In this document: positions 1 through 56,483 of the stretch, piece by piece
Layout of the letters: the number at the start of each line of letters is the position of its first letter
How positions within the stretch are numbered: position 1 is the stretch's first letter
DNA from: a virus
Taxonomy: Duplodnaviria; Caudoviricetes
Direction: 5' to 3' (one strand)
Virus record (IMG/VR): IMGVR_UViG_3300047388_000152
Span: 1-56,483 of that record
DNA length: 56,483 nucleotides
Made by a program: the position numbers and the translations under genes
Notes under the pieces: model-generated
What the model saw: the letters and a program-made list of their open reading frames with translations, nothing else
Told to the model about the DNA's origin: nothing
The model's database searches: none

Positions 1-130
1 ACCAACAAATAACCAATGGCACCATCAGAATAACCGTTGAGATTAAACCACGACCAAAAGCAAAAGATGAGCAATTTGAGAACTACAAGGCGGGTGTGTG
101 GATGCAGGAATGCCCTGCTTCTCATCAGTA

Positions 131-156
131 GGTCAATCACTGACATTGTGACAGCG
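131..156 (+). repeat. Bipartite motif copy 1 (GGTCAATCA-CTGACA-TTG-TGACAG-CG)
   Basis: Matches the consensus RGTCAAGYA-CTGHCA-N3-TGWCAG found 9 times; lies just upstream of ATG 162. Confidence 0.8.
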
Positions 157-161
157 AAATT

Positions 162-353
162 ATGGCACACAAAGTAAGAGACGAGATTGTAAGGCTCCGC
201 AAGTTGCTAGACGAAACGGAGGACCCACTGACCATTTCTGCATTACAAGGGGCTATCTATGCCCTGAAGTGGCAAGAATCGCTAGGCGGTGCGGCTAAGG
301 AACCTATCCTTGCTCCGTCCAAAGAAATCGCAAAAACAACAAAAACAAGTTGA
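162..353 (+). CDS. Hypothetical protein
   Basis: 63-aa ORF, co-oriented with the left arm. Confidence 0.6.
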   Translation: MAHKVRDEIVRLRKLLDETEDPLTISALQGAIYALKWQESLGGAAKEPILAPSKEIAKTTKTS

Positions 354-378
354 CCTTTCTATTCTATCCGAATAGACT
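350..378 (+). promoter_or_regulatory. Sigma70-like promoter TTGACC-17-TAGACT
   Basis: Canonical spacing; ends ~6 nt before the RNA stem. Confidence 0.7.
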
Positions 379-384
379 TGTAGG

Positions 385-515
385 TGATTAGGTCAGCATA
401 CAGATTGAAAAGTTTTTCCGCGAAATCGCTCACACAGAGCGTAGAGACCGAGACTGGACTACTGTGTGTCTGACCTAATCATTCAGACCTAAAGCCGTTC
501 GGTCTCTTTTCTTTT
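385..515 (+). ncRNA. Putative structured RNA, copy 1 of 3
   Basis: 385-403 pairs with 462-481; inner hairpin CGCTC/GAGCG; AGAGACCGAGAC (443-454) pairs with GTTCGGTCTCT (497-507), followed by a T-tract. Confidence 0.75.
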
Positions 516-550
516 CCGACCGCCCAAAGTCTGACCGTTCTTCTATAGGT

Positions 551-733
551 ATGAGTCCGGCAAAATCAATCCTATGGCGTGTAACAGGGATTAACTTGTT
601 CACCCACCCTCAGACGCTGAAGTATCTCAGCGGTTACTTGTTTAGATGTCAGGCCATCTTTAATGACACGACAAGGAGCGTTCTCCACAGGGAGTTTCAC
701 CGTGCAATCGCTAAAACTCGAATATGGCCTTAG
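551..733 (+). CDS. Hypothetical protein
   Basis: 60-aa ORF downstream of the RNA element. Confidence 0.4.
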   Translation: MSPAKSILWRVTGINLFTHPQTLKYLSGYLFRCQAIFNDTTRSVLHREFHRAIAKTRIWP

Positions 734-781
734 GGGTGACCGTGCAATGCTGATAAACTCACGGGGTACAGGAGGAATATT

Positions 782-1342
782 ATGTACGCAGACCCTGAGC
801 GTCAGAAAGCGTTTAGACGGGAGTATTTCCAAACCAAGACTAAACAATTAAGAGCAGACCGCAAGGCACAAGGCATATGCCGTTGTGGACGTGGAGAATG
901 TCTGCCTAGTCGTGCTTATTGCTTACAATGTAAGGCGTATGAACCAGTCATACGCAAGCGTAAAATAGCACGACGAAGAGAGATGGGACTGTGTCTTCGA
1001 TGCGGAAGCCGACCTCAAGAGAAGGATGTCACTTGTGACCGATGTAAGGTCAAAGACCGACTGAAACGTACCGCAGAACGACGACAAGTCTTAGACCATT
1101 ACGGCACAATGTGTGCTTGCTGTGGGGAAAAACAGGCACAGTTCCTGTGCATCGACCACGTCAATAATGATGGCAATGTACACCGAAAAACGTTGCAAAC
1201 AAACAACATTTATCGGTGGCTCCTACGCAATGACTTTCCAGTGGGATTCCAAGTGCTGTGCTTTAACTGCAATATGGCTAAAGCCATTTATGGCAAATGT
1301 CCACATCAAGCGGCACCATCACCACCCGGAACACGGTCATAA
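782..1342 (+). CDS. HNH-type endonuclease with Cys-rich zinc-finger repeats
   Basis: CACCGE...LCIDHVNNDG...QVLCFNCNMAK..CPH; SD GGAGG upstream. Confidence 0.85.
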   Translation: MYADPERQKAFRREYFQTKTKQLRADRKAQGICRCGRGECLPSRAYCLQCKAYEPVIRKRKIARRREMGLCLRCGSRPQEKDVTCDRCKVKDRLKRTAERRQVLDHYGTMCACCGEKQAQFLCIDHVNNDGNVHRKTLQTNNIYRWLLRNDFPVGFQVLCFNCNMAKAIYGKCPHQAAPSPPGTRS

Positions 1343-1540
1343 TTGCCAAGTTAGTTAAAAACGTTCTGTAAATCGGTAAGGTGAAAGGTCAGAGCAGTCA
1401 CCCGTCAACAAGTTCAGTAAATTCTGTAAGGGAACCTAAAGGGTACATCAAGCCCACACAGGCCGGAGCTATAGGAGAGCAAAGGCAATGGGTGGTTGTG
1501 TTCTAAATTCAGTAGTAACTAAGGAGAAGAATCTAAGGAT

Positions 1541-2656
1541 ATGGGAAAAGTACAAAATATCTATGGGTCAGTAACGCGGTCTGAGGCGATGAAAACTATC
1601 ATCGCTCTAAGCAAGGGCGATGAATGGGGTTCGCCCCTTACGGTTTTAGTTACGGGGCCAATGGGTTCATCAAAGAGTGCGATGTTCCATGACTTGCAAC
1701 GTGCTTTGCCCACACACGATGGGTACTTTCACGATTGCACAACAAACGAAGCTGGTGACCTCCTGATGCCGTCTGTCACAGACAAAGACGCTGAGGTGCC
1801 TAAACTCCGCTTCGCTCCAGCAGAGACGCTAGGATTCACTAACAAGCGTCCTGTATTCATCTTTGCGGACGAACTGGACAAGGCTCCTAAAGCCATTCAG
1901 AACGTCTTTAACCGCATTGCTCACGAAGGGGCTTTGGGCAACTATGTATTGCCTCCGGGTTCGTTTATGGTGGCTACGTCCAACAGAACTGAGGAAGGTC
2001 TGGGGGATAATCGGCAGGCTAACATGCGTGACCGCACGGTGAGCATCGACATTAAGATGCCTGACTCTAAGGAGTGGATAGAGAACTACGCTCTAGGAGC
2101 TAACGTGCATCCTACCGTGCTAACTACGGTCTCAGAGATACCGGATATGCTGGCAGACTTTAGGGACGTAACAAAGGCGGCAGACAATCCCTACATCCAT
2201 CATCCGTCCGAGAATCGAGAACACGGCACAAGCTGTCGGTCGCTGGCTAACGCTTCTAAGGCTCTGTATCGTCTCGAAAAGGACGGACTCTCGGCAAGCG
2301 TCATAGCACACGTTCTTACAGGCATAATCGGTGCACCAGCGGCGGCAGAGATGATTTCAATTCACACTCTGCACAATGAGCTCCCTCGATATGACGAAGT
2401 TATCAAGAGTCCTGAAAAGGCTAAGATTCCTTCAAAGTCAGCGGCTATGTGCCTGTTCGTCTATACAGCTATACAGAGGGCAGAGCCTAAAGATGTAGCT
2501 TCACTAATGAAGTACGTGCAGCGTCTACCGTTGGAGCAACAGGCGATGTTTTTCTTTGGTGTTATCCGCAGTCCTAAAGCGGCACAGCTTACGCCTGAGA
2601 ATGGAATGATAGATTGGGGACGCACAAACTCGTGGCTTACCCGCAATGATAGTTAG
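1541..2656 (+). CDS. MoxR-like AAA+ ATPase
   Basis: Walker A-like GPMGSSKS, Walker B FIFADE, ATSNR sensor; paired with a downstream VWA gene. Confidence 0.85.
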   Translation: MGKVQNIYGSVTRSEAMKTIIALSKGDEWGSPLTVLVTGPMGSSKSAMFHDLQRALPTHDGYFHDCTTNEAGDLLMPSVTDKDAEVPKLRFAPAETLGFTNKRPVFIFADELDKAPKAIQNVFNRIAHEGALGNYVLPPGSFMVATSNRTEEGLGDNRQANMRDRTVSIDIKMPDSKEWIENYALGANVHPTVLTTVSEIPDMLADFRDVTKAADNPYIHHPSENREHGTSCRSLANASKALYRLEKDGLSASVIAHVLTGIIGAPAAAEMISIHTLHNELPRYDEVIKSPEKAKIPSKSAAMCLFVYTAIQRAEPKDVASLMKYVQRLPLEQQAMFFFGVIRSPKAAQLTPENGMIDWGRTNSWLTRNDS

Positions 2657-3381
2657 AGTCCTATTCCCATCTCATCGAACCACTTCGGAGTTTCGCCTTT
2701 CACTTCAAAGCGTGTCTGAAACTTAATCGACTTGCGGTAGTTATCGCCCGGAGGGAGATATTGGAGATTGTTCGGAACGTGCAAGCCTGAAACCATCTTG
2801 CCGTGCAAGGGGATGATGTGGTCAACCGTCATCCCCTCTGGGCAATCTCGATAGGTTTGGCGTATCTTTGTGAGGTCTGACCAAGGGGGAATACGTTGTT
2901 TCTTCGCGGCTTCACGCTTGCGTTGAATGTGCAGATTGTAGGCTTTGGTATTCGCCTCTCCGTGAATCGTGTGGCAATTTCGCTGTACTTCACGAGCCAA
3001 GCATCCACAGGAACGTGTCGCAACTTTACCAGTGAGATTGCCGCGTACCACGTAGACAGTGTTGCCGCAGTCACACAAGCACTCCCATTCAGTGCCTTGT
3101 CCGTGGCCATTTACCTGTCCGCGTAGTTTGTGAATCTTAATGGCAATCAGACGGCCAAATCGCTTGCCACCTAAATCGTTTTTGAGCAACGTGGTAGCAA
3201 TCATCTCTTTGGTCTTACATCCACAAGAACGAGAACGTCCATCCGCTATGCAAATAGCAGTCACGTGACGTTCAGTCCCACACTTACAGCGACATAGGGC
3301 TTTATGCTTATTAGATATGGGCGTTTCCAATACAGTCCAGTCGCCAAAAGTCTGCCCTTGCTGTATAACGGGATATTTCAT
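2653..3381 (-). CDS. HNH homing endonuclease
   Basis: CxCxCG...SCGC repeats; VDHIIPL..VSGLHVPNNLQ; antisense to the operon, with its own TGnTATAAT -10 near 3402-3410. Confidence 0.9.
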   Translation of the reverse strand: MKYPVIQQGQTFGDWTVLETPISNKHKALCRCKCGTERHVTAICIADGRSRSCGCKTKEMIATTLLKNDLGGKRFGRLIAIKIHKLRGQVNGHGQGTEWECLCDCGNTVYVVRGNLTGKVATRSCGCLAREVQRNCHTIHGEANTKAYNLHIQRKREAAKKQRIPPWSDLTKIRQTYRDCPEGMTVDHIIPLHGKMVSGLHVPNNLQYLPPGDNYRKSIKFQTRFEVKGETPKWFDEMGIGL

Positions 3382-3431
3382 TAACGCACCAACTAACGGT
3401 TATTATAACATTGAGAGAGTCTTTACAGGAA

Positions 3432-3470
3432 GGCAAAAATCAGAGATGGTTGGTGGCCTCAGACAACTAA
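3432..3470 (+). pseudogene. Orphaned alternative 3' end of the MoxR gene (GKNQRWLVASDN*)
   Basis: Aligns without gaps to the MoxR C-terminus GRTNSWLTRNDS*, with the stop at the same position. Confidence 0.6.
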
Positions 3471-3505
3471 TTTGTAAAGGCTCCCACTTTTACTTTGGAG
3501 AATCT

Positions 3506-3748
3506 ATGAGTGCAAGAGGCGACATTATGCGGCTTATAGGTCGCAAGACTGACCCGGTTAGCATAATCACAACCACCACTTACAAGTACACGGCCTCAAA
3601 CAAGAAAGATATAAAGACCCTCAATGAGGGGAATATACCGCGTGATTTAGGTGTGGCGATACACGTTCTAAGGCTGAACGGGCACACCGTCACAAAGGAG
3701 CGTTGGGACTACGAAGGTGGATTTTCTTTTGATGTAGTGGAGAAATAA
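3506..3748 (+). CDS. Hypothetical protein
   Basis: SD GGAG before ATG 3506; abuts the next gene. Confidence 0.6.
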   Translation: MSARGDIMRLIGRKTDPVSIITTTTYKYTASNKKDIKTLNEGNIPRDLGVAIHVLRLNGHTVTKERWDYEGGFSFDVVEK

Positions 3749-4060
3749 ATGGCAAAAGCAATAACCAAATACAAGGGTTTCAGCTACGAGGACGAATCAC
3801 GGCCTTTGGCAAAGGTGGCTTATATGGACGGATATGCTTTCGGTGACACGTTGTTGGAGGGCGTTCCGTTCAAGTGTGAAGTCACTGACAGTGGTGAATT
3901 GCAAGTCGGATTTGCAGAGCCTACGGGCTTCTACGAACAGGAGCTTAACCAGCCTTTATGGAATGCAAGGGCTTTGAAATACGCGAAGGAAGAGGACGTT
4001 TTCTATGAAAACGCAGAACTGACGGCAGGGGAAGATTTGTACTTAGAAAAGGCAGACTAA
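3749..4060 (+). CDS. Hypothetical protein
   Basis: 103-aa ORF, tightly packed, SD GGAG. Confidence 0.7.
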   Translation: MAKAITKYKGFSYEDESRPLAKVAYMDGYAFGDTLLEGVPFKCEVTDSGELQVGFAEPTGFYEQELNQPLWNARALKYAKEEDVFYENAELTAGEDLYLEKAD

Positions 4061-4064
4061 AGAT

Positions 4065-5339
4065 ATGGCAAAAGCAGTACAGCAAAAACTAACCGCAGAA
4101 CAAAGAGTCACCAAAGCACTGGTTTGGATACTCAGGTCGCCCAACTTCCTAAGTATGTACCCCACGGCCTGTATCGGGGAGACTCGCGTAATCCACGATG
4201 AAAAGGCGTGGCCGTCACCGATGAAAACCGGATACACGGACGGTCGCAATATCCGGTTTTGGCACGAGTTTGTTGATAACTCATCAGACGAGACTTTACG
4301 AGCGGCAATCCTTCACGAAACAGGTCACATTCTCGCACGTCACATACTGAATTATCAGCACCTGTGGCATCAGAATGCACAGCTTGCCAACATCGCGGCA
4401 GACCATTGGGTGAACAATATGCTCAAGGCTCACAACGACACGGGCATAGCCATTGGTGCGGATTGGTTCTGTGACCCTAAGTACGCCGACAGTTCCAAGT
4501 GGGACGTTACAAAGATTTTCAAAGACCTTCAAAAGAACGGCAAAGGACAAGGCAAGTGCAACGGTAACTGCCAACAGGGTAAAGGCTCAGGACGGCCTAA
4601 CGGCCAATGTACCTGCCCACAAGGGTTCGATGAACACGGCTGGGAAGATGGAAATTCCCTAAGTCCTGAGGAACAAAAGCAACTGGCACAGGACGTAGAC
4701 CAAGCTATTAGGCAAGGACAAAGACTCGCGGGGCAGATGAATGGCAACAAGGATTTAGCCATAAATGAACTACTAAAGGTACGGACAGATTACAAGGAAG
4801 CATTCCGAGAGTGGATGCGTACCTACACTCGTGGTGGAGATGACTTGTCGTGGGCTAGAGTCTCACGAAGGGCTATAGCGAACGGTGAACTAATGCCCGG
4901 AAGTATCTCTGAAGCTATGGGTGAACTGGCAATTTGCATAGACACTTCGGGCAGTATCTCGCAAGCAGAGCTAACGGTGTTTCTGTCTAACGTGGCTCTC
5001 ATCACTCAGACCATTAAGCCTCTAAAGATTCGGCTAATTTACTGGGACACGGTTTGCCACGGTATAGAAACCTATGAGCCGCACCAATATGACACAATAG
5101 CTCAGAGCACTAAGGCTAAGGGTGGTGGTGGTACACAGGTAGAATGCGTACCGCCTTACCTAGAGGCTCAGGGCATCAAGCCAGAGGTGATACTGGTTCT
5201 GTCAGACGGTTATTTGTTCTCACCACCACCGGATTTTCCTGCTCCTACGCTGTGGGCGATTCTTCCGGGCAATGAGGGCTTTACTGCACCCCTACCACAA
5301 AAAACAATTCACTTGCCGGATGGGTGGAGTGAGGATTGA
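4065..5339 (+). CDS. HExxH metallopeptidase-like plus VWA domain protein (DUF2201-like)
   Basis: TDG...LHETGH, NIAAD, MIDAS IDTSGS, GGGGT, LSDG. Confidence 0.9.
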   Translation: MAKAVQQKLTAEQRVTKALVWILRSPNFLSMYPTACIGETRVIHDEKAWPSPMKTGYTDGRNIRFWHEFVDNSSDETLRAAILHETGHILARHILNYQHLWHQNAQLANIAADHWVNNMLKAHNDTGIAIGADWFCDPKYADSSKWDVTKIFKDLQKNGKGQGKCNGNCQQGKGSGRPNGQCTCPQGFDEHGWEDGNSLSPEEQKQLAQDVDQAIRQGQRLAGQMNGNKDLAINELLKVRTDYKEAFREWMRTYTRGGDDLSWARVSRRAIANGELMPGSISEAMGELAICIDTSGSISQAELTVFLSNVALITQTIKPLKIRLIYWDTVCHGIETYEPHQYDTIAQSTKAKGGGGTQVECVPPYLEAQGIKPEVILVLSDGYLFSPPPDFPAPTLWAILPGNEGFTAPLPQKTIHLPDGWSED

Positions 5340-5345
5340 TGATGG

Positions 5346-5615
5346 ATGATGACTGACTACCTAAAGGGGCAGAGGAAGTGGCTGCGTAAGACTGGAGTCA
5401 CAGTAGGAAGTCCCGTGATGGTGATTGCAGAGCCTACGGGAACAATCGAGGATGAATCGTGGGGGTTGCCACTGGAGTATGTAGGGAAGGCGACGACTGT
5501 CAAACAGATAGACTCTGACCGTATCCGTATCAATCATCCTACGAGTGAGAGTCCCCTAGTTTGGTGGGGGGCTCCTTTCTACTGTCTAGTACCTGTAGAG
5601 GGGTCAAGATACTGA
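5346..5615 (+). CDS. Small protein, paralogue family A (SH3-like?)
   Basis: YLKGQxKW...YVGK...PFYCL, shared with 6237 and 6563. Confidence 0.75.
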   Translation: MMTDYLKGQRKWLRKTGVTVGSPVMVIAEPTGTIEDESWGLPLEYVGKATTVKQIDSDRIRINHPTSESPLVWWGAPFYCLVPVEGSRY

Positions 5616-5628
5616 CAAGATGTCAGCG
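5602..5628 (+). repeat. Bipartite motif copy 2 (1-nt insertion)
   Basis: GGTCAAGATA-CTGACA-AGA-TGTCAG-CG. Confidence 0.8.
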
Positions 5629-5633
5629 AAACC

Positions 5634-5930
5634 GTGAAAAACATACAGTCTGGATGGTGTAAGGGTGATGCTCTAGTCGCACGTGCTCAAGGTTGGGAAT
5701 TACGGGTAGACCACGAAGGACGCCTTTGGGCTGATGACGTATCCAGAGGCATTAGATTTAATGGAAAGGCATTCCAAACCGTCCTAGAGACTGCAATGAC
5801 AGGGGATGCAGCAGCCTACAAAGCTTTGCGTTGGCTGGCAAAGAACAATCCGTCCTACAGGAAGTGGAAAAAGACTGTACGGGCTATCTATAAGCAATTC
5901 CATCGTGTCAAAAGCACAGAAAGGACATAA
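5634..5930 (+). CDS. Small protein, paralogue family B
   Basis: SxWC...AMTG...KAL..LA...Y..W..TV..Y, shared with 5935. Confidence 0.7.
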   Translation: MKNIQSGWCKGDALVARAQGWELRVDHEGRLWADDVSRGIRFNGKAFQTVLETAMTGDAAAYKALRWLAKNNPSYRKWKKTVRAIYKQFHRVKSTERT

Positions 5931-5934
5931 TTTG

Positions 5935-6240
5935 ATGGCTACACGACACTTCAGGTCTAAATGGTGTTCCCTTGGTGCGTTCTTGTGTCGAGACCCTTCA
6001 CATTGGAAGTGGGAGGAAGTACGAGATAGAAACGGGAACGTGACGCCGTTAGTGTGGGATTGGCAAGAACATTGTGTGGCTCTAGCCCATCGGCAGACAA
6101 TGGATTCGTTGGTCGACCAGGCTATGACGGGCAATGTTCAGTACCTAAAGGCTCTGGGCGTACTAGCTTGGCAAAGAGAGGACTATAAAGAGTGGAGGCC
6201 GACAGTTTTGAGCCTCTATAGGTCGGTGATGGAGAAATGA
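5935..6240 (+). CDS. Small protein, paralogue family B
   Basis: Same motif as 5634; start placed at ATG 5935. Confidence 0.7.
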   Translation: MATRHFRSKWCSLGAFLCRDPSHWKWEEVRDRNGNVTPLVWDWQEHCVALAHRQTMDSLVDQAMTGNVQYLKALGVLAWQREDYKEWRPTVLSLYRSVMEK

Positions 6241-6560
6241 AAGACGACTACGTAAAACAGCAATCTAAGTGGTTGGAAAATACCGGATTGCAGGTTGGTG
6301 ATAAGTGCATTGTCGCGTTTTCACCGTCTTCTTTTGAGGAAGGCGAGAATTGGCACGGGTGGACGTGTGGGTGGGCTGAAGAGATGAACGATTGCGTAGG
6401 GAAGGTGGGGGTGATTCAAGCTATCGGGACGGCATACTATCACGCTGAGACGCCATTAAAGAACGGCATAGGGCTTGTGGTTCCGGGTGATGGACATCCT
6501 CAAGACGCTAAGGCGTGGTTCTATCCTTTCTTTTGTTTAATTCCTGCTGGAGATGAATAA
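6237..6560 (+). CDS. Small protein, paralogue family A
   Basis: YVKQQSKW...CVGKVG...PFFCL. Confidence 0.75.
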   Translation: MKDDYVKQQSKWLENTGLQVGDKCIVAFSPSSFEEGENWHGWTCGWAEEMNDCVGKVGVIQAIGTAYYHAETPLKNGIGLVVPGDGHPQDAKAWFYPFFCLIPAGDE

Positions 6561-6562
6561 CT

Positions 6563-6838
6563 ATGACAAACGAAGACAAGGCAACGAAACTTTATCTTAA
6601 GGGCCAGACCAAGTGGTGCAAGAACGCCAACATTGAGGTTGGAACAAAGGTCACCATCTTACAGGCCGCTGAATCGAATCAAGCAGGATGGCCGTCTCCC
6701 TTTCCTGAGTTTATGTTAAATTACGTGGGTAAAACAGGCACAGTGGTATGGCCAGATGACGTTGGTGGGGTGATGGTGGAGATGGAGGACGGGATTACTG
6801 TCCACTTTCCCTTCTTTATTTTATGCAAGGCTGAGTGA
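6563..6838 (+). CDS. Small protein, paralogue family A
   Basis: YLKGQTKW...YVGKTG...PFFIL. Confidence 0.75.
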   Translation: MTNEDKATKLYLKGQTKWCKNANIEVGTKVTILQAAESNQAGWPSPFPEFMLNYVGKTGTVVWPDDVGGVMVEMEDGITVHFPFFILCKAE

Positions 6839-7053
6839 TGCTCAAACGCAGTCCTGACAATCTCTACGTCCTCTGGTCTCGCTACCTTAAAGGACAGAGC
6901 AAGCTATGGAGTCCAACAAGAAAGCGTATGGCTAAAGGATTGCCGTTGAATACGGTGGTAGGGCAAAGACTCCATTTCCGTAAACATAACCGTATCGACA
7001 CTTGGGCGTTGCGGATTTGTCCATATGGCACAGACCCTAATCAAGCAAAGTAA
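6835..7053 (+). CDS. Small protein, family C (RSPx[GN]xY...LNxxV)
   Basis: KRSPDNLYVLW...PLNTVV. Confidence 0.65.
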   Translation: MMLKRSPDNLYVLWSRYLKGQSKLWSPTRKRMAKGLPLNTVVGQRLHFRKHNRIDTWALRICPYGTDPNQAK

Positions 7054-7779
7054 TCAGATTGTAATGTCGCGGTACGTTTTATAATGACGAATGTCAAACA
7101 AGGTAGAAAGCGACACTTTGAAATGTTGTGCTAATTCTCGATACGTTAAATGCGAGTGCCGTATATGCCAGACATCTTCTTTAGTTAATACACGGTACTG
7201 GGGACGATGTTCATGAATGCGACTGGCAATATGTTCTTTGGAGTGTTTTGAACCGCGATTTGCTTCTGCCGCCGCAAGAATCGCCGCAGTCGGGATGTGG
7301 CCCAGTCTGGCAATTCGTGACTTCTCGACCACGGCAGGATGCTGTTTTCTACCAGTTAAGGCTTTACGTATTTTCTCAATGGCCTGCGGGGTCAGTTTAC
7401 GCCCCTTTCTCGCTCTAGACATTTTTTGTCGAGTGAGCATGGTGGGCTTCCACCCTAAACAGCCCTCTCCTCCTAAGGTGGCATTCGTAAGCGGTGCTCC
7501 AATAGAACGGTAATACGCAATCCAATTCGGCTCCGCGTCGATATAACCGCGAGCGTCACAACCGCTCTCTAAAATTACCATCAGCGGACGATGTCCCGTT
7601 CGGAGTAAACCCTGAATCCAATGCGCTTTATAGCTACGAACTCTCAAGGCTCCATTACAATGATCGTTTAACCGCTTATAAGGATTACCACTCCATCCGA
7701 TATACCGCACCCGCTTGGTCATCGGGTCAAGTAACGCATAGATATGCCATTTATATTGCATATCTCTAGTATAACTCAT
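7054..7779 (-). CDS. GIY-YIG homing endonuclease with NUMOD3-like repeats and C-terminal HTH
   Basis: HIYAL..RYIG..RL..H, E..WI, LTN.T.GGEG. Confidence 0.85.
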   Translation of the reverse strand: MSYTRDMQYKWHIYALLDPMTKRVRYIGWSGNPYKRLNDHCNGALRVRSYKAHWIQGLLRTGHRPLMVILESGCDARGYIDAEPNWIAYYRSIGAPLTNATLGGEGCLGWKPTMLTRQKMSRARKGRKLTPQAIEKIRKALTGRKQHPAVVEKSRIARLGHIPTAAILAAAEANRGSKHSKEHIASRIHEHRPQYRVLTKEDVWHIRHSHLTYRELAQHFKVSLSTLFDIRHYKTYRDITI

Positions 7780-7792
7780 ATAAAAACCCTTT

Positions 7793-7861
7793 ATCTGTCC
7801 TAAAAATGATGACCCAAATAAAGAAGACTATCTGAGTGGAAAACGAAAAATCAGGGATTGA
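7793..7861 (+). pseudogene. Orphaned alternative 3' end of ORF 6835-7053 (ICPKNDDPNKEDYLSGKRKIRD*)
   Basis: Aligns to ICPYGTDPNQAK* at 7015-7053. Confidence 0.7.
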
Positions 7862-8048
7862 CGTATTGTACTCACCGAACGGCAAATATGTCGGGTGGTT
7901 TCTGGATAAACACTATGTCTTTACGCCTTGGAAGCCGTCTGTGACACAAGGTTTGGGCCTTACGCTCAACGAAGCCGTTCAGTGGGCATTGAGAATGCGG
8001 GAGAGCGGGTATAAAGTACGAATCTTACCCGCAAATAAAAAACTTTAG
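7836..8048 (+). CDS. Small protein, family C
   Basis: YSPNGKYVGW...LTLNEAV. Confidence 0.7.
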   Translation: MENEKSGIDVLYSPNGKYVGWFLDKHYVFTPWKPSVTQGLGLTLNEAVQWALRMRESGYKVRILPANKKL

Positions 8049-8050
8049 AC

Positions 8051-8079
8051 TTGACATCCGTAGAGACTTTTTCCAAACT
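8051..8079 (+). promoter_or_regulatory. Promoter-like TTGACA-17-CAAACT
   Basis: Same position relative to the RNA as in copies 1 and 3; weak -10. Confidence 0.55.
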
Positions 8080-8084
8080 GTTAG

Positions 8085-8218
8085 TGGGTAAGCTACGAAC
8101 AATAGGCTTGAAAAGTTTGTGCAGATAAATCCCTTCGGGGATTTTTAGAGGCCGAGACCGTGCTTGTTGTTCTGAGCTTACCCGTTCAGACCAAATGGTT
8201 CGGTCTCTTTTTCGTTTT
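8085..8218 (+). ncRNA. Putative structured RNA, copy 2 of 3
   Basis: 8086-8107 pairs with 8162-8183; AAATCCC-TTCG-GGGATTT hairpin; AGAGGCCGAGACC pairs with GGTTCGGTCTCT, followed by a T-tract. Confidence 0.75.
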
Positions 8219-8384
8219 AGAAAGCCTTTATTGGCCTCCGAAAGCCGAACAGTTGGGTGTGGCGTCGAGAACATATACGCCACTACAGGCAGTCCGACAG
8301 TTTTGAATGAGATTGTGGCGTTTCACCACGATTCCCCTCCCAAGGATTATGAGCTTCAAGCGTGGCAAATCAGACCAATCGAAG

Positions 8385-8594
8385 ATGAAAAACCCTAAAA
8401 TCCGACTCACTGGCAGGTCAAAGAGCGGGAAGTATCACGGGTATTGGGTGGTATCAGACGGTGCAGAACATCCAAGCTCTCAAGGCTATTCCCGATGGGT
8501 TTTGAATCAATGGATGGAATGGGCGCACTATATGGCCTCAGGTGATATTTCAGGTGATATTGAGGCGAACTACGAAATCCGTCCTGTTGATTAG
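8385..8594 (+). CDS. Small protein, family C
   Basis: GRSKSGKYHGYW...VLNQW...YEIRP. Confidence 0.7.
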   Translation: MKNPKIRLTGRSKSGKYHGYWVVSDGAEHPSSQGYSRWVLNQWMEWAHYMASGDISGDIEANYEIRPVD

Positions 8595-8595
8595 G

Positions 8596-8621
8596 GGTCA
8601 AGCACTGACATCGTGACAGTG
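8596..8621 (+). repeat. Bipartite motif copy 3
   Basis: GGTCAAGCA-CTGACA-TCG-TGACAG-TG. Confidence 0.85.
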
Positions 8622-8625
8622 AATT

Positions 8626-8862
8626 ATGATTCTCTAAGGCCGAAGCCCAAGCGGTAGATATAAGGTTTACTGGCGGTCTGTTTGGGAAACGAAGACTTTG
8701 GGATATGAGCAGTGGAAAGTAACGAATGTAGCGTTCACTCTGAACGGAGCTATACAAGCCACGATAGACCACCGGGCAATGTGTCCCGAAGACCCTCAGT
8801 ATGTAATACCTGCTGAGTTAGAACAAGACTTTCTGAGTGGGAAGATACAGGTGAAAGAATAG
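8626..8862 (+). pseudogene. Family C ORF with a nonsense codon at codon 4 (MIL*GRSPSGRYKVYW...TLNGAI...)
   Basis: TAA at 8635-8637; otherwise open to TAG 8860-8862. Confidence 0.7.
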
Positions 8863-8899
8863 ACTTGTCCGCAGGGGAGCACCGTGTATCATACTTAGT

Positions 8900-9379
8900 A
8901 TGAAAGAAGTGCCCCTCACAAAAGGACAGGTAATGTTTGTAGACGATGCGGATTATGCTCTCGCAACGACACGACGATGGTGTGCCGTGTGGGACGAACA
9001 TTCCCAGTCCTACCGAGCCAAAGGTAATATAAAGACATCTGGGGGATATAAACAGGTCACTTTCCATCGTTGGTTATTAAATGCCCCGCCAGAGTCACAA
9101 GTTGACCATCGAGACGGCAATCCCCTCAACAATCAACGCGAGAATTTGCGGCTTGCCACGCACGGACAGAATCAACAAAACAAGAAACGTCAACGTAATA
9201 ACCTGTCAGGTTTCAAGGGTGTGTGTTACGTTACCGCCAAGCGCAAATACAAGGCGTATATCTCCAAAGATGGAAAGCGTTACAACTTGGGCTATTTTGG
9301 CACCGCTCAAGAGGCGGCAGATGCTTACGCTGAAATGGCAAAGGAACTTCATCAGGAGTTTGCCTGCCTTGACCGCTAA
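8900..9379 (+). CDS. HNH-AP2 homing endonuclease
   Basis: VDHRDGNPLNNQRENLR plus AP2 SGFKGV...LGYFGTAQEAA. Confidence 0.92.
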   Translation: MKEVPLTKGQVMFVDDADYALATTRRWCAVWDEHSQSYRAKGNIKTSGGYKQVTFHRWLLNAPPESQVDHRDGNPLNNQRENLRLATHGQNQQNKKRQRNNLSGFKGVCYVTAKRKYKAYISKDGKRYNLGYFGTAQEAADAYAEMAKELHQEFACLDR

Positions 9380-9440
9380 CGTTCGGCCACTGAATTAGAA
9401 CCAATTCGGCTTGGCTAGTTCGTCGGAGTATTGTGTCTAA

Positions 9441-9656
9441 ATGAAGTTCTCTATTCAAGGACGGTCTCAAGACAACAGATATTGTGTCTGGTATAAACGG
9501 CCTCGAATCGAGTGGAAGAAATATTATTCATTTGACAGTCGGACACTAAATGAGGCCGTTGACGAAGCAACACAATGTTGGCGTGCTTGGTGGGAAGGAA
9601 ATCTAAACAACACCTACGCATTAGCAGTAGTTTCAGAAAATGAAGCACCGGATTAG
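9441..9656 (+). CDS. Small protein, family C
   Basis: GRSQDNRYCVW...TLNEAV. Confidence 0.7.
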   Translation: MKFSIQGRSQDNRYCVWYKRPRIEWKKYYSFDSRTLNEAVDEATQCWRAWWEGNLNNTYALAVVSENEAPD

Positions 9657-9681
9657 AGTTACAGGATTCGCCCTGATTGAG

Positions 9682-9710
9682 TTGTTTCTTTTTTACCCTT
9701 TGTGTAAAAT
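9682..9710 (+). promoter_or_regulatory. Promoter TTGTTT-17-TAAAAT
   Basis: Upstream of the ParB-like gene. Confidence 0.5.
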
Positions 9711-9722
9711 AGTAGGTAATAA

Positions 9723-10553
9723 ATGAATTTTCTAACAGTCGATGAAGTCATAATCAATCCCGCCTTTGACGCTTTACTGCACCCTCTACAAACTGACGAA
9801 CTGCGTGTTCTCAAGGAATCTATGCAAGCCGAAGGCTGGGCAGAGGAACATCCGATGTGTGTCTGGGGTTCCACTTGCGTCGATGGGCACAACCGCTACC
9901 GGATAGCTCAAGAATTGGGCATCACACAGATACCCGTTCAACCTAAGTTTTTTGAAAGTAACAATGAATGTCGAATCTGGATGTTCAGACAACAGATTGG
10001 ACGGCGTAACACGAGTGCTGAACAGCGTAGCCTCTACGTGGGACAGTTGTTCTTAGCCCTCAAAGACCAAGTAGGCACAGCACAGGCCGTCCGAGAGATT
10101 TCAAAGCAAGAGAACCGCTCAGAACGCCAAATATACAGGGATGGCGACCTGTCCAAAGTCTTTGATGGTGCTACCTCAGAACTTCAACAGAAATTCCTAA
10201 GTGGAGAACTAACGGCTAAAGAGTTGACCGAGACCCTTAAACCTCTAGTAGCTCCTGTACCGATAGAGAAACTAAGCAAAGAGGAACAACAAGAAAGACA
10301 CAATCAAGCTTTCCCCGCTCTCTGTCACAAAGTAAGTGAGAGGACGATAATCGGGGTAAGGAACATGAAGGCTCTGTGTGGAGACATAGACCTAGTGTTC
10401 AAGAACCAAGGATTAAACCTAGCTGATTACGCACCTACCATTGCTCAGTATTGGATGGCATTTAGTGAAGTGATGGACGAAGCACAGGGACTTGCTCGAC
10501 TTGTGTATCAGGATGGAGTTTATAAGATTCCTGAGTTACCAGAGGATTTATGA
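9723..10553 (+). CDS. ParB-like N-terminal domain plus HTH protein
   Basis: LKESM..EG..P..V..VDGHNRY..A; QIGRRN; HTH-like SERQIYRD. Confidence 0.8.
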   Translation: MNFLTVDEVIINPAFDALLHPLQTDELRVLKESMQAEGWAEEHPMCVWGSTCVDGHNRYRIAQELGITQIPVQPKFFESNNECRIWMFRQQIGRRNTSAEQRSLYVGQLFLALKDQVGTAQAVREISKQENRSERQIYRDGDLSKVFDGATSELQQKFLSGELTAKELTETLKPLVAPVPIEKLSKEEQQERHNQAFPALCHKVSERTIIGVRNMKALCGDIDLVFKNQGLNLADYAPTIAQYWMAFSEVMDEAQGLARLVYQDGVYKIPELPEDL

Positions 10554-10852
10554 CCAGAGAGGGAGAGGAATTGGTTGAGAAGGCGCGGGTGTTTTTGAAG
10601 CAGCGAAATAAGGTCGAGTACGGCACACCAAGTGTGAATTACACGAGTGCTAATGCGGCAGAGATGGCTGACTTCGCCCAACAGGTCGCAGACGAGAGGG
10701 TGAGGGGCATAGGTGTCAAGGAAACTTGTGAGAACGGGCATGATTTTATAAAACTGCCTAACCATCCCACGAAAAATGGATTGGCACGGTGTCCATACTG
10801 CTTAAGCATCGGTTTTGACAAACTGTTGGAGTCCGGCAAGAGGCAGGGATGA
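10550..10852 (+). CDS. Hypothetical protein (C..GH...CPYC)
   Basis: ATGA-type overlaps with neighbours. Confidence 0.65.
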   Translation: MTREGEELVEKARVFLKQRNKVEYGTPSVNYTSANAAEMADFAQQVADERVRGIGVKETCENGHDFIKLPNHPTKNGLARCPYCLSIGFDKLLESGKRQG

Positions 10853-11289
10853 CGAGCCTCGCAAAAAAGTTTTGGGATAAGCGGCAAGGAGCAACTATGA
10901 ACGAACGGGATCAAATCAACGAGCGAATCGCGGAGTGGCTTGGGCTGTGCTGGCACGAGTTCAGGGTTAAGCCGTTGCCGGTGCTTGGTGTGCCAACGTG
11001 CATCCATTGCGGCGAAACGACCAGCCGCATTTCCCTTGAGCACAGTGACCAGAATCCAGATTTCAGCACCTTCCCCGGAATGGAGATACTGCTGGCCGGG
11101 CTGCGGCTAAAGGGATGGAATGTGAAACTTTTCTCACATTCAACCGATCCCCAGTCCGCATCCATTTTCGTGCCTACGGACAAATACAAGACCAGTTTTG
11201 CAAAGGCTGACACACTCCCTGACGCTCTGTGCGAGGCAACTTTGAAACTTATCGAATCGGAGGCTAACGATGCCGGATCAGAAAACTAG
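10849..11289 (+). CDS. Hypothetical phage protein (ABA-sandwich-like)
   Basis: INERIAEWLG...PDFST...TLPDALCEA pattern. Confidence 0.6.
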   Translation: MTSLAKKFWDKRQGATMNERDQINERIAEWLGLCWHEFRVKPLPVLGVPTCIHCGETTSRISLEHSDQNPDFSTFPGMEILLAGLRLKGWNVKLFSHSTDPQSASIFVPTDKYKTSFAKADTLPDALCEATLKLIESEANDAGSEN

Positions 11290-11797
11290 AGAGGCGATAA
11301 GGAATTTGCCAGTGAAGCGTGACATCTTCTCCGGAGTATCATCTGCCGACCTCAAGGACTTGCTTGATACGCTCACCGACCTAGAGGCTGAGAGGGATAG
11401 GTACAAGGTGGCGTTGAACTTCTATGTGCATACGTGCGACCAGGAAAAGGAGATTCGAGACAAGCAGATCGCCCTTCTTGTGGCTGAGTGTGATAAGCGC
11501 GGCGTCAAAAAGATGGACTTCGATGAGTACGTAGTCGGACAACAGACCATCAAGGCCTTGAATCAACCCGTGACACTCAGTATTCGAGCGGGGGTGGAGT
11601 TCTCGATTTACAACAACGCAATCCCCAAGTTCACATTGGAGTTCAGGTGCAAGGTCGAGACCGAGAACGGCGGATGGAGCGGATACATCGTACCCGTCGA
11701 GAAGTTCGACACCCTAGACGAGATGTTTAAACGAGCGGCGGAAGCGATGGTTAACCCTTTTGTTCTTACCCCGACCGAGCAAAGTGAAGCAGTCTGA
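11270..11797 (+). CDS. Hypothetical protein
   Basis: 175-aa ORF, SD GGAGG. Confidence 0.65.
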   Translation: MPDQKTREAIRNLPVKRDIFSGVSSADLKDLLDTLTDLEAERDRYKVALNFYVHTCDQEKEIRDKQIALLVAECDKRGVKKMDFDEYVVGQQTIKALNQPVTLSIRAGVEFSIYNNAIPKFTLEFRCKVETENGGWSGYIVPVEKFDTLDEMFKRAAEAMVNPFVLTPTEQSEAV

Positions 11798-11804
11798 GAA
11801 AATT

Positions 11805-12038
11805 ATGAGTAATAAATACACCATTACCGACGATATACCAATTCCCGAACCTCAACAGAGAACACACATAGGACTTACTGCCACTCTCCGGTCAATGGAG
11901 GTGGGACAGAGTATTGTTCTGCCTAAAGATTCAAGACCGAATGTTCTGAGCATTGCACAGGCGGCGAAACTGAAGATACGGACGCGCTCGGAGAGTGTGG
12001 ACACTATTAGGGTGTGGAGAGTGAAGGATGATACGTAA
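11805..12038 (+). CDS. Small DNA-binding-like protein
   Basis: IPIP...MEVGQS...IRVWRV family pattern. Confidence 0.7.
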   Translation: MSNKYTITDDIPIPEPQQRTHIGLTATLRSMEVGQSIVLPKDSRPNVLSIAQAAKLKIRTRSESVDTIRVWRVKDDT

Positions 12039-12162
12039 GGCCATCTGTATTTTATTCCATCGTTGGTATCGAGATAAGGACGGTAAGCCCGGTGCTTATT
12101 GCCCGAAGTGTAATTTAGTGTGGACTTGGGGAAATTGTAAGGAGAAAAATGCAGACAAGTAA
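12028..12162 (+). CDS. Small Cys/His protein (MIRKAICILFH...CPKC)
   Basis: 44-aa ORF that fills the gap; below the ORF-track cutoff. Confidence 0.5.
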   Translation: MIRKAICILFHRWYRDKDGKPGAYCPKCNLVWTWGNCKEKNADK

Positions 12163-12853
12163 AATTCAGCATATTGGAGAGATTAGCTCTTTCAATACAG
12201 ACAATGGATTACTCTATTCCGTACCTCTACGGTTAGAAGACGGGTCAGAAGGTTTGACCTTTAAGAAGTCGGCAGACGCCTTGAGCGTCGGTCAGGAGAT
12301 TACCTACACCATCGAAGAAAAGACCAGTAGACAGGGTAAGACCTACAACAAGATTACTGAGGTAAAAGAGGATACTCGGCGTGGCTCTAGTGGTGGCGGT
12401 AAGTCCTACTCCGACCCAAAGACAATGATTTTGGCGTTCAGTAAGGATGTAATCGTGGCCGCTATGTCTAACGGTCTTATCGAACCAGACGCCGACTACT
12501 TTCAAGCAACAATCGACGGTGCTGACAGGTTTATGCAGTGGTACGAAGGTCACAGTGGTAAACAGAACGTGGAGTTTACTGCTGATTCAATGTCAGTAGC
12601 TCGTGATGTACCTCAACAGAGACAAGAATCTGTAGAACGTGCGTTTACGGGTGACCCTGTTGCCAAGAACCTTGGAGATATGATTACGTCCAAACAGATA
12701 GGACTCGTCCGTGCTAAGGCTCGTGAACACAATATCGACGCTGAAGCTCTGTGTTCAGAGATGTTTGGTTGTGATGTAGAGGATTTAAGTAAAGAGTCGG
12801 CAAGTAGTTTTATAGACAGACTGCTGGAGGTGGCTAAAAGTGGTGGAAGATAA
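12149..12853 (+). CDS. Putative ssDNA-binding/recombination protein
   Basis: OB-like N-terminus; C-terminal ITSKQ...LSKESASSFID motif. Confidence 0.5.
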   Translation: MQTSKIQHIGEISSFNTDNGLLYSVPLRLEDGSEGLTFKKSADALSVGQEITYTIEEKTSRQGKTYNKITEVKEDTRRGSSGGGKSYSDPKTMILAFSKDVIVAAMSNGLIEPDADYFQATIDGADRFMQWYEGHSGKQNVEFTADSMSVARDVPQQRQESVERAFTGDPVAKNLGDMITSKQIGLVRAKAREHNIDAEALCSEMFGCDVEDLSKESASSFIDRLLEVAKSGGR

Positions 12854-13223
12854 GTACGCATATCTCGATGACACGCCGGAGTCCATCTACAAAGAACTCA
12901 AAGACCTAGAAACCTCTCTGTTAGACGCCTCTCAGGGCGTTAGAGATAAAGGCCGACAGGCCGTCAATGCCAAAGCGGTCTATGATGCCGCCAAACACAC
13001 CGAGTTGGTGCATCTCTACGCTGACGAAGCGGACACTCCCGGTCTTAAACGAACGGAACTGCAACGAGCAGTCTTATACCGTACAAAACACGCCACGGAG
13101 CGTCTGGCGTGGGTATTGGCCGACAGGGAGTATGAGGTAGCCAGAGACTACGTTAAGAGCTTACAGGCGGTTCTAATGAGCATCCAGACACGTTCTAGGT
13201 TGCTACGAAAAGATTTCGACTAA
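12840..13223 (+). CDS. Hypothetical helical protein (UvsY-like?)
   Basis: Coiled-coil character in the recombination region. Confidence 0.5.
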   Translation: MVEDKYAYLDDTPESIYKELKDLETSLLDASQGVRDKGRQAVNAKAVYDAAKHTELVHLYADEADTPGLKRTELQRAVLYRTKHATERLAWVLADREYEVARDYVKSLQAVLMSIQTRSRLLRKDFD

Positions 13224-13261
13224 ATTTCCCAAAACCAAAGCAGAAAGGAGAATGACATTAT

Positions 13262-14011
13262 ATGTCTAAAGTAGAACCACGTACTGTTACCAGTACTTCT
13301 GACTACAATCTATTCACTCGCCTTCCGGGTAATCGTGACATCGACCCGATTCACGTTAATAACCTAGTGAAAGCGATGGAGAAAGAGTACGTCTTTGACC
13401 CAATCTCCGTTAATGAGAGCTTCCAAGTTCTCGACGGACAACATCGCCTAGAAGCCCATAAACGCCTAGGCATCCCCGTGCCTTACTACTGGGATACCGT
13501 AGGCGATTTGGAGACCGTTCAAAAGCTCAACAACAGCCAAAAGAACTGGACTAATGAGGATTATACCAAGTCTTTCATCGAACGTGGATTCAAGGATTAT
13601 GAAATCTACAAATCGTTCAAAGAGGCTTATGGTCTGCCTCACGTTATTTGCATCATCCTTCTCTCTGGAGAACATCGTGGTCGCAATAAGATGTTCAAGA
13701 CTGGGAATTTTACAGTGCGGAATCTCAAGTTGGCACAGCAGAAAGCCACCATCCTCACTCAACTGGAACCGTACTTCTCTCATTGGAAAGAAGCGTCGTT
13801 CTTACGAGCTATGAACAAGGCTCTCATTAAAGAAGGATTTGACGTTCAGACCTTTATCCACAGAGCGGCGGCTAATAGCACAATGTTTGTTCCGTGTACG
13901 TCAGTAGACCAGTATCTTCTCTTGATTGAGAACGTCTACAACTTCGGTGCGGCTACCAAGACCGGAATTAGATTCGCGGCTGACGATGTGAACTCACCTT
14001 GGAAAGACTAG
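13262..14011 (+). CDS. ParB/Srx-like domain protein
   Basis: GNRDI..HV..L..M..PI.VN..DGQHRL. Confidence 0.8.
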   Translation: MSKVEPRTVTSTSDYNLFTRLPGNRDIDPIHVNNLVKAMEKEYVFDPISVNESFQVLDGQHRLEAHKRLGIPVPYYWDTVGDLETVQKLNNSQKNWTNEDYTKSFIERGFKDYEIYKSFKEAYGLPHVICIILLSGEHRGRNKMFKTGNFTVRNLKLAQQKATILTQLEPYFSHWKEASFLRAMNKALIKEGFDVQTFIHRAAANSTMFVPCTSVDQYLLLIENVYNFGAATKTGIRFAADDVNSPWKD

Positions 14012-14021
14012 GAGATAGACA

Positions 14022-14276
14022 ATGACACCTCAAGCATTACTTAAACTCGCGCAGGCCGAGAAAGAGCCTGAACCGTCTAGTAAGTCCGTGTGCTGGCCAT
14101 ATCTCGAATCTGCCCACATTCTCCGTCAAAAAAGGTGGATGTGGAAAGACATCAGTTCGTGGATGACGGAGCACGCGGGTATTACACTCAAAGACATCAA
14201 AGCGTGGCAACGACACCACCACCGTTGGGTTGCGGTGAATAACATTCCGCCAATTAAAAGGGAGAAACTGAAATGA
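14022..14276 (+). CDS. Small HTH-like protein, family D
   Basis: Y...ILR.K.W.W..I..W...GI. Confidence 0.7.
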   Translation: MTPQALLKLAQAEKEPEPSSKSVCWPYLESAHILRQKRWMWKDISSWMTEHAGITLKDIKAWQRHHHRWVAVNNIPPIKREKLK

Positions 14277-14545
14277 GTCCTGAAGAATTACTTGAACTAG
14301 CAAGAGGGGTGGTGGCCAAACCACCCAAACTCAAAGGAATGATGCGTTACGCACGAGCGATGGAAGTCCTGCGTAGGAAAGGTTTTACGTGGGCGTCCAT
14401 TGCAGAATGGTTTAACGAACAAGGCATTCCGGTCAAACACCCTCAATCCCTAGCGGCTACTCTTAGGAAATGGGGCAAGACTCCTGACTACTTGGAGTTC
14501 TGTGCTCAGGAAGACAAAGAGAGCGAACTGAATGTCCAGAGCTAA
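14273..14545 (+). CDS. Small HTH-like protein, family D
   Basis: Y...VLRRKGFTWASIAEWF..QGI. Confidence 0.7.
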   Translation: MSPEELLELARGVVAKPPKLKGMMRYARAMEVLRRKGFTWASIAEWFNEQGIPVKHPQSLAATLRKWGKTPDYLEFCAQEDKESELNVQS

Positions 14546-14729
14546 GGTAGGACTGGCTGACACCTACATAGACACCATCATTTTCCTTCGAGAGAGTGGG
14601 TACAAATGGCCGCAAGTCCAAGAATGGTTCGCCAAGCAGGGATTAGTGTTTAGTGTTGGTACACTTCAACAAGCACATCAGAGACACTTTGGTTCAACAT
14701 ACGTGAAATATGAGCGGAATAAGGTCTAG
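14532..14729 (+). CDS. Small HTH-like protein, family D
   Basis: Y...FLRESGYKWPQVQEWF..QGL. Confidence 0.7.
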   Translation: MSRAKVGLADTYIDTIIFLRESGYKWPQVQEWFAKQGLVFSVGTLQQAHQRHFGSTYVKYERNKV

Positions 14730-15051
14730 AAGGAAAGGGCATCTGCTAGAACGCGAGATGGCAAAGCGTTTCAGAGACTTAGGTTTCGATGCTACAACTT
14801 CTCGCTTTTCTTCGCGTGAGGAAGATAATAAGTGTGTTGACCTTTGTGGGGTAGACCCGTTTGCCGTTCAATGTAAAAGCACGGCGACTATCAACTGTCA
14901 TACGGAGCTAGAGAAGATTGACGGCGGTTCTCGCTACAAAGTTCTTGTCCATAAGCGTAAGCAACGTGGGTGTATTGTGGCGTTACCGTTAGATGACTTT
15001 ATGGAGATTGTTGAGCTTTTGGTGGCACACGGTTGCATCAAAACGAATTGA
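14710..15051 (+). CDS. Hjc-like Holliday-junction resolvase (PD-(D/E)xK)
   Basis: SRRKG..ERE..F..LG...VDL..VQCK. Confidence 0.8.
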   Translation: MSGIRSRRKGHLLEREMAKRFRDLGFDATTSRFSSREEDNKCVDLCGVDPFAVQCKSTATINCHTELEKIDGGSRYKVLVHKRKQRGCIVALPLDDFMEIVELLVAHGCIKTN

Positions 15052-15091
15052 ACGGTGGGATTGTTACCTTAGATTCTCTCCCGCTGTTCAT

Positions 15092-15125
15092 AAGGGCATC
15101 CGGCACAACGGGTGTCCTTTTCTTA
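15092..15125 (+). terminator. Rho-independent terminator
   Basis: AAGGGCATCCG/CGGGTGTCCTT stem followed by TTCTT; a second hairpin at 15049-15090 precedes it. Confidence 0.7.
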
Positions 15126-15127
15126 TT

Positions 15128-15328
15128 ATGATACGAGCAATTCCAACGTGGGTACTGACGAATATCAGTACGCCGTTCCTACCCAAGACGCATCCGTGGA
15201 AAGGTCGGTGGTTCACGTTATCAGACTGGGCTATACATCAAACATCGCTCTGTAAAGAGTTTGATTATGTATTTTGGTGTAGTGCTCTATGTGGTTGTGT
15301 TTTCTTGTATTTAATAACTCGCGGTTAA
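15128..15328 (+). CDS. Hypothetical membrane protein
   Basis: Hydrophobic C-terminus. Confidence 0.45.
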   Translation: MIRAIPTWVLTNISTPFLPKTHPWKGRWFTLSDWAIHQTSLCKEFDYVFWCSALCGCVFLYLITRG

Positions 15329-15433
15329 AGTGACTTATGAACCACGTAACAAGAGGATGTCTGGTGATGCTGGCGTTAGCCTTTGGGTTCTTACTCGTCC
15401 TAGTGGTGATGATGCTGATTCTGGCTAAGAACT

Positions 15434-15459
15434 AGTCAAGCACTGCCATCGTGTCAGCG
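15434..15459 (+). repeat. Bipartite motif copy 4
   Basis: AGTCAAGCA-CTGCCA-TCG-TGTCAG-CG directly before ATG 15460 of a 42-aa ORF. Confidence 0.8.
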
Positions 15460-15597
15460 ATGCTCAATACTGCCGTTGAACGTCTCTTAGAACGCGACAT
15501 CGACCTTCCTTTACGCCAAAAGGTGATGAAGGTTCTGATAGAGGTGCGAGAGTTTGAGTCGCCGTCCATTAGTCTTGGGAAGAGATAGAGGAGAGGA

Positions 15598-16257
15598 ATG
15601 AAAATACTAAGCGGAATTAGACCATCGGGACGATTACATCTGGGGAATTTCATCGGTTCAATACTCCCCGCGATGAAATATGACGCGGAAGTATTGATAG
15701 CTGAGTATCATTCCATCGACGGAGATGCGGAGGATTTGATAGCTCAACTGTCCCCATTCTTTCCTGCATCGCGTATTAAGCGTCAATCTGAGCATTTCAA
15801 CGCTAAACTCTATTTCAATCTACTGAGCTTGTCTCCTGATGGTTTGCTACGACATATGCCTCAGTATAAGAGTCAGGGAAAAACTGCCGATATGTTCGTC
15901 TACCCAGTGTTGATGGCTCACGATTTAGTGGGCTATGACAGGGTGATTGTCGGTGAAGACCAGAGGCCTCATATCGAGTTTGCACGAGATATTTTGCATA
16001 AAATCAACGAAGTGTGTCCTGAACCTATTTACGAGGGCGGAAAGGTGATGGACTTGCGAGACCCGACTCGAAAAATGAGTAAGTCTCTGCCGGAAAGTTG
16101 TTTCTTTCTAGGCGATGAACCAAACAAGATTATGAAAGCAGTGACAACTCCCGCAGGGCGAAAGAACCTTGAATTTATTGCAGATGCTCTCAACGTGGAG
16201 TATCCCTACGGAGATAATAAATCTCTCAAAGAGGCAATCATCGAGAAGCTGCCGTAA
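15598..16257 (+). CDS. trpS: Minimal tryptophanyl-tRNA synthetase-like protein
   Basis: SGIRPSG, HLGN (HIGH), YPVLMAHD, GEDQ, KMSKS; only 219 aa. Confidence 0.85.
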   Translation: MKILSGIRPSGRLHLGNFIGSILPAMKYDAEVLIAEYHSIDGDAEDLIAQLSPFFPASRIKRQSEHFNAKLYFNLLSLSPDGLLRHMPQYKSQGKTADMFVYPVLMAHDLVGYDRVIVGEDQRPHIEFARDILHKINEVCPEPIYEGGKVMDLRDPTRKMSKSLPESCFFLGDEPNKIMKAVTTPAGRKNLEFIADALNVEYPYGDNKSLKEAIIEKLP

Positions 16258-16276
16258 ATATTTCAAAAGATAGGGG

Positions 16277-16305
16277 TTGACTTTTCCGTTGAGGGTGGCG
16301 AGAAT
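16277..16305 (+). promoter_or_regulatory. Promoter-like TTGACT-17-GAGAAT
   Basis: Precedes RNA copy 3. Confidence 0.55.
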
Positions 16306-16311
16306 AGTAAC

Positions 16312-16446
16312 TGGCACGAACAGAATGGCTTTCTAGAGCATCACAATTTTAGTAAAAGTCCATAGAACCGAAAGGTGTCTATGGCAGAGACCGAGACCTT
16401 TAGGAGCCGTTCGTGCCGAATTGCTTTTCTTGGTCTCTTTTTTTTT
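16312..16446 (+). ncRNA. Putative structured RNA, copy 3 of 3
   Basis: GGCACGAA..TGGCTTTCTAGAG pairs with CTTTAGGAGCCG-TTCGTGCC; CCATAGAACC-GAAA-GGTGTCTATGG hairpin; AGAGACCGAGA pairs with TCTTGGTCTCT, followed by a T-run. Confidence 0.75.
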
Positions 16447-16460
16447 GTCTCTAAACCCCG

Positions 16461-16808
16461 ATGGCGACTCTTCAATTCAATCCCGAAGACTGGCTTACGC
16501 CCAACTCTTACGGCGACAACTATGCCGAACTGCCGCACGGGGCGGGAATATACATACTGGTTAGGGCTACTTGGCGTCCTGTGCCTAAGTTCCAAGTGCT
16601 CTATGTAGGAATGTCTACCAATATAGCCCAACGCCTAAAGGGGCACGAAATTAAAAAGCTGTGTGACGACTGTAATGGGGCTACTGATTATGTGCAGACC
16701 TATTTTCGGGCGTACCCTAAAGATGTTCTAAGACGTAGAGAACGCCGCCTCATTAAGGCGTGGAATCCCCCTTACAATTTACAACACAGAGAACGAGGGG
16801 AAGGATGA
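16461..16808 (+). CDS. Small GIY-YIG nuclease
   Basis: GIYIL...LYVGMS...RL..H...E..LI..P.YN. Confidence 0.85.
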   Translation: MATLQFNPEDWLTPNSYGDNYAELPHGAGIYILVRATWRPVPKFQVLYVGMSTNIAQRLKGHEIKKLCDDCNGATDYVQTYFRAYPKDVLRRRERRLIKAWNPPYNLQHRERGEG

Positions 16809-17650
16809 GTAAACTCCCCGCATTCCAATTCTATCCTGCCGATTGGCGAAAAGACCCTAGTGTTCAAGCTCTGGACTACCACGATAGAGGGGTGTGGTTT
16901 GAGATGTTATGCCTAATGCACGAGTCCGAACAGCGGGGTAAATTACTTCTTAATGGACTGAAGATGCCCGAAAATGTGCTTGCTAGGCTTTTAGGCTTGG
17001 ATAAGCAAATTCTAACCACCACGTTAACCACGTTGTTAACCTATGGCGTGGTTAAGGTCGAAAAAGAGACGGGCGTTCTCTACTCTAAACGTATGGTTTC
17101 AGACGAGTTACTGAGACAGATACGGTCAGAAGCGGGTAAGTTAGGGGGCAACCCGATGCTTAAGCAAAAACCAACCCCTTCATCTACTTCTTCTTCTTCG
17201 TCTCCTAGTTCTTTATCTCCTAACGGAGATACACCGACAGAACGACCCAATCAAGAAACAACGTCTACAGAGGGGATGCCTAATAACCTTTCTGTGGAGA
17301 TTGCTGGTGTTGTAAACGGTCAACCTAAAGACCCCTTACCTGCCCCCGACGAACGCTCTAAACATCCCGCAATAGTGGCCGTGCGGCAGATAACGAAAAA
17401 GTTTCCCAACAAAGACCTCTGGGACAGGATTATCAAACGCTTTGGTGAGAGTCCTGATGTGAGCCGTCTTCAGGAATGTTGGCTTGAATGGTTGGAGTGT
17501 GGATACAACAAAACATCAACAAAATGGTTGAACTGGTACTTCGACGGCATTCCCACTCGCAACGGAAATGGCAAAATCGTCATAACTCAGTCCACCAACC
17601 GCAAGACCGCTCGTGACTATCACGCAGAGATAGATGCTGAACTGAGATGA
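16805..17650 (+). CDS. Phage replication initiator/replisome organiser
   Basis: PAFQFYPADW N-terminus, RMV...AGK.GGNP, Ser-rich linker; directly upstream of DnaB. Confidence 0.8.
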   Translation: MSKLPAFQFYPADWRKDPSVQALDYHDRGVWFEMLCLMHESEQRGKLLLNGLKMPENVLARLLGLDKQILTTTLTTLLTYGVVKVEKETGVLYSKRMVSDELLRQIRSEAGKLGGNPMLKQKPTPSSTSSSSSPSSLSPNGDTPTERPNQETTSTEGMPNNLSVEIAGVVNGQPKDPLPAPDERSKHPAIVAVRQITKKFPNKDLWDRIIKRFGESPDVSRLQECWLEWLECGYNKTSTKWLNWYFDGIPTRNGNGKIVITQSTNRKTARDYHAEIDAELR

Positions 17651-19971
17651 TTCCAAACAACGTAGACCTTGAGAAACTGATGATTGGCGTTGCCCTGTTG
17701 GAACGTCGATTAACCTACGACCTCAAGCAGTTGTCTACTGTGGATTTTTACAATGCTCGTTTTTCTCGCGTTTGGGGTGTGATTGTTGAACTAGACGAGG
17801 AGAATGAACCCCTAGACATCGGCGTTATTCACCAACGGGTCAAAATTGAGGACTTTAGGCTTACAGAACTGTCTCAGTTGACCATTGGCGTTGCGTCTCT
17901 AACGACTCTGGGGAAAGAGGTGAAAATCCTCAAGAACCTCACAGCCCTTAGAACTCTACAGCGTGGATTCTCCGAGATAGGCGACAGGATTGAACACAAG
18001 GCCGACATAGATTCTATTGTTCTGGATGCCGAGAACCTACTGGAAACCGTCAAAGCAGACAGGAACGTGGTTGTGGGCACTTCAAAACCTGTAGCTCAAG
18101 TGTTTGAGCAAGACGTGTTTCCTCGCATCGACAAGTACGTGTCAGGAGAACTCGTCAAACTTCCCTTTGGGTTCGATTTATTGGATAGGTCAACTAATGG
18201 CGGTGTGGCTTTGGGTGAGCTTGTAATCTTTGGTGCCAAGCCCAAGGCGGGGAAGGCTCTAGCATTAGACACGCCCATTCCGACACCGCACGGGTGGACG
18301 ATAATGGAAGCTCTCAATGTAGGCGATGAGGTTTTCGATGAAAACGGACACATTTGCCGTGTCGTAGCCGCCACGGAGACGATGCACGATAGAGAATGTT
18401 ATCGAATATGGTTTGATGACGGCACCGACATCGTAGCAGACGCTGACCACCAATGGCTTACTCGCACTCAGAAAGCCCGTCGAAGTGAAACCCAGCTCCG
18501 TAATCGGAAAAAGCACGTTCCACAGCCCGACCCGCGTTTTTCTCGTGACAAGTCTGACCAACGGGAATTTGCTTCTATCAAGACAACGCGAGACATAGCG
18601 GAGACTGTTTACGACCCTAAAGATGGACGAGTAAATCACTACGTCCCCGTCTGCAAGCCCATCGACCTGCCAAAGAAAAACCTACCACTCGACCCTTACC
18701 TGTTGGGTGTATGGCTAGGTGACGGTAAAACGACCGATAGCCGTATCTACTCAGCGGACATCGAAGTGGTCAACGAGATTGAGCGGGCGGGTTATGAAAT
18801 ACGCAAAACTCGCACGGGCAAGTATGAGTATCGGGTTTATAAAATAAACCCTATTCTACGCCAAATAGGGGTCTTGGGTCGTAAACATATTCCTCAGCAA
18901 TATCTTAGGTCTTCCAAAAAACAGCGGATAGCCTTACTTCAGGGTTTAATGGACACGGACGGCCACTGTGACACGCGGCGAGGTAATGGAGAATTTACAA
19001 CAACGTCTGCTACGTTGATGACCCATTTCTTAGAGTTGACCGCATCGTTAGGGCTTAGGACTAAGATGTGTGTTGGCAATGCCACGCTGAACGGTAGAGT
19101 TATTAGCCGTAAGTGGAGAGTCACGTTTCACAGTCCGTTCCCAATGTTCCGTTTGTCCCGCAAGTTAGCAGTGCAAAAACGGTCAGGGTTTAAGTGTATT
19201 GATTTTCGAGGCATACGAGGTGTGGAACCGATAGAGAGCGTTCCTGTGCGATGTATTCAGGTGGATTCGCCGTCAAGTCTTTTCTTGGCAGGGAAACACT
19301 TTATTCCTACGCATAACAGTGCTCTGATGCTCCAGATAGCCCGACAGCAGGCAGAACAGGGTATTGAGTGCTATATCTGTTCTCGTGAAATGCTGAATTA
19401 CGAGAACGGCCTGAGACTTATCACGCAGACATCTCCTTACACAGCAAACCATATGCGACCTAATCTCTACCGTGAGACAGGAGAACGCATCAAGGAACAC
19501 GCCAGAGGGATGAAGTTGTCCTTACACTTCGATGACAAAGCTAAGTCGGTCAAAGATGTACGTAAGGAACTGACTCGACTTGAGGACAACGGCATAGACG
19601 TGATGTCAGTGTTCGTGGACTATGTGCAGTTGATGAAAGGGAAAGACACCAACAACCGTGCGGATATGCTTGAGGACATCATCTACGACCTGAAAGATTT
19701 AGCTCTGGAGCGAGAGATAGCCGTCTTTTGCAACGCTCAGTTCAATCGAGAGGGCATAGATGCCCTACGACCTAAGATGAGTGATTTCAAAGGCTCTAGT
19801 GCGATTGAAATGGCAGGAAACCTTATTCTGTTCTGGACTCTAGAACAAGAGATGAATCCAGATACTAAAGCTAGGCACGGTAAGTTTTGGATAGAGGCTG
19901 GGCGTAACGTGGCCTTTGATGAGTTCTCCATTAGGTTCTATGGTGAAAAAGCTCACTTTGAATTAGAGTAG
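17647..19971 (+). CDS. dnaB: Replicative DnaB-like helicase containing an intein
   Basis: Spliced Walker A GAKPKAGK|S, SREM, VDYVQL, AQFNR, KGSSAIE. Confidence 0.92.
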   Translation: MIPNNVDLEKLMIGVALLERRLTYDLKQLSTVDFYNARFSRVWGVIVELDEENEPLDIGVIHQRVKIEDFRLTELSQLTIGVASLTTLGKEVKILKNLTALRTLQRGFSEIGDRIEHKADIDSIVLDAENLLETVKADRNVVVGTSKPVAQVFEQDVFPRIDKYVSGELVKLPFGFDLLDRSTNGGVALGELVIFGAKPKAGKALALDTPIPTPHGWTIMEALNVGDEVFDENGHICRVVAATETMHDRECYRIWFDDGTDIVADADHQWLTRTQKARRSETQLRNRKKHVPQPDPRFSRDKSDQREFASIKTTRDIAETVYDPKDGRVNHYVPVCKPIDLPKKNLPLDPYLLGVWLGDGKTTDSRIYSADIEVVNEIERAGYEIRKTRTGKYEYRVYKINPILRQIGVLGRKHIPQQYLRSSKKQRIALLQGLMDTDGHCDTRRGNGEFTTTSATLMTHFLELTASLGLRTKMCVGNATLNGRVISRKWRVTFHSPFPMFRLSRKLAVQKRSGFKCIDFRGIRGVEPIESVPVRCIQVDSPSSLFLAGKHFIPTHNSALMLQIARQQAEQGIECYICSREMLNYENGLRLITQTSPYTANHMRPNLYRETGERIKEHARGMKLSLHFDDKAKSVKDVRKELTRLEDNGIDVMSVFVDYVQLMKGKDTNNRADMLEDIIYDLKDLALEREIAVFCNAQFNREGIDALRPKMSDFKGSSAIEMAGNLILFWTLEQEMNPDTKARHGKFWIEAGRNVAFDEFSIRFYGEKAHFELE
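18256..19317 (+). mobile_element. Class 3 intein with LAGLIDADG endonuclease (354 aa)
   Basis: Starts ALALDTP, ends PTHN|S; W (DHQW), C (VRCIQV), T (PTHN) signature; LGVWLGDG and LQGLMDTDG. Confidence 0.9.
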
Positions 19972-20053
19972 TGCGGTATACTGGAGACGAGGCGTTTGAG
20001 TGAGTCACCACTCATAGCCTCTGACCACATTTCAACAATAGAGGTGTTCAAAT

Positions 20054-20572
20054 ATGGCTACTGCCAGTATACGCAATCATCCCTTAAGGGGAAAACATTG
20101 TCCCGTTAATGAATCCCGTCCTGACTGTCTGGTTAATTTCTGGGCACGAGTTGCCATCAGTGGTGAAGATGAGTGTTGGGAATGGCAAGGCGCTCGTCAG
20201 TCCCAGAATTACGGGAATTTAAGGTTCAACGGGCGACCCCACAAAGCTCACCGTGTAGCGTTCTACCTGACCTACGGGCATTGGCCTATTCCTAAGTGCT
20301 TGCATTCCTGTGACAACCCGCCGTGCGTCAATCCGGCCCACTTATCCGAGGGCACTCAGTTGGATAATGTACGACAGGCGAAAGAGCGCGGTAGACTGCG
20401 ACCCGTTCGTGGCGAGAATGCGGTTCGCACTTCTCTTAAGAACGCTGACATCCAGAAAATACGTCAACGATTAGGGGCGGGTGAAGCCCCTCTTAGCATT
20501 GCGAAGGCATTTGGAGTCGAACGTCCTGTGATTTATCAAATCAAGTGTGGTAAAAACTGGGCGTCGGTTTGA
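20054..20572 (+). CDS. HNH (His-Cys box-like) homing endonuclease with HTH
   Basis: ECWEWQG..YG..AHRVA..HSCDNPPCVNPAHL..GT..DN. Confidence 0.9.
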   Translation: MATASIRNHPLRGKHCPVNESRPDCLVNFWARVAISGEDECWEWQGARQSQNYGNLRFNGRPHKAHRVAFYLTYGHWPIPKCLHSCDNPPCVNPAHLSEGTQLDNVRQAKERGRLRPVRGENAVRTSLKNADIQKIRQRLGAGEAPLSIAKAFGVERPVIYQIKCGKNWASV

Positions 20573-20624
20573 TGCGTTCGACTTGATGTTCTACGGCGAG
20601 AAAGCGACGTTTGAATTGCAGTAG
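20568..20624 (+). pseudogene. Orphaned alternative 3' end of dnaB (FDAFDLMFYGEKATFELQ*)
   Basis: 12/18 aa identical to FDEFSIRFYGEKAHFELE* at 19915-19971. Confidence 0.9.
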
Positions 20625-20721
20625 GAGAGCAAATGTCTACTAAAAGTACCATTTTGTATGATGGCAAAGGGCTTCATTTTTATGGGAGTAATATACTTGC
20701 CTCAGTAGAGGAGGTGGGTAT

Positions 20722-21807
20722 ATGCTAGGTGCGTGCAGCACGCGGTTGGCTGCGTACCTGACGCGTGAATCTCATTTTAGACCAAACGCTGTAATTGGCT
20801 TTACCTCTATGGAACTCGAACCCCTCGACGGTTATGTCGATGCGAGCGGTAATCAAAACACCGTCGATGACAAAGTGTTGACGGTGAACGGGGTCTTAAG
20901 TACGCCGGAACTTTGGAATGAATTTGACCGAGAGTGGCAGGAATTTTTGAAAGGTAAATGTTGGCGGGCGAATGAGAATGGTAAGTACGTCTTTCACGCG
21001 ACCGATTTTTGGGCTGATGATTGCGACTATGCGCCCAAAGGTCTTTCAACCACTTTCAAAAAGATTATTTATGGACACCTTCTAACGCTCATTAAAAGGT
21101 ACAGTCTGTGGCGTTTTGGAATGGCCGTTCTACTCGATGATCTGCGTAATTTTGAGAAGGAAGTGCCGCACGCTCGGGAGTTTGTTCTTAGTAAAGCCGG
21201 AACTATGCTTAGTAAGCTTTGTTTTGATGTGAACTCCGATTGGGCTGCGCGAACTAACAAATATGATCCTTCGATAACATATGTGTTTGAGTCCGGGGAT
21301 GAGTGGTTTGGTGAGTTGGAAACCCAATTTAATACGGTTCGCAAACAATACCGAGGACGAGAACGGGAATTGACGGTATACGCCTTGGATGATCGGCCTA
21401 AAGACGACTATTCGCCCTTACAGGCGGCCGATATTATTGCTTGGGAATGTCGGCAATACTTTTTAAAGGGAGCAAAAGACCGAGACGCATTGCTTGCGGG
21501 CAAGATAAAACCGCGCCCTGAGCTGAGCTTTCTCCACGTCGAAGGTGAGAGCAGTTTTGCTATCTTTGACGAGCATCACATTGAGAGCCACTTTCAACGG
21601 CTAGTTGCGGATCGGCTAGAGGGAGCCAATATTGATCCGAATGTTCGTCTAATTGGCGATGGGAATCCGTTTACGGATCTTGGTCAGTTAGGGCGCCATA
21701 TTGTCGATGAAGTGAAAAAGTTAGAGGTGGCAGACGTGAAAGCGAGACAGGCAGAAGCTCGGGCTAGGTATGAAGCAACAAAAAGTGACAAAAAAGATGC
21801 AAGATAA
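20722..21807 (+). CDS. IS passenger: DUF3800-like (RNase H-fold) protein
   Basis: YVDASG...FHATD...PLQAADIIAW. Confidence 0.75.
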   Translation: MLGACSTRLAAYLTRESHFRPNAVIGFTSMELEPLDGYVDASGNQNTVDDKVLTVNGVLSTPELWNEFDREWQEFLKGKCWRANENGKYVFHATDFWADDCDYAPKGLSTTFKKIIYGHLLTLIKRYSLWRFGMAVLLDDLRNFEKEVPHAREFVLSKAGTMLSKLCFDVNSDWAARTNKYDPSITYVFESGDEWFGELETQFNTVRKQYRGRERELTVYALDDRPKDDYSPLQAADIIAWECRQYFLKGAKDRDALLAGKIKPRPELSFLHVEGESSFAIFDEHHIESHFQRLVADRLEGANIDPNVRLIGDGNPFTDLGQLGRHIVDEVKKLEVADVKARQAEARARYEATKSDKKDAR

Positions 21808-21937
21808 ACTCGAAATGAAGAACGATGGCAAGGACGCGGATCGCTTTCAGAAGATGCTAAAGACCGTTGTGAGCGTCCCGAAAGATGAGGTCAAAAAGTA
21901 CGAGGCTAAGCAAAAGAAAAAGCCCAAGAAGTCTTAG
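21797..21937 (+). CDS. Small basic IS-associated ORF
   Basis: 46 aa: ...RFQKMLKTVVSVPKDEVKK... Confidence 0.55.
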   Translation: MQDKLEMKNDGKDADRFQKMLKTVVSVPKDEVKKYEAKQKKKPKKS

Positions 21938-21973
21938 CCTTTCCGTTTCTTACCACGCTGTTTCTGAGGCCAA

Positions 21974-22933
21974 TTAGTGGCCTTCTAATGAATAGCCGAT
22001 TAGCGATGCATAGGTGAGACGTTTGCCGCTAATCGACTCAAGCAGACGAACGAAGCGAATCTGGTCGTTAGTCTCGCGTTCGTTATATCTGAACATTTGC
22101 TCCTCGACGTACTTTTGAAGATGTGCAGGCGATACGGAAATGTAAGTGCCCTTGATGGTTCGCTTGAGAAGCGACCAGAAGTTCTCAATCGAGTTCGTAT
22201 GCACATTGCCACGAACGTACTCGTGAGCGTGATTGATAACTTCGTGACGGTACTCCTCGACCATCTGGTAAATCTTGCGGTAGCCGCCAGCGTCGTCGGT
22301 CATAACAACCGAACCCGCTTCGATGTTTTCAGCGATAGCGGTCTGGCAAGTCTCAGTGTCCGCAATCTTGATAACCCTAGCCCGAACCTTGCCGCCACGC
22401 TGAACCATACCCATAACGCCAGTCTTGACGGTATAGCCGCGAGTCATATTAAGTTCCTTGCGTTTCTTGGCGTGCATATTCCGCGACTTGCCGCCGATGT
22501 AGGTTTCGTCCATCTCGACCGTACCGGAAAGCTTCTCGATGGTTCCGAGCGTCATAGCGGTGCGGATGCGGTGAAGCACGAACCACGCGCTTTTCTGAGT
22601 GATGCCAAGCGCACGGTGAAGCTCGTAGCTGGAGATACCGTTCTTTGCATTCACGATCAGCCACATAGCGAGGAGCCACTTTTCGAGGGCGATAGCCGAA
22701 TCCTCAAAGATGGTTCCGACCTTAACGCTGAATTGCTTTTTGCACTCTTTGTTCTTGCACTGCCAGACCTTACGAGCGGCCATAAAGTGGTTGTTCTTTT
22801 CACCGCACTTTGGGCATACGGCTTGACCGTCAGACCATCGCATCGCGGCGATAAGGTCGATACAGAATTGCTCGTCAGCAAAGGCTTTCGCGGCATCTTG
22901 GAGCGTCTTTGGCAGTGGCGTTTCGTTAACCAT
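21974..22933 (-). CDS. IS1595-family DDE transposase
   Basis: Zinc ribbon CPKC..C..C, EMDETYIGG, MTDD, HTNSIENFWSLLKR. Confidence 0.95.
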   Translation of the reverse strand: MVNETPLPKTLQDAAKAFADEQFCIDLIAAMRWSDGQAVCPKCGEKNNHFMAARKVWQCKNKECKKQFSVKVGTIFEDSAIALEKWLLAMWLIVNAKNGISSYELHRALGITQKSAWFVLHRIRTAMTLGTIEKLSGTVEMDETYIGGKSRNMHAKKRKELNMTRGYTVKTGVMGMVQRGGKVRARVIKIADTETCQTAIAENIEAGSVVMTDDAGGYRKIYQMVEEYRHEVINHAHEYVRGNVHTNSIENFWSLLKRTIKGTYISVSPAHLQKYVEEQMFRYNERETNDQIRFVRLLESISGKRLTYASLIGYSLEGH

Positions 22934-23389
22934 AGACAGAGTTTCGCATAGAATGCTTACTGTGTCAAGTATATTAGTGCCATTTTTATGAAGACTGCTT
23001 TGATACGGAATATGTCTTCCTCGAACTGGGGTCTGGAGTCTGCAAGCATAGCTATCATACCGATACCGTTGCTATCCCCCGTTATATGTGGGAAGTCTTG
23101 CGTGAGCTAGCGCCTACTGATTTAAGTTTAGCGTCTAAGACTGATGCAGAGCTAGAGCAAATGGCTCTGGAACGTGCGAATACGGATATTGCACAGTATC
23201 GGGCAGACAAGAAAGGGCTTCCTCAGATGGTGACATTCCATCGAATATGGGGACATCACAGGTCGCGTAAGGCGCAAGTAGCTATCCATCTTGAGGCATA
23301 CCGAGAACAACGAAAAAACCAAAAGGCAATTCTACGCAAGGCCAATGCTCTGAGACGTTTCAATCAAAAGGATTAAATGGAGGCATCTT

Positions 23390-23626
23390 ATGAATCGAGG
23401 AAACCCTAACGGCCTACCAATGGCCATCAAAAACCGGAAAGATAAGTATGTCGGCCCGACAGTAGGTCAGAAACTGCACATCCTCGAAGCTCAGGTCGAG
23501 TTAATGACTCAATCACTAGAGGACATTAAGGAGAGAACTGATTGTCCAGATGCCCTAAGACTGGCTATAGGGGCGTTGAAAAGAAGTAAGTGGATAAGCG
23601 AACAGTGGCAAAAATGGCAAGACTGA
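23390..23626 (+). CDS. Hypothetical protein
   Basis: SD GGAGG. Confidence 0.6.
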   Translation: MNRGNPNGLPMAIKNRKDKYVGPTVGQKLHILEAQVELMTQSLEDIKERTDCPDALRLAIGALKRSKWISEQWQKWQD

Positions 23627-23808
23627 AAAGGTCGGACACCAATCAGTATCACCTCTGGGGATACAACACGTCGACTGGTCAGCATCTTTTGATGAATTGG
23701 ATGGGGCTTCTGTGTCTAAACACCGCCGTGATGCATTCAATTCAAGGTAACGACTACGCAAAACAGAACGAGATGGATGAGCTTTTCTATGTCCAAGCCG
23801 CAGATTGA
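23614..23808 (+). CDS. Small protein, family C
   Basis: KRSDTNQYHLW...CLNTAV. Confidence 0.65.
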   Translation: MARLKRSDTNQYHLWGYNTSTGQHLLMNWMGLLCLNTAVMHSIQGNDYAKQNEMDELFYVQAAD

Positions 23809-24007
23809 GTTCTTAGGCAGAAGTCCCGTGGGGCAATACGAGATAGCATGGTTAGGTGACAGGAATAATTGGTTCTGGTATATGCCTCAGAGCCTTAATG
23901 AGGTGGTCTCTGTTTACACTACACGAATAATCCAAGATGGATGGGATAACACAAGATGGAGAGTACGCCCAGCGCTCTACGGGCCGGCAGTTGAACCGCT
24001 TTTTTGA
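23789..24007 (+). CDS. Small protein, family C
   Basis: GRSPVGQYEIAW...SLNEVV...WRVRP. Confidence 0.7.
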   Translation: MSKPQIEFLGRSPVGQYEIAWLGDRNNWFWYMPQSLNEVVSVYTTRIIQDGWDNTRWRVRPALYGPAVEPLF

Positions 24008-24215
24008 GAGGTCAGAGGCGAATCTCTATCACGTTAAATGGTTTAGGAATGGACAGTGGAGAGTCCTGTACTCGTATGGGGAACTATCGTTGAATAAAGC
24101 ACAAGATATTTGTGTTAATCGTAACGCACACATTCCTATGAGCACTCTTGTTATGGTGAAAAATGACAAGACCCTTAAATATGACGTTGAACCTGCATCT
24201 CCAATCCCGTTCTAA
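23937..24215 (+). CDS. Small protein, family C (start uncertain)
   Basis: ERSEANLYHVKW...SLNKA. Confidence 0.65.
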   Translation: MDGITQDGEYAQRSTGRQLNRFFERSEANLYHVKWFRNGQWRVLYSYGELSLNKAQDICVNRNAHIPMSTLVMVKNDKTLKYDVEPASPIPF

Positions 24216-24630
24216 AACAAACAAGTATCGAATTAAGTATCGAGAGGTGGGTAAGAAATGGTCAAAGACGGGTTTTGCTTCAACCCTTAATGAAGCCGTT
24301 GAGACGGCTCATATCACGCAATATCCCGTCACGCGTAAGAATTACATTCTCACGGGACTTGGGAATGCGACCATCACGGTTGATTACGCTACGGGTACAA
24401 CGGGTTTTCTTGTCCCTAAGATGGAGTTCAGGATAGTTCCTTGGAGACCTGACTTTTACTACCTCCGATGGGCACTTTGCTATATACAAATAGCAACGAT
24501 GTTGTTCAGCGTGGTAGTAGGCACTTGGCTTGCTATTGACGGAGAATGGCTGTCTGTATTGAATTTCGGGTCTGCGGCTGTGAATCTGATAGTACTGATG
24601 TGGCTATGGAAAAATCTCCCAAGAAAATAG
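24163..24630 (+). CDS. Family C domain fused to two transmembrane helices
   Basis: SRSKTNKYRIKY...TLNEAV...FRIVP plus hydrophobic tail. Confidence 0.65.
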   Translation: MTRPLNMTLNLHLQSRSKTNKYRIKYREVGKKWSKTGFASTLNEAVETAHITQYPVTRKNYILTGLGNATITVDYATGTTGFLVPKMEFRIVPWRPDFYYLRWALCYIQIATMLFSVVVGTWLAIDGEWLSVLNFGSAAVNLIVLMWLWKNLPRK

Positions 24631-24812
24631 AGAGGTCTCCGAGCGGTCGCTATGTCCTTGAATACTACTGTTCGGAACAGTGGCGTGCAGTGCTTCGCAT
24701 ATTTCCACTAAACATCGCTGTTGAAGAGTCCCTGAAAAGAAATGCAGACAAAAAGTCTTGGTGGCAACACAGGGTCGCGTCTTTTGAGATTTCACAATCC
24801 ACAGATAGTTGA
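24606..24812 (+). CDS. Small protein, family C
   Basis: ERSPSGRYVLEY...PLNIAV. Confidence 0.7.
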   Translation: MEKSPKKIERSPSGRYVLEYYCSEQWRAVLRIFPLNIAVEESLKRNADKKSWWQHRVASFEISQSTDS

Positions 24813-25221
24813 GTCGGTGTTGAGGGACGCTGTTCAAGGTAAGTTTTTGCACCACAACAGACCAGAATCAGAACAAAGACCAGCTAGAACGGTAGAAGAA
24901 GCCCTAGAGAGACTTAAGAGATTAGTTCCTGAGTACAAGTCCTATATTCGAGACGAGAGGCTAAAAGATGTGTACGAGGACTATTCTCAATTAGAGGCTT
25001 TCCTTGCTTCAACTTCGTCGGAAGGCTACTTAGCCACCTCTGACCACATCCGAGAGCTTCTACGTGCCTCCAAGCGTCAGGAATCAACACAAATATCAGA
25101 CCTCTGTACTGAGGCACAGTGGAACTTAATCCTTCGATTGGGCGGAACGGAACCTAGGCCGACAAAGTTGATGGCTGGAAGAATCATAGCTTTTCTGAAA
25201 AAGAAAAATGGAAAAACCTAA
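24742..25221 (+). CDS. Hypothetical protein
   Basis: C-terminal TEAQ..LI..LGG...A.II..L motif; start uncertain. Confidence 0.55.
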   Translation: MQTKSLGGNTGSRLLRFHNPQIVESVLRDAVQGKFLHHNRPESEQRPARTVEEALERLKRLVPEYKSYIRDERLKDVYEDYSQLEAFLASTSSEGYLATSDHIRELLRASKRQESTQISDLCTEAQWNLILRLGGTEPRPTKLMAGRIIAFLKKKNGKT

Positions 25222-25567
25222 GAAGCGTTTCGGAGACGCAGGCTGGTTGGACAGTCCAGATGAACAGTGCTGGCTTGATTCACAAGCATTCCAAGACTTT
25301 CGGCTCAAGGTCGCTGACATCTTGTCAGTACTTGACCGTTGGCCGGATGGTCGTGTAAAAGGTTGGTCTGTACCCGAGTTATTGAGAGCCTTGGGCGACG
25401 ATGCCAACCCACGGTGGATTTACAATGCACTCAAGAATATCGACAACCTTGTGGAAGATGTCTCTGGCTCTCTGATTCGCTATAGAATCTTAGATAGGCC
25501 AGTAAAGGACATCTACGGTAATCCCAACAACTTTAGGATTAGGAAAGATGAAAAACAAAAGGTTTGA
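25208..25567 (+). CDS. Hypothetical protein
   Basis: 119-aa ORF; contains motif copy 5. Confidence 0.6.
   Translation: MEKPKKRFGDAGWLDSPDEQCWLDSQAFQDFRLKVADILSVLDRWPDGRVKGWSVPELLRALGDDANPRWIYNALKNIDNLVEDVSGSLIRYRILDRPVKDIYGNPNNFRIRKDEKQKV
25312..25337 (-). repeat. Bipartite motif copy 5
   Basis: Reverse complement GGTCAAGTA-CTGACA-AGA-TGTCAG-CG, inside a + strand gene. Confidence 0.85.
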
Positions 25568-25763
25568 GCATTTTCAGCGTTCGCCAACAAACCGATATGC
25601 CCTCAATCATTGGGAAATCACACAAGTCGGCTATCCACCGACCCTGTGTTGTGTGTGGCGACAGCAGATGAACTTAAACGAAGCCATTAGGTTTATGGTA
25701 GACGTGGAAGACACTGCTACATCGTGGATCGAATTGGTGAGTGAAGAGTATGAGAAGAACTAA
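25548..25763 (+). CDS. Small protein, family C
   Basis: QRSPTNRYALNHW...NLNEAI. Confidence 0.7.
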   Translation: MKNKRFEHFQRSPTNRYALNHWEITQVGYPPTLCCVWRQQMNLNEAIRFMVDVEDTATSWIELVSEEYEKN

Positions 25764-25907
25764 GAAGGGATTCATCGTCCTCAGAGAGAGCCATAATGCC
25801 TTAGAGGTAATCTGGAAAGGTGTCTACATCCTAGCCGTGATAGGCGTGGTACTTATTGCTCCATGGATGGCACGTAAGGCACTCGAAGAAATCAGGAACG
25901 ATAATAA

Positions 25908-26096
25908 ATGACTTGTCAAAAGAAGGACTTCTTTTCCCGAAGTGCCGCCCAAAGATTCAAAAAGAACACACATCGGAAGTACGGGGATAAGCAGTCGTCT
26001 GTATATCAATGTCCGTCTTGTTCGACTCCCGACAAAGCGGTGTGGCATTTGACCTCAATGCCTCGTGGCAAGCGACAGTACATACGGAGAGATTAA
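25908..26096 (+). CDS. Small zinc-binding protein
   Basis: C.K..F.S...A...YQCPSC...WHLTS. Confidence 0.7.
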   Translation: MTCQKKDFFSRSAAQRFKKNTHRKYGDKQSSVYQCPSCSTPDKAVWHLTSMPRGKRQYIRRD

Positions 26097-26866
26097 TGAA
26101 CCACGAAGAAGAACGGCAAAAGATTGTCGATAGCGTTCTCAATCTCAATAAGTCTATCGCTAACTCTCTTGACCCAGAGACTCACGTGGCTCCAATCCGC
26201 TACCAGCCTTGGATAGAGTACTACTTAGAGAACAAATGCACTCTTGAAAAAGTAGGACAACAGTTCGGTGTATCCAGAGAGCGTGTAAGACAAATACTCA
26301 AGAAGTATGGTGTTAATCAACGTTGGTTGTGGTCTAGCAGGAATAACCCTCATCCGCCTAAGATGACGCCAGAGTTGTACACGGCGCGTTCTAAGGCAAG
26401 ATTGTGGTCAAGGATAGATATAACGACTGACCCTGAGGAATGCTGGAATTGGACTGGTTATGTCAATAACAAACTAGGCTATCCTGCTTACAATGTCAGA
26501 GCTTTGCATCTGCCGTGGACACCAAAGAAAGACAACACGACTCGCGTTCAACCTATCGTTTGGTGGTTAACCTACGATAAAGCACCTGAACATTGGATTG
26601 TGACCCTGTGCAAGAACCATCTCTGTTGCAACCCAAATCATCTGGCAGACCTCCCTGCTACTGAAATGACAAGGTTCCGAGGGCCGATGAAGAATCGAGT
26701 GGTAAAGACCCATTGCAAAAGAGGACATGAGTACACACCAGAGAATACGTATGTCTGGCACGGTAAGTACGATGTTCGATGTTGTAGAACCTGTAGTCGA
26801 ATTCGGGAGAATGCTAGAAATGCAAAGCTACGTTCAGCTTCAAAAGAACAGCAAAATTCATCTTGA
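26096..26866 (+). CDS. Sigma70 region-4 HTH fused to an HNH-like and zinc-finger domain
   Basis: TLEKVGQQFGVSRERVRQI; ECWNWTG; CKNHLCCNPNHL; KTHCKRGH..TPENTY. Confidence 0.75.
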   Translation: MNHEEERQKIVDSVLNLNKSIANSLDPETHVAPIRYQPWIEYYLENKCTLEKVGQQFGVSRERVRQILKKYGVNQRWLWSSRNNPHPPKMTPELYTARSKARLWSRIDITTDPEECWNWTGYVNNKLGYPAYNVRALHLPWTPKKDNTTRVQPIVWWLTYDKAPEHWIVTLCKNHLCCNPNHLADLPATEMTRFRGPMKNRVVKTHCKRGHEYTPENTYVWHGKYDVRCCRTCSRIRENARNAKLRSASKEQQNSS

Positions 26867-26975
26867 CAAGCAACGCCTTGGTTGCGAAACTGTCTATGGG
26901 TTAAGGGTGAGGACGGCTCGGCTTGGTCTCCATTTGAATAATGGAGAGTGTGAGAGTCCGTGAAATCATCTAACC
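26863..26975 (+). promoter_or_regulatory. Promoter TTGACA-17-GAAACT plus a long leader hairpin covering the GTG start
   Basis: Nested pairings GGTTA/TAACC, GGTGA/TCATC, GGAC/GTCC, TCTCCATT/AATGGAGA. Confidence 0.55.
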
Positions 26976-27496
26976 GCTTGCCAGACGGGTCTGACACCCG
27001 TAATCCCCCACGCAGAAAGAATCAGAACGAGCGCTGGGAATATCAGTGCCAACGTTGCCGTTTCTGGAAACCTTGGAAGGCTTTCAAAGAGTACAAGCGA
27101 CGGTTGAGATTTGAGAAATATATCGACCAATTCTGTAATGACTGCACAGCCTTTCTTGGTCGTCATAAAGACCGTCAACAATTCCGCCAACGGTCTCAAT
27201 CTTCCAGACGCCGAATGGCCTTTCAGCAACCACTGTCTGATGCCGCTCAGTTAGAGATTGACCATTTCTACCGCCTCGCTCAACGTAAGACAGAACAAAC
27301 GGGCATTAAGCACTCCGTTGACCACATAGTTCCTTTAATCCACGACAAAGTTTGCGGATTGCACGTACCTTGGAATATGCAAGTCCTCACCCTTGTGGAT
27401 AATATAGCCAAGAGCAACAATTTCCTCGTACATAAGGAGATGCCTGACGGGCGTATTGTGATTCTGGATGTAGATATTGCCTATTTATTGCGGTGA
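26960..27496 (+). CDS. HNH endonuclease
   Basis: [20 protein letters not shown]...N..K.N. Confidence 0.85.
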
Positions 27497-27681
27497 ACAA
27501 GAGAAAACTAAAGCCTTGGCAACTTGCTAAAGCAAGTATTCAGCCAAAACCTAAGAAATCAAGGTCTATGGCTAGGTCTGTCTTGCCGATTCTTCCTCTA
27601 TCAGAGGCAATAAAAAGGCTCGGAGACGATGAAATCTGGGTCAAAGTCTCCAAGCGGATGCGGTACGATAATGAGGATTGA
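27493..27681 (+). CDS. Hypothetical basic protein
   Basis: GTGA overlap; last + strand gene of the left arm. Confidence 0.5.
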
Positions 27682-27682
27682 A

Positions 27683-27838
27683 TTACTTGTTCAGTTTCTC
27701 AAAAAACAAGACGTAGAAGATGATTGCAAAGAGTAACCATTGTGCAAATCCACCGAGACGGACTACTCTTGGGTCAGTCCAAACGTAACCCAGTAGGGCT
27801 AGAATTAAAATTACGAGGTAGACGAGAGCTAAAAACAT
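27683..27838 (-). CDS. 51-aa two-TM membrane peptide
   Basis: MFLALVYLVILILALLGYVW...; SD AGGAG. Confidence 0.7.
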   Translation of the reverse strand: MFLALVYLVILILALLGYVWTDPRVVRLGGFAQWLLFAIIFYVLFFEKLNK

Positions 27839-27903
27839 AGTAATCTCCTGTGTTTGAAAGGCTACATATCACGGTTGTTAATGTGATACTTTAACATTGT
27901 ACG

Positions 27904-27934
27904 GAAAGGTCTTGCCTTATGACCTTTTTCTTTT
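27904..27934 (+). terminator. Terminator-like hairpin
   Basis: AAAGGTC/GACCTTT followed by TTCTTTT. Confidence 0.55.
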
Positions 27935-27994
27935 GATAGGGAATGGAGTTCCGGTGTTCATTGTGGCGATGAGCTTATGCCGTCCTTCCATTCC

Positions 27995-28483
27995 CTATTT
28001 CTTTTTACTTACCTCTGATGAGTCAGGACTGCCTGCCTGTACCCCTAACCGATAAGCATTCTGTTCCTTAATGGCCTGTAGAGAGTCACTGATGCCCTTG
28101 ACGGTCACCTTTAGGTCATTGATGTCGTTCTGCATCTGTTGCATCTGCACTTGCTGAGTAGTGTCCTTTTGGACAATACCCACAAACGATGCTCCGTAGC
28201 TGAACACTACCATCAGTAAAGCTGGCAATACGCCTATAGCGGCTAAAAAACCCTTTGAAATTACGACCTTCTCTGAAAGTTTGGTGTCTGCACGGGTCAT
28301 AAGGCTTTCCTTTTTCGTTAACTCGTGACCCGTTGTATCCACCAATACAGGGTCGTTATCATTCGGTTCTACAGATATATGAACATCTGCATTCGGAGGC
28401 ACGTGGAGGTCGTAGAGCCGTGCGGCAGTGTTAGGCATATTTGTTCTCCCTGTGCTCTGTGGGGTGAGCAGTCTTACATTCAC
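27995..28483 (-). CDS. Membrane protein with coiled coil (lysis region)
   Basis: One TM followed by a Q-rich coiled coil; start uncertain. Confidence 0.6.
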   Translation of the reverse strand: MNVRLLTPQSTGRTNMPNTAARLYDLHVPPNADVHISVEPNDNDPVLVDTTGHELTKKESLMTRADTKLSEKVVISKGFLAAIGVLPALLMVVFSYGASFVGIVQKDTTQQVQMQQMQNDINDLKVTVKGISDSLQAIKEQNAYRLGVQAGSPDSSEVSKKK

Positions 28484-28537
28484 ACACCTCTTATAGTCTC
28501 ACGTGGTTGAGTTTCACTTGAGTCTCCTGTCAGACAC

Positions 28538-29134
28538 TCACTGTTCAACAATGGACGTTGGGCCATGCACCTCAAGCCAGCCGTGTTCCTCATCTAAGAC
28601 TAACGGCCCTGTCACTGAGACGTGCTTACCCATCGCTGGAATCTTTAACGGTAAAGTATAACCATCACACGCTTTCTCTTCTACCACATCCCGTTGCGTT
28701 GGAATCCGTTCACACACAGGTTCGATAACCAGTTTCCCCATCTGGTCAGTCCTGTTCTTATCATTCAAAAGATTCTCTTCCCCTAAATCCAGAGTCAGAC
28801 GGATATGTAAATCACCATCTGGTTCAGGCTTGGACGAAAACAGAACCCCTGTAACTGTTATGCAGTCCTGAATGACGTGTAAACGGTCTTGAGGGGTCTT
28901 GAATCTCCTAGGGTCACCAGCGTAGACGTGTTGCCAGATACTAGCGTCACACTGACCGCGTTGCGTTAGTAGTGTTGGTGTAGGAGTGGGAGTCGGCACA
29001 AGAGGCGCGGATTGACGTATGGCAAGAACGCCCGCCAATGCCGCAACACCTACCCCTATTCCGATAATGACGGCTCTTTTCATTCGTGCCCTTTCTTTGC
29101 TAGGTCGTTTAGGTCGGCCTGTGCCTTGTTCCAA
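28538..29134 (-). CDS. Exported OB-fold-like protein
   Basis: Signal/TM, PTPTPT linker, DGDLHIRL...EVH; true start probably near 29086. Confidence 0.65.
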   Translation of the reverse strand: MEQGTGRPKRPSKERARMKRAVIIGIGVGVAALAGVLAIRQSAPLVPTPTPTPTLLTQRGQCDASIWQHVYAGDPRRFKTPQDRLHVIQDCITVTGVLFSSKPEPDGDLHIRLTLDLGEENLLNDKNRTDQMGKLVIEPVCERIPTQRDVVEEKACDGYTLPLKIPAMGKHVSVTGPLVLDEEHGWLEVHGPTSIVEQ

Positions 29135-29295
29135 TCGGCCTCAGCTTCCGCGATAAGCTGGTCAACGGTCATTGAACCGTTACCTTGAATGGCTTTCTTG
29201 AGTGCCGTGATAAAGCTCAGAGCTACTGGCTCAAGAATGACTATTTCATTGAGTGCTGTAAGGATTTTGTTTGTTGAATCAGGCGTTATGCTCAT
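29080..29295 (-). CDS. Hypothetical protein
   Basis: SD GGAGG; overlaps neighbours. Confidence 0.65.
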   Translation of the reverse strand: MSITPDSTNKILTALNEIVILEPVALSFITALKKAIQGNGSMTVDQLIAEAEADWNKAQADLNDLAKKGHE

Positions 29296-29779
29296 ATAAG
29301 ACCTCCGCTCCTGTGTGATAGCCAGCCTGTGTGAAAATGGCTGAAATAGTGAGAATGGCTGCCCGAACCAAGTTAAGAGCAGTCAATACTGTTGCACCGT
29401 TCTGTGGCGACAGCACTTTCAGATTTTCCAAAATACTCAAAAAAGGTGCGACAACACCGTTACTGAACAACGTATTAAGCGTGTTCAAAGTAGAGGCTGA
29501 GTTATCGTTTGCCGCATTAGCCGCCTTGATAGCAGAGTCGAACAACCGCCCACCGTCTATAATCTTCTGGCAGTCTCGAACAAACACATCTTTCTGAGCT
29601 AGTGTAATAACGTGGGCGTCATACACCCCTCCGACCGCAACGATAACCGAGTCGGTCAACTTCGGAAGCGTGTCAGCCGCCTTAGCCGCTTTCTGTATAG
29701 CCGTCCCCTGTGGACAGGCGGTAGTGAGCATCGCCAAGACTATGACGAACACACCGCTGAAATTCTTAGCGAGTCTCAT
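29279..29779 (-). CDS. Lipoprotein (possible spanin-like)
   Basis: Signal peptide with lipobox-like LTTA-C. Confidence 0.65.
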   Translation of the reverse strand: MRLAKNFSGVFVIVLAMLTTACPQGTAIQKAAKAADTLPKLTDSVIVAVGGVYDAHVITLAQKDVFVRDCQKIIDGGRLFDSAIKAANAANDNSASTLNTLNTLFSNGVVAPFLSILENLKVLSPQNGATVLTALNLVRAAILTISAIFTQAGYHTGAEVLYEHNA

Positions 29780-29790
29780 ATTTCTCCTAT

Positions 29791-29819
29791 AAAACAGGGA
29801 TGGATTTTACCCCATCCCT
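29791..29819 (-). terminator. Terminator-like hairpin
   Basis: AGGGATGG/CCATCCCT followed by GTTTT on the - strand. Confidence 0.5.
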
Positions 29820-29827
29820 TTCCTAAT

Positions 29828-30157
29828 TTACGCTACTGGCGGTGCTGGAGTTGGAGCAATAGCGAGTACGTTACCCGATACTGCCGACAACTGAGCTTCT
29901 GCCGCTTTGAGTCCTGAAAGGTCAATGGCTGGATTAGCGGCAATAGCTGCCGCAACTTCGTCCTTGACCGTCTGAATAGCTGTTCCGATAGCAGCCAAAT
30001 CCGCGTCCTCTGACGCGACCAATGCGTTCAAATCATCCTGAGCAGACATAATGTGTTTTAACTCCTTCCTTGTTTCTAGTTGATGCCGGAGCACCTTGTT
30101 GATGAGATTCTTAATCTCGTGTAATGCCGAATGAATTTCGGCAGAATCGTGTTCCAT
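29828..30157 (-). CDS. Coiled-coil hypothetical protein
   Basis: Possible internal start MSAQ with its own SD. Confidence 0.65.
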   Translation of the reverse strand: MEHDSAEIHSALHEIKNLINKVLRHQLETRKELKHIMSAQDDLNALVASEDADLAAIGTAIQTVKDEVAAAIAANPAIDLSGLKAAEAQLSAVSGNVLAIAPTPAPPVA

Positions 30158-30251
30158 TACTGCCTCGTAAATGCGTAAATGAGCATTCCTATTACGGCCA
30201 AACCTATGACCGTAATGCCGATATGGTCGTACAGAAAATAGCCTAGCTTCT

Positions 30252-30707
30252 TCATTTCTTTTTGGGTGTCGGCTTGACTACCTTTGCTGGTGCTTTTTTC
30301 ACCGCTTTAGGCTTAGTCTCAGCGTTCACCAACTCGGTAGAGGCTTTCACAATGTCTACTGCCTTTGTCTGAATCTCCTGAGCCTTTTCACCTTTCTTGG
30401 TCTTTGTCTGCTTAGTAGAGATAAATCCCAAGAACACTGACAAGGCTAGTCCCAGTCCTACTGGACTGGCATTGATGTCAAAGCCAAAAAATGAGAACAG
30501 CGGCGAAACATCCGTCAGCGCCATCAGTCCTGACAGTGCGAGTATAAACGATGCCCCTGCTATAAACCTCGCCTTATTTTGTTCCAACCAGTACACGAAG
30601 TTAAAGGAATTGATTCCAGTCTTACTTATGGACGTGCCTAGAGACAGCACAAACACTGTCGAGTATAAAATCGCTAAATTCTTTATGAAAGGTAGTACGT
30701 ATTCCAT
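30252..30707 (-). CDS. Holin-like three-TM protein
   Basis: Three hydrophobic segments and a basic C-tail; adjacent to lysozyme. Confidence 0.6.
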   Translation of the reverse strand: MEYVLPFIKNLAILYSTVFVLSLGTSISKTGINSFNFVYWLEQNKARFIAGASFILALSGLMALTDVSPLFSFFGFDINASPVGLGLALSVFLGFISTKQTKTKKGEKAQEIQTKAVDIVKASTELVNAETKPKAVKKAPAKVVKPTPKKK

Positions 30708-30711
30708 AGTT

Positions 30712-31140
30712 TTAGTAAGGGGTCAGGAACTGTTTCTTTTCGGTCTGCCTACGGCCTATGATTTCAGGGGGCTTATTCCACAGTAGAAATGCTTGTGCCG
30801 CTTTCCCAAAATCAACCTTATTAATCCACTTGAGTACTGACGATTTTTTCCACCCACCTACACCGATGTTGAAAGCCAGAGAAGTACAGGCGTCAAATTG
30901 ATGGTCGGCTAACGGAACTTTAACCGTGGCGTTGATAATATCCTCACAGGCTTTCAGGTCTTGGGCTAGAAAAGCATCACATTGAGCTTGAGTGATAGTC
31001 TGACCGACCTTCAGATGGTCAGTTTGGACTACCAAGTGTCCACAACCGCAAGTTGGTAAGCCCCGTGAATCCCTATAAACTTTCAAGACAATTCCCTCGC
31101 GGGCTTCTAAAAGTCTAATTCCGTGTTGACTCGTGTTCAT
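30712..31140 (-). CDS. Phage lysozyme (GH24 endolysin)
   Basis: EG....Y.DS.G.PT.G.GHL catalytic triad; QFDA..S.AFNIG; RR..E. Confidence 0.92.
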   Translation of the reverse strand: MNTSQHGIRLLEAREGIVLKVYRDSRGLPTCGCGHLVVQTDHLKVGQTITQAQCDAFLAQDLKACEDIINATVKVPLADHQFDACTSLAFNIGVGGWKKSSVLKWINKVDFGKAAQAFLLWNKPPEIIGRRQTEKKQFLTPY

Positions 31141-31213
31141 ATGCTTAAAACTCACTTCTATCACTTAATTCTCGGTGCCTATATGTTCGCCGTTCCTATA
31201 AGCGTTCTAGCGG

Positions 31214-34200
31214 TCAGTGGCCTCCTTTCTTTTGGTAAGTCTGTTCGTCAACGCCTAAGAAAGCGGGTGGCGCGGTCTTAAACACGCCCATCACACCGCT
31301 ATCCTCAGCACCCTCGGCAATCTCTTTGACTATCATCGGCAACATCATATGAAGAATGATGTTTTGCTGAATGTCGTCTGCCGCGTTCTTCCCTAATCCA
31401 CTCCAATTACCTCTCGTAGCGTTGTTGTACGCTTCTCCTAACCTGAATTGATAGTTAGCAGGCTGGCCGATGACATCCTTGCCCGTAAAGTGTTCAAGCG
31501 GGAACGTGACGGCAGGAGATAGTTTTTTCTCCAAGAATGTCTTCGCTATCTCTAATGGTTCGTGGTACTTGTCCTGCTGCACTCCAGTCTCGTAGTTGTA
31601 GATACTGTGTCCCAGTCTCCACAAGAATACGGCAGTACCACCAAAACCCGCAGTTAAATCATAACGGGTATTACCAAACTTCACCTTAGCAAAGTCAGTG
31701 TCTGATGGGTCTGTGGCACTCTCTCCTCCGAATACGGCTACCATTGTCGTGTAGGCCAGAGCCATTCCTGCCGTAAATCGCATAGCTTCTCTAGCCTTCA
31801 GGTTCCGTGTAACTGGGTCATCCTTGATGTAAGAGAACGGATTGAACAGTTCGTTGGCCACTTTAACCTGAGACAGTTTAAGTCTTGGAGCAAAGAGAGT
31901 GTCTTTGATGAGAGGGTTGTTCAAGACCTTTTCTACTCCATCGCCAAACACCGCACGACCTGTGTAAGCATTCGCTAGGTTAGCGATGTTCTTGTAGAAC
32001 TCAGGGTTAGCCTCTGGTGTCATTCCTCTTGCCTCTCCAAACGCTCTCCATTTGTTAAAGAGAGCAAGACGTTCCATATTCATTCCCAAGATAAATCCCT
32101 GTTGAGAACGTTGAACATGAGGTAAAGATTGAGTCCAGTTGCCCCGTAGCTCGTCCTCTTCTACGTGACCCGTGTTCGAGACGGATGTGGATGGCAACTC
32201 TGAGAGATTTCCGCCGAATCGTTTATACAGGTCTACTCCGGGCAATTTATTAAAGTCGTGAGCCAGACGGGTAAATTCTTCGGGGTTAGCGGCTATTCCT
32301 CTCGCCGTAGCAGGAATGCTCTGTTTTAGCGACACGTCTAACGGATGAGTCAGGAACGCTACTAACCCCTGTCTGCCTTGGTGGACATTTAGTGAGGTCA
32401 TTAAAGGACGTGGAGTGTCCACTGCCTGTCTAACGGCTCTTTTCCATAGAGGCTTAGAGACACGGTTAAATTCTCTTGCTGCGTTACTACGCGCTTCCAT
32501 AGAACGACTAGTAGCTTCAGCTTTCTGAATCAACAGCATCTGTTGGTCGATGTCGATACCGTGGTCATTCCAGACTTTCTGCATCTCTTCAGACGCATTG
32601 GCTAATTGAGCCGCGTTTTGTTTGGCCTTTTTAGCAGCCTCTATTCGTTGATAAGAGTCTTTGTAGAGAGAATCCCTCTGACCCTTGCTCAACTGTTTCA
32701 TTAGGTCAGGAAACTCTGCATCCATCTCCCGATACCATTGATTAGAACTGATAGCCCGTCTGGATGGAGTGCCACCGAGTTTATCATTCAACCATTTCTC
32801 CGCTCCGGCAGCAGCTAGGTCGGATAGTGTTTGAGGGTCTTTAATATTAGCCCCTTCTAGTCTTGTCCTAGCATCTTTGGCTAGTTCTCGTACAGGAGTG
32901 TCCCAGAACGCAGCTTTCTTAGTGGCGTCTCTTGCCTCTCTCAAGTTCCGTGCGATAGCGGTTTCGTTCGTCTTAGCCGCAGCTAGTGATTCAGCTTTCT
33001 TCTGGGCACGTTGAGCATCTAGCTCTTTAAGCTGATTCATTGCGTCTTTACGCACTTGAGGGTCTGTAGACTCACGAGATGCCTTTAACGCTCCTATACG
33101 AGCATCATTCAGAGCCTTAGACTCTTTCTGGATATCCTGAAGGATAGACCGCCGTTCAGCATCTGTAGCGCCTCTATCGTTGAGAGCTTTAATCCGGGCA
33201 TCTTGTCTAAGCTCGTAAGCACGTTGGCGTATGTCTTGAAGATGTGGTTCTACAGCCGCTCCAAACGTATCGGTCAACTCTTTGTTCAGGTCTTCGATTT
33301 TAGGAACCTTGTGGAGTCTGCCAGCGGCATACTGAGCTATCAGTTCCGCATCACCGGGGAGTTCTTTCTTTACACCAATGGCACCACGTTCCCCGACCGT
33401 GGCTTTCTGTCTCTCTAGTCCCCCAAGATTAAGGTTCTTAATGCGAGATAGTACATCGTTCTTAGCCTGTTCAGACGCCTTCTCTAGCTTGTCGATGTAG
33501 GTCTCAGACTTCTTAGCACCGCCTGTTCTCTTAGTGGAGTTTTTCTGAGCTTCCGCTAACTGTTTATCGAGTTGAGCAATACGGTCATTTTGCCGTTGAA
33601 TCTCCTCTCCAGTCTTGCGGATGTACTCACTCTCTTTACTATCAAGTCCTTTGTTTCTAGCCTTTTGTGAGAGTTTGTTAAGGTAATACTCCATCTTATC
33701 TGGAGCAAAATCTTCCACGGCACGAATGCCAGCGTTCATCTGTCCCATCTCGGTCGCTTTTTTGGTGAACCGATTTATGAAATCATCGTGTTTCTTAGCC
33801 AGTTCGTCAGCCTTAGCGGGGTCTGTAGAACGTAAAGACTCAATCTCAGCCGCTTGGTGACGCATCACCCCGAATCCGACAGACGCCCAGTTGGTCGCAG
33901 GTTCTACCTTTCCTGAGAGGACATCAGTGCGAGCGGTATCTATTCCTTTGTCGGCTATATATGCTTGTCCTACGTTCTGAGCGTCTTTAGGGATGTTCTG
34001 AGGCTCATAGGTGGTCTTAGAACCTTTCTCTAGCTGTGCGGCATCAAGAGTCTGAGAGAGACCGCGTTCTTTAAGTGGAATAGTTGCCCTTACGTTATCA
34101 GGTGCCATTCCTTTCCCAATCTTAGGCTTGAGTTCGTCAGCACTGATTCTCTCTGGCTTAACGGACTCGGACTTAGCGACCTCGCCTGTGGGACGTAGAA

Positions 34201-37200
34201 CTTCAGGCTTAATATCCTCAAAGGTCTTGTCCATCCCTGTGAATTTAGAATTATCTCTTACGTATTCATAGGCTGCTCTTAGATAGGGCTTAACTACATC
34301 CCCCATCTCGTCTACCATTCGTTTCGAGTAGTCAGCGAAAGTACGACTGCCCGCTTCCACATGGTAGGAAGCAACGCGGAGTAGGGCTTTGGCTAGTTCA
34401 GGGTCAACAGGCAATCCACTTGATGCTGTTCTTGTGGACTCTTTGAGTTTCTGGGAGACGACTGACTTAGCTTTATTGTATTCGTCAGTCGTTACCAGCT
34501 TGTTCTTACTTCCATAGGTTCGGGGCACCTTTTCGGAGGTAGTAGTAGCGGATTCTGAGGGTTTGCCTTCAGGTTTAGTATCAGACGATGCCCCGATTTC
34601 TTTCCATTGGTCATTGAGAGCCGTAGTCCCGTTATACCCCTCACCGGGACGTATCCTGACTCTCTGAGTACCGTTCGGCATAGTATCGACGTAGCCGACC
34701 CTTGCGCCGTCACTGACGGGTGTTTGACCCTTTGGAATCCAATCTGTGCCCTCTGGAGCTTGAGGAGTTGCAGGAGTCTCCTCTGCTACAGGCTTTTTAG
34801 CCGTTTCGATAGGTGCAAGGTCTCCCCCAAAATCAGGATAGCCGTTAGGACGGTCTTTCCTATCATCACGCATACGATAGCGACTACCATTTGCACGTTC
34901 GTATAGAGGTTCCTCTGCAGCGTTCTGCCCGACAGGTGTATCTTCAGCAGGGGTGACTGTTTCTCGTGGTGCTGTAAGTTCGCCCTTTTTAGCTATAGAT
35001 TTCTTGGGTTTCGCTGTCACGTTGGCAGTGCTTGACCCGTTTTTAGACAATGCTTTCTGAGTGTAGAGAGCATCGTTAGTGTCTTGAACTTCCTCTGGAG
35101 TCCTAGCTACTTCCTCACTAGACTTCTTTATCTCTGCCTCTTTCTCTGCCTTAGTTTTTCCTTGAAAATCAGATTCAGGGGTAACCGGAGGCTCGAACAC
35201 CCCACCTATGGTCTCTGGTGCCTGCTCACCATCACGGATAATCCCATTCTCATCTACATAGGACGGACTAGGTTTACCCTCTGTATCTGTAAACGGTACT
35301 TGGTTATTAAGACCTTCTTTTAGTTGGTTCTGTAGGTCTTGAATATGTTGAGGTAAATCTTTGTAAGTGGTCTCTGGTATCTCAACTTGAACCTGTGCAT
35401 TTGTCTTTGGGTCAACGGTCTTAACATCACCGTCCTTAGACATCTCCACTACTGCTGCATTCCCACGTTCGTCTTGAACACGAATAGGCGTGTCTACCAC
35501 ATCGTGCCCGCCGAGACTGGAAGCGTGAAGCAGTGTGAATAAGACAGCATTACTAAATGAGTCTTTATTACTATCCCCAAAGGCTTTTGACACAAGTCCT
35601 GACCCAACACCAACTGTGCCTAATTCAACGCCTTTAGAGAGAATCTTTCCAGTGTAAGGTTCGGCCAACTTACCAATTCCGGGGGCAACCTCACCAACCT
35701 TACCCAATGCGTACCCTTTCGCACCTTCTAATGCGACTTTAGACCAATCTACTTTGTTACCTTCTCCAGCCGCTTGTAGGGCAGAGTCAGACGCAAATTG
35801 TACCGCTGGCCCACCGGGGTATATGACCATTCGAGCAAAATCACCCGTCAACTGACCAGCGGTACGAGCGATAGTTGACCCCCAAGTATTCCGTTGGATA
35901 GGACGGCCTTCTAGGTATCCCTTATCCTCTGGTGTTGCGGTATCGGTGTATTTGCTCTGCGTAGCATCTGCAACCTGTCCGATATTCTGAGAGGCATCTT
36001 GCAGATACTTCACGAGACCGTCTGCGGGACGAGTGCCCTCTGTAAGCCCCGGAATGTGCATTAGGGGATTGGCTTCCTGCTCTATTTGAAGTATTCCCGC
36101 CAACGCTTTAGCAGTAGTGCCACCTGAGCCTAGCAATCCACCAATAGCAGCCGCTGTAGGGTCTTTTGCTAAATCAGGGACACCAGAGTAGGGACTGTCT
36201 ATCGCGGATTTGATGTCATCAGCCGTATCCTGTGCAAAGTTACGTCCCACTTGTAGATTAGGCTGTGGATTCTCCACTCTCTCTCGGTTTATTTTGTCTT
36301 GGAGCATCGGATTAACGTCTACTCCACCTCTAGCTAAGTCTCCGTAACTAACATCAATATTCTGTCCGGGCTTGAAATCGGTGACTAAGTGAAAATCACC
36401 CGTATGAATACCGGGATACTTAGCCTGTAACTGGCCCGCAAGGTATTTTTCAGCATCTGCTTTATTTCTCACAGATGACGGAAGCGAAATAGTGTCGGAT
36501 ACGGCAGTCTTGAAACTATCCCAATCTCTAGCATTTACCTCTTGCGTGGGACGTTGTGGAATAGGTTGAAGGTTCTTGTCTAAGAGATTACCGTTCTCGT
36601 CGTAGTTCTCGTCTCCAACTTTTACATCAGTCTTCTCTCCGTGCTTTGGAACAGTACCTTGAGGTGCTGACATTGTGGCAGTACTTGACCGCGTAGGCAC
36701 AGCCGCTATTTGTCCAACGGGAGTGACATTCGGAACAGTAGTAGGCAGAGACTGTCTAAACGTGTTTTGAGTCTGAATATTGTCTTCAAGCTGATTGTCT
36801 TTTAGATACTGTTGATACCTGTCAGCTAGTATCTTTTGGTCAACATTTACAGGAGATTGAGACGGGTCAAAGTTCACAGGAGCCGTATCTTGTATCTCTT
36901 GAGGCATCGTTCCTTGGGGAACATCCTGAGCCACAGGAGCCGTGGGTTGTGCCTGAGCGTTAGGGTCTGGAGCTAACGCTTGTCCCGGGGGTGGTTTCAA
37001 GACGCCATCCACGTCTTTCTGTGCAAACGAAAAATCAGGAGGAACAATCTTATCCACATCTGCTTGAGCAAAAGAATAATCAGGAGTAGATGTCTGACCC
37101 TTTTTGGTGCGATTGAGAACACCTTGTGTATATTCCCTAAAACTTGGTTCATCGGGCTTAAAACGGGTAGGGTTATCATACTGTTCCATCCGTCCTTCAC

Positions 37201-37600
37201 CGCCATACCATCCCGCCGCAGCCTTGCGGATGGCCGTATCTTCATCGGGACTCGTCGCTAGAGCTTTCTTTAGGTACGACCCGAATTCTCCGTTAAACAC
37301 CTTGGTCTGAGCATCTGGACTGCTCTTAAACTCATCCACGGACATAGGACGCCCTACGTACTTAGTCGTCCACGGAGCGACATTGGCGGGTAGTACTTGG
37401 AACCCTCCCGCTGCGTGTGTTCTTGGATTGTCTCTTACGTTGAAATTGTTAGTGGATTCTTGACCAAACACACCCTGTCGCACTCGGTCTAAGATAGGGG
37501 AAATGTCGGGTTCTTTGGGTATGACAGGCTTCATTTTCAGGTAACTATTGTCACCCGTAGCCTTTGCTATATCGTCATATGCCCAAGTAAAGTCGCCCAT
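31214..37600 (-). CDS. Large internal virion/ejection protein with an N-terminal lytic transglycosylase-like domain
   Basis: 2128 aa; QES.....A.G.FQV...W.....AAGWYGG. Confidence 0.75.
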   Translation of the reverse strand: MGDFTWAYDDIAKATGDNSYLKMKPVIPKEPDISPILDRVRQGVFGQESTNNFNVRDNPRTHAAGGFQVLPANVAPWTTKYVGRPMSVDEFKSSPDAQTKVFNGEFGSYLKKALATSPDEDTAIRKAAAGWYGGEGRMEQYDNPTRFKPDEPSFREYTQGVLNRTKKGQTSTPDYSFAQADVDKIVPPDFSFAQKDVDGVLKPPPGQALAPDPNAQAQPTAPVAQDVPQGTMPQEIQDTAPVNFDPSQSPVNVDQKILADRYQQYLKDNQLEDNIQTQNTFRQSLPTTVPNVTPVGQIAAVPTRSSTATMSAPQGTVPKHGEKTDVKVGDENYDENGNLLDKNLQPIPQRPTQEVNARDWDSFKTAVSDTISLPSSVRNKADAEKYLAGQLQAKYPGIHTGDFHLVTDFKPGQNIDVSYGDLARGGVDVNPMLQDKINRERVENPQPNLQVGRNFAQDTADDIKSAIDSPYSGVPDLAKDPTAAAIGGLLGSGGTTAKALAGILQIEQEANPLMHIPGLTEGTRPADGLVKYLQDASQNIGQVADATQSKYTDTATPEDKGYLEGRPIQRNTWGSTIARTAGQLTGDFARMVIYPGGPAVQFASDSALQAAGEGNKVDWSKVALEGAKGYALGKVGEVAPGIGKLAEPYTGKILSKGVELGTVGVGSGLVSKAFGDSNKDSFSNAVLFTLLHASSLGGHDVVDTPIRVQDERGNAAVVEMSKDGDVKTVDPKTNAQVQVEIPETTYKDLPQHIQDLQNQLKEGLNNQVPFTDTEGKPSPSYVDENGIIRDGEQAPETIGGVFEPPVTPESDFQGKTKAEKEAEIKKSSEEVARTPEEVQDTNDALYTQKALSKNGSSTANVTAKPKKSIAKKGELTAPRETVTPAEDTPVGQNAAEEPLYERANGSRYRMRDDRKDRPNGYPDFGGDLAPIETAKKPVAEETPATPQAPEGTDWIPKGQTPVSDGARVGYVDTMPNGTQRVRIRPGEGYNGTTALNDQWKEIGASSDTKPEGKPSESATTTSEKVPRTYGSKNKLVTTDEYNKAKSVVSQKLKESTRTASSGLPVDPELAKALLRVASYHVEAGSRTFADYSKRMVDEMGDVVKPYLRAAYEYVRDNSKFTGMDKTFEDIKPEVLRPTGEVAKSESVKPERISADELKPKIGKGMAPDNVRATIPLKERGLSQTLDAAQLEKGSKTTYEPQNIPKDAQNVGQAYIADKGIDTARTDVLSGKVEPATNWASVGFGVMRHQAAEIESLRSTDPAKADELAKKHDDFINRFTKKATEMGQMNAGIRAVEDFAPDKMEYYLNKLSQKARNKGLDSKESEYIRKTGEEIQRQNDRIAQLDKQLAEAQKNSTKRTGGAKKSETYIDKLEKASEQAKNDVLSRIKNLNLGGLERQKATVGERGAIGVKKELPGDAELIAQYAAGRLHKVPKIEDLNKELTDTFGAAVEPHLQDIRQRAYELRQDARIKALNDRGATDAERRSILQDIQKESKALNDARIGALKASRESTDPQVRKDAMNQLKELDAQRAQKKAESLAAAKTNETAIARNLREARDATKKAAFWDTPVRELAKDARTRLEGANIKDPQTLSDLAAAGAEKWLNDKLGGTPSRRAISSNQWYREMDAEFPDLMKQLSKGQRDSLYKDSYQRIEAAKKAKQNAAQLANASEEMQKVWNDHGIDIDQQMLLIQKAEATSRSMEARSNAAREFNRVSKPLWKRAVRQAVDTPRPLMTSLNVHQGRQGLVAFLTHPLDVSLKQSIPATARGIAANPEEFTRLAHDFNKLPGVDLYKRFGGNLSELPSTSVSNTGHVEEDELRGNWTQSLPHVQRSQQGFILGMNMERLALFNKWRAFGEARGMTPEANPEFYKNIANLANAYTGRAVFGDGVEKVLNNPLIKDTLFAPRLKLSQVKVANELFNPFSYIKDDPVTRNLKAREAMRFTAGMALAYTTMVAVFGGESATDPSDTDFAKVKFGNTRYDLTAGFGGTAVFLWRLGHSIYNYETGVQQDKYHEPLEIAKTFLEKKLSPAVTFPLEHFTGKDVIGQPANYQFRLGEAYNNATRGNWSGLGKNAADDIQQNIILHMMLPMIVKEIAEGAEDSGVMGVFKTAPPAFLGVDEQTYQKKGGH
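35012..35037 (-). repeat. Bipartite motif copy 6
   Basis: Reverse complement GGTCAAGCA-CTGCCA-ACG-TGACAG-CG, encoding GSSTANVTA. Confidence 0.85.
36666..36690 (-). repeat. Bipartite motif copy 7
   Basis: Reverse complement GGTCAAGTA-CTGCCA-CAA-TGTCAG-C, encoding RSSTATMSA. Confidence 0.85.
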
Positions 37601-39265
37601 TTATGGTTGTTGGATGTCCCCGCCTGCCACACCACCTAAAGGTGTGTTTAATTCACCAATCAAGTCATTGGCATCTTCGGTTGATAACTTCCCTTCCTGT
37701 TGACGAGATTTAATTGATGCTATCAATGCCGTCCGTTGCCTTGCCGCTGCATCTGCTTTAGCCGTGTCACCTGTTTGCCTAAATTGCAATTCTTGTTGAC
37801 GGAGAGTTAGCCCAGCATCTCGATATGTTTGCAGAGCGGCCTGTTTCTGTCTGTCTAATTCTTCTGTCGTTGTATTGTGACGATTTGTTTCAGTCAGCCT
37901 ATCCTGCGCCGCAATAGCCCCCGCCGCTTGTCTGGCGCGCACGACGACCGGCCCCTGAGAGGTTTTAAGTGTGAAAGACTCATCTCCGGGGGAATTAAAT
38001 GGTTTTCTTGTGCTGGGGTCAATCCACGGTTCGGTTGCTTTATAATTTCCGTGTGAATCGGGTTTCAGATATACCTTTTGCCAATTACCATGCTCATCTG
38101 TTTTCAAAGTGGCAGTGCCAGCCTTAATGTCTGCGTCTCTATTAGCCTTATCCATATAAGACTGTGCCCGGATGTTAGCCCTCTCCGTTAAACCATCGTT
38201 TTTTTCCTTTTGCACCTCAAGCAACGTTGGGTTCTTCCCTAAAGCCGATTGAGCGAGTGCCGCACGATAAGCAGCATTAGCCTGCGCCGTCAGCGATTGG
38301 TTCTCCGTGGCTAGTTGAGCATTAATCAATGCGTCTTTTGCAGCATACGGTTGTATCTGTTGGTTTACCCGCAACTGATTCCAACTCTGAATAGGATTGT
38401 TCTGACGGTTGAAAAAGTTATTACCTCCCTGTATCAACGCGGCACCAACGTCTTTCCACGGATGCTCGTGGCTATGCGCTTGAAGAACCTGTTGCATATC
38501 GGCACTATTCTCCGCTTTTTGCTTCAAGAGATTCTGATAATTAGGACTCAACTGCATCGAGAACGGACTATTCTCTGTCTGGGCTAATCCATTCTGTTCA
38601 GGGGTATTCATCGGAGCCTGAGTGGTTTGGCCCTGAGAGCCTTGAGTATCTACAGGCTGATTTAAGGTGCCAGTAGGTACCCCTTGAGCACTCTGAGGTA
38701 CCTCAGGGCTGTTTCCATTCTCATCAGCCACAGGAGCTAAGTCCATATAAGTCGGATAGTTAGGAGGTTGAACTGGTTGTTGAGCTATGTGCTGTCCAGC
38801 TTCGTGTCCTAAAGGAATAACTTGACCATTCACAATAGCCTCTGGCCCTTGTTCTCCAACGACATTGATAGCATTTGGGTCTAAATCCCCTCCACGGGCA
38901 TACATCTTTACAGGCTGTTGAAGCATACTCCCCATAGCTAACTGTTGGGCTACAGGGTTCTTGCCGTATTGCTGTACAGGATTAGTAGGTCTCAACACTG
39001 GTTGATTTAACAATGCTTGTCCGGTTTGCCCCAATGCACTGCCAATGGTCATTTGAGTTGGAGATGGCCCCGTAGGAGTGTTATTCGTGTGTATAGCCTC
39101 GTGTGCCGCAGTGACTCCGTCACCTATGTCACCCATAGCCACCTGAGACGGAAGTAGTTCTTTGGTTGGCGGGGCGTTCTTTTGACGCGGTTGAATAGGG
39201 AAGCCTAAGTCACCAGCGGCTGATGACATTAACCCTCCGAGCATTGAACGATAATCTAAGGCCAT
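37601..39265 (-). CDS. Internal virion/ejection protein
   Basis: Q/P/A-rich, with ARGG...VVGEQGPE motif; upstream of the large ejection protein. Confidence 0.65.
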   Translation of the reverse strand: MALDYRSMLGGLMSSAAGDLGFPIQPRQKNAPPTKELLPSQVAMGDIGDGVTAAHEAIHTNNTPTGPSPTQMTIGSALGQTGQALLNQPVLRPTNPVQQYGKNPVAQQLAMGSMLQQPVKMYARGGDLDPNAINVVGEQGPEAIVNGQVIPLGHEAGQHIAQQPVQPPNYPTYMDLAPVADENGNSPEVPQSAQGVPTGTLNQPVDTQGSQGQTTQAPMNTPEQNGLAQTENSPFSMQLSPNYQNLLKQKAENSADMQQVLQAHSHEHPWKDVGAALIQGGNNFFNRQNNPIQSWNQLRVNQQIQPYAAKDALINAQLATENQSLTAQANAAYRAALAQSALGKNPTLLEVQKEKNDGLTERANIRAQSYMDKANRDADIKAGTATLKTDEHGNWQKVYLKPDSHGNYKATEPWIDPSTRKPFNSPGDESFTLKTSQGPVVVRARQAAGAIAAQDRLTETNRHNTTTEELDRQKQAALQTYRDAGLTLRQQELQFRQTGDTAKADAAARQRTALIASIKSRQQEGKLSTEDANDLIGELNTPLGGVAGGDIQQP

Positions 39266-39273
39266 AATGATTC

Positions 39274-42200
39274 CTACGGCAACGCCCTCACAGCAATGGT
39301 CACGTCTGCTGTCGCTGCTGTACCTTGCGGCGTCTGAACACGAAAATAAAGTGTTCCGGCGTTAATGCTTAGTATAGCTCCCGCGATGGACTGCGCATTG
39401 CCCGATGTATTTTCGGACGCGGTGCTAACAGTAACTGCCGTTCCGGGGGTGAATATAGCGACCCCACCCCCGCCTGTTGCCGTAAACAATCCGACCGTTG
39501 AGGTTGTAAGCGTACCGCTGGCGTGGGAGATGGCGACATTATTTACTATGTAACGAGTGAAGCCTGACGGCAGCGTAATCGTAATTGCAGTGTCAGTATT
39601 GGCAGAATTGAAATTAATGCCCGTCGCGGTGTAGGCAAAGGCGGACGGCGCCGCTGTCGCGTTCGAGAAATTCGTTGCCATTTTTGCACCGAACTGTGTC
39701 TGAATGGCACTCGTTACCCCGTCTAAATACTGAAACTCCGTGTTGCTTACAGTACCGTTGGCAATGTTTGTAGCAGGGATTCCTGTGGGTAAATCCCCTG
39801 TCCCAATCGCCGCTAGGTCTTTTACGACAAACCAAAAACTACTGCTGTTGTACTCAATATGAGCGGACTCATTAGCGGCTAACGTTATATCTGCCCCAGT
39901 GTTACAGAAGAACCTGTTCGCTGAAGTCGATGACCCACTCTGGTGCTTCAGGACTATAGGATTCGTGCCTACGTTGACTATCCAATGCTTCTCACCGTTC
40001 TGTTGGGTCAGGGTGAACACCAACCCCGTCAGATTCCTTGATGCGTCTGAGGCCAAGTCTAATCTATACGCTTGAACGCCGGGGTTGTAGTTATTCTGGT
40101 TTGAACTGATGGCTGTTGGGGCTATCCAGTTCGATATAGTCCTCTGCTGGTCGGACAGCCAGTAAGACGTGCCTGAACCGGACAATGTATACCCCTGCTG
40201 GAACTGATTGTAGTTATAGGTATTGGAAGCGGTTCCCGACTCGCCCAATGATGCTAAAGCGGCAAATCCTGCCATCGCTACAGCACTATTATTGTTAATG
40301 CGACTGGTTGTTGTGTTGTTCAGCAACAACGAATTAGTACCACCCCCACCGCAATTCGTAAGGGTGTTGTTACGGATGTCTAGGTCACTACAACCATCCA
40401 CCGAAATGCCCTGTTGTCCTGCTCCAATGACAAGATTATCTTCGACAATACACGACCTGCCGGAACTGACTACGATGCCAAATACCAGATTTCCCGTCTC
40501 TGGTAGGTCGGTCTCCTGTCCGATGATGATATTCCCTGCAATGCGGCAGAACTCAGGGTGGGTATCGCTCCCCCCTATCTGCAAATCAATACCTGCACAA
40601 CTTTGTACCGCGCCTCGCGCGTCAATAATATTGTTGATTATCTGGATATTAGAGACGTATTCACCCGAGGAGTTCGGCTCAACATCGATAGCTACTGCAA
40701 ACGGATTACCAACATCCGTTTGCATATTAGTGAACAGGTTGGACTCGATGAATATATCCTTACCGGAGATAGCTCCACAGTTCTGTGTCTTGAGGTCACT
40801 GAAAATATTGTGGTCGATGTAGCAATTGATGGCGTGATGCCCCGCACTGGCAAAAGCACCTACATAAGCACCAAATCCGTGTACTCCATTGAACTCACAC
40901 CGCCTTATTATTCCATTGGTAACATTACCTAGAAAGATACAAGATGCCGCTGAATCTATGGCCTGTGTGTTCTGACCTAAAAAGGTGATGTTTGTGATGC
41001 TGATATTCTCATTGAACCCGTTCAAACTTGGGTTGATACTGGGAACAACGCTTGTGCCATACCAACCTCGCACCTGACCAGACACGCTCGATTCTTTGAT
41101 GATGGTCTGGCCTATTCCATCTCCATACACGGATACGTCCGATTCAAGAATGACGGAAGGCTGTCCTGAGAGTGCTCCGGTATCAATCGCGTTCTCGTAA
41201 GTGCCTCGATTGAAATGCACGGTCTGTCCAGATTTAATGCGTATCTGTGCTGTAGGTGTTCCTAGGGAATATGCTTCTATCTGAACTTGCTTGGAAGTAA
41301 AAGCACCACACGCTCTGGATAGTCTCAAACCCCAATCAGTAGAGTCCCACAGCCACGATGATATTTGACTCGGATATGTGCTCCCTGTCCAAGTGATATT
41401 TCCCGCTGAAAAACCAGAGAAACACGGAGTCTGAGAAGTAGGATTCGTTAATCCGATTCCCTGAAAGGCAATGGCACCCGAACTGGCCTTAATGATTTTG
41501 GCATTACCCTGAAACAACAGCGTCAGCGTAGAGGGAATAGTGACAGACGTACTTAATGTCGTGTCCACCGTGATGTACAACGTGGTTTGTGTGCTGCCTA
41601 TCGCAGTAATCGCCGTGGGCAAATCGTTGGCATAATCCAGTGACAATACCTTGAATACCGATAACTTAGTCACCAAAGGACTATTTACCCCTACGGCTAT
41701 AGGAACTTGGGGAAGGTCTGGAGCAGTATCTAACTGCGTCTTGCCTGCCACAATCGTAGAGGCGTAGGGTGTGGTTCCTGTGCCGATTTGGGCATTGATG
41801 TACTGGATTGTCTGACTGGTATTCCAGAATGGCCCCGGATAGGTCGGATTTGGGATGACCGCAAACCCGCCGTTAGACAATATCAGTTGCTCCCAAGTAG
41901 CCACGTCTACCGAGGTCACCACGGGAAGTGGCGCAATACCGACCCCAAGAGTCCACGTAACCACCAAATCAGGTGTGGCCACAGCGTCCGAACTTGTGTA
42001 CAAGGTCGTGCCAGCATTGTTAGTAACAATCCAAGCCGAGCCTGTCCACTTGATAGCATTATTCGACGTGGAAGTAGCGGTATCTATCAGGTTGTAGTAT
42101 TCCTTTCCGCTCGTAGTACCACGTGCTGTATACGTGCCCGTCGAACTCCCACTTACGAGATATATCCCGCTTGTAACAGGACTCTGGAAAAACTCCGGTG

Positions 42201-42516
42201 ATACAAAGAAGTTGGAAAGCAATGGATAACGCATTACGTCAGATGCGTCATACAACAAGGCGGTAAAGAAACAGGCCGGATTGGTCGAGTCTAAAGTCGT
42301 GGGCAACACGACCTCTGGGATTCTGAAATCCGTGCCCGCCACCGTGCAGTCAAATACGTAACACGCGCTACTGAGATTCGTCGTTTGACCTTGTGCAATG
42401 TAAAGCCCAGTGTCCGATTCAAAGGTCGGAGCACTTGCATAGATACGCAGCTTGCCCACGGAACCACCCCAGTTCCACGTTGGTACAATAAAATCTTGTA
42501 AAGTTACAAATCCCAT
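39274..42516 (-). CDS. Tailspike / parallel beta-helix depolymerase-like protein
   Basis: VHF..GTY, YGDG.GQTII, repeated I.NN.I strands. Confidence 0.8.
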   Translation of the reverse strand: MGFVTLQDFIVPTWNWGGSVGKLRIYASAPTFESDTGLYIAQGQTTNLSSACYVFDCTVAGTDFRIPEVVLPTTLDSTNPACFFTALLYDASDVMRYPLLSNFFVSPEFFQSPVTSGIYLVSGSSTGTYTARGTTSGKEYYNLIDTATSTSNNAIKWTGSAWIVTNNAGTTLYTSSDAVATPDLVVTWTLGVGIAPLPVVTSVDVATWEQLILSNGGFAVIPNPTYPGPFWNTSQTIQYINAQIGTGTTPYASTIVAGKTQLDTAPDLPQVPIAVGVNSPLVTKLSVFKVLSLDYANDLPTAITAIGSTQTTLYITVDTTLSTSVTIPSTLTLLFQGNAKIIKASSGAIAFQGIGLTNPTSQTPCFSGFSAGNITWTGSTYPSQISSWLWDSTDWGLRLSRACGAFTSKQVQIEAYSLGTPTAQIRIKSGQTVHFNRGTYENAIDTGALSGQPSVILESDVSVYGDGIGQTIIKESSVSGQVRGWYGTSVVPSINPSLNGFNENISITNITFLGQNTQAIDSAASCIFLGNVTNGIIRRCEFNGVHGFGAYVGAFASAGHHAINCYIDHNIFSDLKTQNCGAISGKDIFIESNLFTNMQTDVGNPFAVAIDVEPNSSGEYVSNIQIINNIIDARGAVQSCAGIDLQIGGSDTHPEFCRIAGNIIIGQETDLPETGNLVFGIVVSSGRSCIVEDNLVIGAGQQGISVDGCSDLDIRNNTLTNCGGGGTNSLLLNNTTTSRINNNSAVAMAGFAALASLGESGTASNTYNYNQFQQGYTLSGSGTSYWLSDQQRTISNWIAPTAISSNQNNYNPGVQAYRLDLASDASRNLTGLVFTLTQQNGEKHWIVNVGTNPIVLKHQSGSSTSANRFFCNTGADITLAANESAHIEYNSSSFWFVVKDLAAIGTGDLPTGIPATNIANGTVSNTEFQYLDGVTSAIQTQFGAKMATNFSNATAAPSAFAYTATGINFNSANTDTAITITLPSGFTRYIVNNVAISHASGTLTTSTVGLFTATGGGGVAIFTPGTAVTVSTASENTSGNAQSIAGAILSINAGTLYFRVQTPQGTAATADVTIAVRALP
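39657..39681 (-). repeat. 25-bp direct repeat copy A (MATNFSNA)
   Basis: 23/25 identical to 44067-44091. Confidence 0.85.
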
Positions 42517-42546
42517 TGACTTACACTGTTCACTCTTGGTATCATT

Positions 42547-43239
42547 GTGTGGATGAGAAAGTACCCGTTGCTAACTGAATGCATACCCAAGCCTCCTCGC
42601 GTTCGGCAGATGGGAGGCTTGGTAATCAACTTGCTGACCGTCAAATGTTACGTTGGTTTCAGAAATAAATCTAGCCAATGGCTGTGTGAGTGTCTTTGCG
42701 GCACTCTCGTTAATCGCTCCACGGAGATATTGTCTAATGGTAAAGCCTTTAGCTGTGGTTGCCGTAAAAATACCCGACACCACACATTGCACCCTCTTTA
42801 CAATATTTGGAACAAGATGATTAGCCGTTGTGAAGTGGAGCACTCCACGGGATTTCATAAATATGGGGCTAGAGGTATTCGGGTATGCCACGGTTGGCAT
42901 GAGTTTGACTGTTTTACCGTTGATATGGGTGAACGGCCAGAAGGACGATATTCGATTGACCGTATTGATAACGATGGCAATTACTCGTGCGGACATTGTG
43001 ATGAATGCGTAGAAAAAGGCTGGCCCGCTAACTGTAAATGGTCGGATGATGTTCAACAGGCGAATAATAGACGGAATAGCAAGCGGATAACTATGGGTGA
43101 CGAAACTCATACCGTGCAACAATGGGCTACTCGTTTGGGTAAAGACTCTAACCGTATTTACCAACGATTGAGACTGGGATGGAAGCCCGAAGATGCCTTG
43201 ATGTTGCCGATAGATATTACGCATAAGTACAACAAATAA
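42547..43239 (+). CDS. HNH-like homing endonuclease
   Basis: W..M..RC...YGARGIRVC..W...SIDRIDNDGNY; promoter-like TTGACT..TATCAT upstream. Confidence 0.88.
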   Translation: MWMRKYPLLTECIPKPPRVRQMGGLVINLLTVKCYVGFRNKSSQWLCECLCGTLVNRSTEILSNGKAFSCGCRKNTRHHTLHPLYNIWNKMISRCEVEHSTGFHKYGARGIRVCHGWHEFDCFTVDMGERPEGRYSIDRIDNDGNYSCGHCDECVEKGWPANCKWSDDVQQANNRRNSKRITMGDETHTVQQWATRLGKDSNRIYQRLRLGWKPEDALMLPIDITHKYNK

Positions 43240-43245
43240 TCCCCT

Positions 43246-43551
43246 CTATATCCCTTTCTCTCTCAGTATCAGCCCTAAAACCACTAATCCTAATCCCACG
43301 ATAGCCAGCCCTTCCACGAACATAAATATCAACGCATTACGTATCTTTCCTTCCTGCTCGGTCTTATAGTTATCAAACACTTCTCTGGGAATGAACCTAA
43401 GCCTGACATCATTGAGTTCGGTGTTTTTCTTGTCTGCCTCATCTGCTGCTAAATCTATAGCTCGTTGCAAGTCTTGGAAGCGTTGTTCTAAATACCGCCT
43501 ATCGGCACGGCGTAAGGTACGTAAATGACGTTGAAGGGAAATTCTCGACAC
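43246..43551 (-). CDS. Coiled-coil protein with C-terminal TM
   Basis: Hydrophobic C-terminus. Confidence 0.65.
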   Translation of the reverse strand: MSRISLQRHLRTLRRADRRYLEQRFQDLQRAIDLAADEADKKNTELNDVRLRFIPREVFDNYKTEQEGKIRNALIFMFVEGLAIVGLGLVVLGLILREKGI

Positions 43552-43584
43552 TTCATCTCAATATCGGCCTGTGTCTCTTGAATA

Positions 43585-45345
43585 TCATGGAGTATCAAAT
43601 TCCACCGCATAGCCCCCAATCTGAGCACTCGCACTTGCAGACGCATTTACAAATTTGATACTCAACAAATCACCCGCGACAACCGTGAATGAATGCGTAA
43701 GATCGGTAAAAACATTCGACGCCGCGCCTGCGGCAATAGTAATGGTGACTGCGGTGTCTACTCCGTTTTTTCGTAGCGTGATCGTCAATGCACCGTCGCC
43801 GGGTTGTGCGTTGCCCGTGACGACATAAAAGTTTTTTATAGTTCCCGCTAGTGGAATGACCGATTGGCGGGAACCCTCAGTGGCGCTAGAGGCGTTAAAG
43901 CCCGGTAACGCCATATACGCTGTACTGGATAGGGCAATCGTGTTAACAACACCGTTCCCCATTAATACGGTCTTAGTGCTTACCCAAGAACCTGTACCAC
44001 TCCCGTTGGTGGATAGAACCTGACCACTGGAACCTCCGGCGGGGACATTGGCAAGCGGCAATGCATTCGCGTTCGAGAAGTCCGTTGCCATCAACGTCTT
44101 TGACGTACCCGGAAACGTCATCACCGTCGAGTCCGTACCCGCAAGAGTTAGTGAATTACTAACCGTCAAGGTCTTACCGTCTGTCCCCGCAAACGTTGTT
44201 GAAGCGTTGTGAGTGGCCGTTTTACCGTCTGCGATAACTAATGTTGCCGAGGTAGCTGGCGCCGTAATTGCGACTTTATTGACAGATGTTGCTGTAGCTA
44301 CACCTATATTGGGCGTAGTTAATACAGGAGACGTGAGTGTTTTATTGGTTAGCGTTTGAACGGTAGTCTTATCTGCCGTAATAGATGTGTCAATAGAGAA
44401 CGTTGTTCCCGATAAACCTAATCCATTCCCCGCACTATAAGTGCTGCCTACTTGCGAAAACGTAAGATTCGTTGTGCCTACCACGAAGGGGTCAGCCGCT
44501 GCCGCCGAGATAAATACCTTGCCGTTGTTAGCCGACCCAGCAATCACTCCGTTCGGGGCAATGACACTCGTAAGATAGCCCGAACCAATTTCTGCCGCTT
44601 GGTCAGATTCAACGGCACGAGTCAGGATATAGGGAGATACGGCAACAACACCTTGTTGTGTAATCGTGTACCACCCATTGTTGGCGGCAGTCGCTTCACC
44701 GCCGACCAAAACACGAGAACCAACTTGGCCGATAAGGATTGTAACGCTATCAATAATTAACGGGCCGTTCGCGGTTCCGGTTAGTGTTGCACCAACGCCA
44801 GACGCTCCATTGGCGTAAGTGTTCGACGGTAAAGCAGATGTGGACGCATAAGCGACTTGCGGTTTTGAATCAAAACTTGAAAGAGCGCTATCCACATAGG
44901 CCGTGGTCGCTAATTTTGTGGAGTTATCGTTCGCGGCTTGAGTTGTTGCCGTTGAAGAACCTAAAGCCGCCGGAACCGTCACACTGCCTGCCGTCAGTCC
45001 CGCCGCTGTTCCTGTGAGATTAGTCGCAACTCCTGACGCTGGAGTTCCTAATGCTGGAGTGGTTAATGTAGGGGCGGTGAGAGTAAGAGTGCCCGACGAG
45101 GCCGCTAAAGTACCAGTATCCGAAACCGTCAGAGTGGAGGATTGAAGAGTTGCCCCACCTGTACCATTTGCCCGTAAAAGTGCTTTATCCGTCGCTCCTG
45201 TGGAACCACCGATAGTTCCCGCAGGAGCGGCACCTCCGTCCTTAATCAGCTTTCCGGTCGTGCCGTCAAATACAGCTAGGTGTCCATCAGTGGCACTTGC
45301 AGGCCCGTCTACATTTCCAGTGGTAGGGTATCTTTGAAAGCTCAT
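43585..45345 (-). CDS. Tail fibre protein
   Basis: GPASATDG.LAVFDGTTGKLIK, TKLATTAYV, QTLTNKTLTSP repeats. Confidence 0.85.
   Translation of the reverse strand: MSFQRYPTTGNVDGPASATDGHLAVFDGTTGKLIKDGGAAPAGTIGGSTGATDKALLRANGTGGATLQSSTLTVSDTGTLAASSGTLTLTAPTLTTPALGTPASGVATNLTGTAAGLTAGSVTVPAALGSSTATTQAANDNSTKLATTAYVDSALSSFDSKPQVAYASTSALPSNTYANGASGVGATLTGTANGPLIIDSVTILIGQVGSRVLVGGEATAANNGWYTITQQGVVAVSPYILTRAVESDQAAEIGSGYLTSVIAPNGVIAGSANNGKVFISAAAADPFVVGTTNLTFSQVGSTYSAGNGLGLSGTTFSIDTSITADKTTVQTLTNKTLTSPVLTTPNIGVATATSVNKVAITAPATSATLVIADGKTATHNASTTFAGTDGKTLTVSNSLTLAGTDSTVMTFPGTSKTLMATDFSNANALPLANVPAGGSSGQVLSTNGSGTGSWVSTKTVLMGNGVVNTIALSSTAYMALPGFNASSATEGSRQSVIPLAGTIKNFYVVTGNAQPGDGALTITLRKNGVDTAVTITIAAGAASNVFTDLTHSFTVVAGDLLSIKFVNASASASAQIGGYAVEFDTP
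44067..44091 (-). repeat. 25-bp direct repeat copy B (MATDFSNA)
   Basis: 23/25 identical to 39657-39681. Confidence 0.85.
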
Positions 45346-45446
45346 AATATCCGTCCTCTCGGAGTTTGGTGTATAATGAAAACGGACTCCAGAGCGGAGA
45401 ATAACCGCTGTGAAGCCCTAATCAGAGATTCTAAAACGGAGAACCT

Positions 45447-46169
45447 GTGACCTACGATAAAGATAGCATTGTCTTTCAGCCAATTCCTACTGACCCACGA
45501 TTCATAAAACTGACCGACAGCCAATACAATCGCTTGACTGTATTGGGATATGCAGGGCGTTCGCCTAGTAAAGCCCATCTGTGGTGGTGTGAATGCGAGT
45601 GTGGAACTATTGTGTGTGCTCACGGCACTCACTTGAAAAGTGGACACACGCGAAGTTGTGGATGTCAGAAGATTGAAGAGTTCAAGGCACGTTTCACCTC
45701 TCACGGCCACGCTAAGAAAGGGGCTGTATCTCCTGAATACCAAGCCTATCAACACGCCAAGTGTCGATGTAACGACCCCGATGACTCGTCCTATTACAAC
45801 TACGGGGGGCGTGGAATAGAATTTCGGTTTGAGTCTTTCGAGGACTTCTTTGCTGAAGTTGGACTGCGTCCTGAAGGTAAAACGATGATTGACCGTGTTG
45901 ATGTCAACGGGCATTACGAGGTCGGCAACCTGCGATGGGTCGATGATATTGAGTCGGCTGGTAATACTCGTAGAAATCGGCGTCTGACTCATAATGGTCG
46001 TACTCAAAATGTCGAAGATTGGAGTCGAGAGCTTAGCATTAAATCTACCACCCTACGTAAACGTATAAAAGATGGGTGGAGTGTTGAGGATGCTTTTTCA
46101 ATACCCACACTCACTCCATCCCAATCACGCTCTGGACACCTTACGATGAAAAGCGATTCCACTGAATGA
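45447..46169 (+). CDS. HNH-like homing endonuclease
   Basis: WWCECECG..SCGC, YGGRGI, IDRVDVNGHYE.GNLRW; TATAAT near 45372. Confidence 0.88.
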   Translation: MTYDKDSIVFQPIPTDPRFIKLTDSQYNRLTVLGYAGRSPSKAHLWWCECECGTIVCAHGTHLKSGHTRSCGCQKIEEFKARFTSHGHAKKGAVSPEYQAYQHAKCRCNDPDDSSYYNYGGRGIEFRFESFEDFFAEVGLRPEGKTMIDRVDVNGHYEVGNLRWVDDIESAGNTRRNRRLTHNGRTQNVEDWSRELSIKSTTLRKRIKDGWSVEDAFSIPTLTPSQSRSGHLTMKSDSTE

Positions 46170-46764
46170 AAATTTGCCCATTTGCTAGCAAATTGTTGGT
46201 GTTATTGGCATTAAAGGTTCCGGCTGCATTGAGGAACACATTTTTTACAGCGCTTGTGCCGTTAAGCGCAATACCCGTCTGAATTCCCGCCGTAGCTCCA
46301 ACTGGCCCTGCGTTGACTGCCGTGCCACCGCTAGCCGCCGTAGTGATGTCTTGTGCGGTTACGCGGTCTTGGAAGGTGGCAGTGCCACTGAGCACGGAGA
46401 CTGCTCCAGACGCGATTACAGAACCCAGACCTACCTTACAGGTAACGGCGGTGCCGGGGCACGTCAGAGCCAGATTCCAAAAGCTATATGCTGTCTCTAA
46501 GTGCTGGTCGCCACTGGGAAAACTGTAAATTATATTTCCTACTCCCAGAGCCGCTGCTGCTGAGTTTAATGCACCGACCACGAAGTTCGTCAAAGTAAGG
46601 ACTGCTGTAATGGATGCTCCAGTGCTGTACTCGATGCACGAAATCGTGCTAATGGTAGAAGGGGTCGAACCAATAGCAGTTTTCGACCGGATGTACTCAC
46701 TAGAGAGCGCTGTTTTTACCGTCTCATTATTGGAAAACGGGGTTACTGTGTTGATGATAGACAT
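46141..46764 (-). CDS. Virion structural protein (beta-rich)
   Basis: Located in the tail module; A/T/G/S-rich. Confidence 0.65.
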   Translation of the reverse strand: MSIINTVTPFSNNETVKTALSSEYIRSKTAIGSTPSTISTISCIEYSTGASITAVLTLTNFVVGALNSAAAALGVGNIIYSFPSGDQHLETAYSFWNLALTCPGTAVTCKVGLGSVIASGAVSVLSGTATFQDRVTAQDITTAASGGTAVNAGPVGATAGIQTGIALNGTSAVKNVFLNAAGTFNANNTNNLLANGQIFIQWNRFSS

Positions 46765-46876
46765 AATTGCATTTCCCGGTTGAGTTCATTTAGGTCTGTC
46801 TCAAGGTCTCTGTCCGGCGTTCGATGAGAAAACCGGGGGCTTTTTGTATACCGTTGCCCCCTACACGGAGAGAGAA

Positions 46877-47734
46877 CTAGGCCGCAAAGTTGCCGACACT
46901 GGCCGCAGGAAGTCTCCTGACCGTATAGTACGAACCTACCAACGGTGTGATAGTTCCGGCACTCTTCGTGGCCTGTATCTTGAGACTTGTCCCTGTGCCA
47001 TTCTGTAGCCAAATCTTGACGTGGGCGTAAAAATTAACACCATCAGAAATAGCACCAGTCGCGGTCAGTGCTTTGGTAGCCGTGGTGTCATTAACAATCT
47101 GTCCTGAAAGCATCGTCGCAGTTCCCGGAGGGGCTACAATGCCCGTCACGGGTGAAGTTTCGTAAATGATGTTTTGCGACGTTGGTGCCGCACTATTAGT
47201 AAACGTGAGCACTAAAGTCCCGCTCGTGGTGTTCAGGAACCACATATACGCGTCTATCTCATAGAATGCAGAAGCAACTAGGGAGATATTTGAGTTGGCA
47301 CCAAAGAAATTGGCGATGGTGGAGATTGTTGAACCATTAGCCGTTAGACGTTGATACTGCGTGACAGGGATAAATCCTCTCCCACTGGTAGTATCGTTCG
47401 TGGTGTAGAGGGCGGCACCGTCTGAGTCTATATCCCCCGCTATAGGGGTCGTCTTGAGTGTTCCAGCAGGAATGTTGATGGATGCTATGGAAGCCGTAGC
47501 CGCCGCCGCTGTGATAGGAGCCGTAGTGGCCGTTAATCCCGCCTGAGCAGAGATTAGGCTAGAGAATACGCCACCTGTGGGATTGTTGTAAGCCAGAGAG
47601 TTCCAAGTGGTTACAGCGTCTCCGGTCTTTGACTTACCTGTGTCCGTCTCATAACCAATACGGTTCTCTAAAAGTACGGGATTCTGGGCAGTAAAATTCG
47701 CCGCAGTATCTCGAATAATGTTCATCCAACTCAT
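46877..47734 (-). CDS. Tail-associated protein with an MTD/hyaluronidase-type N-terminal domain
   Basis: RDTAANF...NPVL....GYETDTGK.K.GD..T.WNSLAY. Confidence 0.8.
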   Translation of the reverse strand: MSWMNIIRDTAANFTAQNPVLLENRIGYETDTGKSKTGDAVTTWNSLAYNNPTGGVFSSLISAQAGLTATTAPITAAAATASIASINIPAGTLKTTPIAGDIDSDGAALYTTNDTTSGRGFIPVTQYQRLTANGSTISTIANFFGANSNISLVASAFYEIDAYMWFLNTTSGTLVLTFTNSAAPTSQNIIYETSPVTGIVAPPGTATMLSGQIVNDTTATKALTATGAISDGVNFYAHVKIWLQNGTGTSLKIQATKSAGTITPLVGSYYTVRRLPAASVGNFAA

Positions 47735-47831
47735 CGTTCTAACTCCTTTACACAGAACACTTTAGCAGAGCGTCCACAGTAATGTTTATTGAGAAGGGCT
47801 ATCTCTGTTGTTGCTAACGGTCGAGATAGAT

Positions 47832-48533
47832 TTAATGCACGAATTGTTTACGGAACGCCTTGAGGTTATTTTCAAGGTGCACACCCATCGGACTTATCAT
47901 TGTGCCGTCTTTTGGACACTCCACGGGTTCAATAGCTCTGAGGCACTTATCACACAGTGAAATGTTGCCTGAATCCTCATCGTCTGGGACTTCTTCCCAA
48001 GGCAAGCCTCTCTCTTTCAGCATCTCTTGCACTTCTTCTCTTGAGAGGTCGTGGAGAGGTGCTAGGAAGGTGGCTTCCCCAACTTTCCATTCTTTCTTTG
48101 GGGCTACAGTCTCTATAGTCCAATGTTTATCGGCCTTTCGAGAACCAACCAAGTAGAGGTCAAAGTTTATTGGACTCTCGTGCATCCTGTAGCCGTCTAG
48201 CTCTGCGATACACTTATCCCCCTCGATTACATCTCTCAGTAAAGGGATTGCCGCACCGCCTACTGCGTACTCATACACAGCCGTAATTTCCTTGGCGTCT
48301 CCTACGAAAGATAATCGTGATGGTGGATATGAGAGCACTGTTAAATCCCACTCTTTCACTAAGGCATCAAACCTTTCTTTCTGCTTACGACCCCAAGTTT
48401 CCCTACCCACTGTCACAATGTCAGTACTTGACCCGTTTTCTTTCAGTAACGCTAGAAGTAACGTTGAATCTAATCCTCCGCTGAAGAGAATCACGGGGCG
48501 TTCAAAGTCATCAATGTGGGATAGGTCTATCAT
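47832..48533 (-). CDS. PAPS-reductase-like PP-loop protein
   Basis: LFSGGLDS, GSRKAD, PLHDLS..V, C-terminal CDKC..CP. Confidence 0.75.
   Translation of the reverse strand: MIDLSHIDDFERPVILFSGGLDSTLLLALLKENGSSTDIVTVGRETWGRKQKERFDALVKEWDLTVLSYPPSRLSFVGDAKEITAVYEYAVGGAAIPLLRDVIEGDKCIAELDGYRMHESPINFDLYLVGSRKADKHWTIETVAPKKEWKVGEATFLAPLHDLSREEVQEMLKERGLPWEEVPDDEDSGNISLCDKCLRAIEPVECPKDGTMISPMGVHLENNLKAFRKQFVH
48408..48433 (-). repeat. Bipartite motif copy 8
   Basis: Reverse complement GGTCAAGTA-CTGACA-TTG-TGACAG-TG, encoding GSSTDIVTV. Confidence 0.85.
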
Positions 48534-48955
48534 TGTAAAACTGAGCCGCCTAAACCAAACCCTAACCCAAGAGCGTCGGCAACCCCGAAAGGTTGAGTGG
48601 TGGTACTGCCACTGTTATACAGTTGTGGGGCTGTAAGCCCTGCTACCGTCGCCTGTCTACTAAACTGCCCTTGGGCATTTTCTTGGGCCGCTGAAGATAA
48701 GTCCAGACCTTCCGATTGCTGTAAGTCCCTATTCTGTGAACGAAGACTCTTATCTCTCACATCTGCCGTTGTATAAGCCCCTAAAGGACTCTGATAGGAG
48801 TTCGTTAGTTGCTGTTGTGCTCGTCCATACGCGTTGCGAATCGGGGTTTGGTAGTCTGGGCCTTGATTGACCATCGACTGCAACTGTGTAGTTGCCGCCG
48901 TAGGAGGAGGCGTACTGTAGGCCACAGTATTCTGTTGTGTTTGTTTATGCCCCAG
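48530..48955 (-). CDS. Small ejection/pilot-like protein (probable CTG start)
   Basis: SD AGGAGA then CTG GGG CAT AAA; Q-rich with a Gly-rich hydrophobic C-terminus. Confidence 0.6.
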   Translation of the reverse strand: MGHKQTQQNTVAYSTPPPTAATTQLQSMVNQGPDYQTPIRNAYGRAQQQLTNSYQSPLGAYTTADVRDKSLRSQNRDLQQSEGLDLSSAAQENAQGQFSRQATVAGLTAPQLYNSGSTTTQPFGVADALGLGFGLGGSVLQ

Positions 48956-48966
48956 AGTCTTTCTCC

Positions 48967-49024
48967 TAAAACAAAAAGGCCGTTCATCCGAGAAGCGAAT
49001 AGCTCCCAAAACAAACGGCCTTTC
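48967..49024 (-). terminator. Terminator-like hairpin
   Basis: AAAGGCCGTTTG...TGAACGGCCTTT followed by TTGTTTT. Confidence 0.65.
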
Positions 49025-49059
49025 AGCACTGCGACTGCCAAAAGCAGTCGAAAATAAGT

Positions 49060-49512
49060 CTACAAGGTTTTACTGTCTTTTACTAGAGTGAAATTCTTCC
49101 ACTCGCAGACCCTGTTCTTGTAATGATTCTTGAGCATTGTCACTCCGTAGTGGCTGAACCCTACCCTCTCAAGAACCTTCTGTAATTTCACATTCCTAGT
49201 ATGCACCCATCCCATAATCCACTTACACGGCAACTCGTCTCTTATCTTGCAGAAATCTTCAATCATCTCATCCTCAACCTTATGTCCTTTTAAGAGAGAG
49301 AAATGAATAAGGACTAATTCTTCTGTCTTTTCTGCAAGGACTAAAGCCTTGTCGTCTATCAAATACCTCTTAAAACATCCATCACAGAACTGAAAGTATT
49401 GTTCTAGGCTTTGTTTCTCTGAGTTTAGGGCATCCTTGAGCCATTGCGGTGAATCTTGTTCTGCTTGGTAGAACCGCTCTAGGACACTCCTATCCTGAGT
49501 ATCTGCGTACAT
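49060..49512 (-). CDS. GNAT-fold-like protein
   Basis: WVHTRN....VLERVGF motif. Confidence 0.55.
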   Translation of the reverse strand: MYADTQDRSVLERFYQAEQDSPQWLKDALNSEKQSLEQYFQFCDGCFKRYLIDDKALVLAEKTEELVLIHFSLLKGHKVEDEMIEDFCKIRDELPCKWIMGWVHTRNVKLQKVLERVGFSHYGVTMLKNHYKNRVCEWKNFTLVKDSKTL

Positions 49513-49817
49513 TACTCTTCTTGTTGCTGTTGGAACTGGTTGCCCTGTCTATTGCCCGGATTGCCGTCTGGTTGAATAGAACCATCTCCCACTCCAGCAC
49601 CGATTGTTTGTTGACCTACTAACGTAACAGCACTGACAGGATTAGCTGGACTGTTGGTGGTGGCCTGAGTACGTAAAAAAACGTTGGTGGAATGAAGCTG
49701 ATTGCTTTCAGCTACAATTACATTCAAGTCACTTTTGGTGTTTGATTGTGCCGTAACCAATATCTGACTAATCACGTAGCTATCGTCGTCGGCAAATATA
49801 CCATTGCTATTACCCAT
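49512..49817 (-). CDS. Hypothetical virion protein
   Basis: TAATG coupling in the structural operon. Confidence 0.65.
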   Translation of the reverse strand: MGNSNGIFADDDSYVISQILVTAQSNTKSDLNVIVAESNQLHSTNVFLRTQATTNSPANPVSAVTLVGQQTIGAGVGDGSIQPDGNPGNRQGNQFQQQQEE

Positions 49818-51943
49818 TATCTCTCCTGTCCTGATACGTCCCCCAATAAAGCTAGTTCGTGAATCTGGTCTAAGCCTTGACTGGCATCTCCAGTTCCTTC
49901 AATTCTTGCAGCCCATACCATTCCGTTACGGGCACGGCATTTTGTCACACCATACTGAGTGACGGCAGATGACGATGCTACAGATGCTTGGAATGTCGGG
50001 TTAGTTCCGTCTTCAAAGTCAGTAACATCTATAGCCGTGTTAGGCGCTGTGAGATACAACTGCAATGTTGCTCCCTTGACGAATTTCCCTTTAGGACGGA
50101 GTTTCCTAATGGTCTTGGCCGTTAGTTCCACTCCATTGTCCACAAAGTTCCATCCTACATAATAATCGACATCTACAGCCGTAGTATTTGTGTCATAGCG
50201 CCAAGTATCGAACTGAGCCGTGGTTGCGGCACGCCTACCACCTGCTATGAATTCCAAATGCCCAGCAACCGTGGCCGCACCCGTCACAATCATATCTCGT
50301 GTAGAAGAGGTTAAGACGACAGGCATTTGCCACGATTCCTGTCTGAGACTGTAGGGAAGTATCTCACTCTCCCAATATCCATCTGTATTCTTGCTAGACG
50401 CGGAGTAAATAAAACACACTTCCTCGTTCTTAGGGTCGTGGAACACTAATACGTGTCCACCGTGCCAAGTTGCGGTCTGTGCCTCTACATCTGAAGCAAA
50501 AATGTGTGATTCACTGCCTTCGTCTCCTGAAGCAATAGAACGATATACCCCCGCTGTGGTAAATCCATACAGCGTATCGTCTACGAACGCCACATTGTAT
50601 GCACCTTGAAAACCTCGTTTCCAGAACGGTCTACAGGTAAACGGGGCTGCTGGTAGTCCCGTAGGTGTGACGGCTTGCAATGTATTAGGCGTTAGGACGA
50701 ACACACGCCCCGCACTACCCACTAGGCCAATAATCGTTTCTCCCCGTTCTGTGGGTACTTTGAATGTATTGGGATAAGCGTCGAAGTTCTCAGCCTTGAT
50801 AGGCGAAATGTATGGGCCGGGGTTTGTGGTGGTTTGCCTAGCCCCAGACCCAACTCCGGGGCCATTTGTGCTTATCAGGAGAGGGTAACGGTCTAAACTG
50901 CCATAGAACTCAGCATCGGGTGGAGTATCGTTGTCGAAGGAGGCGAGTATAGATAAATCAGCATCCACATAGTCGAACACCCAATGTCCTGCTGTTAAAG
51001 ATGTGAAGGGTATAGGCTGACCTATTTGAAACCAACCGCCTTGAACGGCATTCACTTTAGAAATATCCACCGACCCTGCGAAAGCTGACCCATAGATGAT
51101 ATAGCCATCAGCTTTACTGGGAGGCGTGTCACCTGAGAAATCAAAGTCGAATGTAGAATTGGCAACAGTGACGTGATACCCGTCAGTTCCACCCTGTAAG
51201 AGAGTATCTGTGGGATTCCCATATCCTCCCGTGATACTGGAGTAATAGGCTACTTGGAACGAATAATATCCAGCAGACGTGTTCTTAGTACCGCCAGAGG
51301 CAACCACGGTAACATTCGTATTAGTAATGTTTGGAACGGTATCAAAACCTATATCCTCTACTGTGTAGGTCTGAGTAGACGAGTCGTAGAGAGCCACTTG
51401 AGGTCTTCTTGTAGCAGTGAGTGACGCTCCGGGTAGGATGGCGCCATTCAGGTAAAGAGTGCCAGACCCTACAGAGAGTATCGTCCCCTTGTCCCACTGA
51501 GAACCATTACCACTTAATTGACTGCCACGATTAGTACCAAGTGCAAATAGATTTGGACATCGGACGGCAGTTTGGCCTGAAGCAGTGGTTGTAGGCAATC
51601 TCGATGCGAGGAATGAAGTATCAGTGACCACCTTGGCCACAACTAATACTTCTCCGTTATTAGCCTGTAGGAACGTTTGTCCGTTGTGGAGTTCGTCAAA
51701 GAATGCTGTCCCTGTGCCCGTGACCGTAGTAGTAGTGGTGCTAAATGCTATGGTTCCGGTAATGGCTACCGAGGGAATAGGTTCTGATAGATTTTCACTG
51801 CCCGCATAGGCTTCCCAATAGATATTGGGAACGAGACCTCGCAGTTTGAGATTTTGTCCTCTATAGGCACAGGAAGACTCATCTCCAGCTAATGGTGCTG
51901 AAGGTCTATAGGGTACCGGGGATAGGGTGAACTGAGAGGACAT
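49817..51943 (-). CDS. Tail nozzle / DNA-stabilisation-like protein
   Basis: 708 aa, beta-rich; position typical of a podovirus nozzle. Confidence 0.6.
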   Translation of the reverse strand: MSSQFTLSPVPYRPSAPLAGDESSCAYRGQNLKLRGLVPNIYWEAYAGSENLSEPIPSVAITGTIAFSTTTTTVTGTGTAFFDELHNGQTFLQANNGEVLVVAKVVTDTSFLASRLPTTTASGQTAVRCPNLFALGTNRGSQLSGNGSQWDKGTILSVGSGTLYLNGAILPGASLTATRRPQVALYDSSTQTYTVEDIGFDTVPNITNTNVTVVASGGTKNTSAGYYSFQVAYYSSITGGYGNPTDTLLQGGTDGYHVTVANSTFDFDFSGDTPPSKADGYIIYGSAFAGSVDISKVNAVQGGWFQIGQPIPFTSLTAGHWVFDYVDADLSILASFDNDTPPDAEFYGSLDRYPLLISTNGPGVGSGARQTTTNPGPYISPIKAENFDAYPNTFKVPTERGETIIGLVGSAGRVFVLTPNTLQAVTPTGLPAAPFTCRPFWKRGFQGAYNVAFVDDTLYGFTTAGVYRSIASGDEGSESHIFASDVEAQTATWHGGHVLVFHDPKNEEVCFIYSASSKNTDGYWESEILPYSLRQESWQMPVVLTSSTRDMIVTGAATVAGHLEFIAGGRRAATTAQFDTWRYDTNTTAVDVDYYVGWNFVDNGVELTAKTIRKLRPKGKFVKGATLQLYLTAPNTAIDVTDFEDGTNPTFQASVASSSAVTQYGVTKCRARNGMVWAARIEGTGDASQGLDQIHELALLGDVSGQER

Positions 51944-52527
51944 TATTCATTCCAATCCGCATCTAATAGCTTCAAGTCGCCTCTGATGCCTAATGCAAGC
52001 ACGTAGCACAGGTCATCAAGGGTCGCAGTCGAAGGAAACGTTATGGGGTCAGACATAGTAGCCCCAAATGTAGGGAATGTAGGTACTGACACTGTGACAG
52101 TTCCAGAATAAGTGTCCAACGTAGGCGATGGCGCACGGTAGTTCAATGTATCCATCCCCGTTAGCCATACATACCCTAGTTGTCCGAATGTCTGTCCACC
52201 AGTCACGTCTATAGGGAAGTCCATATACGTGATGAGGTCTCCGTCACTATTACTGATGTTAGCTTGCCCTAGGAACTCCCGCATTACATTGTCGGGCAGA
52301 GTGCCTGTACCCGTAGTGATGGTGATAGCGTTGTCTACGGCAATATCCTGACGGAATTTGATATCTTCTGCTTTCTCTCTATAGAGATAGCGAATGGCAG
52401 AATTTAACATCGCACGAAGCCCTCCTTTAACATCAATCTCGACAGACTGATTAGGGTCAACGCCAATGGCCGTCGCCATTGTTCGCGCTCGTGCAATGAT
52501 ACTTTCACCCGTGGAAGTTACAGCCAT
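51943..52527 (-). CDS. Head-tail adaptor-like protein
   Basis: Size, position, N-terminal helix pattern. Confidence 0.5.
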   Translation of the reverse strand: MAVTSTGESIIARARTMATAIGVDPNQSVEIDVKGGLRAMLNSAIRYLYREKAEDIKFRQDIAVDNAITITTGTGTLPDNVMREFLGQANISNSDGDLITYMDFPIDVTGGQTFGQLGYVWLTGMDTLNYRAPSPTLDTYSGTVTVSVPTFPTFGATMSDPITFPSTATLDDLCYVLALGIRGDLKLLDADWNE

Positions 52528-52826
52528 TAGTAGAGCCTGCGATAAACTTCTTCCTTGCTGATAGGCTGAACGTCCTCCAGCGAATCCATCGGATAGTTAT
52601 TAGTGGTAACTACACTGCCTTGTGTCCGATACACCGTTGCCTGTAGGGGGGCAAGACTTGTGAAAGCAATGATATTACCATCGTGTTGGTACTTCTCGCC
52701 TAGAATTGGCTGAAAGGCTACTTTGGGAGCCTTTGGCACTGCCTCTACTTCAGGCTTTGCTTTCTTGATAACTTTTACGGGCTTTGGTGCTTTTTCTGCT
52801 GGTTTCTCTACTGGTTTCTTTGGCAT
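52527..52826 (-). CDS. Hypothetical protein, K/P/A-rich N-terminus
   Basis: Coupled ORF. Confidence 0.65.
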   Translation of the reverse strand: MPKKPVEKPAEKAPKPVKVIKKAKPEVEAVPKAPKVAFQPILGEKYQHDGNIIAFTSLAPLQATVYRTQGSVVTTNNYPMDSLEDVQPISKEEVYRRLY

Positions 52827-52830
52827 ATGT

Positions 52831-53520
52831 TTATCCTGCGACTGCGTTCTGACTGGCTAATGGAATGTTAGGCATTCCGGTTGAGAGAAGTTGTATTCCT
52901 TGCTGATAGAGTTCCAAGGCTCTTTGTGCGGCAGATGTATTGTCAGACCACCCGACCTGAATACTATTGGCTACCATCCCGTTGACGAGCATGTTTGCAC
53001 AGACTTCGGGTAGGGGGCATTGACCGTCTGCGTCATATAAAGCCTCTTGGGTGGTCTGGTTCCAAACACAGCCCTGTAGGTACGCTAGGGGGCGTGTATG
53101 ACGAATTTGATTACCCGTGATGTTGAAATAATAGAGAGCCGTATCACTAAAAAACGGGTCAGCCATATCAGCCAATGTCTCAGTCGGCTGTAAGGTCAAC
53201 GGTGCGTTTGTTGAACTGTCCGCCACAGAATCGAACACGCCCAAAAATTCACTACCACCATTATCTGTAGAAGGTGTTGAGGCGAGATTCGCCAAGTCTG
53301 CCGAACGTCCATAGATAAATGTTCTAGCAGGATGATTAGCATTACTAGCGATTACCTGTGCTAGTTCCTTACATATCATCATCGTCACGTCCTTAAAGGC
53401 CGATAAGGGAACTTCAGCACCGTCTAAGGCCGAAGCCCAAGCACCAGAGTAGGCAGCCTCCAGCGTTGTTTGGTCTGAGCCTTTGATTTGGGCTAATCGC
53501 AACGCGGCTTGACGTTTCAC
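52831..53520 (-). CDS. Virion structural protein (adaptor-like)
   Basis: Structural operon; start may extend upstream to ~53544. Confidence 0.55.
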   Translation of the reverse strand: MKRQAALRLAQIKGSDQTTLEAAYSGAWASALDGAEVPLSAFKDVTMMICKELAQVIASNANHPARTFIYGRSADLANLASTPSTDNGGSEFLGVFDSVADSSTNAPLTLQPTETLADMADPFFSDTALYYFNITGNQIRHTRPLAYLQGCVWNQTTQEALYDADGQCPLPEVCANMLVNGMVANSIQVGWSDNTSAAQRALELYQQGIQLLSTGMPNIPLASQNAVAG

Positions 53521-53543
53521 TGTTAAATAGCTGAACGGGATGG

Positions 53544-53750
53544 CTATTTACCTCCAATCATCAGATAGCCACCCATCTTTTTCTTCTTGGATTGTGGCGG
53601 TTTCACGGCAGGACGTTTCGGGGCACTCTCTGGAAGTTTTAACCCTTTAGATGCCTTGCCCCACTCGTCTACATCCCATCCTTGAGCTTCAAGTTTGGGT
53701 TTATTCGCATACGCGAACTTCATTTGCCGCTTGCTAACGAAAGGCATCAC
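53544..53750 (-). CDS. Small basic protein (MPFVSKRQ...)
   Basis: Common phage small-protein motif. Confidence 0.7.
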   Translation of the reverse strand: MMPFVSKRQMKFAYANKPKLEAQGWDVDEWGKASKGLKLPESAPKRPAVKPPQSKKKKMGGYLMIGGK

Positions 53751-53986
53751 ATCTTCCCCCTTTCAGCCATTTTGTAGGTTTTCTTTTTCTTACCGCCAAT
53801 GCCCATAGATTTAGCCTTAGCGTGTATCTTTTCTGCCGTTGCAGGACTCGCGTAACGTATGTAGCTCAAAGCCGCTTTGACCCGCTTGGCATCATTTAGA
53901 GGAAAGCTCCCACTTCCGGGTGCTTTCGCAGGGTCAGCAAAGTCGCTTTTAGGTAGATTCTTACGCTGTTGAGTCGTCAGTTTCAT
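53747..53986 (-). CDS. DUF6582-like small protein
   Basis: LTT.QR..LP.SDFA.P....FPL.D..RVKAAL. Confidence 0.7.
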   Translation of the reverse strand: MKLTTQQRKNLPKSDFADPAKAPGSGSFPLNDAKRVKAALSYIRYASPATAEKIHAKAKSMGIGGKKKKTYKMAERGKM

Positions 53987-54129
53987 TTCTGTAGTACCAA
54001 CTTCTGAACCTGCTTCATTATGTCGTCCGGTTTTTGAGGTTTCATCCACCCTGATAGCTGTTTGAAGTCAGGCGTAGCCGCTTTGTACGGTTTGTCCTTT
54101 CTAACACGACTAAAGGCTGGAGTTTTCAT
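53983..54129 (-). CDS. Small basic protein (48 aa)
   Basis: Coupled by TAATG and ATGA overlaps. Confidence 0.5.
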   Translation of the reverse strand: MKTPAFSRVRKDKPYKAATPDFKQLSGWMKPQKPDDIMKQVQKLVLQK

Positions 54130-54527
54130 TAGTTAGAAAATGAAGCTCTTTGCTGTGCCCAAGCGTTAGTAATTGTCTGACCGCCCGAATTGGTGATACG
54201 CAGAAATCCGTCGAGTTCTATCATATCTGCCGTTGACCAAGTGTAGACCTTCTGACTCCCTACCGCCGCAACGGTATCCAAGGCGAATTCAGTGCTAAAG
54301 TCGGGATTCACGTCATACATCACGGAGAATGCGGTTCCTGCTGGGGCGGTGCCATACAGCACATTCAGACTGGTAGTGATACCGGCGTTTAGAGAGATGC
54401 CCACGGAACTACTTGAGTCTGGAATGGTGTACTCAGCATTGTGCATTGACGCCCAGACGGGTTCTTGGGTGTTTGAACTCGCACGTGCTAGTGGAAGCCC
54501 TTTTGAAGGATATAATCCCGTTGCCAT
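54129..54527 (-). CDS. Virion structural protein
   Basis: Beta-rich; SD AGGAG. Confidence 0.65.
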   Translation of the reverse strand: MATGLYPSKGLPLARASSNTQEPVWASMHNAEYTIPDSSSSVGISLNAGITTSLNVLYGTAPAGTAFSVMYDVNPDFSTEFALDTVAAVGSQKVYTWSTADMIELDGFLRITNSGGQTITNAWAQQRASFSN

Positions 54528-54540
54528 AATGTTCTCCTAT

Positions 54541-55287
54541 CTACGCGTATTCGTTCCAGTCCGCTATCGAAGTAATGCGAGGTCTATTAATCCCCTTGAT
54601 ATATTCCTTGAAAATTGATTCCTTGCGGTCTAATTGATACGCAAAGGCTTGTGCCAACTCTTTACGCTTGTTCTGATTCATCGCTTCTTCCTCGTACCAC
54701 TTGGCATATGGTAGAAGGGCTGTAGCCGCTCTGAGTCTTACGAGTTCCGCGTGTTCCGGCAGTTGTATACCGGATTCCAGCGGGTCGTCTGTCCCTAAAT
54801 ACCCCGGAAGATATGTGAGATTGTAGGTAGCACTCTCTTGGGGCACTGGATTAATCTTCACCGTGGGCTGAGCATTTAACACTCCCGCACGGTAGAAACT
54901 CATCCTCTCTGGGGCGACCTGAAGCACAAAGGCTTGAGCATAGTTGCTGTTGCCGATGTACGACCATACGGTGCCGTAGAGTTGGTCTGAGACATCCTGA
55001 AACGCTACCTGAATTTCAGGAATATATGGGTTCAGGGTATTCTTCGTCACGAACAGAATCTTTCCGAAGTTGTCTACGTTGATTAGATATTCATTGGTAT
55101 TCGGCGTGAAGTTTAACTGATAGGTCGCTAGACCCCACGCTATACCTGTATTGTTCAACGCGTTCACCACGTCTCTCTCCTCGCTGATTTCCTGTCTCAG
55201 TAATTGGTGAAAAGACGGGGCGTCAGGAAAAGGATTGCCTAAAAGGTCTCGGCATCGGAAAAGTTGTTCTGTACGCGTTATGCCCAT
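54541..55287 (-). CDS. Head-tail adaptor-like protein
   Basis: ...INPVP..SATY.L.Y...LPEHAELV pattern. Confidence 0.6.
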   Translation of the reverse strand: MGITRTEQLFRCRDLLGNPFPDAPSFHQLLRQEISEERDVVNALNNTGIAWGLATYQLNFTPNTNEYLINVDNFGKILFVTKNTLNPYIPEIQVAFQDVSDQLYGTVWSYIGNSNYAQAFVLQVAPERMSFYRAGVLNAQPTVKINPVPQESATYNLTYLPGYLGTDDPLESGIQLPEHAELVRLRAATALLPYAKWYEEEAMNQNKRKELAQAFAYQLDRKESIFKEYIKGINRPRITSIADWNEYA

Positions 55288-56390
55288 TAGAACGGGTTAC
55301 TTCCTTCTTCGTCCGGTAAAGGCCCGTTGTGCTGGAAGCAAGCACTCTCTCCGGGTTTCAATTCACGTTGACATTCACCCTTTGCAGTCTTTGCTCCGCA
55401 AAGTCTTACTTCCGGCTCAGACTCTTGAGATGCGAGTGTTTCAGACTCAACTGACTTTGTGACAGTGCTTGACTCGGCCTGTTTGATTTGTAGTTCCAAG
55501 GCTAGTCTTTCATTCTCCAACCTCAATTTCTCCAGTTCAAACGCCTGCGTACTAGCACCAGACTGAGCTTGACGGTCTGCCCTCATCTCTCTCACGAGTT
55601 CTGCGGTAGAGTTAGCCTCACCAGCGAGAAGTTCGCCTTTACGCTTGTACTCTATCTGTGGCAGTAGATGCTCTGAGATAGGACTGTGGGGTGCCGTTAC
55701 GCCGTTTTTTGCAGCGTCTTGCTTTACGATGTCGTCTTTCTCGACAATCTCAAGGGCACTCATACGGAATATGGTGCAGGATTGGAGCATATCCGCTCCA
55801 ATCGACTGATACTGAGCACGTTTGCCGTCTGTCCAAGGCTGATTAGCAATGTCTGCTATCCTCTCTCGGATACTCGCCTCTAGTTCCCTAATAGTTGGAG
55901 GGAGACTGTCGGCACCTACACGAATCTCATTCCAGTTTGGAAAGAAAAAGTTCTGTGCTTCGTCTATCTCTGATGCTGATGCACCTTTAAGAGCCTGTAT
56001 CTCAATAACTCCACCAACCCCGTGTGGTTGTGAGCGTTCGATGATACGGCGAATCTCATCCCCCGGCAGTGTTTCGGCATATCTCGTGTCTGTATGTCTC
56101 TCCTGCTTGAACACTCCTTCACGAATAGATGCCGCATTAGAACCTAGGAATCCTGACACAGTGGATTGCTGAGATTTGCCATCTCCACCAACGGACTCAC
56201 TGATAAACGCTTGCGGATAGTGCTTACGTTCTCCGGGTGGGAGCATTACTTCCCACTCAGGTTTCATCGACGGCTGCATAGAAGTGAACTGACAACGATG
56301 TATCATCCCCTTTGAACCGTGATTATCACCATTCTTGGGAAGAGTTCTCATCTGTGGCAGATAGATGCCCTCACCCTTTACATTGGGCAT
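55287..56390 (-). CDS. Hypothetical protein with coiled coil and C-terminal Cys/His motif
   Basis: CGAKTAKGEC...CFQH. Confidence 0.7.
   Translation of the reverse strand: MPNVKGEGIYLPQMRTLPKNGDNHGSKGMIHRCQFTSMQPSMKPEWEVMLPPGERKHYPQAFISESVGGDGKSQQSTVSGFLGSNAASIREGVFKQERHTDTRYAETLPGDEIRRIIERSQPHGVGGVIEIQALKGASASEIDEAQNFFFPNWNEIRVGADSLPPTIRELEASIRERIADIANQPWTDGKRAQYQSIGADMLQSCTIFRMSALEIVEKDDIVKQDAAKNGVTAPHSPISEHLLPQIEYKRKGELLAGEANSTAELVREMRADRQAQSGASTQAFELEKLRLENERLALELQIKQAESSTVTKSVESETLASQESEPEVRLCGAKTAKGECQRELKPGESACFQHNGPLPDEEGSNPF
55450..55474 (-). repeat. Bipartite motif copy 9
   Basis: Reverse complement AGTCAAGCA-CTGTCA-CAA-AGTCAG-T, encoding ESSTVTKSV. Confidence 0.75.
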
Positions 56391-56483
56391 CTCGAACTTC
56401 TCTCTGGACGGAATAGCGTCCCCAGCAAAGAAGATTACTCTCTTTGTTTTCTTCTCCAGCGCCTCAAGATTAGCTATTGGTTG

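Follow-up and report, generated by a model that had tools for sequence, protein, structure and literature searches.

The analyzed window, a stretch of 56,483 nt from an uncultivated soil phage, contains nine near-identical asymmetric words that point in one direction in the early genes and in the opposite direction in the late genes. Because the window lacks part of the genome (at least about 6 kb), the count of nine copies is a lower bound. Sixty ORFs of the window were searched against PHROGs and 46 against Pfam, including every ORF of at least 360 aa. None of these ORFs was recognized as a repressor or integrase or pointed in any other way to lysogeny. At least eight genes of the homing-endonuclease type (HNH, GIY-YIG) are present in the window, which suggests a virulent lifestyle. 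Based on the G+C content of 48%, the host is probably not an actinobacterium.

Motif copies and their genomic positions

Eight matches to RGTCAAGYACTGHCANNNTGWCAG with zero or one mismatch were found in the window, on the plus strand at 131, 8596 and 15434 and on the minus strand at 25314, 35014, 36667, 48410 and 55451; 100 shuffles gave a mean of 0.01 matches and at most one. The ninth copy, at 5602 on the plus strand, is also real, but its arm carries a 1-nt insertion (GGTCAAG-A-TACTG). The polarized nine-copy motif described in the sequence-only reading is therefore genuine (eight gap-free copies and one with the insertion), with four copies on the plus strand (131–15434) and five on the minus strand (25314–55451); the minus-strand coordinates given there were 1–2 nt too low. 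In a PWM scan, the eight gap-free copies scored 30.6–42.9 bits, the copy at 5602 scored 16.4 bits if treated as ungapped, and the best non-copy site in the window reached 12.3 bits. The maximum score in 100 simulations had a mean of 8.0 and a 95th percentile of 13.7, the largest being 22.0. Because the scores drop from the copies straight to this background of 12.3 bits, there are no weak extra copies, and the scan of the window revealed no further, randomly oriented ones.

The plus-strand copies occupy the short gaps between genes. Copy 1 (131–159, 40.3 bits), which reads GGTCAATCACTGACATTGTGACAG followed by CGAAA, lies between the stop codon TAG (128–130) and an ATG at 162. Copy 2 (5602–5631) has a perfect palindrome and is followed 7 nt on by the GTG at 5634; just upstream of it there is a terminator-like hairpin (5549–5574; 10 pairs, six of them G-C) with a T-rich tail, ending 27 nt before the copy. 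Copy 3 (8596–8623, 42.8 bits) comes directly after the stop codon at 8592–8594. The ATG at 8626, 6 nt further on, is the start of a decayed HNH-AP2 frame, whose fourth codon is TAA. Copy 4 (15434–15461, 39.7 bits) overlaps the stop codon of a small ORF (15337–15435), and the ATG at 15460 is 2 nt on. Thus, the earlier statement that the plus copies immediately precede start codons holds, the distances being 7, 7, 6 and 2 nt. All four head gene blocks of 3–12 kb and lie in stop-to-start gaps, a placement permitted by 6.4% of left-arm positions (P ~1.6e-5). No Shine-Dalgarno sequence follows these copies, which is uninformative because only 33 of the 76 genes have one.

All five minus-strand copies lie inside genes, although late-arm gaps of 50–140 nt exist. 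Copy 5 (25310–25337, 41.3 bits) has a perfect palindrome and is identical to copy 2 at all 27 shared positions, the extra base of copy 2 being the sole difference; it lies antisense within the plus-strand gene 25208–25567, where it encodes ADILSVLDR. Copies 6 (35010–35037, 42.9 bits) and 7 (36663–36690, 35.3 bits) fall in the gene for a 2128-aa protein, the former near residue 855, within a low-complexity linker rich in Lys (SSTANVT), and the latter near residue 304, within a linker rich in Pro/Thr (SSTATMS). Copy 8 (48406–48433, 38.4 bits) is located in a PP-loop ATPase-like gene (47832–48533; GSSTDIVTV). Copy 9 (55447–55474), the weakest at 30.6 bits and with AGTCAG as its right half, falls in the gene 55287–56390+, in the part for the variable C-terminal region, with the start of the next gene 164 nt downstream.

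The core-only copies proposed earlier fared differently. The palindrome CTGACACTGTGACAG at 52086–52100 was borne out as an exact core, without the GGTCAAG arm and hence with no defined orientation (12.3 bits on one strand, 11.8 on the other), whereas the one at 12582 has two mismatches, which is chance level. Exact palindrome cores number nine in the window versus 0.07 in simulation. In relatives at 52–64% protein identity, neither the motif nor any repeat of at least 22 nt was found.

Eight of the nine copies point the same way as the coding strand (P = 0.0195) and so follow transcription; the exception is copy 5. Its opposition to the host gene was confirmed, as the plus frame 25208–25567 is the best of six frames and the minus ORF scores negative, and polarity is accordingly not purely a matter of local gene direction. 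As for the clean two-block pattern itself, chance alone yields it in 74 of the 512 orientation strings (P = 0.145). Taken together, the co-orientation and the stop-to-start placement of all four plus copies favour a transcription-linked role.

Site architecture and traces of selection

The motif consists of two overlapping imperfect palindromes, GTCA-N5-TGAC (positions 2–14) and CTGNCA-N3-TGNCAG (positions 10–24), followed by CGA(A), an arrangement that would fit binding by an oligomeric protein. The central pair of the second palindrome is mismatched in seven of the nine copies and never covaries, only two of the nine cores fold (−5.0 kcal/mol, the other seven giving 0 to −0.6 kcal/mol), and the folding energies of whole sites equal those of shuffled sequence. 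The lack of covariation and of folding argues for a double-stranded protein site rather than a hairpin, which supports the earlier view of the copies as protein-recognition sites. We infer that a phage-encoded sequence-specific DNA-binding protein recognizes the motif as a composite, asymmetric site of ~29 bp. An RNA-level element, such as an mRNA hairpin or operator that directs processing or controls translation of the next gene, might be expected from the eight copies on the transcribed strand and from the start codons adjoining the plus copies. In addition to the folding and covariation results, this explanation is opposed by copy 5, which is antisense to its host gene, by the copies in genes with no start codon nearby and by the absence of any Rfam match in the window, and we regard it as very improbable.

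It had also been noted that the right-arm copies share the peptide SSTxxxS/T. This is correct (SSTANVT, SSTATMS, SSTDIVT, SSTVTKS), but the shared frame is only weakly informative (about 1 in 18), because it is the sole frame that never contains a stop; among consensus variants, 48% and 67% leave the remaining two sense frames open. In the PP-loop protein, GSST at copy 8 replaces, with no indel, residues ending in a hydrophobic position (I, A, V, V, V, V, F, F and I in nine homologues; F in the four loci compared), so that the arm half took the codons of a hydrophobic residue conserved in all relatives; the half GACATYGTGAC is already present in the relative L010. At copy 5, ADILSVLDR aligns gap-free to TDIVTGKRK, ERLLSIPRK and TDILSVARF. 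Judging from these alignments, the minus copies in genes were built in place through amino-acid changes, including the loss of a conserved hydrophobic residue. Such an origin by non-synonymous change indicates that the motif is selected as DNA, and the minus orientation of copy 5, built by amino-acid changes inside a plus gene, looks selected as well.

The product of 25208–25567 (plus strand), 119 aa long, has 13 further relatives in a small family, for which no significant Pfam or PDB match was found. The nearest structural neighbours of its Atlas model (pLDDT 0.60) are winged-helix regulators (Fur, ArsR/HTH_5; TM ~0.55). This possibly winged-helix protein, whose own gene holds copy 5, is the best candidate for the binder, as a lead only.

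Candidate functions of the bound sites

As our preferred reading, we tentatively suggest that the bound sites may act as orientation-dependent control points of transcription, that is, as stoperator-like operators or roadblocks, with RNA polymerase presumably being the machine controlled. In the early (plus) arm, the sites occupy the whole stop-to-start gap before four gene blocks, and when bound they would keep transcription from starting at each block or from reading through into it. The intragenic sites of the late (minus) arm and at 25.3 kb, pointing with leftward transcription, could serve as polar roadblocks, and copy 5 would halt late-arm read-through before its antisense entry into the early arm. 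This explanation of copy 5 is ad hoc, and the missing signs of lysogeny among the scanned ORFs, the suggested virulent lifestyle and the five intragenic copies also count against the stoperator-like reading. Furthermore, a site of ~38 bits carries much more information than regulation of a 56-kb genome would require, and no sequence-level test singled out the binder.

A phage-specific promoter is rather unlikely but accounts for some of the same observations. The 29-mer would be read by the host RNA polymerase, redirected by an unrecognized phage factor, with the start at the G/A of CAGCGAAA, 2–3 nt past the motif, and with leaderless or nearly leaderless first genes; within late genes, the copies would serve as internal booster promoters, and the promoter at copy 5 would be antisense. 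The position of the plus copies at the head of gene blocks, with starts 2–7 nt downstream, and the terminator-like hairpin before copy 2 agree with this. Positions 11–19 of the motif (TGnCAnnnT) match four of the five specified bases of an extended −10 element. Moreover, sigma-70-like matches are not enriched (18 versus 22.2, 10 versus 22.4 and 17 versus 18.8 expected), and a strict search for TTGAC-N(17-19)-TAnnnT gave a single sense-strand site, at 350; the same search in the distant relative G001 gave nine sites, seven of them on one strand. The very high information and all-or-none scores also resemble promoters of the T7 class. However, the scanned ORFs (60 against PHROGs, 46 against Pfam) yielded neither an RNA polymerase nor a sigma factor, and the 2128-aa protein showed no polymerase signature by simple motif search, Pfam or PDB. 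The spacing of 11 nt between the conserved blocks does not agree with the known geometries of sigma-70, ECF or sigma-54 promoters. Two copies sit 0.9 and 2.6 kb inside a 6.4-kb gene, and a core transcription system should be conserved, yet the relatives lack any repeat of at least 22 nt. Polar replication-fork barriers of the Ter type, which the sequence-only reading also named, are a little less probable still. Here, a phage terminator protein, perhaps an RTP-like 25208 product, would bind two opposed groups of sites passing forks one way only, and these would trap termination or keep replication co-directional with transcription. All nine copies fall into two opposed blocks, the interval between them carries the replisome-organizer and DnaB genes, and the apparent selection of the orientation of copy 5 would be expected. 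The size and build of the motif match known Ter sites: the ter site of E. coli is 23 bp long, several such sites are found within ORFs, RTP is described as binding in dimers to two adjoining unequal half-sites, and tus and rtp are both reported to be autoregulated via a ter site at their own gene (PMC10331603). The two overlapping imperfect palindromes and the copy in a small, possibly winged-helix gene are in line with this. Nevertheless, the two-block pattern alone has P = 0.145, nine barriers per 56 kb would be lavish, and the stop-to-start placement of all four plus copies is left unexplained. No Tus or RTP family match was obtained, the 25208 family having no significant Pfam or PDB hits, and to our knowledge there is no phage Ter system. 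The sequence-only reading had arranged the sites symmetrically about an origin; the case for this appears weak. Neither iterons nor any other signature of an origin turned up in 15.4–20.1 kb, at least about 6 kb of the genome is missing, and the GC skew is positive from 13.7 to ~27.3 kb, switching at ~27.3–28 kb, outside the flip interval of 15.46–25.31 kb. The skew flips only where the coding strand flips.

Endonuclease sites and centromeres appear less probable than these. Sites of homing-type endonucleases are typically long, asymmetric, information-rich and all-or-none, as the motif is, and the phage HNH or GIY-YIG enzymes, at least eight in number, might cut it as a strand-specific nick or other site-specific target; in the nick version, it would resemble the localized single-strand interruptions of T5, phiKMV-like and LUZ24-like phages. 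The nick consensus of phage tf is given as TACT/RTGMC, nine contiguous nucleotides, and that of phiKMV as ~20 nt on the non-coding strand (PMC3517423). Both tf half-words occur in the motif, YACT at positions 8–11 and RTGWC at 18–22 (R in nine of nine), 6 nt apart. We consider this proposal improbable, because nick sites of T5-like, phiKMV-like and LUZ24-like phages are described as all on one strand, even in the convergent-armed tf (PMC3517423), versus four copies on plus and five on minus here, and because the target of a selfish endonuclease would be expected to be lost, not made by amino-acid changes. The parS-like centromeres or ParB-loading sites favoured by the sequence-only reading, with the ParB/Srx-like products of 9723 or 13262 as binders, are highly doubtful. 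ParB-type PHROG matches exist (2.4e-25 for 13262, only 1e-4 to 9e-4 for 9723), and the Atlas neighbours of the 9723 product are phage proteins with a ParB/Sulfiredoxin domain. Dispersed centromere sites do occur in a phage genome, the IR sites of N15. These sites of the prophage-plasmid are reported to be four and separate (PMC7205306). But these matches are weak or remote: no Pfam family matched the 9723 product at E ≤0.01, the sole Pfam match of 13262 is GmrSD_N at 0.007, so neither falls in a Pfam ParB family, and both lack a match to any solved ParB, Noc or KorB. The scanned ORFs also yielded no ParA-type ATPase. Furthermore, a centromere needs neither a strictly conserved asymmetric arm nor strand polarity.

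Relation to known systems

Promoters of T7-class single-subunit RNA polymerases are near-invariant words of ~23 bp with excess information, co-oriented with genes and sometimes inside upstream genes. The motif is likewise near-invariant, information-rich and co-oriented with genes; unlike in T7-class systems, the search of the window yielded no gene for a phage RNA polymerase. With Tus-ter (E. coli, R1, R6K) and RTP-Ter (B. subtilis), as reviewed in PMC10331603, it shares asymmetric or bipartite sites of 23–30 bp, about ten in number, in two opposed groups with several in ORFs, and a terminator gene beside its own site and autoregulated through it would have a counterpart in 25208–25567. The differences are that the window has no detectable homologue of Tus or RTP, that neither an origin nor a terminus was located and that the skew switches outside the flip interval. 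The nick sites of T5, phiKMV-like and LUZ24-like phages are also conserved strand-specific words, described as present in 4–14 copies per genome (PMC3517423); unlike in tf-type sites, the strand flips here and the half-words are separated, not contiguous.

The 21-nt intergenic repeats of TLS and T1-like phages are likewise transcription-directed, upstream of starts and found in a phage with no RNA polymerase or sigma gene, and the authors leave stoperator versus enhancer undecided (PMC11447400). According to that account, the TLS repeats lie ~76 nt upstream of starts and 18 of 21 are intergenic, whereas the distances here are 2–7 nt and over half of the copies are in genes.

The stoperator-like reading finds its main parallel in Cluster A mycobacteriophages. 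Unlike their 20–30 sites of 13–14 bp with no dyad symmetry, there are nine here, in an incomplete genome, of ~29 bp and with dyad elements; five of the nine sites are inside genes, and no L5-type repressor or lysogeny module was found among the scanned ORFs. L5-type repressors are described as binding more than 20 asymmetric sites in promoters and short intergenic spaces, which follow the direction of transcription and whose reversal abolishes repression (PMC9283540, PMC6550527). Heteroimmune relatives are reported to differ in stoperator consensus (PMC6550527), and the absence of the motif from relatives at 52–64% identity fits this. In the same way as the Cluster A stoperators of these accounts, whose action is orientation-dependent and whose consensus differs between related phages (PMC9283540, PMC6550527), the motif is one asymmetric site in many copies genome-wide, found partly in short intergenic gaps, where the Cluster A sites lie as well as in promoter regions, and oriented with transcription, hence flipped between the arms.

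A polarised motif in nine copies

A degenerate search of the window revealed eight matches to the consensus proposed from the sequence alone, at 0–1 mismatch, against 0.01 expected. These gap-free copies were located at 131, 8596 and 15434 on the + strand and at 25314, 35014, 36667, 48410 and 55451 on the − strand. A ninth, at 5602 (+), differs in that the arm, the GGTCAAG half of the motif, is one base longer. The copies are numbered 1–9 from left to right. Using a weight matrix built from all nine, the eight gap-free copies score 30.6–42.9 bits, and the runner-up in the window is a core-only palindrome at 52086 with 12.3 bits (simulated maximum scores for this matrix: mean 8.0, 95th percentile 13.7). 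Given this distance and the low simulated maxima, the window contains no further copies that are weak or randomly oriented. The result agrees with the sequence-only reading, which took the copies to be genome-wide sites of defined orientation. The motif is a genuine, strongly non-random feature and is under selection.

Conservation of the motif covers positions 1 to about 28, GGTCAAGYACTGHCANNRTGWCAG-CGAA, and goes no further. The site (24–29 bp) includes two imperfect palindromes, GTCA-N5-TGAC (positions 2–14) and CTGNCA-N3-TGNCAG (positions 10–24), which overlap and are unequally conserved. Six of the seven arm positions are invariant or nearly so.

The copies span 0.1–55.5 kb of the window, and eight of the nine are co-oriented with the coding strand (P = 0.0195), which is + up to ~27.7 kb and − from ~27.9 kb. 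Two opposed orientation blocks hold all nine copies; the clean two-block pattern alone has P = 0.145. The interval in which the orientation flips (15.46–25.31 kb) does contain the initiator and helicase genes expected there, namely the database-matched replisome organiser (16760) and DnaB-like helicase (17647). The proposed comparison with GC skew turned out unfavourably: the skew is positive until ~27.3–28 kb and switches where the coding strand flips, outside the interval; a replication switch point within the interval thus finds no independent backing in the skew. Searches of 15.4–20.1 kb for iterons or an origin signature found none.

Genomic setting and placement of the copies

The assembly is a single 56,483-bp contig of an uncultivated phage. 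The one public run found to contain it is a soil metagenome, probably its source; over the window this DNA run gave one contig with no variants and no loose ends. At the right end (56391–56483) the last gene is truncated at its 5′ side, and its orthologues in three relatives begin 12–15 codons past the window end. Moreover, four upstream genes conserved in both longer relatives have no counterpart in the window. Circular closure of the contig was rejected. The longest record of the matching contig from this run is reported to have 68,220 bases, and therefore the genome is ~6–12 kb longer than the window. As the contig is incomplete, the genome holds at least nine copies, and the second switch of polarity falls in DNA beyond the window.

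Other identified products include an endolysin (30712, database match), tail-fibre/tail-spike-like proteins, a 2128-aa virion-type protein and two ParB/Srx-like proteins. Neither Rfam matches nor tRNA genes were found in the window. An IS1595-family insertion occupies 20672–22993, with inverted repeats of 36 nt (78% complementary), a DDE_Tnp_IS1595 transposase (21974–22933, −), a passenger ORF of 361 aa (20722–21807, weak DUF3800) and no clear target duplication. Genes of the HNH or GIY-YIG kind are numerous; together with endonuclease VII and homing-endonuclease-like genes, at least eight were recorded (782–1342, 2653–3381(−), 7054–7779(−), 8626–9379, 16461–16808, 20054–20572, 26009–26866 and 26960–27496). 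The HNH/homing-type gene that follows copy 3 (8626–9379) has decayed: its fourth codon is TAA, and the frame shifts near 8855. In the DnaB-like helicase (17647–19971, 774 aa), ~370 aa (residues ~190–560) match terminase-large-subunit PHROGs with very long profiles and look like an intein or other inserted element. The 219-aa ORF at 15598–16257, which matched only an unknown PHROG family, shows by eye class I aminoacyl-tRNA synthetase signatures (HLGN-type motif, KMSKS) and may be a truncated TrpRS/TyrRS-like protein.

All four + copies fill stop-to-start gaps, and the start codon follows the 24-mer by 7, 7, 6 and 2 nt, so that their reported position just before start codons was borne out. Only 6.4% of left-arm positions place the 24-mer outside coding sequence, which gives P ~1.6 × 10^−5 for four of four. 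A terminator-like hairpin precedes copy 2. The sole good sense-strand sigma-70-like promoter in the window (350–378, TTGACC-17-TAGACT) is found just past the first small gene downstream of copy 1. A start codon within the motif (RTG, positions 18–20, in 8/9 copies) was considered and rejected, being out of frame with the downstream gene in three of the four + copies. The absence of a Shine-Dalgarno sequence was likewise dismissed as a sign of leaderless mRNAs, since it is not significant: a core of at least 4 nt occurs in only 33 of 76 genes.

All five − copies lie inside genes. Two of them fall in linkers of low complexity in the 2128-aa protein, the last gene of the window has one in its variable tail, and copy 8 is in the PP-loop ATPase-like gene 47832–48533, where it encodes GSSTDIVTV. 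Copy 5 is antisense within the + gene 25208–25567, and codon scoring supports this gene as the real one, in accordance with the earlier view that the copy opposes its own gene. At the motif, the PP-loop protein has T in a place that is hydrophobic (I, A, V or F) in nine homologues and in four related loci, and the alignment contains no indel. The DIVT half of this copy (GACATYGTGAC) is already present in a related locus, L010, and the arm half is newly written. Copy 5 encodes ADILSVLDR, aligned ungapped with TDIVTGKRK, ERLLSIPRK and TDILSVARF of its homologues. On these alignments, copies came into being where they stand, through amino-acid change and with a defined orientation, the single copy opposing its gene among them. 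A mobile 27-nt insertion was rejected for copies 5 and 8, whose alignments have no gaps. As for the SST frame that had been read as the motif constraining the protein, the right-arm copies do share it; as evidence of constraint it is weak, because this is the sole frame always free of stops. The PP-loop gene itself gave weak QueC and PAPS-reductase matches, lies in the structural arm and is kept in all relatives examined; its product could be an enzyme that modifies DNA or protein.

Related phages and candidate DNA-binding proteins

No GenBank phage was matched by the window DNA or by the 708-aa structural protein, for which 91 metagenomic homologues besides itself were found. Protein identity is 52–64% for the related loci L004–L011 and 31% for L003. 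Two closer relatives, known only from proteins, reach 77% (P0003, on a 55.5-kb contig) and 75% identity (P0002). The early arms of the window and its relatives are not homologous. The nine related loci (L003–L011) contain no copy of the motif at up to 4 mismatches. Multi-copy repeats of at least 22 nt were absent from the fetched related loci, including L004, L008 and L010, and a 14-mer repeat search was powerless even on the window itself. A pattern scan of IMG/VR returned two single-copy contigs, and a looser pattern returned 106; among the 80 of these that were listed, only one contig, L054, has two matches. This pair (5169–5187 and 5631–5649) is an unrelated ~45-nt repeat that has GTCAAGTACTGGCAA in common with the motif arm but lacks the palindrome, and the likeness is probably a coincidence. 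No tblastx similarity to the window was seen in L001 or L002. By rough estimate, the IMG/VR matches are at chance level. Together with the absence of copies from the relatives, this indicates that the motif is specific to this lineage.

No motif-like multi-copy repeat was found in the distant relative G001. Its genome has canonical TTGACA-N17-TAnnnT promoters of strong sigma-70 type (~45.8–51 kb and 58–64.5 kb), three of them within a longer common repeat with GACAGCGA, the 8-mer that ends most motif copies. It also carries several small genes in a row whose ribosome-binding regions are almost identical (AACAGGAGGCAAYATG).

Scans against PHROG (60) and Pfam (46) revealed no RNA polymerase, sigma factor, repressor, integrase, Tus, RTP or ParA; many ORFs of the window are orphans and the genome is incomplete, and the absence of an L5-type repressor or lysogeny module is read accordingly. 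The gene that carries copy 5 encodes a 119-aa protein of a small family with 13 further members (HMMER), for which a word search found only the protein itself. The family has no match among Pfam or PDB sequences. The nearest Atlas structural neighbours of the protein are winged-helix regulators (TM ~0.55, model pLDDT 0.60), and on this modelled fold it is a candidate motif binder and possible winged helix, to be taken as a lead only. Further candidate DNA binders are two adjacent small paralogues (14022–14276 and 14273–14545; 84 and 90 aa) with an HTH-like W..I..W...GI pattern and, in one of them, a weak RecX_HTH3 match.

Possible modes of action

An element acting at the RNA level is highly improbable. 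Both an RNA hairpin or operator and an N4-type hairpin promoter were rejected, because only two of the nine cores, the two perfect copies, fold (−5.0 kcal/mol) and the whole-site folding energies equal those of shuffled sequence; in 7/9 copies the fourth, central pair of the second palindrome is A-A, C-U, C-A or U-U. The motif looks like a protein site on duplex DNA, unlike a selected hairpin. Partition sites of the parS kind, favoured by the sequence-only reading, are now very unlikely. The 13262 product has a ParB-type PHROG match (2.4 × 10^−25) and the 9723 product a poorer one (1 × 10^−4 to 9 × 10^−4). However, these are weak or remote matches: the former has only a weak GmrSD_N match in Pfam, the latter matches no Pfam family and has generic ParB/Srx phage proteins as its Atlas neighbours, and neither matches solved ParB, Noc or KorB. 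No canonical ParB (ParB_N plus centromere-binding HTH) and no ParA turned up among the ORFs scanned, and the site is not of the symmetric, polarity-free parS type, its arm being conserved like the palindrome.

Nick sites would fit the load of endonuclease genes and a split likeness to the tf consensus, but they are unlikely, since the known systems use one strand only and the motif has four copies on + and five on −. The localised nick sites of T5, phiKMV and LUZ24-like phages all lie in one DNA strand (PMC3517423). A phage-specific promoter is conceivable, if rather doubtful. In its favour, copies head gene blocks, a terminator lies upstream and a TGnCAnnnT element is present; against it are an odd geometry and the lack of a polymerase or sigma factor. 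No phage RNA polymerase was found in a scan of all ORFs of at least 360 aa, nor did the 2128-aa protein show a polymerase motif or match. A reverse-strand sigma-70 promoter with CTTGACY as the −35 element was rejected, with no TAnnnT at 16–18 nt in three copies inspected by eye and the upstream sequence unconserved. A replication-fork barrier resembling Ter/RTP is doubtful. It would account for the length and bipartite build of the site, the sites within ORFs, the 9/9 pattern and the copy carried by the gene of the candidate binder, but it lacks origin, skew or homology support. The more specific proposal, that the nine sites and the possible winged-helix 25208 protein form a phage-borne polar barrier of the Tus-ter/RTP-Ter kind, is more doubtful still. 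Two opposed groups of bipartite sites would then let forks (and RNA polymerase) pass one way only, which would fix where replication ends or force it to run along transcription in both arms. To our knowledge, no fork-trap system has so far been described in a virus. Such a barrier would represent a novel mode of replication control in phages and the first viral fork trap known to us, evolved independently of Tus and RTP.

By analogy, a stoperator- or operator-like mode of action appears tentatively the most likely. The sites would act on transcription in an orientation-dependent manner, and copy 5 would halt leftward read-through from the late arm. Cluster A mycobacteriophages use one asymmetric repressor site that occurs in promoters and in short gaps between genes, follows transcription in both arms, is active in one orientation only and differs between relatives (PMC9283540, PMC6550527). 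Like the Cluster A sites, the motif is spread genome-wide and mostly oriented with transcription (8/9). The Cluster A site, however, is 13–14 bp long, asymmetric, without dyad and bound by a monomer, and the present one has 24–29 bp and two palindromes.

Length and build agree with those of Tus-ter and RTP-Ter, which have an asymmetric or bipartite site of 23–30 bp (here ~29 bp); unlike in those systems, the 46 proteins scanned gave no Tus or RTP Pfam match. The motif belongs among the genome-wide polar protein sites of phages, already known as a kind. Genome-wide, strand-polarised protein sites are rare, and the studied cases (L5 stoperators, Tus-ter and RTP-Ter) are orientation-dependent blocks to moving polymerases or helicases. 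If the 25208 protein binds the motif, the two would make a compact new polar roadblock module. Among such systems the present one is distinguished by a site that is unusually long and all-or-none, that has visibly entered coding sequence at the expense of conserved residues, and whose single 'reversed' copy is carried by the candidate binder's own gene.

Follow-up and report, generated by a model that had tools for sequence, protein, structure and literature searches.

What is the RNA layout that an uncultured soil phage carries at the head of each of three early operons? In the window (the whole 56,483-nt stretch of DNA analysed), this layout occurs on the + strand at 350–516, 8051–8218 and 16277–16447, in each case as a leader RNA of ∼130 bases. 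From 5′ to 3′, a TTGAC-N17-(-10) promoter is followed by the 5′ strand of a helix (P1) and a linker rich in A and U. Next come hairpin P2, which is of the tetraloop type, the invariant box AGAGRCCGAGAC and the P1 3′ strand; a further linker (12–18 nt), the sequence TYGGTCTCT and a U-tract complete the element. P1 comprises 18–22 bp and begins at the predicted transcript start. A search of the window for the joint pattern box-N(20–50)-GGTCTCTTTT returned three forward matches, no reverse match and none in a backwards-read control, and the whole-element folds of the three copies have z-scores of –4.2, –4.0 and –2.7. Pattern matches, constrained folds and the sequence itself bear out the three-copy architecture that an earlier note on this DNA had described, including a variable tetraloop-type hairpin in every copy.

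In copy 1, the promoter (TTGACC-17 nt-TAGACT, 350–378; consensus scan) places TTGAC 36 nt before the first P1 base. The P1 5′ strand, at the predicted start, spans 386–403, and the 3′ strand, which lies between both arms of a putative terminator stem, spans 462–480; the strands were assigned by constrained folding, and their duplex (–31.1 kcal/mol) was matched by 0/1000 shuffles. Linker J1 (404–426) is A/U-rich and un- or weakly paired in folds, and P2 (427–441; 5 bp and a 5-nt loop) is seen in folds and covaries in the family alignment described below. The box AGAGACCGAGAC (443–454), an exact pattern match, forms the 5′ arm of the putative stem, with a duplex energy of –15.6 kcal/mol with its partner. 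Linker J4 (481–498) can pair back on the P1 3′ strand (GTCTGA with TCAGAC) in a fold of the loop only (shuffle fraction 0.30, not significant alone), and is followed by the 3′ arm TCGGTCTCT (499–507; pattern match) and the U-tract (508–516).

Copies 2 and 3 have the same order of parts on the same strand. The copy 2 promoter (TTGACA-17 nt-CAAACT, 8051–8079) was read from the sequence and is not listed by the consensus promoter scan; its TTGAC precedes the first base of P1 by 35 nt. P1 of this copy (5′ strand 8086–8107 from folds, 3′ strand 8162–8183 from the constrained fold) has 9 bp, a 2×2 internal loop and 11 bp, with a duplex energy of –33.1 kcal/mol. Within it lie P2 (8127–8144; 7 bp with a UUCG loop, from folds and the family alignment) and the box AGAGGCCGAGAC (8147–8158; pattern match), and beyond it J4 (8184–8199; a 7-bp fold-back on the P1 3′ strand, shuffle fraction 0.037), the 3′ arm TCGGTCTCT (8200–8208; pattern match) and the U-tract (8209–8218). 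For copy 3, the promoter (TTGACT-17 nt-GAGAAT, 16277–16305) was identified by the consensus scan and the TTGAC spacing. Its P1 5′ strand (16313–16338; 9 bp, a 5-nt bulge, 5 bp and 6 bp) pairs in the constrained fold with a 3′ strand (16398–16417) that abuts the box directly, at –28.6 kcal/mol. A long P2 with a GAAA loop (16360–16384; folds) precedes the box AGAGACCGAGAC (16386–16397; pattern match); J4 (16418–16429) pairs back on the P1 3′ strand in folds (shuffle fraction 0.058), and the 3′ arm TTGGTCTCT (16430–16438; pattern match) and U-tract (16439–16447) are followed by the ATG of the next gene at 16461.

Two further members were found in unrelated viral/metagenome contigs, L004 and the pair L005 and L006, which are identical in sequence. 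The family analysed here is thus five sequences: the three window copies, L004, and L005/L006 counted once. In all five, the strands come in the order P1-5′, box, P1-3′, box partner, with a middle loop of 0–7 nt past the box and a third loop of 12–18 nt for a P1 of 18–22 bp. Judged from strand order and lengths, this is compatible on paper with an H-type pseudoknot, in which two helices interleave and the third loop has to bridge the first helix.

P1 differs in sequence from copy to copy yet stays complementary, as the earlier note had claimed. Duplex energies of a 5′ strand with its cognate 3′ strand range from –28.6 to –33.1 kcal/mol, but reach only –5.7 to –17.4 kcal/mol with the strands of other copies, and the observed cognate value was reached by 0/1000 shuffles in each of the five members. 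The covariation alignment holds these five rows only, fitted to the model. In it, 97.4% of cells are paired (slid controls fall to 38–46%), and none of five alignment measures was reached in 500 shuffles. Both sides change in 21/33 pairs overall, including 15/18 in P1 and 6/6 in P2. The alignment-free comparison of cognate with non-cognate duplex energies, together with the shuffles of each member, agrees with this result. P1 is also 5.5–7.7 kcal/mol stronger on the + than on the – strand in 5/5 members, because each contains 1–4 G-U pairs, and this bias points to an RNA of the + strand. The P2 loop is UUCG or GAAA in 4/5 members.

Other parts of the layout are less constant. A third short pairing (TTGAA/TTCAG, CAATTT/GAATTG), previously thought to covary, does not exceed chance: a run of equal length between the linkers arises in 21–87% of shuffles across all five members. 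The AAAAGT linker is common to the three window copies and absent from both outside members, and the junctions are not conserved across the family.

The box and TYGGTCTCT can form a GC-rich helix of 9–11 bp (–14.8 to –17.9 kcal/mol), followed directly by a U-tract of 4–9 U, in 5/5 members. An intrinsic (Rho-independent) terminator is usually defined by such a stem and U-tract and by a hairpin loop of 3–8 nt. All five members have the GC-rich stem and the U-tract, but their arms lie 33–46 nt apart, with the P1 3′ strand filling most of that gap. Because this distance exceeds the loop limit of the consensus terminator scan, the sites were missed by it. An alternative fold is a nested form whose apical loop is small. 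In the family alignment, 0/9 box-helix pairs change on both sides; seven are invariant and two vary one-sidedly. Hence, of the crossed, covarying helices proposed earlier, P1 does covary and the box is complementary to TYGGTCTCT before the U-tract, but the box helix itself is without covariation in the family. Its pairing is proposed from complementarity, from position and by analogy with a second family, L023.

In each of the five members, the energies of the P1 state and the nested terminator state differ by no more than about 7 kcal/mol. Either the 5′ strand or J4 can serve as partner of the P1 3′ strand, and the terminator stem proper is not shared between the two. Folded alone, the stretch between the arms did better than its shuffles, at fractions of 0.30, 0.037, 0.058, 0.16 and 0.046 for the five members, two of them above 0.1; by our own calculation, Fisher's combination is ∼0.006. 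These values hint that a hairpin competing with P1 is repeated across members. Three contigs that are otherwise unrelated carry the 12-nt box without change. A purely structural switch leaves this invariance unexplained, which suggests a sequence-specific partner.

The crossed layout recurs with unrelated sequence in two other phage lineages, twice in L023 and once in L037. The paralogous elements A and B of L023 differ in P1, in the terminator stem and in a third, nested helix, but each of these keeps its complementarity, so that here the terminator stem itself covaries. L023 P1 is 12 bp long and followed by a linker of 10 nt, compared with 12–18 nt for 18–22 bp in the window family. Its terminator stem can form fully while P1 holds the loop, and P1 in this family is therefore not a classical antiterminator. 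A generic scan for the crossed layout gave five hits at a score of at least 16, versus none in reversed-sequence controls. Among these hits, L023 and L024 carry one and the same element, and L077 was rejected, as on reading it proved to be a plain hairpin.

Gene layout bears on what the element might do. TTGAC lies 35–37 nt before the first P1 base in 5/5 members, and the stop codon of a co-oriented gene (353, 8048 and 16257) directly precedes each window element. Nine elements were read, and in six of them 8–31 nt separate the U-tract from the start of the next gene: the first ATG follows at 13 nt in copy 3, 23 nt in L004, 8 nt in L023-B, 9 nt in L037, 31 nt in L023-A and 10 nt in L091. Such a gap leaves no room for another promoter, so the first gene is reachable only by read-through. 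Neighboring genes connect the element with the replication module. Next to the L004 element, on its downstream side, lies a gene similar to window gene 16760–17650 (blastp 1.8e-5), which comes after copy 3, behind a GIY-YIG gene; L023-B stands before a matching gene, followed by a DnaB helicase. The genes of the phage are almost all unannotated, and the elements mark early-operon boundaries.

As to novelty, Rfam 15 gave no match in the whole window at gathering scores. At E ≤ 5, the five loci containing all five elements (20,895 nt) gave five weak matches, none overlapping an element. The earlier note had not recognized the sequence family, and the Rfam search it had proposed upholds that judgment. 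Leader terminators and attenuators are textbook elements; the sequence family is new and the kind of element known. Full-text literature searches found no description of a transcript 5′ end threaded into a terminator loop, and a leader built in this way, repeated and re-invented in unrelated families, appears to be undescribed.

We give an even chance to the reading that early/replication operons are gated by the element, acting as a promoter-proximal leader terminator (attenuator) whose efficiency P1 sets. The best account of the crossed strands is that the transcript 5′ end captures the apical part of the terminator, in the manner of a switch or by forming an H-type pseudoknot. A sigma-70-type promoter would start a transcript whose first ∼20 nt are the P1 5′ strand. 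Some 125–135 nt on, RNA polymerase would meet an intrinsic terminator, formed by the box with TYGGTCTCT and then the U-tract, and downstream genes would be transcribed by read-through only. Because the P1 3′ strand lies between the arms, P1 would form ahead of the synthesis of the 3′ arm. Once in place, P1 would block the fast local hairpin of its 3′ strand with J4, and the long terminator stem would not be completed. The one way left for the 9–11 bp box helix to close would be an H-type pseudoknot spanning a rigid rod of 20 bp, and this would make termination slower or weaker and favor read-through. Were the 5′ strand masked or removed, the nested long hairpin could form and a ∼130-nt RNA would be released.

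This model builds on direct observations, namely promoter-like hexamers at a fixed distance, P1 and P2, the complementarity of the box by the U-tract, the gene layout and the recurrence in unrelated phages. Termination at the site, the direction of the P1 effect and regulation of the step we infer, and the start and end of the transcript are predicted. By default P1 is the first helix to form, so a switch would have to receive some input masking the 5′ strand. The leaders of the window copies and the two outside members hold no conserved small reading frame that could encode a leader peptide, a consensus scan showed no inward antisense promoter, and no protein is shared among the element-bearing loci. 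Published work (bioRxiv 10.64898/2026.06.17.733018) has shown suppression of termination by stable RNA structures beside an intrinsic terminator.

Four other explanations were weighed. One, which we consider unlikely, is a stand-alone, pseudoknotted sRNA of ∼130 nt with both ends tucked in, which would target RNAs or proteins of the phage or its host in trans, like lambda 6S RNA, StxS, P4 CI or P1 C4, with read-through as a side effect. The unit is indeed complete from promoter through U-tract, its 5′ end lies inside a helix from about +1, it has an A/U-rich linker and a U-tail, and the invariance of the box in unrelated contigs is as expected of a site read by a partner; moreover, the 6S RNA of lambda, which is promoter-proximal, has targets and is bound by Hfq (bioRxiv 10.1101/2024.10.31.621285). 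But the conserved box would be paired in the finished RNA, read-through is required rather than incidental for the six elements with closely spaced genes, and no complementary site of at least 14 nt exists elsewhere in the 56 kb. With blastn-short, the three elements gave outside matches in the window of only 11–13 nt (near-)perfect or 17 nt at 88% (E ≥ 0.35). The earlier suggestion of a cis-acting attenuator/switch or an antisense sRNA thus survives in its first half, which fits the promoter, the stem and U-tract, the read-through and the alternative hairpin; the antisense sRNA is unsupported. Somewhat less likely still is an unregulated operon boundary, where the terminator of the upstream operon is fused to the next promoter, P1 only buries the 5′ end and stabilizes the mRNA or RNA, and leaky termination is fixed. 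The position of each element directly behind a co-oriented stop codon fits, as do the known stabilization of mRNA by 5′-terminal helices and the failure to find a regulator. A plain terminator plus a local hairpin at the 5′ end would suffice for this purpose, however. Three families unrelated in sequence retain the crossed layout, and a longer P1 is followed by a longer linker.

Processive antitermination, in which the leader RNA (compare HK022 put, lambda nut) or promoter DNA (compare lambda Q, AlpA) would modify RNA polymerase to ignore this and later terminators, seems to us highly doubtful. A promoter-proximal terminator before long operons is the lambda PR′–tR′ layout (bioRxiv 10.1101/2024.10.31.621285), and the invariant box could be a factor-binding site. 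Yet the UUCG/GAAA loops of P2 are of a structural type and not made for recognition, and P1 is left without a role. None of 44 window reading frames matched an antiterminator family in Pfam, which is weak evidence, given an estimated contig completeness of 48% and the lack of any hit for most frames. An operator, replication origin or recombination site acting as DNA is very remote: inverted repeats do adjoin promoters near replication genes, but the arms are about 55–60 bp apart and different in every copy, and the G-U pairs make each helix weaker on the other strand.

The boldest reading, which we regard as quite improbable, is that the terminators are individually addressable. The 20-bp P1 would be a programmable address, the leader RNA set free at a given gate, whole or as a processed fragment, would act back in trans on nascent transcripts of that gate alone, and a common host or phage factor would read the box. 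Since cognate P1 pairing is far stronger than non-cognate pairing, the gates would be orthogonal in address reading. If so, each early operon would have an autoregulatory loop through its own RNA, resembling P4 immunity but multiplexed.

How does the proposed leader terminator compare with known systems? Like the lambda PR′–6S RNA–tR′ unit (and StxS of Stx phages), it would combine a constitutive promoter, a short terminated transcript (100–200 nt) and an operon expressed by read-through only; the lambda 6S-type RNA may also have a role of its own (bioRxiv 10.1101/2024.10.31.621285). Lambda, however, has one such unit, for late genes and with the Q protein, whereas here three units precede early/replication genes, and no Q-like gene was found in the Pfam scan of this roughly half-complete contig. 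The 5′ end here pairs into the terminator loop, which to our knowledge has not been described for lambda 6S RNA.

In pT181 repC, pIP501 and trp-type attenuators, an early and a later segment of the leader compete for pairing with a middle one, and formation of a terminator depends on which of them wins; these countertranscript or classical terminators stand before replication or biosynthetic genes. We propose a similar competition before replication genes. Unlike in those systems, segment 1 here touches only the apical part of the terminator, not the stem, and neither an antisense promoter nor a leader peptide was found. In P4 CI and P1 C4, RNA–RNA pairing in the leader of a replication operon leads to premature termination, and the processed RNAs act on separate target sites (seqA/seqC; a′/b′). 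By contrast, the sole complement of each P1 strand in the 56 kb searched is inside the same element, and there is no sequence or Rfam similarity.

The proposed mechanism also resembles ‘tug-of-war’ antitermination (bioRxiv 10.64898/2026.06.17.733018), in that a structure near the terminator would act with no sequence shared with the stem. In that work, a ligand stabilizes the structure, which is situated upstream of the hairpin; here it engages the hairpin from inside and has no conserved ligand-binding core. If P1 tunes termination without overlapping the stem, it would be a natural case of structure-based, sequence-independent antitermination, and the element a ready-made modular part, as its address helix can be freely changed. 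Overall, the element looks like a gate of a novel type that acts on the expression of phage genes.

Reading the sequence bore out the three copies described in the earlier note, which lie on the + strand at 350–516, 8051–8218 and 16277–16447, promoter included. In each, 17 nt separate TTGAC from a weak –10 hexamer, and the 5′ strand of a long leader helix (P1) starts 6–7 nt further on. Next come an A/U-rich linker and the stable hairpin P2, then the box AGAGRCCGAGAC and the 3′ strand of P1, followed by a second linker (J4, 12–18 nt), the box partner TYGGTCTCT and a U-tract; exact coordinates of the parts were taken from a constrained fold. The P1 3′ strand is thus flanked by the two arms of a terminator-type stem. 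A search of the window for box and partner together finds three occurrences on the forward strand, and none on the reverse strand or in a backwards-read control. Whole-element folds gave z-scores of –4.2, –4.0 and –2.7 against shuffles for the three copies. In all five members of the family (the three copies plus two relatives on other contigs), TTGAC lies 35–37 nt upstream of the first P1 base, which puts the beginning of P1 no more than a few bases from the predicted transcript start. Short inverted repeats overlap the spacer and –10 region of several promoters, at 360–378 in the window (CTATTC..GAATAG, copy 1) and at 6990–7010 and 8620–8640 of contig L023 (GTCCTGA..TCAGGGC). These could be operators.

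The two relatives came from pattern scans. Viral contigs yielded one true relative, L004:2758–2886, and metagenomes a second, L006:3658–3532 (minus strand), identical to L005:311–437. Other matches, in L008 and L009 (viral contigs, strict and looser box patterns) and L007 (metagenomes), were chance or plain terminators without a leader helix. Among genome contigs the strict pattern gave no match and the looser one 41 loci, on which a covariance model, R2, made seven weak matches (L133, L121, L137, L135, L118, L145 and L131). The first four were read, and all are plain nested hairpins that lack the leader helix. Three bacterial assemblies, two labelled Gemmataceae and one Alcaligenaceae, share a conserved stretch of ∼150 nt (L133:5630–5795, L121:5960–5796 on the minus strand, L135:7210–7375), to which Rfam gave no match. 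At its end is a box-like stem that carries a long nested hairpin, with a U-tract behind it. In L133 it follows a 434-aa frame (no Pfam hit), itself downstream of a tRNA gene. No R2 match occurred in 82 loci (80 fetched via the replication protein, plus L008 and L091) or in 13 loci fetched via a tryptophanyl-tRNA-synthetase-like (TrpRS-like) protein. The three family-bearing contigs share no protein by tblastx. The sole blastp match among them, short and at 1.8e-5, links the gene after the L004 element to window 16760–17650, the replication-module gene following copy 3.

MAFFT alignments of the copies misaligned P1, so we aligned the family through covariance models. A first model, built from the L006 sequence alone with a hand-set structure, matched L004 (E = 1e-6), copy 3 (7e-5), copy 2 (4e-3) and copy 1 (0.9). 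A second model, for which four members were used, picked out precisely the five members in 74 kb (E from 1e-25 to 9e-5), with no further match there at E ≤ 1. Pairing holds in 97.4% of the cells of the resulting alignment, whose five rows are fitted to the structure and in which the inner half of P1 is out of place in copies 1 and 2. Both sides change at 21 of 33 pairs (15/18 in P1, 6/6 in P2 and 0/9 in the box helix). None of 500 shuffles reached any of the pairing measures, and sliding the partner by 1–3 columns lowered pairing to 38–46%. Because of the alignment's dependence on the structure, its few rows and the partial misplacement of P1, an alignment-free test matters. Binding energies of the P1 5′ strand are –28.6 to –33.1 kcal/mol with its own loop and only –5.7 to –17.4 kcal/mol with the loops of the other four members; for each member, 0 of 1000 duplex shuffles reached the observed energy. 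The third covarying pairing suggested in the earlier note, between the two linkers, did not survive, being at chance level in all five members. In every member P1 is interrupted at its centre by a mismatch, a bulge or a small internal loop, which leaves two halves of ∼9–12 bp, an arrangement that we take to resemble phage RNase III processing sites.

The box behaves differently from P1, P2 and the linkers, all of which have changed while it stays constant. Across five copies on three unrelated contigs, neither the 12-nt box nor its partner varies, save for one R and one Y position, which give G-U pairs. Pairing energies range from –14.8 to –17.9 kcal/mol. For the box–partner helix that had been proposed, complementarity and a place directly before the U-tract speak in favour, but covariation, with none of nine pairs changed on both sides, does not. 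Such conservation asks for a putative sequence-specific reader, and none was found.

Does the crossed layout occur with unrelated sequence? In the 80 viral loci fetched via the replication protein, neither the box nor a model match was present. An earlier, permissive duplex scan did not discriminate real from reversed sequence and was replaced by a generic scan for an 8-bp stem with arms 18–65 nt apart, a U-tract, and an ungapped helix between the loop and the 110 nt upstream. This gave five hits at a score of at least 16, versus none in reversed-sequence controls: L006, window copy 2, L077, and the same L023 element on both L023 and L024. Despite its high score, L077 is no more than a plain long hairpin with a U-tract behind it. 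Family members scored 12.4–20.9 in this ungapped scan. A negative control of 41 bacterial loci, chosen only by a box-like stem, gave none at ≥16 and two at ≥12. A second L023 element scored 15.8. The two L023 elements have promoter and linker sequence in common and differ in P1, the terminator stem and a third, nested helix, yet all three differing helices stay complementary. One lies before a Dam-type methylase gene, the other before the replication gene and a DnaB helicase. L091 carries a variant of one of them, and in the L037 element, which has P1 at the predicted start and an A-rich linker, the stem is a different one.

The 56.5-kb virus record that makes up the window is classed as linear, with completeness estimated at 48%. 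Just one sequencing run is listed with it, a DNA run from a soil metagenome that may be the source sample, and no RNA run is listed. Deposited phages include no close relative, and the window has no tRNA or tmRNA. Small co-oriented genes occupy the + strand from 1 to 27.7 kb, and large structural genes the – strand beyond. An IS1595-family transposase gene (21974–22933, –) lies on the opposite strand within the early region. Many free-standing genes resemble those for homing endonucleases (HNH_3 with AP2, GIY-YIG and, judging by sequence, HNH-like); they lie at 782–1342, 8900–9379, 16461–16808, 20054–20572, 7054–7779 (–) and 2653–3381 (–), two of them directly behind a leader. The 16461 gene, of GIY-YIG type, sits between copy 3 and the replication gene, and looks like an insertion, since in L004 and L023 the replication gene directly follows the leader. 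A DnaB-type helicase (17647–19971; N- and C-terminal domains at residues 3–96 and 558–772) contains an intein-like insert with a LAGLIDADG domain. Just upstream of copy 3 is the truncated TrpRS-like protein (15598–16257, 219 aa), with 149 homologues at E ≤ 1e-5; among the matches listed (120 of 149), these are 163–279 aa and lie on metagenome contigs, some of them long. An AAA-type ATPase has as its partner a protein with DUF2201 metallopeptidase and VWA-like domains, whose family bears the PHROGs label HNH endonuclease (1541–2656 and 4065–5339); a lookup with the ATPase gene returned no relatives.

Nine elements were read, and the following frame was placed for eight of them, all but L006. 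In six of the nine (copy 3, L004, L023-A, L023-B, L037 and L091) the next start codon lies 8–31 nt beyond the U-tract; the frames listed after copies 1 and 2 begin 35 and 89 nt beyond it. Gaps of 8–31 nt are too short for a second promoter, which argues that the elements are leaders and that downstream genes depend on read-through. Short frames exist in some of the leaders read, with neither frame nor length conserved as for a leader peptide.

At most ∼7 kcal/mol separates the state with P1 from a nested terminator state, in which J4 pairs back onto the P1 3′ strand and lengthens the box helix into a long hairpin. The fold of the loop alone beats shuffles weakly but repeatedly. P1 would be expected to form ahead of the 3′ arm, as its 5′ strand is transcribed first. 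With P1 formed, the box helix would be possible only as a pseudoknot across a 20-bp rod, a geometry permitted on paper, with the box abutting the P1 3′ strand and J4 spanning 12–18 nt. Stable structures against an intrinsic terminator are reported, in one preprint (bioRxiv 10.64898/2026.06.17.733018), to reduce its efficiency. We therefore favour a gate in which P1 would weaken termination and loss of P1 would strengthen it; we infer both the direction of the effect and its input. In L023 the stem is able to form fully around P1, so the pseudoknot may be the general form, with switching a property of the family in the window.

Other functions are less attractive than this gate. A trans-acting small RNA of the lambda 6S/StxS type is unlikely; the window holds no complementary target elsewhere. 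An unregulated operon boundary with a 5′ stabiliser seems somewhat less probable again. We regard a loading site for antitermination as more doubtful than either: of 44 scanned window frames, most of them without any hit and from a genome of which half is missing, none matched an antiterminator family. P1 is better by 5.5–7.7 kcal/mol on the + strand in all five members owing to G-U pairs, which argues for an RNA helix of that strand, and an element acting as DNA is very improbable.

Rfam holds no family for the element, and the earlier note did not recognise the sequence family either. Full-text literature searches, largely at the level of abstracts, turned up no account of a leader in which the 5′ end pairs into a terminator loop. 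A leader terminator is a known kind of element; the window's family and the crossed layout appear to be new.

Follow-up and report, generated by a model that had tools for sequence, protein, structure and literature searches.

A 219-residue, tryptophan-free protein of the tryptophanyl-tRNA synthetase type encoded by a phage, and its short viral relatives

The locus and its surroundings

The window, by which we mean the whole stretch of 56,483 bases that was analysed, corresponds to a virus record of IMG/VR whose completeness is put at 48%. It carries a gene for a 219-residue protein related to tryptophanyl-tRNA synthetase (TrpRS), which begins with an ATG codon directly behind a purine-rich, Shine-Dalgarno-like stretch and encodes no Trp residue (Table 1). 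The initial annotation, made from the sequence, had described a miniature TrpRS that retains HLGN, YPVLMAHD, GEDQ and KMSKS, with about 55 residues behind the last of these motifs. The translation bears this out: all four motifs are present at the residues listed in Table 1, and 56 residues remain downstream of KMSKS.

Table 1. Features of the TrpRS locus, in positions of the window
Feature	Position	Strand	Basis
Terminator-like hairpin after the RusA-like gene	15092..15119	+	Consensus scan, 3 sites versus 1.4 expected
Shine-Dalgarno-like purine-rich stretch GAGGAGAGG, directly 5' of the ATG	15588..15596	+	Read from the sequence
Gene of the miniature TrpRS (219 aa, free of Trp codons)	15598..16257	+	ORF list; PF00579; AlphaFold model
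HLGN, residues 14-17, HIGH-type ATP-binding signature	15637..15648	+	Translation; family conservation
YPVLMAHD, residues 102-109, Trp-pocket helix	15901..15924	+	Translation; family conservation
GEDQ (residues 119-122), then P124, H125 and E127	15952..15978	+	Alignment with E. coli TrpRS
KMSKS, residues 159-163, mobile ATP loop	16072..16086	+	Translation; family conservation
AVTT, residues 181-184, remainder of the loop that reads the anticodon in E. coli (Arg222-Ser227)	16138..16149	+	Alignment
K211, counterpart of E. coli Lys274	16228..16230	+	Alignment

The window phage also encodes an endolysin and tail-fibre-like proteins, as well as a replisome organiser and proteins that resemble ParB and the RusA resolvase. 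Its DnaB helicase carries an intein insertion, and homing endonucleases are numerous. TGA (24), TAA (23) and TAG (14) all serve as stop codons, and long uninterrupted ORFs are found. A split gene was considered and rejected: tblastn with eight full-length cellular TrpRS proteins matched only the ORF at 15598-16257, all other matches having E values of at least 0.27. An excess demand of the phage for Trp was likewise ruled out, as Trp makes up 1.42% of the residues over 61 window ORFs, an ordinary level.

The terminator-like hairpin and the gap of about 470 nt between it and the TrpRS gene weakly suggest that the gene is transcribed as its own unit. Rfam searches of the whole window at gathering thresholds gave no T-box or other regulatory RNA in the 546-nt gap upstream of the gene; the sole sub-threshold match in the window was a chance match to mir-57 inside the TrpRS ORF. 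ARAGORN called no tRNA gene in the 56,483 bases, in agreement with the earlier reading of the window, and tRNA genes could sit in the missing part of the genome because the record is only about 48% complete. No cultured relative of the phage emerged from a comparison with 50,697 phage records, either by megablast of 8.4 kb or by tblastn of a 708-aa structural protein. Clustering of the ORFs of 19 viral loci and the window region for a conserved partner gene revealed no neighbour common across lineages, so the genomic context is uninformative for the window copy; the lineage L002-L011 alone shares neighbours, in a conserved block just downstream of the TrpRS gene at nine loci.

Fold, trimming and retained contact residues

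The window protein matches PF00579 with an E value of 2.2e-25 and 90 bits (gathering cut-off 21.1), the match spanning residues 2-185 on profile positions 7-228 of 292, and it scores 90.3 bits against the trpS equivalog model TIGR00233 of NCBIfam, under the cut-off of 176.75. Its top solved relatives are bacterial TrpRS proteins of 322-388 aa (best E value 1.3e-16 with the protein alone and 1e-31 with a family profile), and TyrRS matches among solved proteins are much weaker and rank below them. An AlphaFold (AF2) model built from a 33-sequence alignment reached a pLDDT of 94.4 and a pTM of 0.87. Comparison of a predicted structure with bacterial TrpRS had been proposed as a check in the initial annotation; all 219 residues of the model align with TrpRS 7ent at Z 22.0 and an rmsd of 2.1 A (VIA-align; Foldseek was also run), and bacterial TrpRS structures as a group give Z 21-22, rmsd 2.1-2.3 A and 34-35% identity.

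Aligned to E. coli TrpRS, whose reference sequence for residue mapping was read from locus L178, the model covers residues 4-282 and ends at E. coli 282. The catalytic half has lost about 36 loop residues, among them 4 behind the first helix, about 10 near E. coli 68-77, 7 from the lysine loop of CP1, which is otherwise present, and 6-7 ahead of the KMSKS strand. E. coli residues 228-239, 256-268 and 283-334 are without counterpart, and the C-terminal 50 or so residues of a normal TrpRS are thus missing. The relevant part of PMC12135181 places the helical anticodon-binding domain of the E. coli enzyme at 184-298 and counts helix 299-334 in the aminoacylation domain. The helical domain of the window protein corresponds approximately to E. 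coli 184-282 minus 228-239 and 256-268, lacking about 44 of 115 residues, and is thus not a full domain with a returning C-terminal helix. The deletions are clean loop trims and not one single cut.

A symmetric homodimer through CP1 is predicted, with an ipSAE of 0.76 versus 0.00 for the best of three controls and an interface at residues 36-41, 64-84 and 95-104, that is, CP1; three runs share at least 97% of contacts, and the partner pLDDT is 91. Of solved pairs, 20 of 30 reach the mark used for such predictions, as does 1 of 23 single chains, and the pass may only reflect likeness to, or model memory of, TrpRS dimers, which have already been solved.

Conservation was counted over 119 family members. 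The catalytic signatures are close to invariant: H14 and G16 are each found in 117, and Y102, P103, M106 and D109, D121 and Q122, and K159, M160 and S161 in all 119. The first signature residue is thus His in the window protein and not Thr, and the equivalent of Phe5, which we take to be part of the Trp pocket in TrpRS, is Leu or Ile in the family. C168 and N190 are invariant residues of the family's own, absent from ordinary TrpRS. D109 lies within helix 98-110 of the model and is the counterpart of the helix Asp that, in the part of PMC12135181 dealing with the pocket, binds the indole nitrogen in bacterial TrpRS and so confers Trp specificity.

The residues aligned with tRNA contacts were compared with the co-crystal of E. 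coli TrpRS and tRNA-Trp. As described in the sections of PMC12135181 on tRNA reading, the discriminator G73 is read by Glu155 with Gln152, which stacks on G73 and is called strictly conserved in bacteria; C35 and A36 are read by Thr225, Asp226, Ser227 and Lys274, with Lys274 contacting C35 and Ser227 reading A36; and Tyr270/Gly271 size-select C34, excluding purines at position 34, the enzyme having no need to discriminate C34 from U34. E127, which aligns with Glu155, is found in 119/119 members, and position 124, which aligns with Gln152, is Pro in 100/119 (the window protein included) and Gln in 16/119. T183, aligned with Thr225, is kept in 117/119 and K211, aligned with Lys274, in 119/119. 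T184 aligns with Asp226, and the alignment with the window protein offers no counterpart of Ser227 and no clear counterparts of Tyr270/Gly271. Because the counterparts of Thr225 and Lys274 are near-invariant, the tail past KMSKS is no meaningless stub: it is a miniature anticodon-binding domain in which two key base-reading residues are kept.

The short family, its tRNA arrays and a candidate frameshift site

A word-indexed search that admitted proteins as long as 384 aa returned 149 relatives; lengths among the best 120 run from 163 to 279 aa (median 232, with 115 of these 120 within 205-260 aa), at identities of 44-100%. In a search that read every protein, the best 34 representatives were all at most 258 aa, and full-length forms (about 320-335 aa) ranked only after them, weaker than E ~1e-38. 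Eight genes of the sister lineage of 30-36 kb phages (L002-L011) gave dN/dS values of 0.03-0.18 in all 28 pairs. The initial annotation had inferred a streamlined enzyme, a view that full-length homologues or the absence of purifying selection would have counted against; the homologues are short and the dN/dS values low, and the window gene is for both reasons no decayed fragment.

The nearest Atlas clusters are made up of viruses to 92-95%, with proteins of 233-251 aa and 68-78 members each. Among 185,579 prokaryote species, represented by one genome each, the best 80 matches reach identities of just 31-39%. Twelve of these 80 were translated, yielding ten proteins of 325-338 aa, one of 378 aa and one of 260 aa, the last probably a mis-call, its ORF call having begun inside the match. 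By these comparisons the short family is viral, its best cellular matches being ordinary TrpRS proteins of about 330 aa. Some members of the short clade are longer (P0159 with 374 aa, P0164 with 320 aa and others); in these Pfam revealed nothing but PF00579, and no fusion partner. In a quick FastTree phylogeny of 149 rows, an analysis that had also been proposed from the start, a branch with support 93 (not starred) sets apart 37 of the 48 short rows, along with 5 longer ones. Another 6 short rows form a second, separate starred clade, and 5 are scattered and may be fragments. The short form is thus old and diversified, and the tree neither establishes nor rules out a single origin.

The family is almost devoid of Trp, which accounts for 0.09% of residues in the best 120 short members versus 0.54% in 66 full-length representatives; 101 of the 120, the window protein among them, are Trp-free. 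The gene occurs in several unrelated phage types, namely the phage of the 56-kb window, the 30-36 kb lineage and jumbo or huge phages of 78-735 kb. At all six distinct jumbo- or huge-phage loci examined (L012, L014, L015, L016, L176, L177), it lies amid 9-35 tRNA genes within a few kb, and at four of them (L014, L015, L016, L177) a tRNA-Trp(CCA) is among these. Two tRNA calls near the short gene have 4-base anticodons (L014 2207-2302, L177 4815-4905). The 30-56 kb phages with a short TrpRS have no tRNA genes in flanks of about 6 kb, save one tRNA-Met each in L005 and L011.

These arrays recall the full-length synthetase genes of the huge phages of Al-Shayeb et al. 2020 (PMC7162821), a source of phage synthetases already known. 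According to the passages on translation genes, synthetase genes adjoin phage tRNA genes there, with tRNA charging in the infected cell as their proposed role. In two genomes from that work, of 642 kb and 735 kb, the short TrpRS gene encodes 239 and 237 aa and lies among 9 and 11 tRNA genes, respectively; the same passages describe the synthetases as host-related and mention no shortened TrpRS. Unlike the synthetase genes reported there, the short TrpRS family is also found in small phages of 30-56 kb. Full-text literature searches returned no study of a shortened phage TrpRS; the supplementary tables of PMC7162821, which lay outside the search, may list such genes, and one line in a part of PMC5628999 mentions a TrpRS gene in pelagiphage-like genomes.

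In 23 distinct relatives from a jumbo-phage branch that shares 41-48% identity with the window protein, a ribosome would have no access to the enzyme frame other than a prfB-like +1 shift site, GGTG-NNN-CTT-TGG-C, in which a Trp codon is the putative sensor. In 14 of the 23, the enzyme frame offers no ATG, GTG or TTG upstream of the first conserved strand and the HIGH motif. In the other nine, a TTG that lies 1 or 4 codons ahead of the RPTG motif, and is not conserved, is the sole candidate start, except that one of them (L017) has in addition an in-frame ATG 19 codons ahead of that motif. A ribosome-binding site and an ATG stand in another frame, with the shift site 1-10 codons further on. 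The Shine-Dalgarno-like element (GGTG in 21/23, GGAGG in 2/23) is followed by three bases and then CTT TGG, the heptamer context being CTT_TGG_C in 22/23 and CTT_TGG_T in 1/23, and the initial frame runs into a stop 0-11 codons after CTT TGG. From the shift site, the enzyme is encoded in the +1 frame, with no further Trp codon in 23/23. Nineteen of the 23 reach a stop within the contig, including the early-stopping L124 and L157, and 17 are full-length. Downstream of the site, codons vary synonymously and the peptide is conserved, which argues that the +1 enzyme frame is translated. In the related contig L159, the site is missing through an 8-base deletion. A second scan of IMG/VR for further members of this clade gave the same 6 loci only, and the remaining members came from a metagenome scan.

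The arrangement resembles that of prfB (RF2), where, in the section of PMC12421855 on this site, a Shine-Dalgarno-like element is followed after 3 nt by slippery CTT_T, a slow codon and then C, and that of yeast Ty1, where a hungry sense codon drives the shift at CUU_AGG_C, as stated in a passage of PMC5009743. It differs from both in that the sensor codon is UGG (Trp) and the controlled gene encodes a TrpRS, and full-text literature searches returned no published case of a CUU_UGG frameshift site. With Trp-tRNA plentiful, the ribosome would read UGG and terminate soon after; with Trp-tRNA scarce, it would slip into the +1 frame and the enzyme would be made. The natural reading of the sequence is that the jumbo-branch site would act as a Trp-tRNA feedback switch. 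Since the window gene starts in the ordinary way and lacks the site, the switch informs the function of the family and not the regulation of the window copy. As the window has neither a tRNA gene nor a switch, the evidence from tRNA arrays and frameshifting comes from relatives that are 36-48% identical.

Proposed function and alternative explanations

The window gene probably encodes a working, pared-down TrpRS of the bacterial type. Like E. coli TrpS and the G. stearothermophilus enzyme (class Ic), the protein has the fold, the HIGH-type and KMSKS signatures, GxDQ, the helix Asp of the Trp pocket, CP1 with a predicted dimer, and counterparts of the G73-reading Glu and of the anticodon-reading Thr and Lys; it differs in its length (219 aa versus 322-340), in Pro at the position of Gln152, in the invariant Cys168, in the absence of Trp and in its restriction to viruses. 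It would thus have retained an active site on a Rossmann fold, with HLGN, GEDQ and KMSKS, together with the pocket for Trp, the dimer interface in CP1, the G73-reading Glu and a minimal anticodon element consisting of the AVT loop and one Lys. In the homodimer, Trp would be activated with ATP and loaded onto tRNA-Trp (CCA anticodon, G73) bound across both subunits, the arrangement known from E. coli TrpRS; E127 would recognise G73, and T183 and K211 would recognise part of the anticodon. The phage would carry the gene as a stand-alone, auxiliary one to keep Trp-tRNA supplied when charging by the host becomes limiting, and because the protein contains no Trp, it could be made during a shortage of Trp-tRNA. 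The trigger might be Trp starvation, or host systems that deplete tRNA-Trp or attack TrpRS, the latter such as the HipT-type toxin kinases, which phosphorylate or target TrpS according to a passage of PMC10627512; a role in counter-defence is possible. We also propose, with considerable reserve and as an idea somewhat likelier to fail than to hold in all its parts, that the family comprises the smallest natural aminoacyl-tRNA synthetases (aaRSs), a phage-only, Trp-free emergency TrpRS that would be made when Trp-tRNA runs out through starvation or defence and would restore phage translation, with the jumbo branch gated by a UGG-sensing +1 frameshift, an RF2-type loop on a sense codon.

Among the alternatives, a functionless remnant of a captured host trpS that has decayed or been truncated could be suspected from a length a third below that of any characterised TrpRS, and it is refuted to near certainty by the family data, the short length being conserved across a deep family with dN/dS values of 0.03-0.18 and the model being confident and compact with cleanly trimmed loops. 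A loss of anticodon checking deserves more attention. The initial annotation had raised relaxed anticodon recognition, for example against tRNA-targeting defence. In a fuller form of this idea, a shortened helical domain would let the enzyme put Trp on damaged, variant or suppressor tRNAs, for instance in counter-defence or stop-codon recoding; the loss of about 44 of 115 helical-domain residues, the missing counterparts of Ser227 and Tyr270/Gly271 and the tRNA calls with 4-base anticodons near the gene in the jumbo loci L014 and L177 point in this direction, as does the Pro in place of Gln152 among the lost contacts. Counterparts of Thr225 and Lys274 in 117/119 and 119/119 members would, however, be hard to explain if the anticodon were ignored, E127 is kept in 119/119, the use of three stop codons and long ORFs speak against recoding in the window, the tRNA-Trp genes of neighbouring phage loci carry a normal CCA, and E. 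coli TrpRS itself, in the part of PMC12135181 cited above, needs no distinction between C34 and U34; the proposal is therefore not supported, and we regard it as unlikely.

Two further readings separate the protein from tRNA charging. Truncated paralogues of aaRSs such as GluQRS serve other acceptors, and by analogy the protein might make Trp-AMP for a carrier protein, a small molecule, or a modified base or DNA. A score below the trpS equivalog cut-off, the lost C-terminal region and the family's own invariant C168 and N190 are compatible with such a role, and phages use aminoacyl chemistry in DNA hypermodification, Mom using Gly-tRNA in the account given in part of PMC13219725. Against it stand the retained G73- and anticodon-contact residues of the E. 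coli complex, the absence of a conserved adjoining partner gene in any of the 20 loci, the position of relatives inside tRNA arrays and the UGG-sensing frameshift, which would be sensible feedback only if the product raises Trp-tRNA, and we consider another acceptor improbable. A decoy or dominant-negative protein, which would pair with host TrpRS via CP1 or absorb a TrpRS-directed inhibitor or kinase, catalysis being unneeded, would fit the predicted CP1-type interface and the targeting of TrpS by HipT toxins described in part of PMC10627512. At all ATP-, Trp- and tRNA-contact positions examined, however, 117-119 of 119 members keep the residue, a conservation for which a pure decoy would have no use, and this explanation seems to us very unlikely. 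A pure poison of host dimers, or an enzyme that makes only adenylate or Ap4A, both of which had been suggested from the sequence, would leave the invariant catalytic and tRNA-contact residues, the tRNA arrays and the Trp-codon frameshift switch unexplained, and neither finds support here.

The working, pared-down TrpRS, a natural dimer of 219-aa subunits, would, if active, lower the size limit for a tRNA-charging enzyme that is both complete and specific. Ordinary TrpRS, with about 330 aa, already ranks among the smallest synthetases, and about a third of it, including most of the helical domain, would prove dispensable. Activity would also imply that phages of 30-56 kb, beyond the jumbo ones, invest in one step of translation, and hence that Trp-tRNA supply is contested during infection. 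Simple predictions open to test follow from the lack of Trp in the protein and from the UGG-gated frameshift of the relatives. An active enzyme would bear on the debate over minimal ancestral synthetases and could provide a compact scaffold for engineering. The TrpRS urzymes of the Carter laboratory are engineered constructs of about 130 aa without CP1 or an anticodon element. The idea behind them is that a TrpRS core, even when cut down this far, retains Trp activation and recognition of the acceptor end. By the mention of the urzyme in PMC12135181, Gln152 and Glu155 fall within it. The window protein resembles the urzyme in its reduction and differs from it in being natural and selected, in its 219 residues, and in keeping CP1 and a miniature anticodon element.

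An apparent +1 frameshift gate in jumbo-phage relatives

Within the jumbo-phage branch of the short TrpRS family, we identified 23 distinct sequences (from loci L012, L014-L017, L113, L118-L131, L133, L145 and L157) with the apparent layout of a programmed +1 frameshift. In these, a first frame opens with a ribosome-binding site and ATG, runs through GGTG/GGAGG-NNN-CTT-TGG-(C/T) and soon reaches a stop, while TrpRS lies in the +1 frame, which lacks its own conserved start and contains no further Trp codon. Judged from this arrangement, the short TrpRS of the branch appears to be gated by programmed +1 frameshifting, at a site that resembles those of prfB (RF2) and Ty1 but differs from both in using UGG as the sensor codon. 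Exceptions occur in the same clade: an 8-base deletion in L159 takes out the GGTG-CTT part of the site, and the enzyme frame stops early in L124 and L157. Such exceptions could represent copies in decay, or else mistakes in the assemblies.

In two jumbo or huge phages, L177 and L014, ARAGORN called a tRNA-like gene near the short TrpRS gene, the anticodons having four bases (ttac, agtt); the one in L177 has the short TrpRS gene to one side and a tRNA-Trp to the other.

Coordinates of features in the window and in loci carrying short TrpRS relatives
Feature	Source	Position	Strand
Frameshift site, example	L016	5979-6010	
Frameshift site with 8-base deletion	L159	~3000-3030	
tRNA-like gene	L177	4815-4905	
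tRNA-like gene	L014	2207-2302	
AAA-type ATPase and DUF2201 metallopeptidase-like/VWA-like protein, near each other	window	1541-2656, 4065-5339	both +
Free-standing homing-type endonuclease	window	2653-3381	-
Free-standing homing-type endonuclease	window	7054-7779	-
Three small tandem ORFs (84, 90, 65 aa)	window	14022-14729	+
Terminator-like hairpin	window	15092-15119	
Free-standing homing-type endonuclease	window	16461-16808	+
DnaB-type replicative helicase (774 aa), split by intein	window	17647-19971	+
Free-standing homing-type endonuclease	window	20054-20572	+
IS1595-family (ISXO2-like) transposase with zinc ribbon	window	21974-22933	-
Free-standing homing-type endonuclease	window	26009-26866	+
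Free-standing homing-type endonuclease	window	26960-27496	+
2128-aa protein, adjoins endolysin	window	31214-37600	-
PP-loop ATPase-like protein	window	47832-48533	-

Surroundings of the window TrpRS gene, and mobile elements of the window

The 546 nt upstream of the window TrpRS gene (15052-15597) hold the terminator-like hairpin; no ORF there was convincing, and Rfam returned no match. The three small tandem ORFs look like paralogues of each other, sharing the pattern W-x(2)-[IV]-x(2)-W-[FM]-x-E/K-x-G, and gave no family match.

The window carries an unusually heavy burden of free-standing homing-type endonuclease genes, of HNH, GIY-YIG and endonuclease VII-like types, and a GIY-YIG gene of this set lies directly 3' of the TrpRS gene. 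In the helicase, the DnaB N- and C-terminal domains span residues 3-96 and 558-772, and the intein contains a LAGLIDADG homing-endonuclease domain (residues 426-477). The transposase gene lies within the phage genome, with the replication region on one side and the late region on the other.

Other window genes

The AAA-type ATPase/DUF2201 pair is found repeatedly in phages (phrog_1297, phrog_1314). The sole match of the 2128-aa protein is a weak PHROG one to DarB-like antirestriction proteins (residues 794-1389). The PP-loop ATPase-like gene, whose product weakly matches QueC, PAPS-reductase and ATP_bind_3, is embedded in a block of virion-structural genes.

Follow-up and report, generated by a model that had tools for sequence, protein, structure and literature searches.

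The stretch of DNA analysed herein (the window) comprises 56,483 nt of a soil phage, within which the gene of an HNH endonuclease lies between the working 3′ end (tail) of a dnaB-type replicative helicase gene and a stranded second copy of that tail. The features of the locus are:

17647–19971, plus strand: dnaB-type replicative helicase gene, a complete ORF of 774 aa (Pfam DnaB_C, E = 8e-29; DnaB N-terminal domain, E = 1e-7)
18256–19317: intein within dnaB
19888–19914, plus strand: WIEAGRNVA codons, directly 5′ of the duplicated part; putative region of the nuclease target or break
19915–19971, plus strand: resident (translated) dnaB tail, FDEFSIRFYGEKAHFELE and stop
19972–20053, plus strand: spacer of 82 nt from the dnaB stop to the HNH start, with a predicted hairpin (19989–20021) and an AGAGGTG ribosome-binding site before the ATG
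20054–20572, plus strand: free-standing HNH_3 endonuclease gene, 172 aa, with an N-terminal His-Me finger domain and a predicted C-terminal helix-turn-helix
20568–20624, plus strand: putative displaced dnaB tail remnant, FDAFDLMFYGEKATFELQ and stop, without gene body and in another frame than the HNH gene
20624–20728, plus strand: GGAG ribosome-binding site fused to the remnant stop, then an ORF of 31 aa (ATG at 20633)
20722–21807: ORF of 361 aa, its start overlapped by the 31-aa ORF

The remnant overlaps the HNH stop by five nucleotides (TTTGA), which belong to the codons TTT GAT at the beginning of the remnant and to GTT TGA at the end of the HNH gene, while at its other end the stop TAG forms part of a TAGGAG located 8 nt upstream of the ATG at 20633. 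This compact junction (TAGGAG-N5-ATG) looks native, in agreement with a first-pass annotation of the sequence that had placed the copy directly ahead of the next gene's Shine-Dalgarno motif (SD). The resident tail, by contrast, is followed by the 82-nt spacer and then the HNH gene. The hairpin predicted in the spacer has a minimum free energy of −27.3 kcal/mol and a weak z-score of −1.78, with 10 of 200 shuffled sequences folding equally well, and a sigma-70-type scan of positions 19700–20900 returned no promoter-like sites, which does not bear out the suggestion that the inserted segment carries its own TATACT promoter. dnaB and the HNH gene each form a complete ORF of their own, the latter without a flanking intron or intein, and an Rfam search of 19600–20900 gave no match at E-values up to 1, hence no group I or II intron; the description of the arrangement as splicing-free therefore stands. 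Further downstream, the 31-aa ORF matched no family in profile searches (Pfam, PHROG), whereas the 361-aa ORF had a DUF3800 match, at sub-threshold level only, and no relatives among the viral contigs searched. Base composition was uninformative for segments this short. An 8-nt block, CTGGGCGT, common to the HNH 3′ end (20557–20564) and dnaB (19898–19905), was not significant, as shared blocks of at least 8 nt were found in 122 of 5000 shuffles, in 119 of about 5000 random windows and at 2 of 79 control HNH ends.

The resident and remnant tails are identical at 12 of 18 residues and 42 of 57 bases (74% at the DNA level, i.e., a 26% base difference). Both copies lie on the same strand, 597 nt apart and with their stops in register, whereas the best unrelated match to the resident tail reached 7 of 18 residues over all 112,854 six-frame 18-residue windows. 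In a tblastn search of 148 ORFs against the window, the tail gave a 26-residue alignment with a window-wide E of 0.007, and the local-alignment score of the remnant was 69, while the regions following HNH genes at 79 other loci scored no more than 30 with the same tail. The duplicate tail is thus confirmed as real and unique in the window, with the position and the degree of identity that the first-pass annotation had assigned to it, and chance similarity was rejected on these three measures. That the likeness is accidental nonetheless, or that the remnant serves as a regulatory element or a small working gene with no relation to dnaB, we regard as very improbable, even though its frame is open from 20532 and includes a GTG (20547, within the HNH gene) from which an ORF of 25 aa could start. 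This GTG also qualifies the earlier view of the copy as start-less, which holds in so far as neither a dnaB body nor a ribosome-binding site was seen upstream of the remnant.

The HNH protein matches Pfam HNH_3 (PF13392) with 29.2 bits against a cut-off of 24.8 (E = 7e-7) and PHROG endonuclease families with E = 7e-29. The 16 columns that are invariant in a 34-member alignment are all retained, including H84, C86, D87, N88, C91, N93, H96, and N105, and the C-terminus is in register with those of 33 relatives (W-x-x-V-stop). By its sequence the gene is intact, and it lies exactly between the working tail and the stranded copy; its full length and in-register end place the junction at the HNH stop codon. 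A structure model (pLDDT 85.5) contains three C-terminal helices at residues 130–164. Fold matches of the model were weak, with I-PpoI at Z 6.2 and I-HmuI at Z 6.0 (rmsd 6.2, 122 residues aligned), where Z below 8 is not decisive, and the C-terminal helices matched the helix-turn-helix domains of Tc3 transposase, resolvase, and Hin at Z 5.4–6.3, likewise below the decisive level. I-HmuI nicks one strand. It shares the Pfam HNH_3 domain and the combination of a nuclease domain with a C-terminal DNA-binding module, which for the window protein is predicted, but is intron-encoded (Bacillus phage SPO1, PDB 1u3e) while the HNH gene in the window is free-standing. No Pfam DNA-binding family was detected in the HNH protein; searches against solved structures found none by sequence and, with Foldseek, none at E ≤ 0.001. 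Related HNH genes are 32–44% identical, and a DnaB of this family was found within ~3 kb at 0 of 79 of their loci, so that kinship within the nuclease family gives no support for dnaB as the target.

A protein search retrieved 73 DnaB homologues, mostly of 420–425 aa. WIEAGRNVA is the most conserved motif of the family, being present in nearly all of the tails compared and with W, I, and R invariant in the alignment. In the comparison with solved DnaB helicases, the window's DnaB can be aligned as far as query residue 214 of 217, and the 18-residue tail falls inside the aligned region; a dnaB cut at 19914 would therefore lose part of the fold, and a replacement tail was probably needed. Scans of contigs for HNH-less relatives gave one locus at 68% identity in viral contigs, four at 39–53% in metagenome contigs and one at 47% in genome contigs. 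The hit in genome contigs, from an Aridibacter MAG, would hint at an Acidobacteriota host, though as no more than a guess. Five cassette-free relatives with DNA context (L002, L082, L083, L084, and L087; 43–68% identical) were available for comparison, none of which carries either a second tail or an HNH gene downstream of dnaB, a patchy distribution of the kind typically seen for homing endonuclease genes. The five DNA relatives and 28 protein relatives carry one tail each, which is about equally similar to both copies (best match 14 of 18 to the resident tail and 13 of 18 to the remnant). No HNH-less relative above 76% protein identity occurs among the 73 proteins, the window's own protein excepted, and blastn of the phage collection returned no close HNH-less relative. 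Since no relative exceeds 76%, the direction of the event, i.e., which tail came first, would have to be assigned from parsimony and context. One soil-metagenome run contains the stretch and may be where it comes from; its contigs yielded no joint skipping the cassette, one of them ends at 20618 inside the remnant, and positions 20624–21487 are uncovered, which weighs neither for nor against the insertion. A candidate mosaic breakpoint in the DnaB C-terminal domain, whose last 35–43 residues appeared nearer to the clade of P0011 and P0012, failed multiple-test correction (uncorrected P = 0.003–0.017 over 75 pairs), and the remnant is P0011-like too.

When a piece of a gene lies without its body 3′ of an inserted gene, only an insertion into the gene from which the piece derives can account for it, and because the remnant lacks a gene body and keeps the compact stop/SD junction, the locus points to an insertion into dnaB. 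On balance, we consider it probable that a free-standing gene for an HNH homing endonuclease, carried by neither intron nor intein, entered dnaB at its 3′ end by one-sided break repair, which brought in a complete replacement tail and stranded the old one. According to this scenario, an HNH-less dnaB allele would have been broken or nicked by the nuclease at or just after the WIEAGRNVA codons, and the left end repaired by homologous copying from an HNH-carrying donor, with the copied stretch running from the donor's dnaB tail and stop across the spacer and through the HNH gene. On the right side, the break would then have been rejoined without homology, at or beside the HNH stop (the 5-nt TTTGA overlap). 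In T4, such one-sided homing, with the other end joined illegitimately at microhomology, has been documented (PMC2988022). As an outcome, dnaB would end in a donor-supplied tail and stay functional, whereas the last 18 codons of the recipient's own gene would be stranded beyond the HNH gene, no longer translated but still contiguous with the ribosome-binding site that serves the following gene. The nuclease as the cause, the position of the break, the donor origin of a tail, and the immunity of the resident allele are parts of this scenario that we infer.

The same layout could have arisen with the nuclease uninvolved, if illegitimate recombination joined the "dnaB + HNH" of one phage to the "tail + downstream genes" of another and the junction fell in the tail by accident. 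The sequence alone cannot tell such an event from nuclease-driven one-sided repair, and the neighbours of dnaB in this phage are not those in L002 (upstream proteins unrelated, E = 1.4; a downstream protein 40% identical but in opposite orientation), which shows mosaicism around dnaB. The junction, however, lies within 5 nt of the stop codon of an intact homing-type nuclease and also directly follows the motif that is most conserved in an essential gene, and a random junction would rarely do both; we therefore regard accidental recombination as unlikely.

A different question is how the two tails came to differ, since they may initially have been identical, either because the donor was near-identical or because the HNH gene later entered a tandem duplication. 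The differences would then have built up later, through neutral decay in the remnant and a small number of substitutions in the working copy, with neither recoding nor immunity. In favour of this, the 15 differences are distributed near uniformly over codon positions (4, 4, and 7), with 5 synonymous vs 6 non-synonymous codons, contrary to the many synonymous changes that the first-pass annotation had reported. As calibration for the position-wise differences we used this dnaB against that of L002, alleles of similar protein divergence. The third position, at 7 of 19 differing, is far from saturation and below the expected fraction of 0.67 at the dnaB–L002 divergence (P = 0.007), whereas the first and second positions together (8 of 38) differ as expected (P = 0.53). 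So few third-position differences are better explained by remnant decay or by a very close donor than by two functional alleles that had long been apart, and they weaken the idea that the tail was recoded for immunity. In addition, the remnant holds two residues (A3 and T14) that occur in 0 of 28 relatives, compared to one (H14) in the resident tail, and both tails have in common two features that are in the minority in the family, namely F at position 1 (3 of 28 relatives) and L at position 17 (8 of 28). Set against this, the remnant has neither a stop nor an indel after 15 changes in 57 nt, the 6 differing residues miss all 5 positions that are at least 80% conserved in the 28 relatives (P = 0.09), and the HNH gene is still intact, which speaks against a very old event. 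An identical start thus appears doubtful as the full account, while part of the 26% base difference is probably due to decay of the remnant after the event. The preferred reading remains an invasion of dnaB by the HNH gene through one-sided repair.

The closest parallels known to us from the literature are the mitochondrial mobile ORFs that replace the C-terminus of a gene, described for atp6 in Allomyces macrogynus, for atp6, atp9, cox2, and nad3 in Glomus sp., for atp9 in Rhizopus and for cox2 in Mortierella (PMC3630166). An endonuclease ORF there follows a foreign in-frame 3′ end, with the native 3′ end duplicated and displaced downstream, as in the window, and the DNA identity between the copies is ~64–81%, compared to 74% here; the comparison with fungal mitochondria drawn in the first-pass annotation is therefore apt. 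The mechanism proposed for dnaB matches these C-terminal replacements. Unlike the mitochondrial cases, however, the host is a dsDNA phage and the nuclease belongs to HNH_3 instead of LAGLIDADG or GIY-YIG, and whereas the mitochondrial downstream copy was shown to be native by means of relatives that are 91–98% identical (PMC3630166), the nearest relatives here reach at most 76%.

The locus also resembles the intronless homing of the T4 seg and mob genes, in which a free-standing nuclease gene sits between genes, adjacent to an essential gene that is conserved, and occurs only sporadically among relatives, and the T4 type of break repair, where microhomology junctions are documented in cases in which one side only has homology (PMC2988022). 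For T4, the part of that source available to us describes insertion between genes or gene splitting but not a duplicated, displaced gene end. Similar in another respect are mobE in Aeh1 nrdA and mobA in T4 gene 60, both of which interrupt, without an intron, the coding sequence of an essential gene connected with replication (PMC2988022). In those two cases the gene is split and the two polypeptides reassemble, while in the window dnaB is whole, probably thanks to the spare tail.

Repeated use of the same strategy within this phage had been claimed, and a general invasion mode suggested from it. In our window-wide scan, all 148 ORFs of at least 70 aa were searched for same-strand copies of their tails or heads lying no more than 3 kb away; at E < 0.2, no further tail copy came up, and on reading the region 15300–16900, where a GIY-YIG gene follows a short aminoacyl-tRNA-synthetase-like ORF, no displaced tail was seen. 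Tail duplication was likewise found at 0 of 77 loci with related HNH genes, in a test that is crude in that the upstream "genes" were raw stop-to-stop frames, and whose highest own-locus score (36) was within the cross-locus range (up to 53). Neither proposal is upheld by these results, and a single instance does not support a general mode. In the open-access full-text literature, we found no paper describing such a layout in a phage.

If our reading of the locus is right, the stranded tail would be an invasion fossil that marks a break just after the WIEAGRNVA codons, and the remnant would give the sequence of the susceptible allele, making the target of an uncharacterised HNH nuclease directly testable. 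It would also mean that the mitochondrial spare-gene-end trick operates in phages too. For annotation, short orphan gene ends of this kind are easily overlooked or miscalled. We put forward only very tentatively, and think it improbable, that phage homing endonuclease genes can in general invade essential coding sequence without a splicing element by carrying a spare gene end divergent enough to escape their own nuclease, a so far unlisted mode that would parallel the mitochondrial mobile ORFs; were this to hold, stranded gene ends would mark past invasions and map nuclease cut sites. The locus also bears on the routes by which selfish nucleases can establish themselves in essential genes when neither an intron nor an intein is involved.

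The IMG/VR record spans 56,483 bases, i.e., the whole window, with an estimated completeness of 48%, and carries its replication genes on the + strand and its structural genes on the − strand. On the + strand, an HNH endonuclease gene separates the translated end of dnaB (the resident tail) from a second, start-less copy of that end (the remnant):

17647..19971, + strand: dnaB, 774 aa, with Pfam DnaB_C (E = 8e-29) and a DnaB N-terminal domain
19915-19971, + strand: resident dnaB tail, the last 18 codons, reading ...WIEAGRNVA-FDEFSIRFYGEKAHFELE-stop
82 nt from the dnaB stop to the HNH gene, + strand: spacer with a predicted hairpin
20054..20572, + strand: HNH gene, 172 aa, with Pfam HNH_3 (29.2 bits, cut-off 24.8) and PHROG endonuclease families (best E = 7e-29)
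20568-20624, + strand: remnant, reading FDAFDLMFYGEKATFELQ-stop in a frame other than that of the HNH gene
ATG at 20633, + strand: 31-aa ORF, overlapping the start of a 361-aa ORF (20722)

Codons 1-2 of the remnant (TTT GAT) overlap the GTT TGA (final codon plus stop) with which the HNH gene closes, and the remnant's own stop, TAG, opens a TAGGAG 8 bases upstream of the ATG at 20633. No Rfam family, hence no group I or II intron, was detected in 19600-20900.

The first-pass annotation had described two dnaB tails flanking the HNH gene, and this duplication is confirmed. Resident tail and remnant are identical at 12/18 residues and 42/57 bases, whereas unrelated sequence reached at best 7/18 against the resident tail across all of the record's 112,854 six-frame windows of 18 residues. 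When 148 ORFs of at least 70 aa were compared with the window using tblastn, the two copies were joined by a 26-residue alignment (IEAGRNVAFDEF.../VKTGRR--FDAF..., E = 0.007 window-wide), and the remnant was the only such “tail” copy with E < 0.2 on the same strand within 3 kb. The resident tail scored 69 on its own post-HNH region, and no score above 30 was obtained when it was compared with the corresponding stretch at 79 other loci; the likeness therefore exceeds chance.

A scan of viral contigs retrieved 79 distinct loci with relatives of the HNH protein, 32-44% identical over most of its length. The alignment of 33 relatives and the window protein, which as a member keeps every invariant column by construction, has 16 such columns, including an H-x-CDN-x2-C-x-NP-x-HL core. 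The family C-terminus is typically W-x-x-V/I followed by a stop or 1-2 further residues, and the window protein ends W-A-S-V-stop. Because this terminus is in register with the family, the HNH gene is complete and joins the remnant at its own stop codon; the HNH/remnant junction lies within the five common bases TTTGA found there. An identical 8-nt block, CTGGGCGT, occurs at 20557-20564 (HNH 3′ end, 3 nt before the remnant) and 19898-19905 (9 nt before the resident tail), and might have served as microhomology at the junction, but it is within chance (blocks of at least 8 nt in about 2.5% of controls). In its AlphaFold model (pLDDT 85.5), the HNH protein combines an N-domain rich in beta structure with three helices at the C-terminus. 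Foldseek returned nothing for it at E ≤ 0.001, and no match was found among PDB sequences, while a wide structural search gave I-PpoI (Z 6.2), I-HmuI (Z 6.0, rmsd 6.2, 122 aligned) and, at Z about 6, numerous HTH domains; such scores are too low to be taken on their own, though they agree with the Pfam HNH_3 assignment. None of the 79 loci has a DnaB of the window’s family near its HNH gene, and a crude test found a displaced gene end at 0 of 77.

The dnaB family of the window is rare in the collections searched, with a single locus in viral contigs (L002, 68% identical), four in metagenome contigs (39-53%), and only one in species-representative genomes (L087, 47%, on a 76-kb Acidobacteriota MAG contig labelled Aridibacter sp.); a large protein collection yielded 73 DnaB relatives, none more than 76% identical except the window’s own. 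All five relatives with enough DNA (L002, L082, L083, L084, and L087) have one dnaB tail and no HNH gene behind it, and the best downstream match to each one’s own tail scores 21-31, i.e., background level. The HNH cassette is thus absent from the dnaB relatives examined. Both window tails fit the family ending (WIEAGRNVA-[YF]DEFD[IL]xFYGEKALFEL-like), and the best match among single-tail relatives, the protein P0011 both times, is 14/18 to the resident tail and 13/18 to the remnant; these relatives are too remote to tell which tail is the lineage’s own. Sliding-window comparison with maximum chi-square suggested that, over its last 35-43 residues, the resident DnaB is closer to P0011 and P0012 than to P0002-P0004, the nearest proteins overall, and informative sites for P0002 versus P0011 divided 28:7 ahead of the breakpoint and 0:6 beyond it (P = 0.003, 75 pairs tested). 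A mosaic breakpoint in the resident end was nevertheless discounted, as this value fails correction for 75 pairs and the remnant is likewise P0011-like. Base composition is uninformative for pieces this short.

The proposed direction of the event rests on two arguments. A gene end that lacks its body and sits 3′ of an inserted gene has, judged from the sequence, no other source than insertion into that gene. In addition, the stop/SD junction between the remnant and the next gene is still compact, much as dnaB itself starts with an ATGA overlap (17647/17650), whereas the resident tail leads through the hairpin spacer to the HNH gene. No joint skipping the cassette was found in the sole sequencing run with the stretch (contigs of a soil metagenome, maybe the source). 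The only contig of this public run over dnaB and the HNH gene stops at 20618, inside the remnant, which may reflect an assembly-graph branch or a filter effect, and nothing in the run was placed on 20624-21487. The soil origin of this only run and the Aridibacter-labelled Acidobacteriota contig with a dnaB relative offer a weak clue to the host group.

The “many synonymous changes” reported between the tails are present, in that 12 codons specify the same residue in both copies and five of these differ synonymously. By codon position (1, 2, and 3), the tails differ at 4, 4, and 7 bases, 15 in all, which makes 5 synonymous and 6 non-synonymous codons. For calibration we used window dnaB versus L002, whose 68% protein identity is similar to the 67% between the tails; the divergence of this pair is 24%, 17%, and 67% at codon positions 1, 2, and 3, with synonymous change in 89 of 146 identical-residue codons. 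Changes at positions 1 and 2 of the tails (8/38) are as expected from this pair (P = 0.53), while those at position 3 (7/19) are fewer than expected (P = 0.007). Because third-position changes are too few, the tails are not alleles that diverged under constraint for as long as the window phage and L002. Either a close donor was followed by decay of the remnant, or one copy has been under relaxed or altered constraint, as far as the substitutions suggest. The six replaced residues miss all five positions at least 80% conserved in 28 relatives (P = 0.09), and residues unseen in those relatives number two in the remnant (A3, T14) and one in the resident tail (H14). The pattern of differences does not single out recoding for immunity.

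dnaB also contains an intein (18256-19317, dnaB residues 204-557, 354 residues) whose endonuclease domain is of the LAGLIDADG type (Pfam LAGLIDADG_3, E = 2e-5) and which is inserted at the P-loop (GAKPKAGK/ALALDTPI ... IPTHN/SALMLQ), and the gene therefore hosts two independent selfish elements. The first intein residue is Ala, not Cys or Ser, and with Trp, Cys, and Thr at the expected blocks it is presumably a class 3 intein, cf. mycobacteriophage DnaB. Two of the 73 DnaB relatives, P0005 with 774 aa and P0053 with 778 aa, are of intein-containing length, most others having 420-425 aa. The window is dense in nuclease-like genes:

7057-7779, − strand: GIY-YIG with NUMOD3 (Pfam)
8900-9376, + strand: HNH_3 with AP2 (Pfam)
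16461-16805, + strand: GIY-YIG (Pfam)
26009-26863, + strand: ORF resembling the dnaB-linked HNH (27% identity, E = 1e-5, tblastn)
26960-27493, + strand, and 2656-3381, − strand: ORF pair with a common HNH-like motif (tblastn)
42547-43236 and 45447-46166, both + strand: paralogous nuclease-like ORFs (31% identity, E = 2e-34)

The last two lie on the strand opposite to the surrounding tail-fibre genes. The GIY-YIG gene at 16461-16805 directly follows a 219-aa class I tRNA synthetase (W and Y) ORF (15598-16254; profile positions 7-228 of 292, E = 2e-25) that looks short, and no displaced tail was seen in any frame of 15300-16900. A 319-aa zinc-ribbon protein is encoded downstream of dnaB in the window (21977-22933, − strand; PHROG 25593, E = 1e-43), and L002 has a counterpart downstream of its own dnaB (5133-6053, + strand); the two proteins share 40% identity (E = 1e-70), but their genes point opposite ways with respect to dnaB, and on the upstream side the two phages encode unrelated proteins. 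Small paralogous ORFs occupy 5346-6838 (5346-5612, 6237-6557, and 6563-6835; E down to 2e-8), and a second family of several short ORFs with an RSPxGxY-like N-terminal motif occupies 8300-9650 and 23700-24850. Two further proposals of the first-pass annotation found no support. The window scan gave no further displaced gene end, and thus no evidence for repeated use of this mode in one phage, and a sigma-70-type scan of 19700-20900 gave no promoter, so that the TATACT (19977-19982) assigned to the cassette stands alone.

The architecture is established by the sequence; beyond it, we infer a causal role for the nuclease, which would have broken a dnaB allele lacking the HNH gene close to where body and tail meet. 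The left broken end would then have invaded an HNH-carrying donor by homology, with copying that took in the donor’s tail, its spacer, and the HNH gene, and the right end, still bearing the recipient’s last 18 codons, would have been rejoined without homology; the resulting resident allele may be immune to cleavage. In T4 homing, according to the available part of PMC2988022, homology on one side only leads to illegitimate break repair with junctions at microhomology. The DnaB tail lies within the part aligning to solved DnaB helicases (up to residue 214/217), and because of this the spare tail probably keeps the invaded dnaB working. Phage parallels in the same part of PMC2988022 involve insertion between genes or gene splitting, unlike the duplicated gene end here, and within the accessible portions of open-access full texts, including PMC2248197, PMC10448857, and PMC8351571, no phage report of a displaced-tail layout was found. 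The layout is instead that of mitochondrial mobile ORFs as covered in the available part of PMC3630166, where a foreign C-terminus precedes an endonuclease ORF and the native one lies displaced beyond that ORF (Allomyces macrogynus atp6; Glomus atp6, atp9, cox2, and nad3; Rhizopus atp9; Mortierella cox2). The locus is a genuine, cleanly preserved case in which an HNH homing-endonuclease cassette probably took the place of the 3′ end of dnaB, an essential gene of the phage, and by analogy the cassette would work like the mitochondrial mobile-ORF system, here in a phage.
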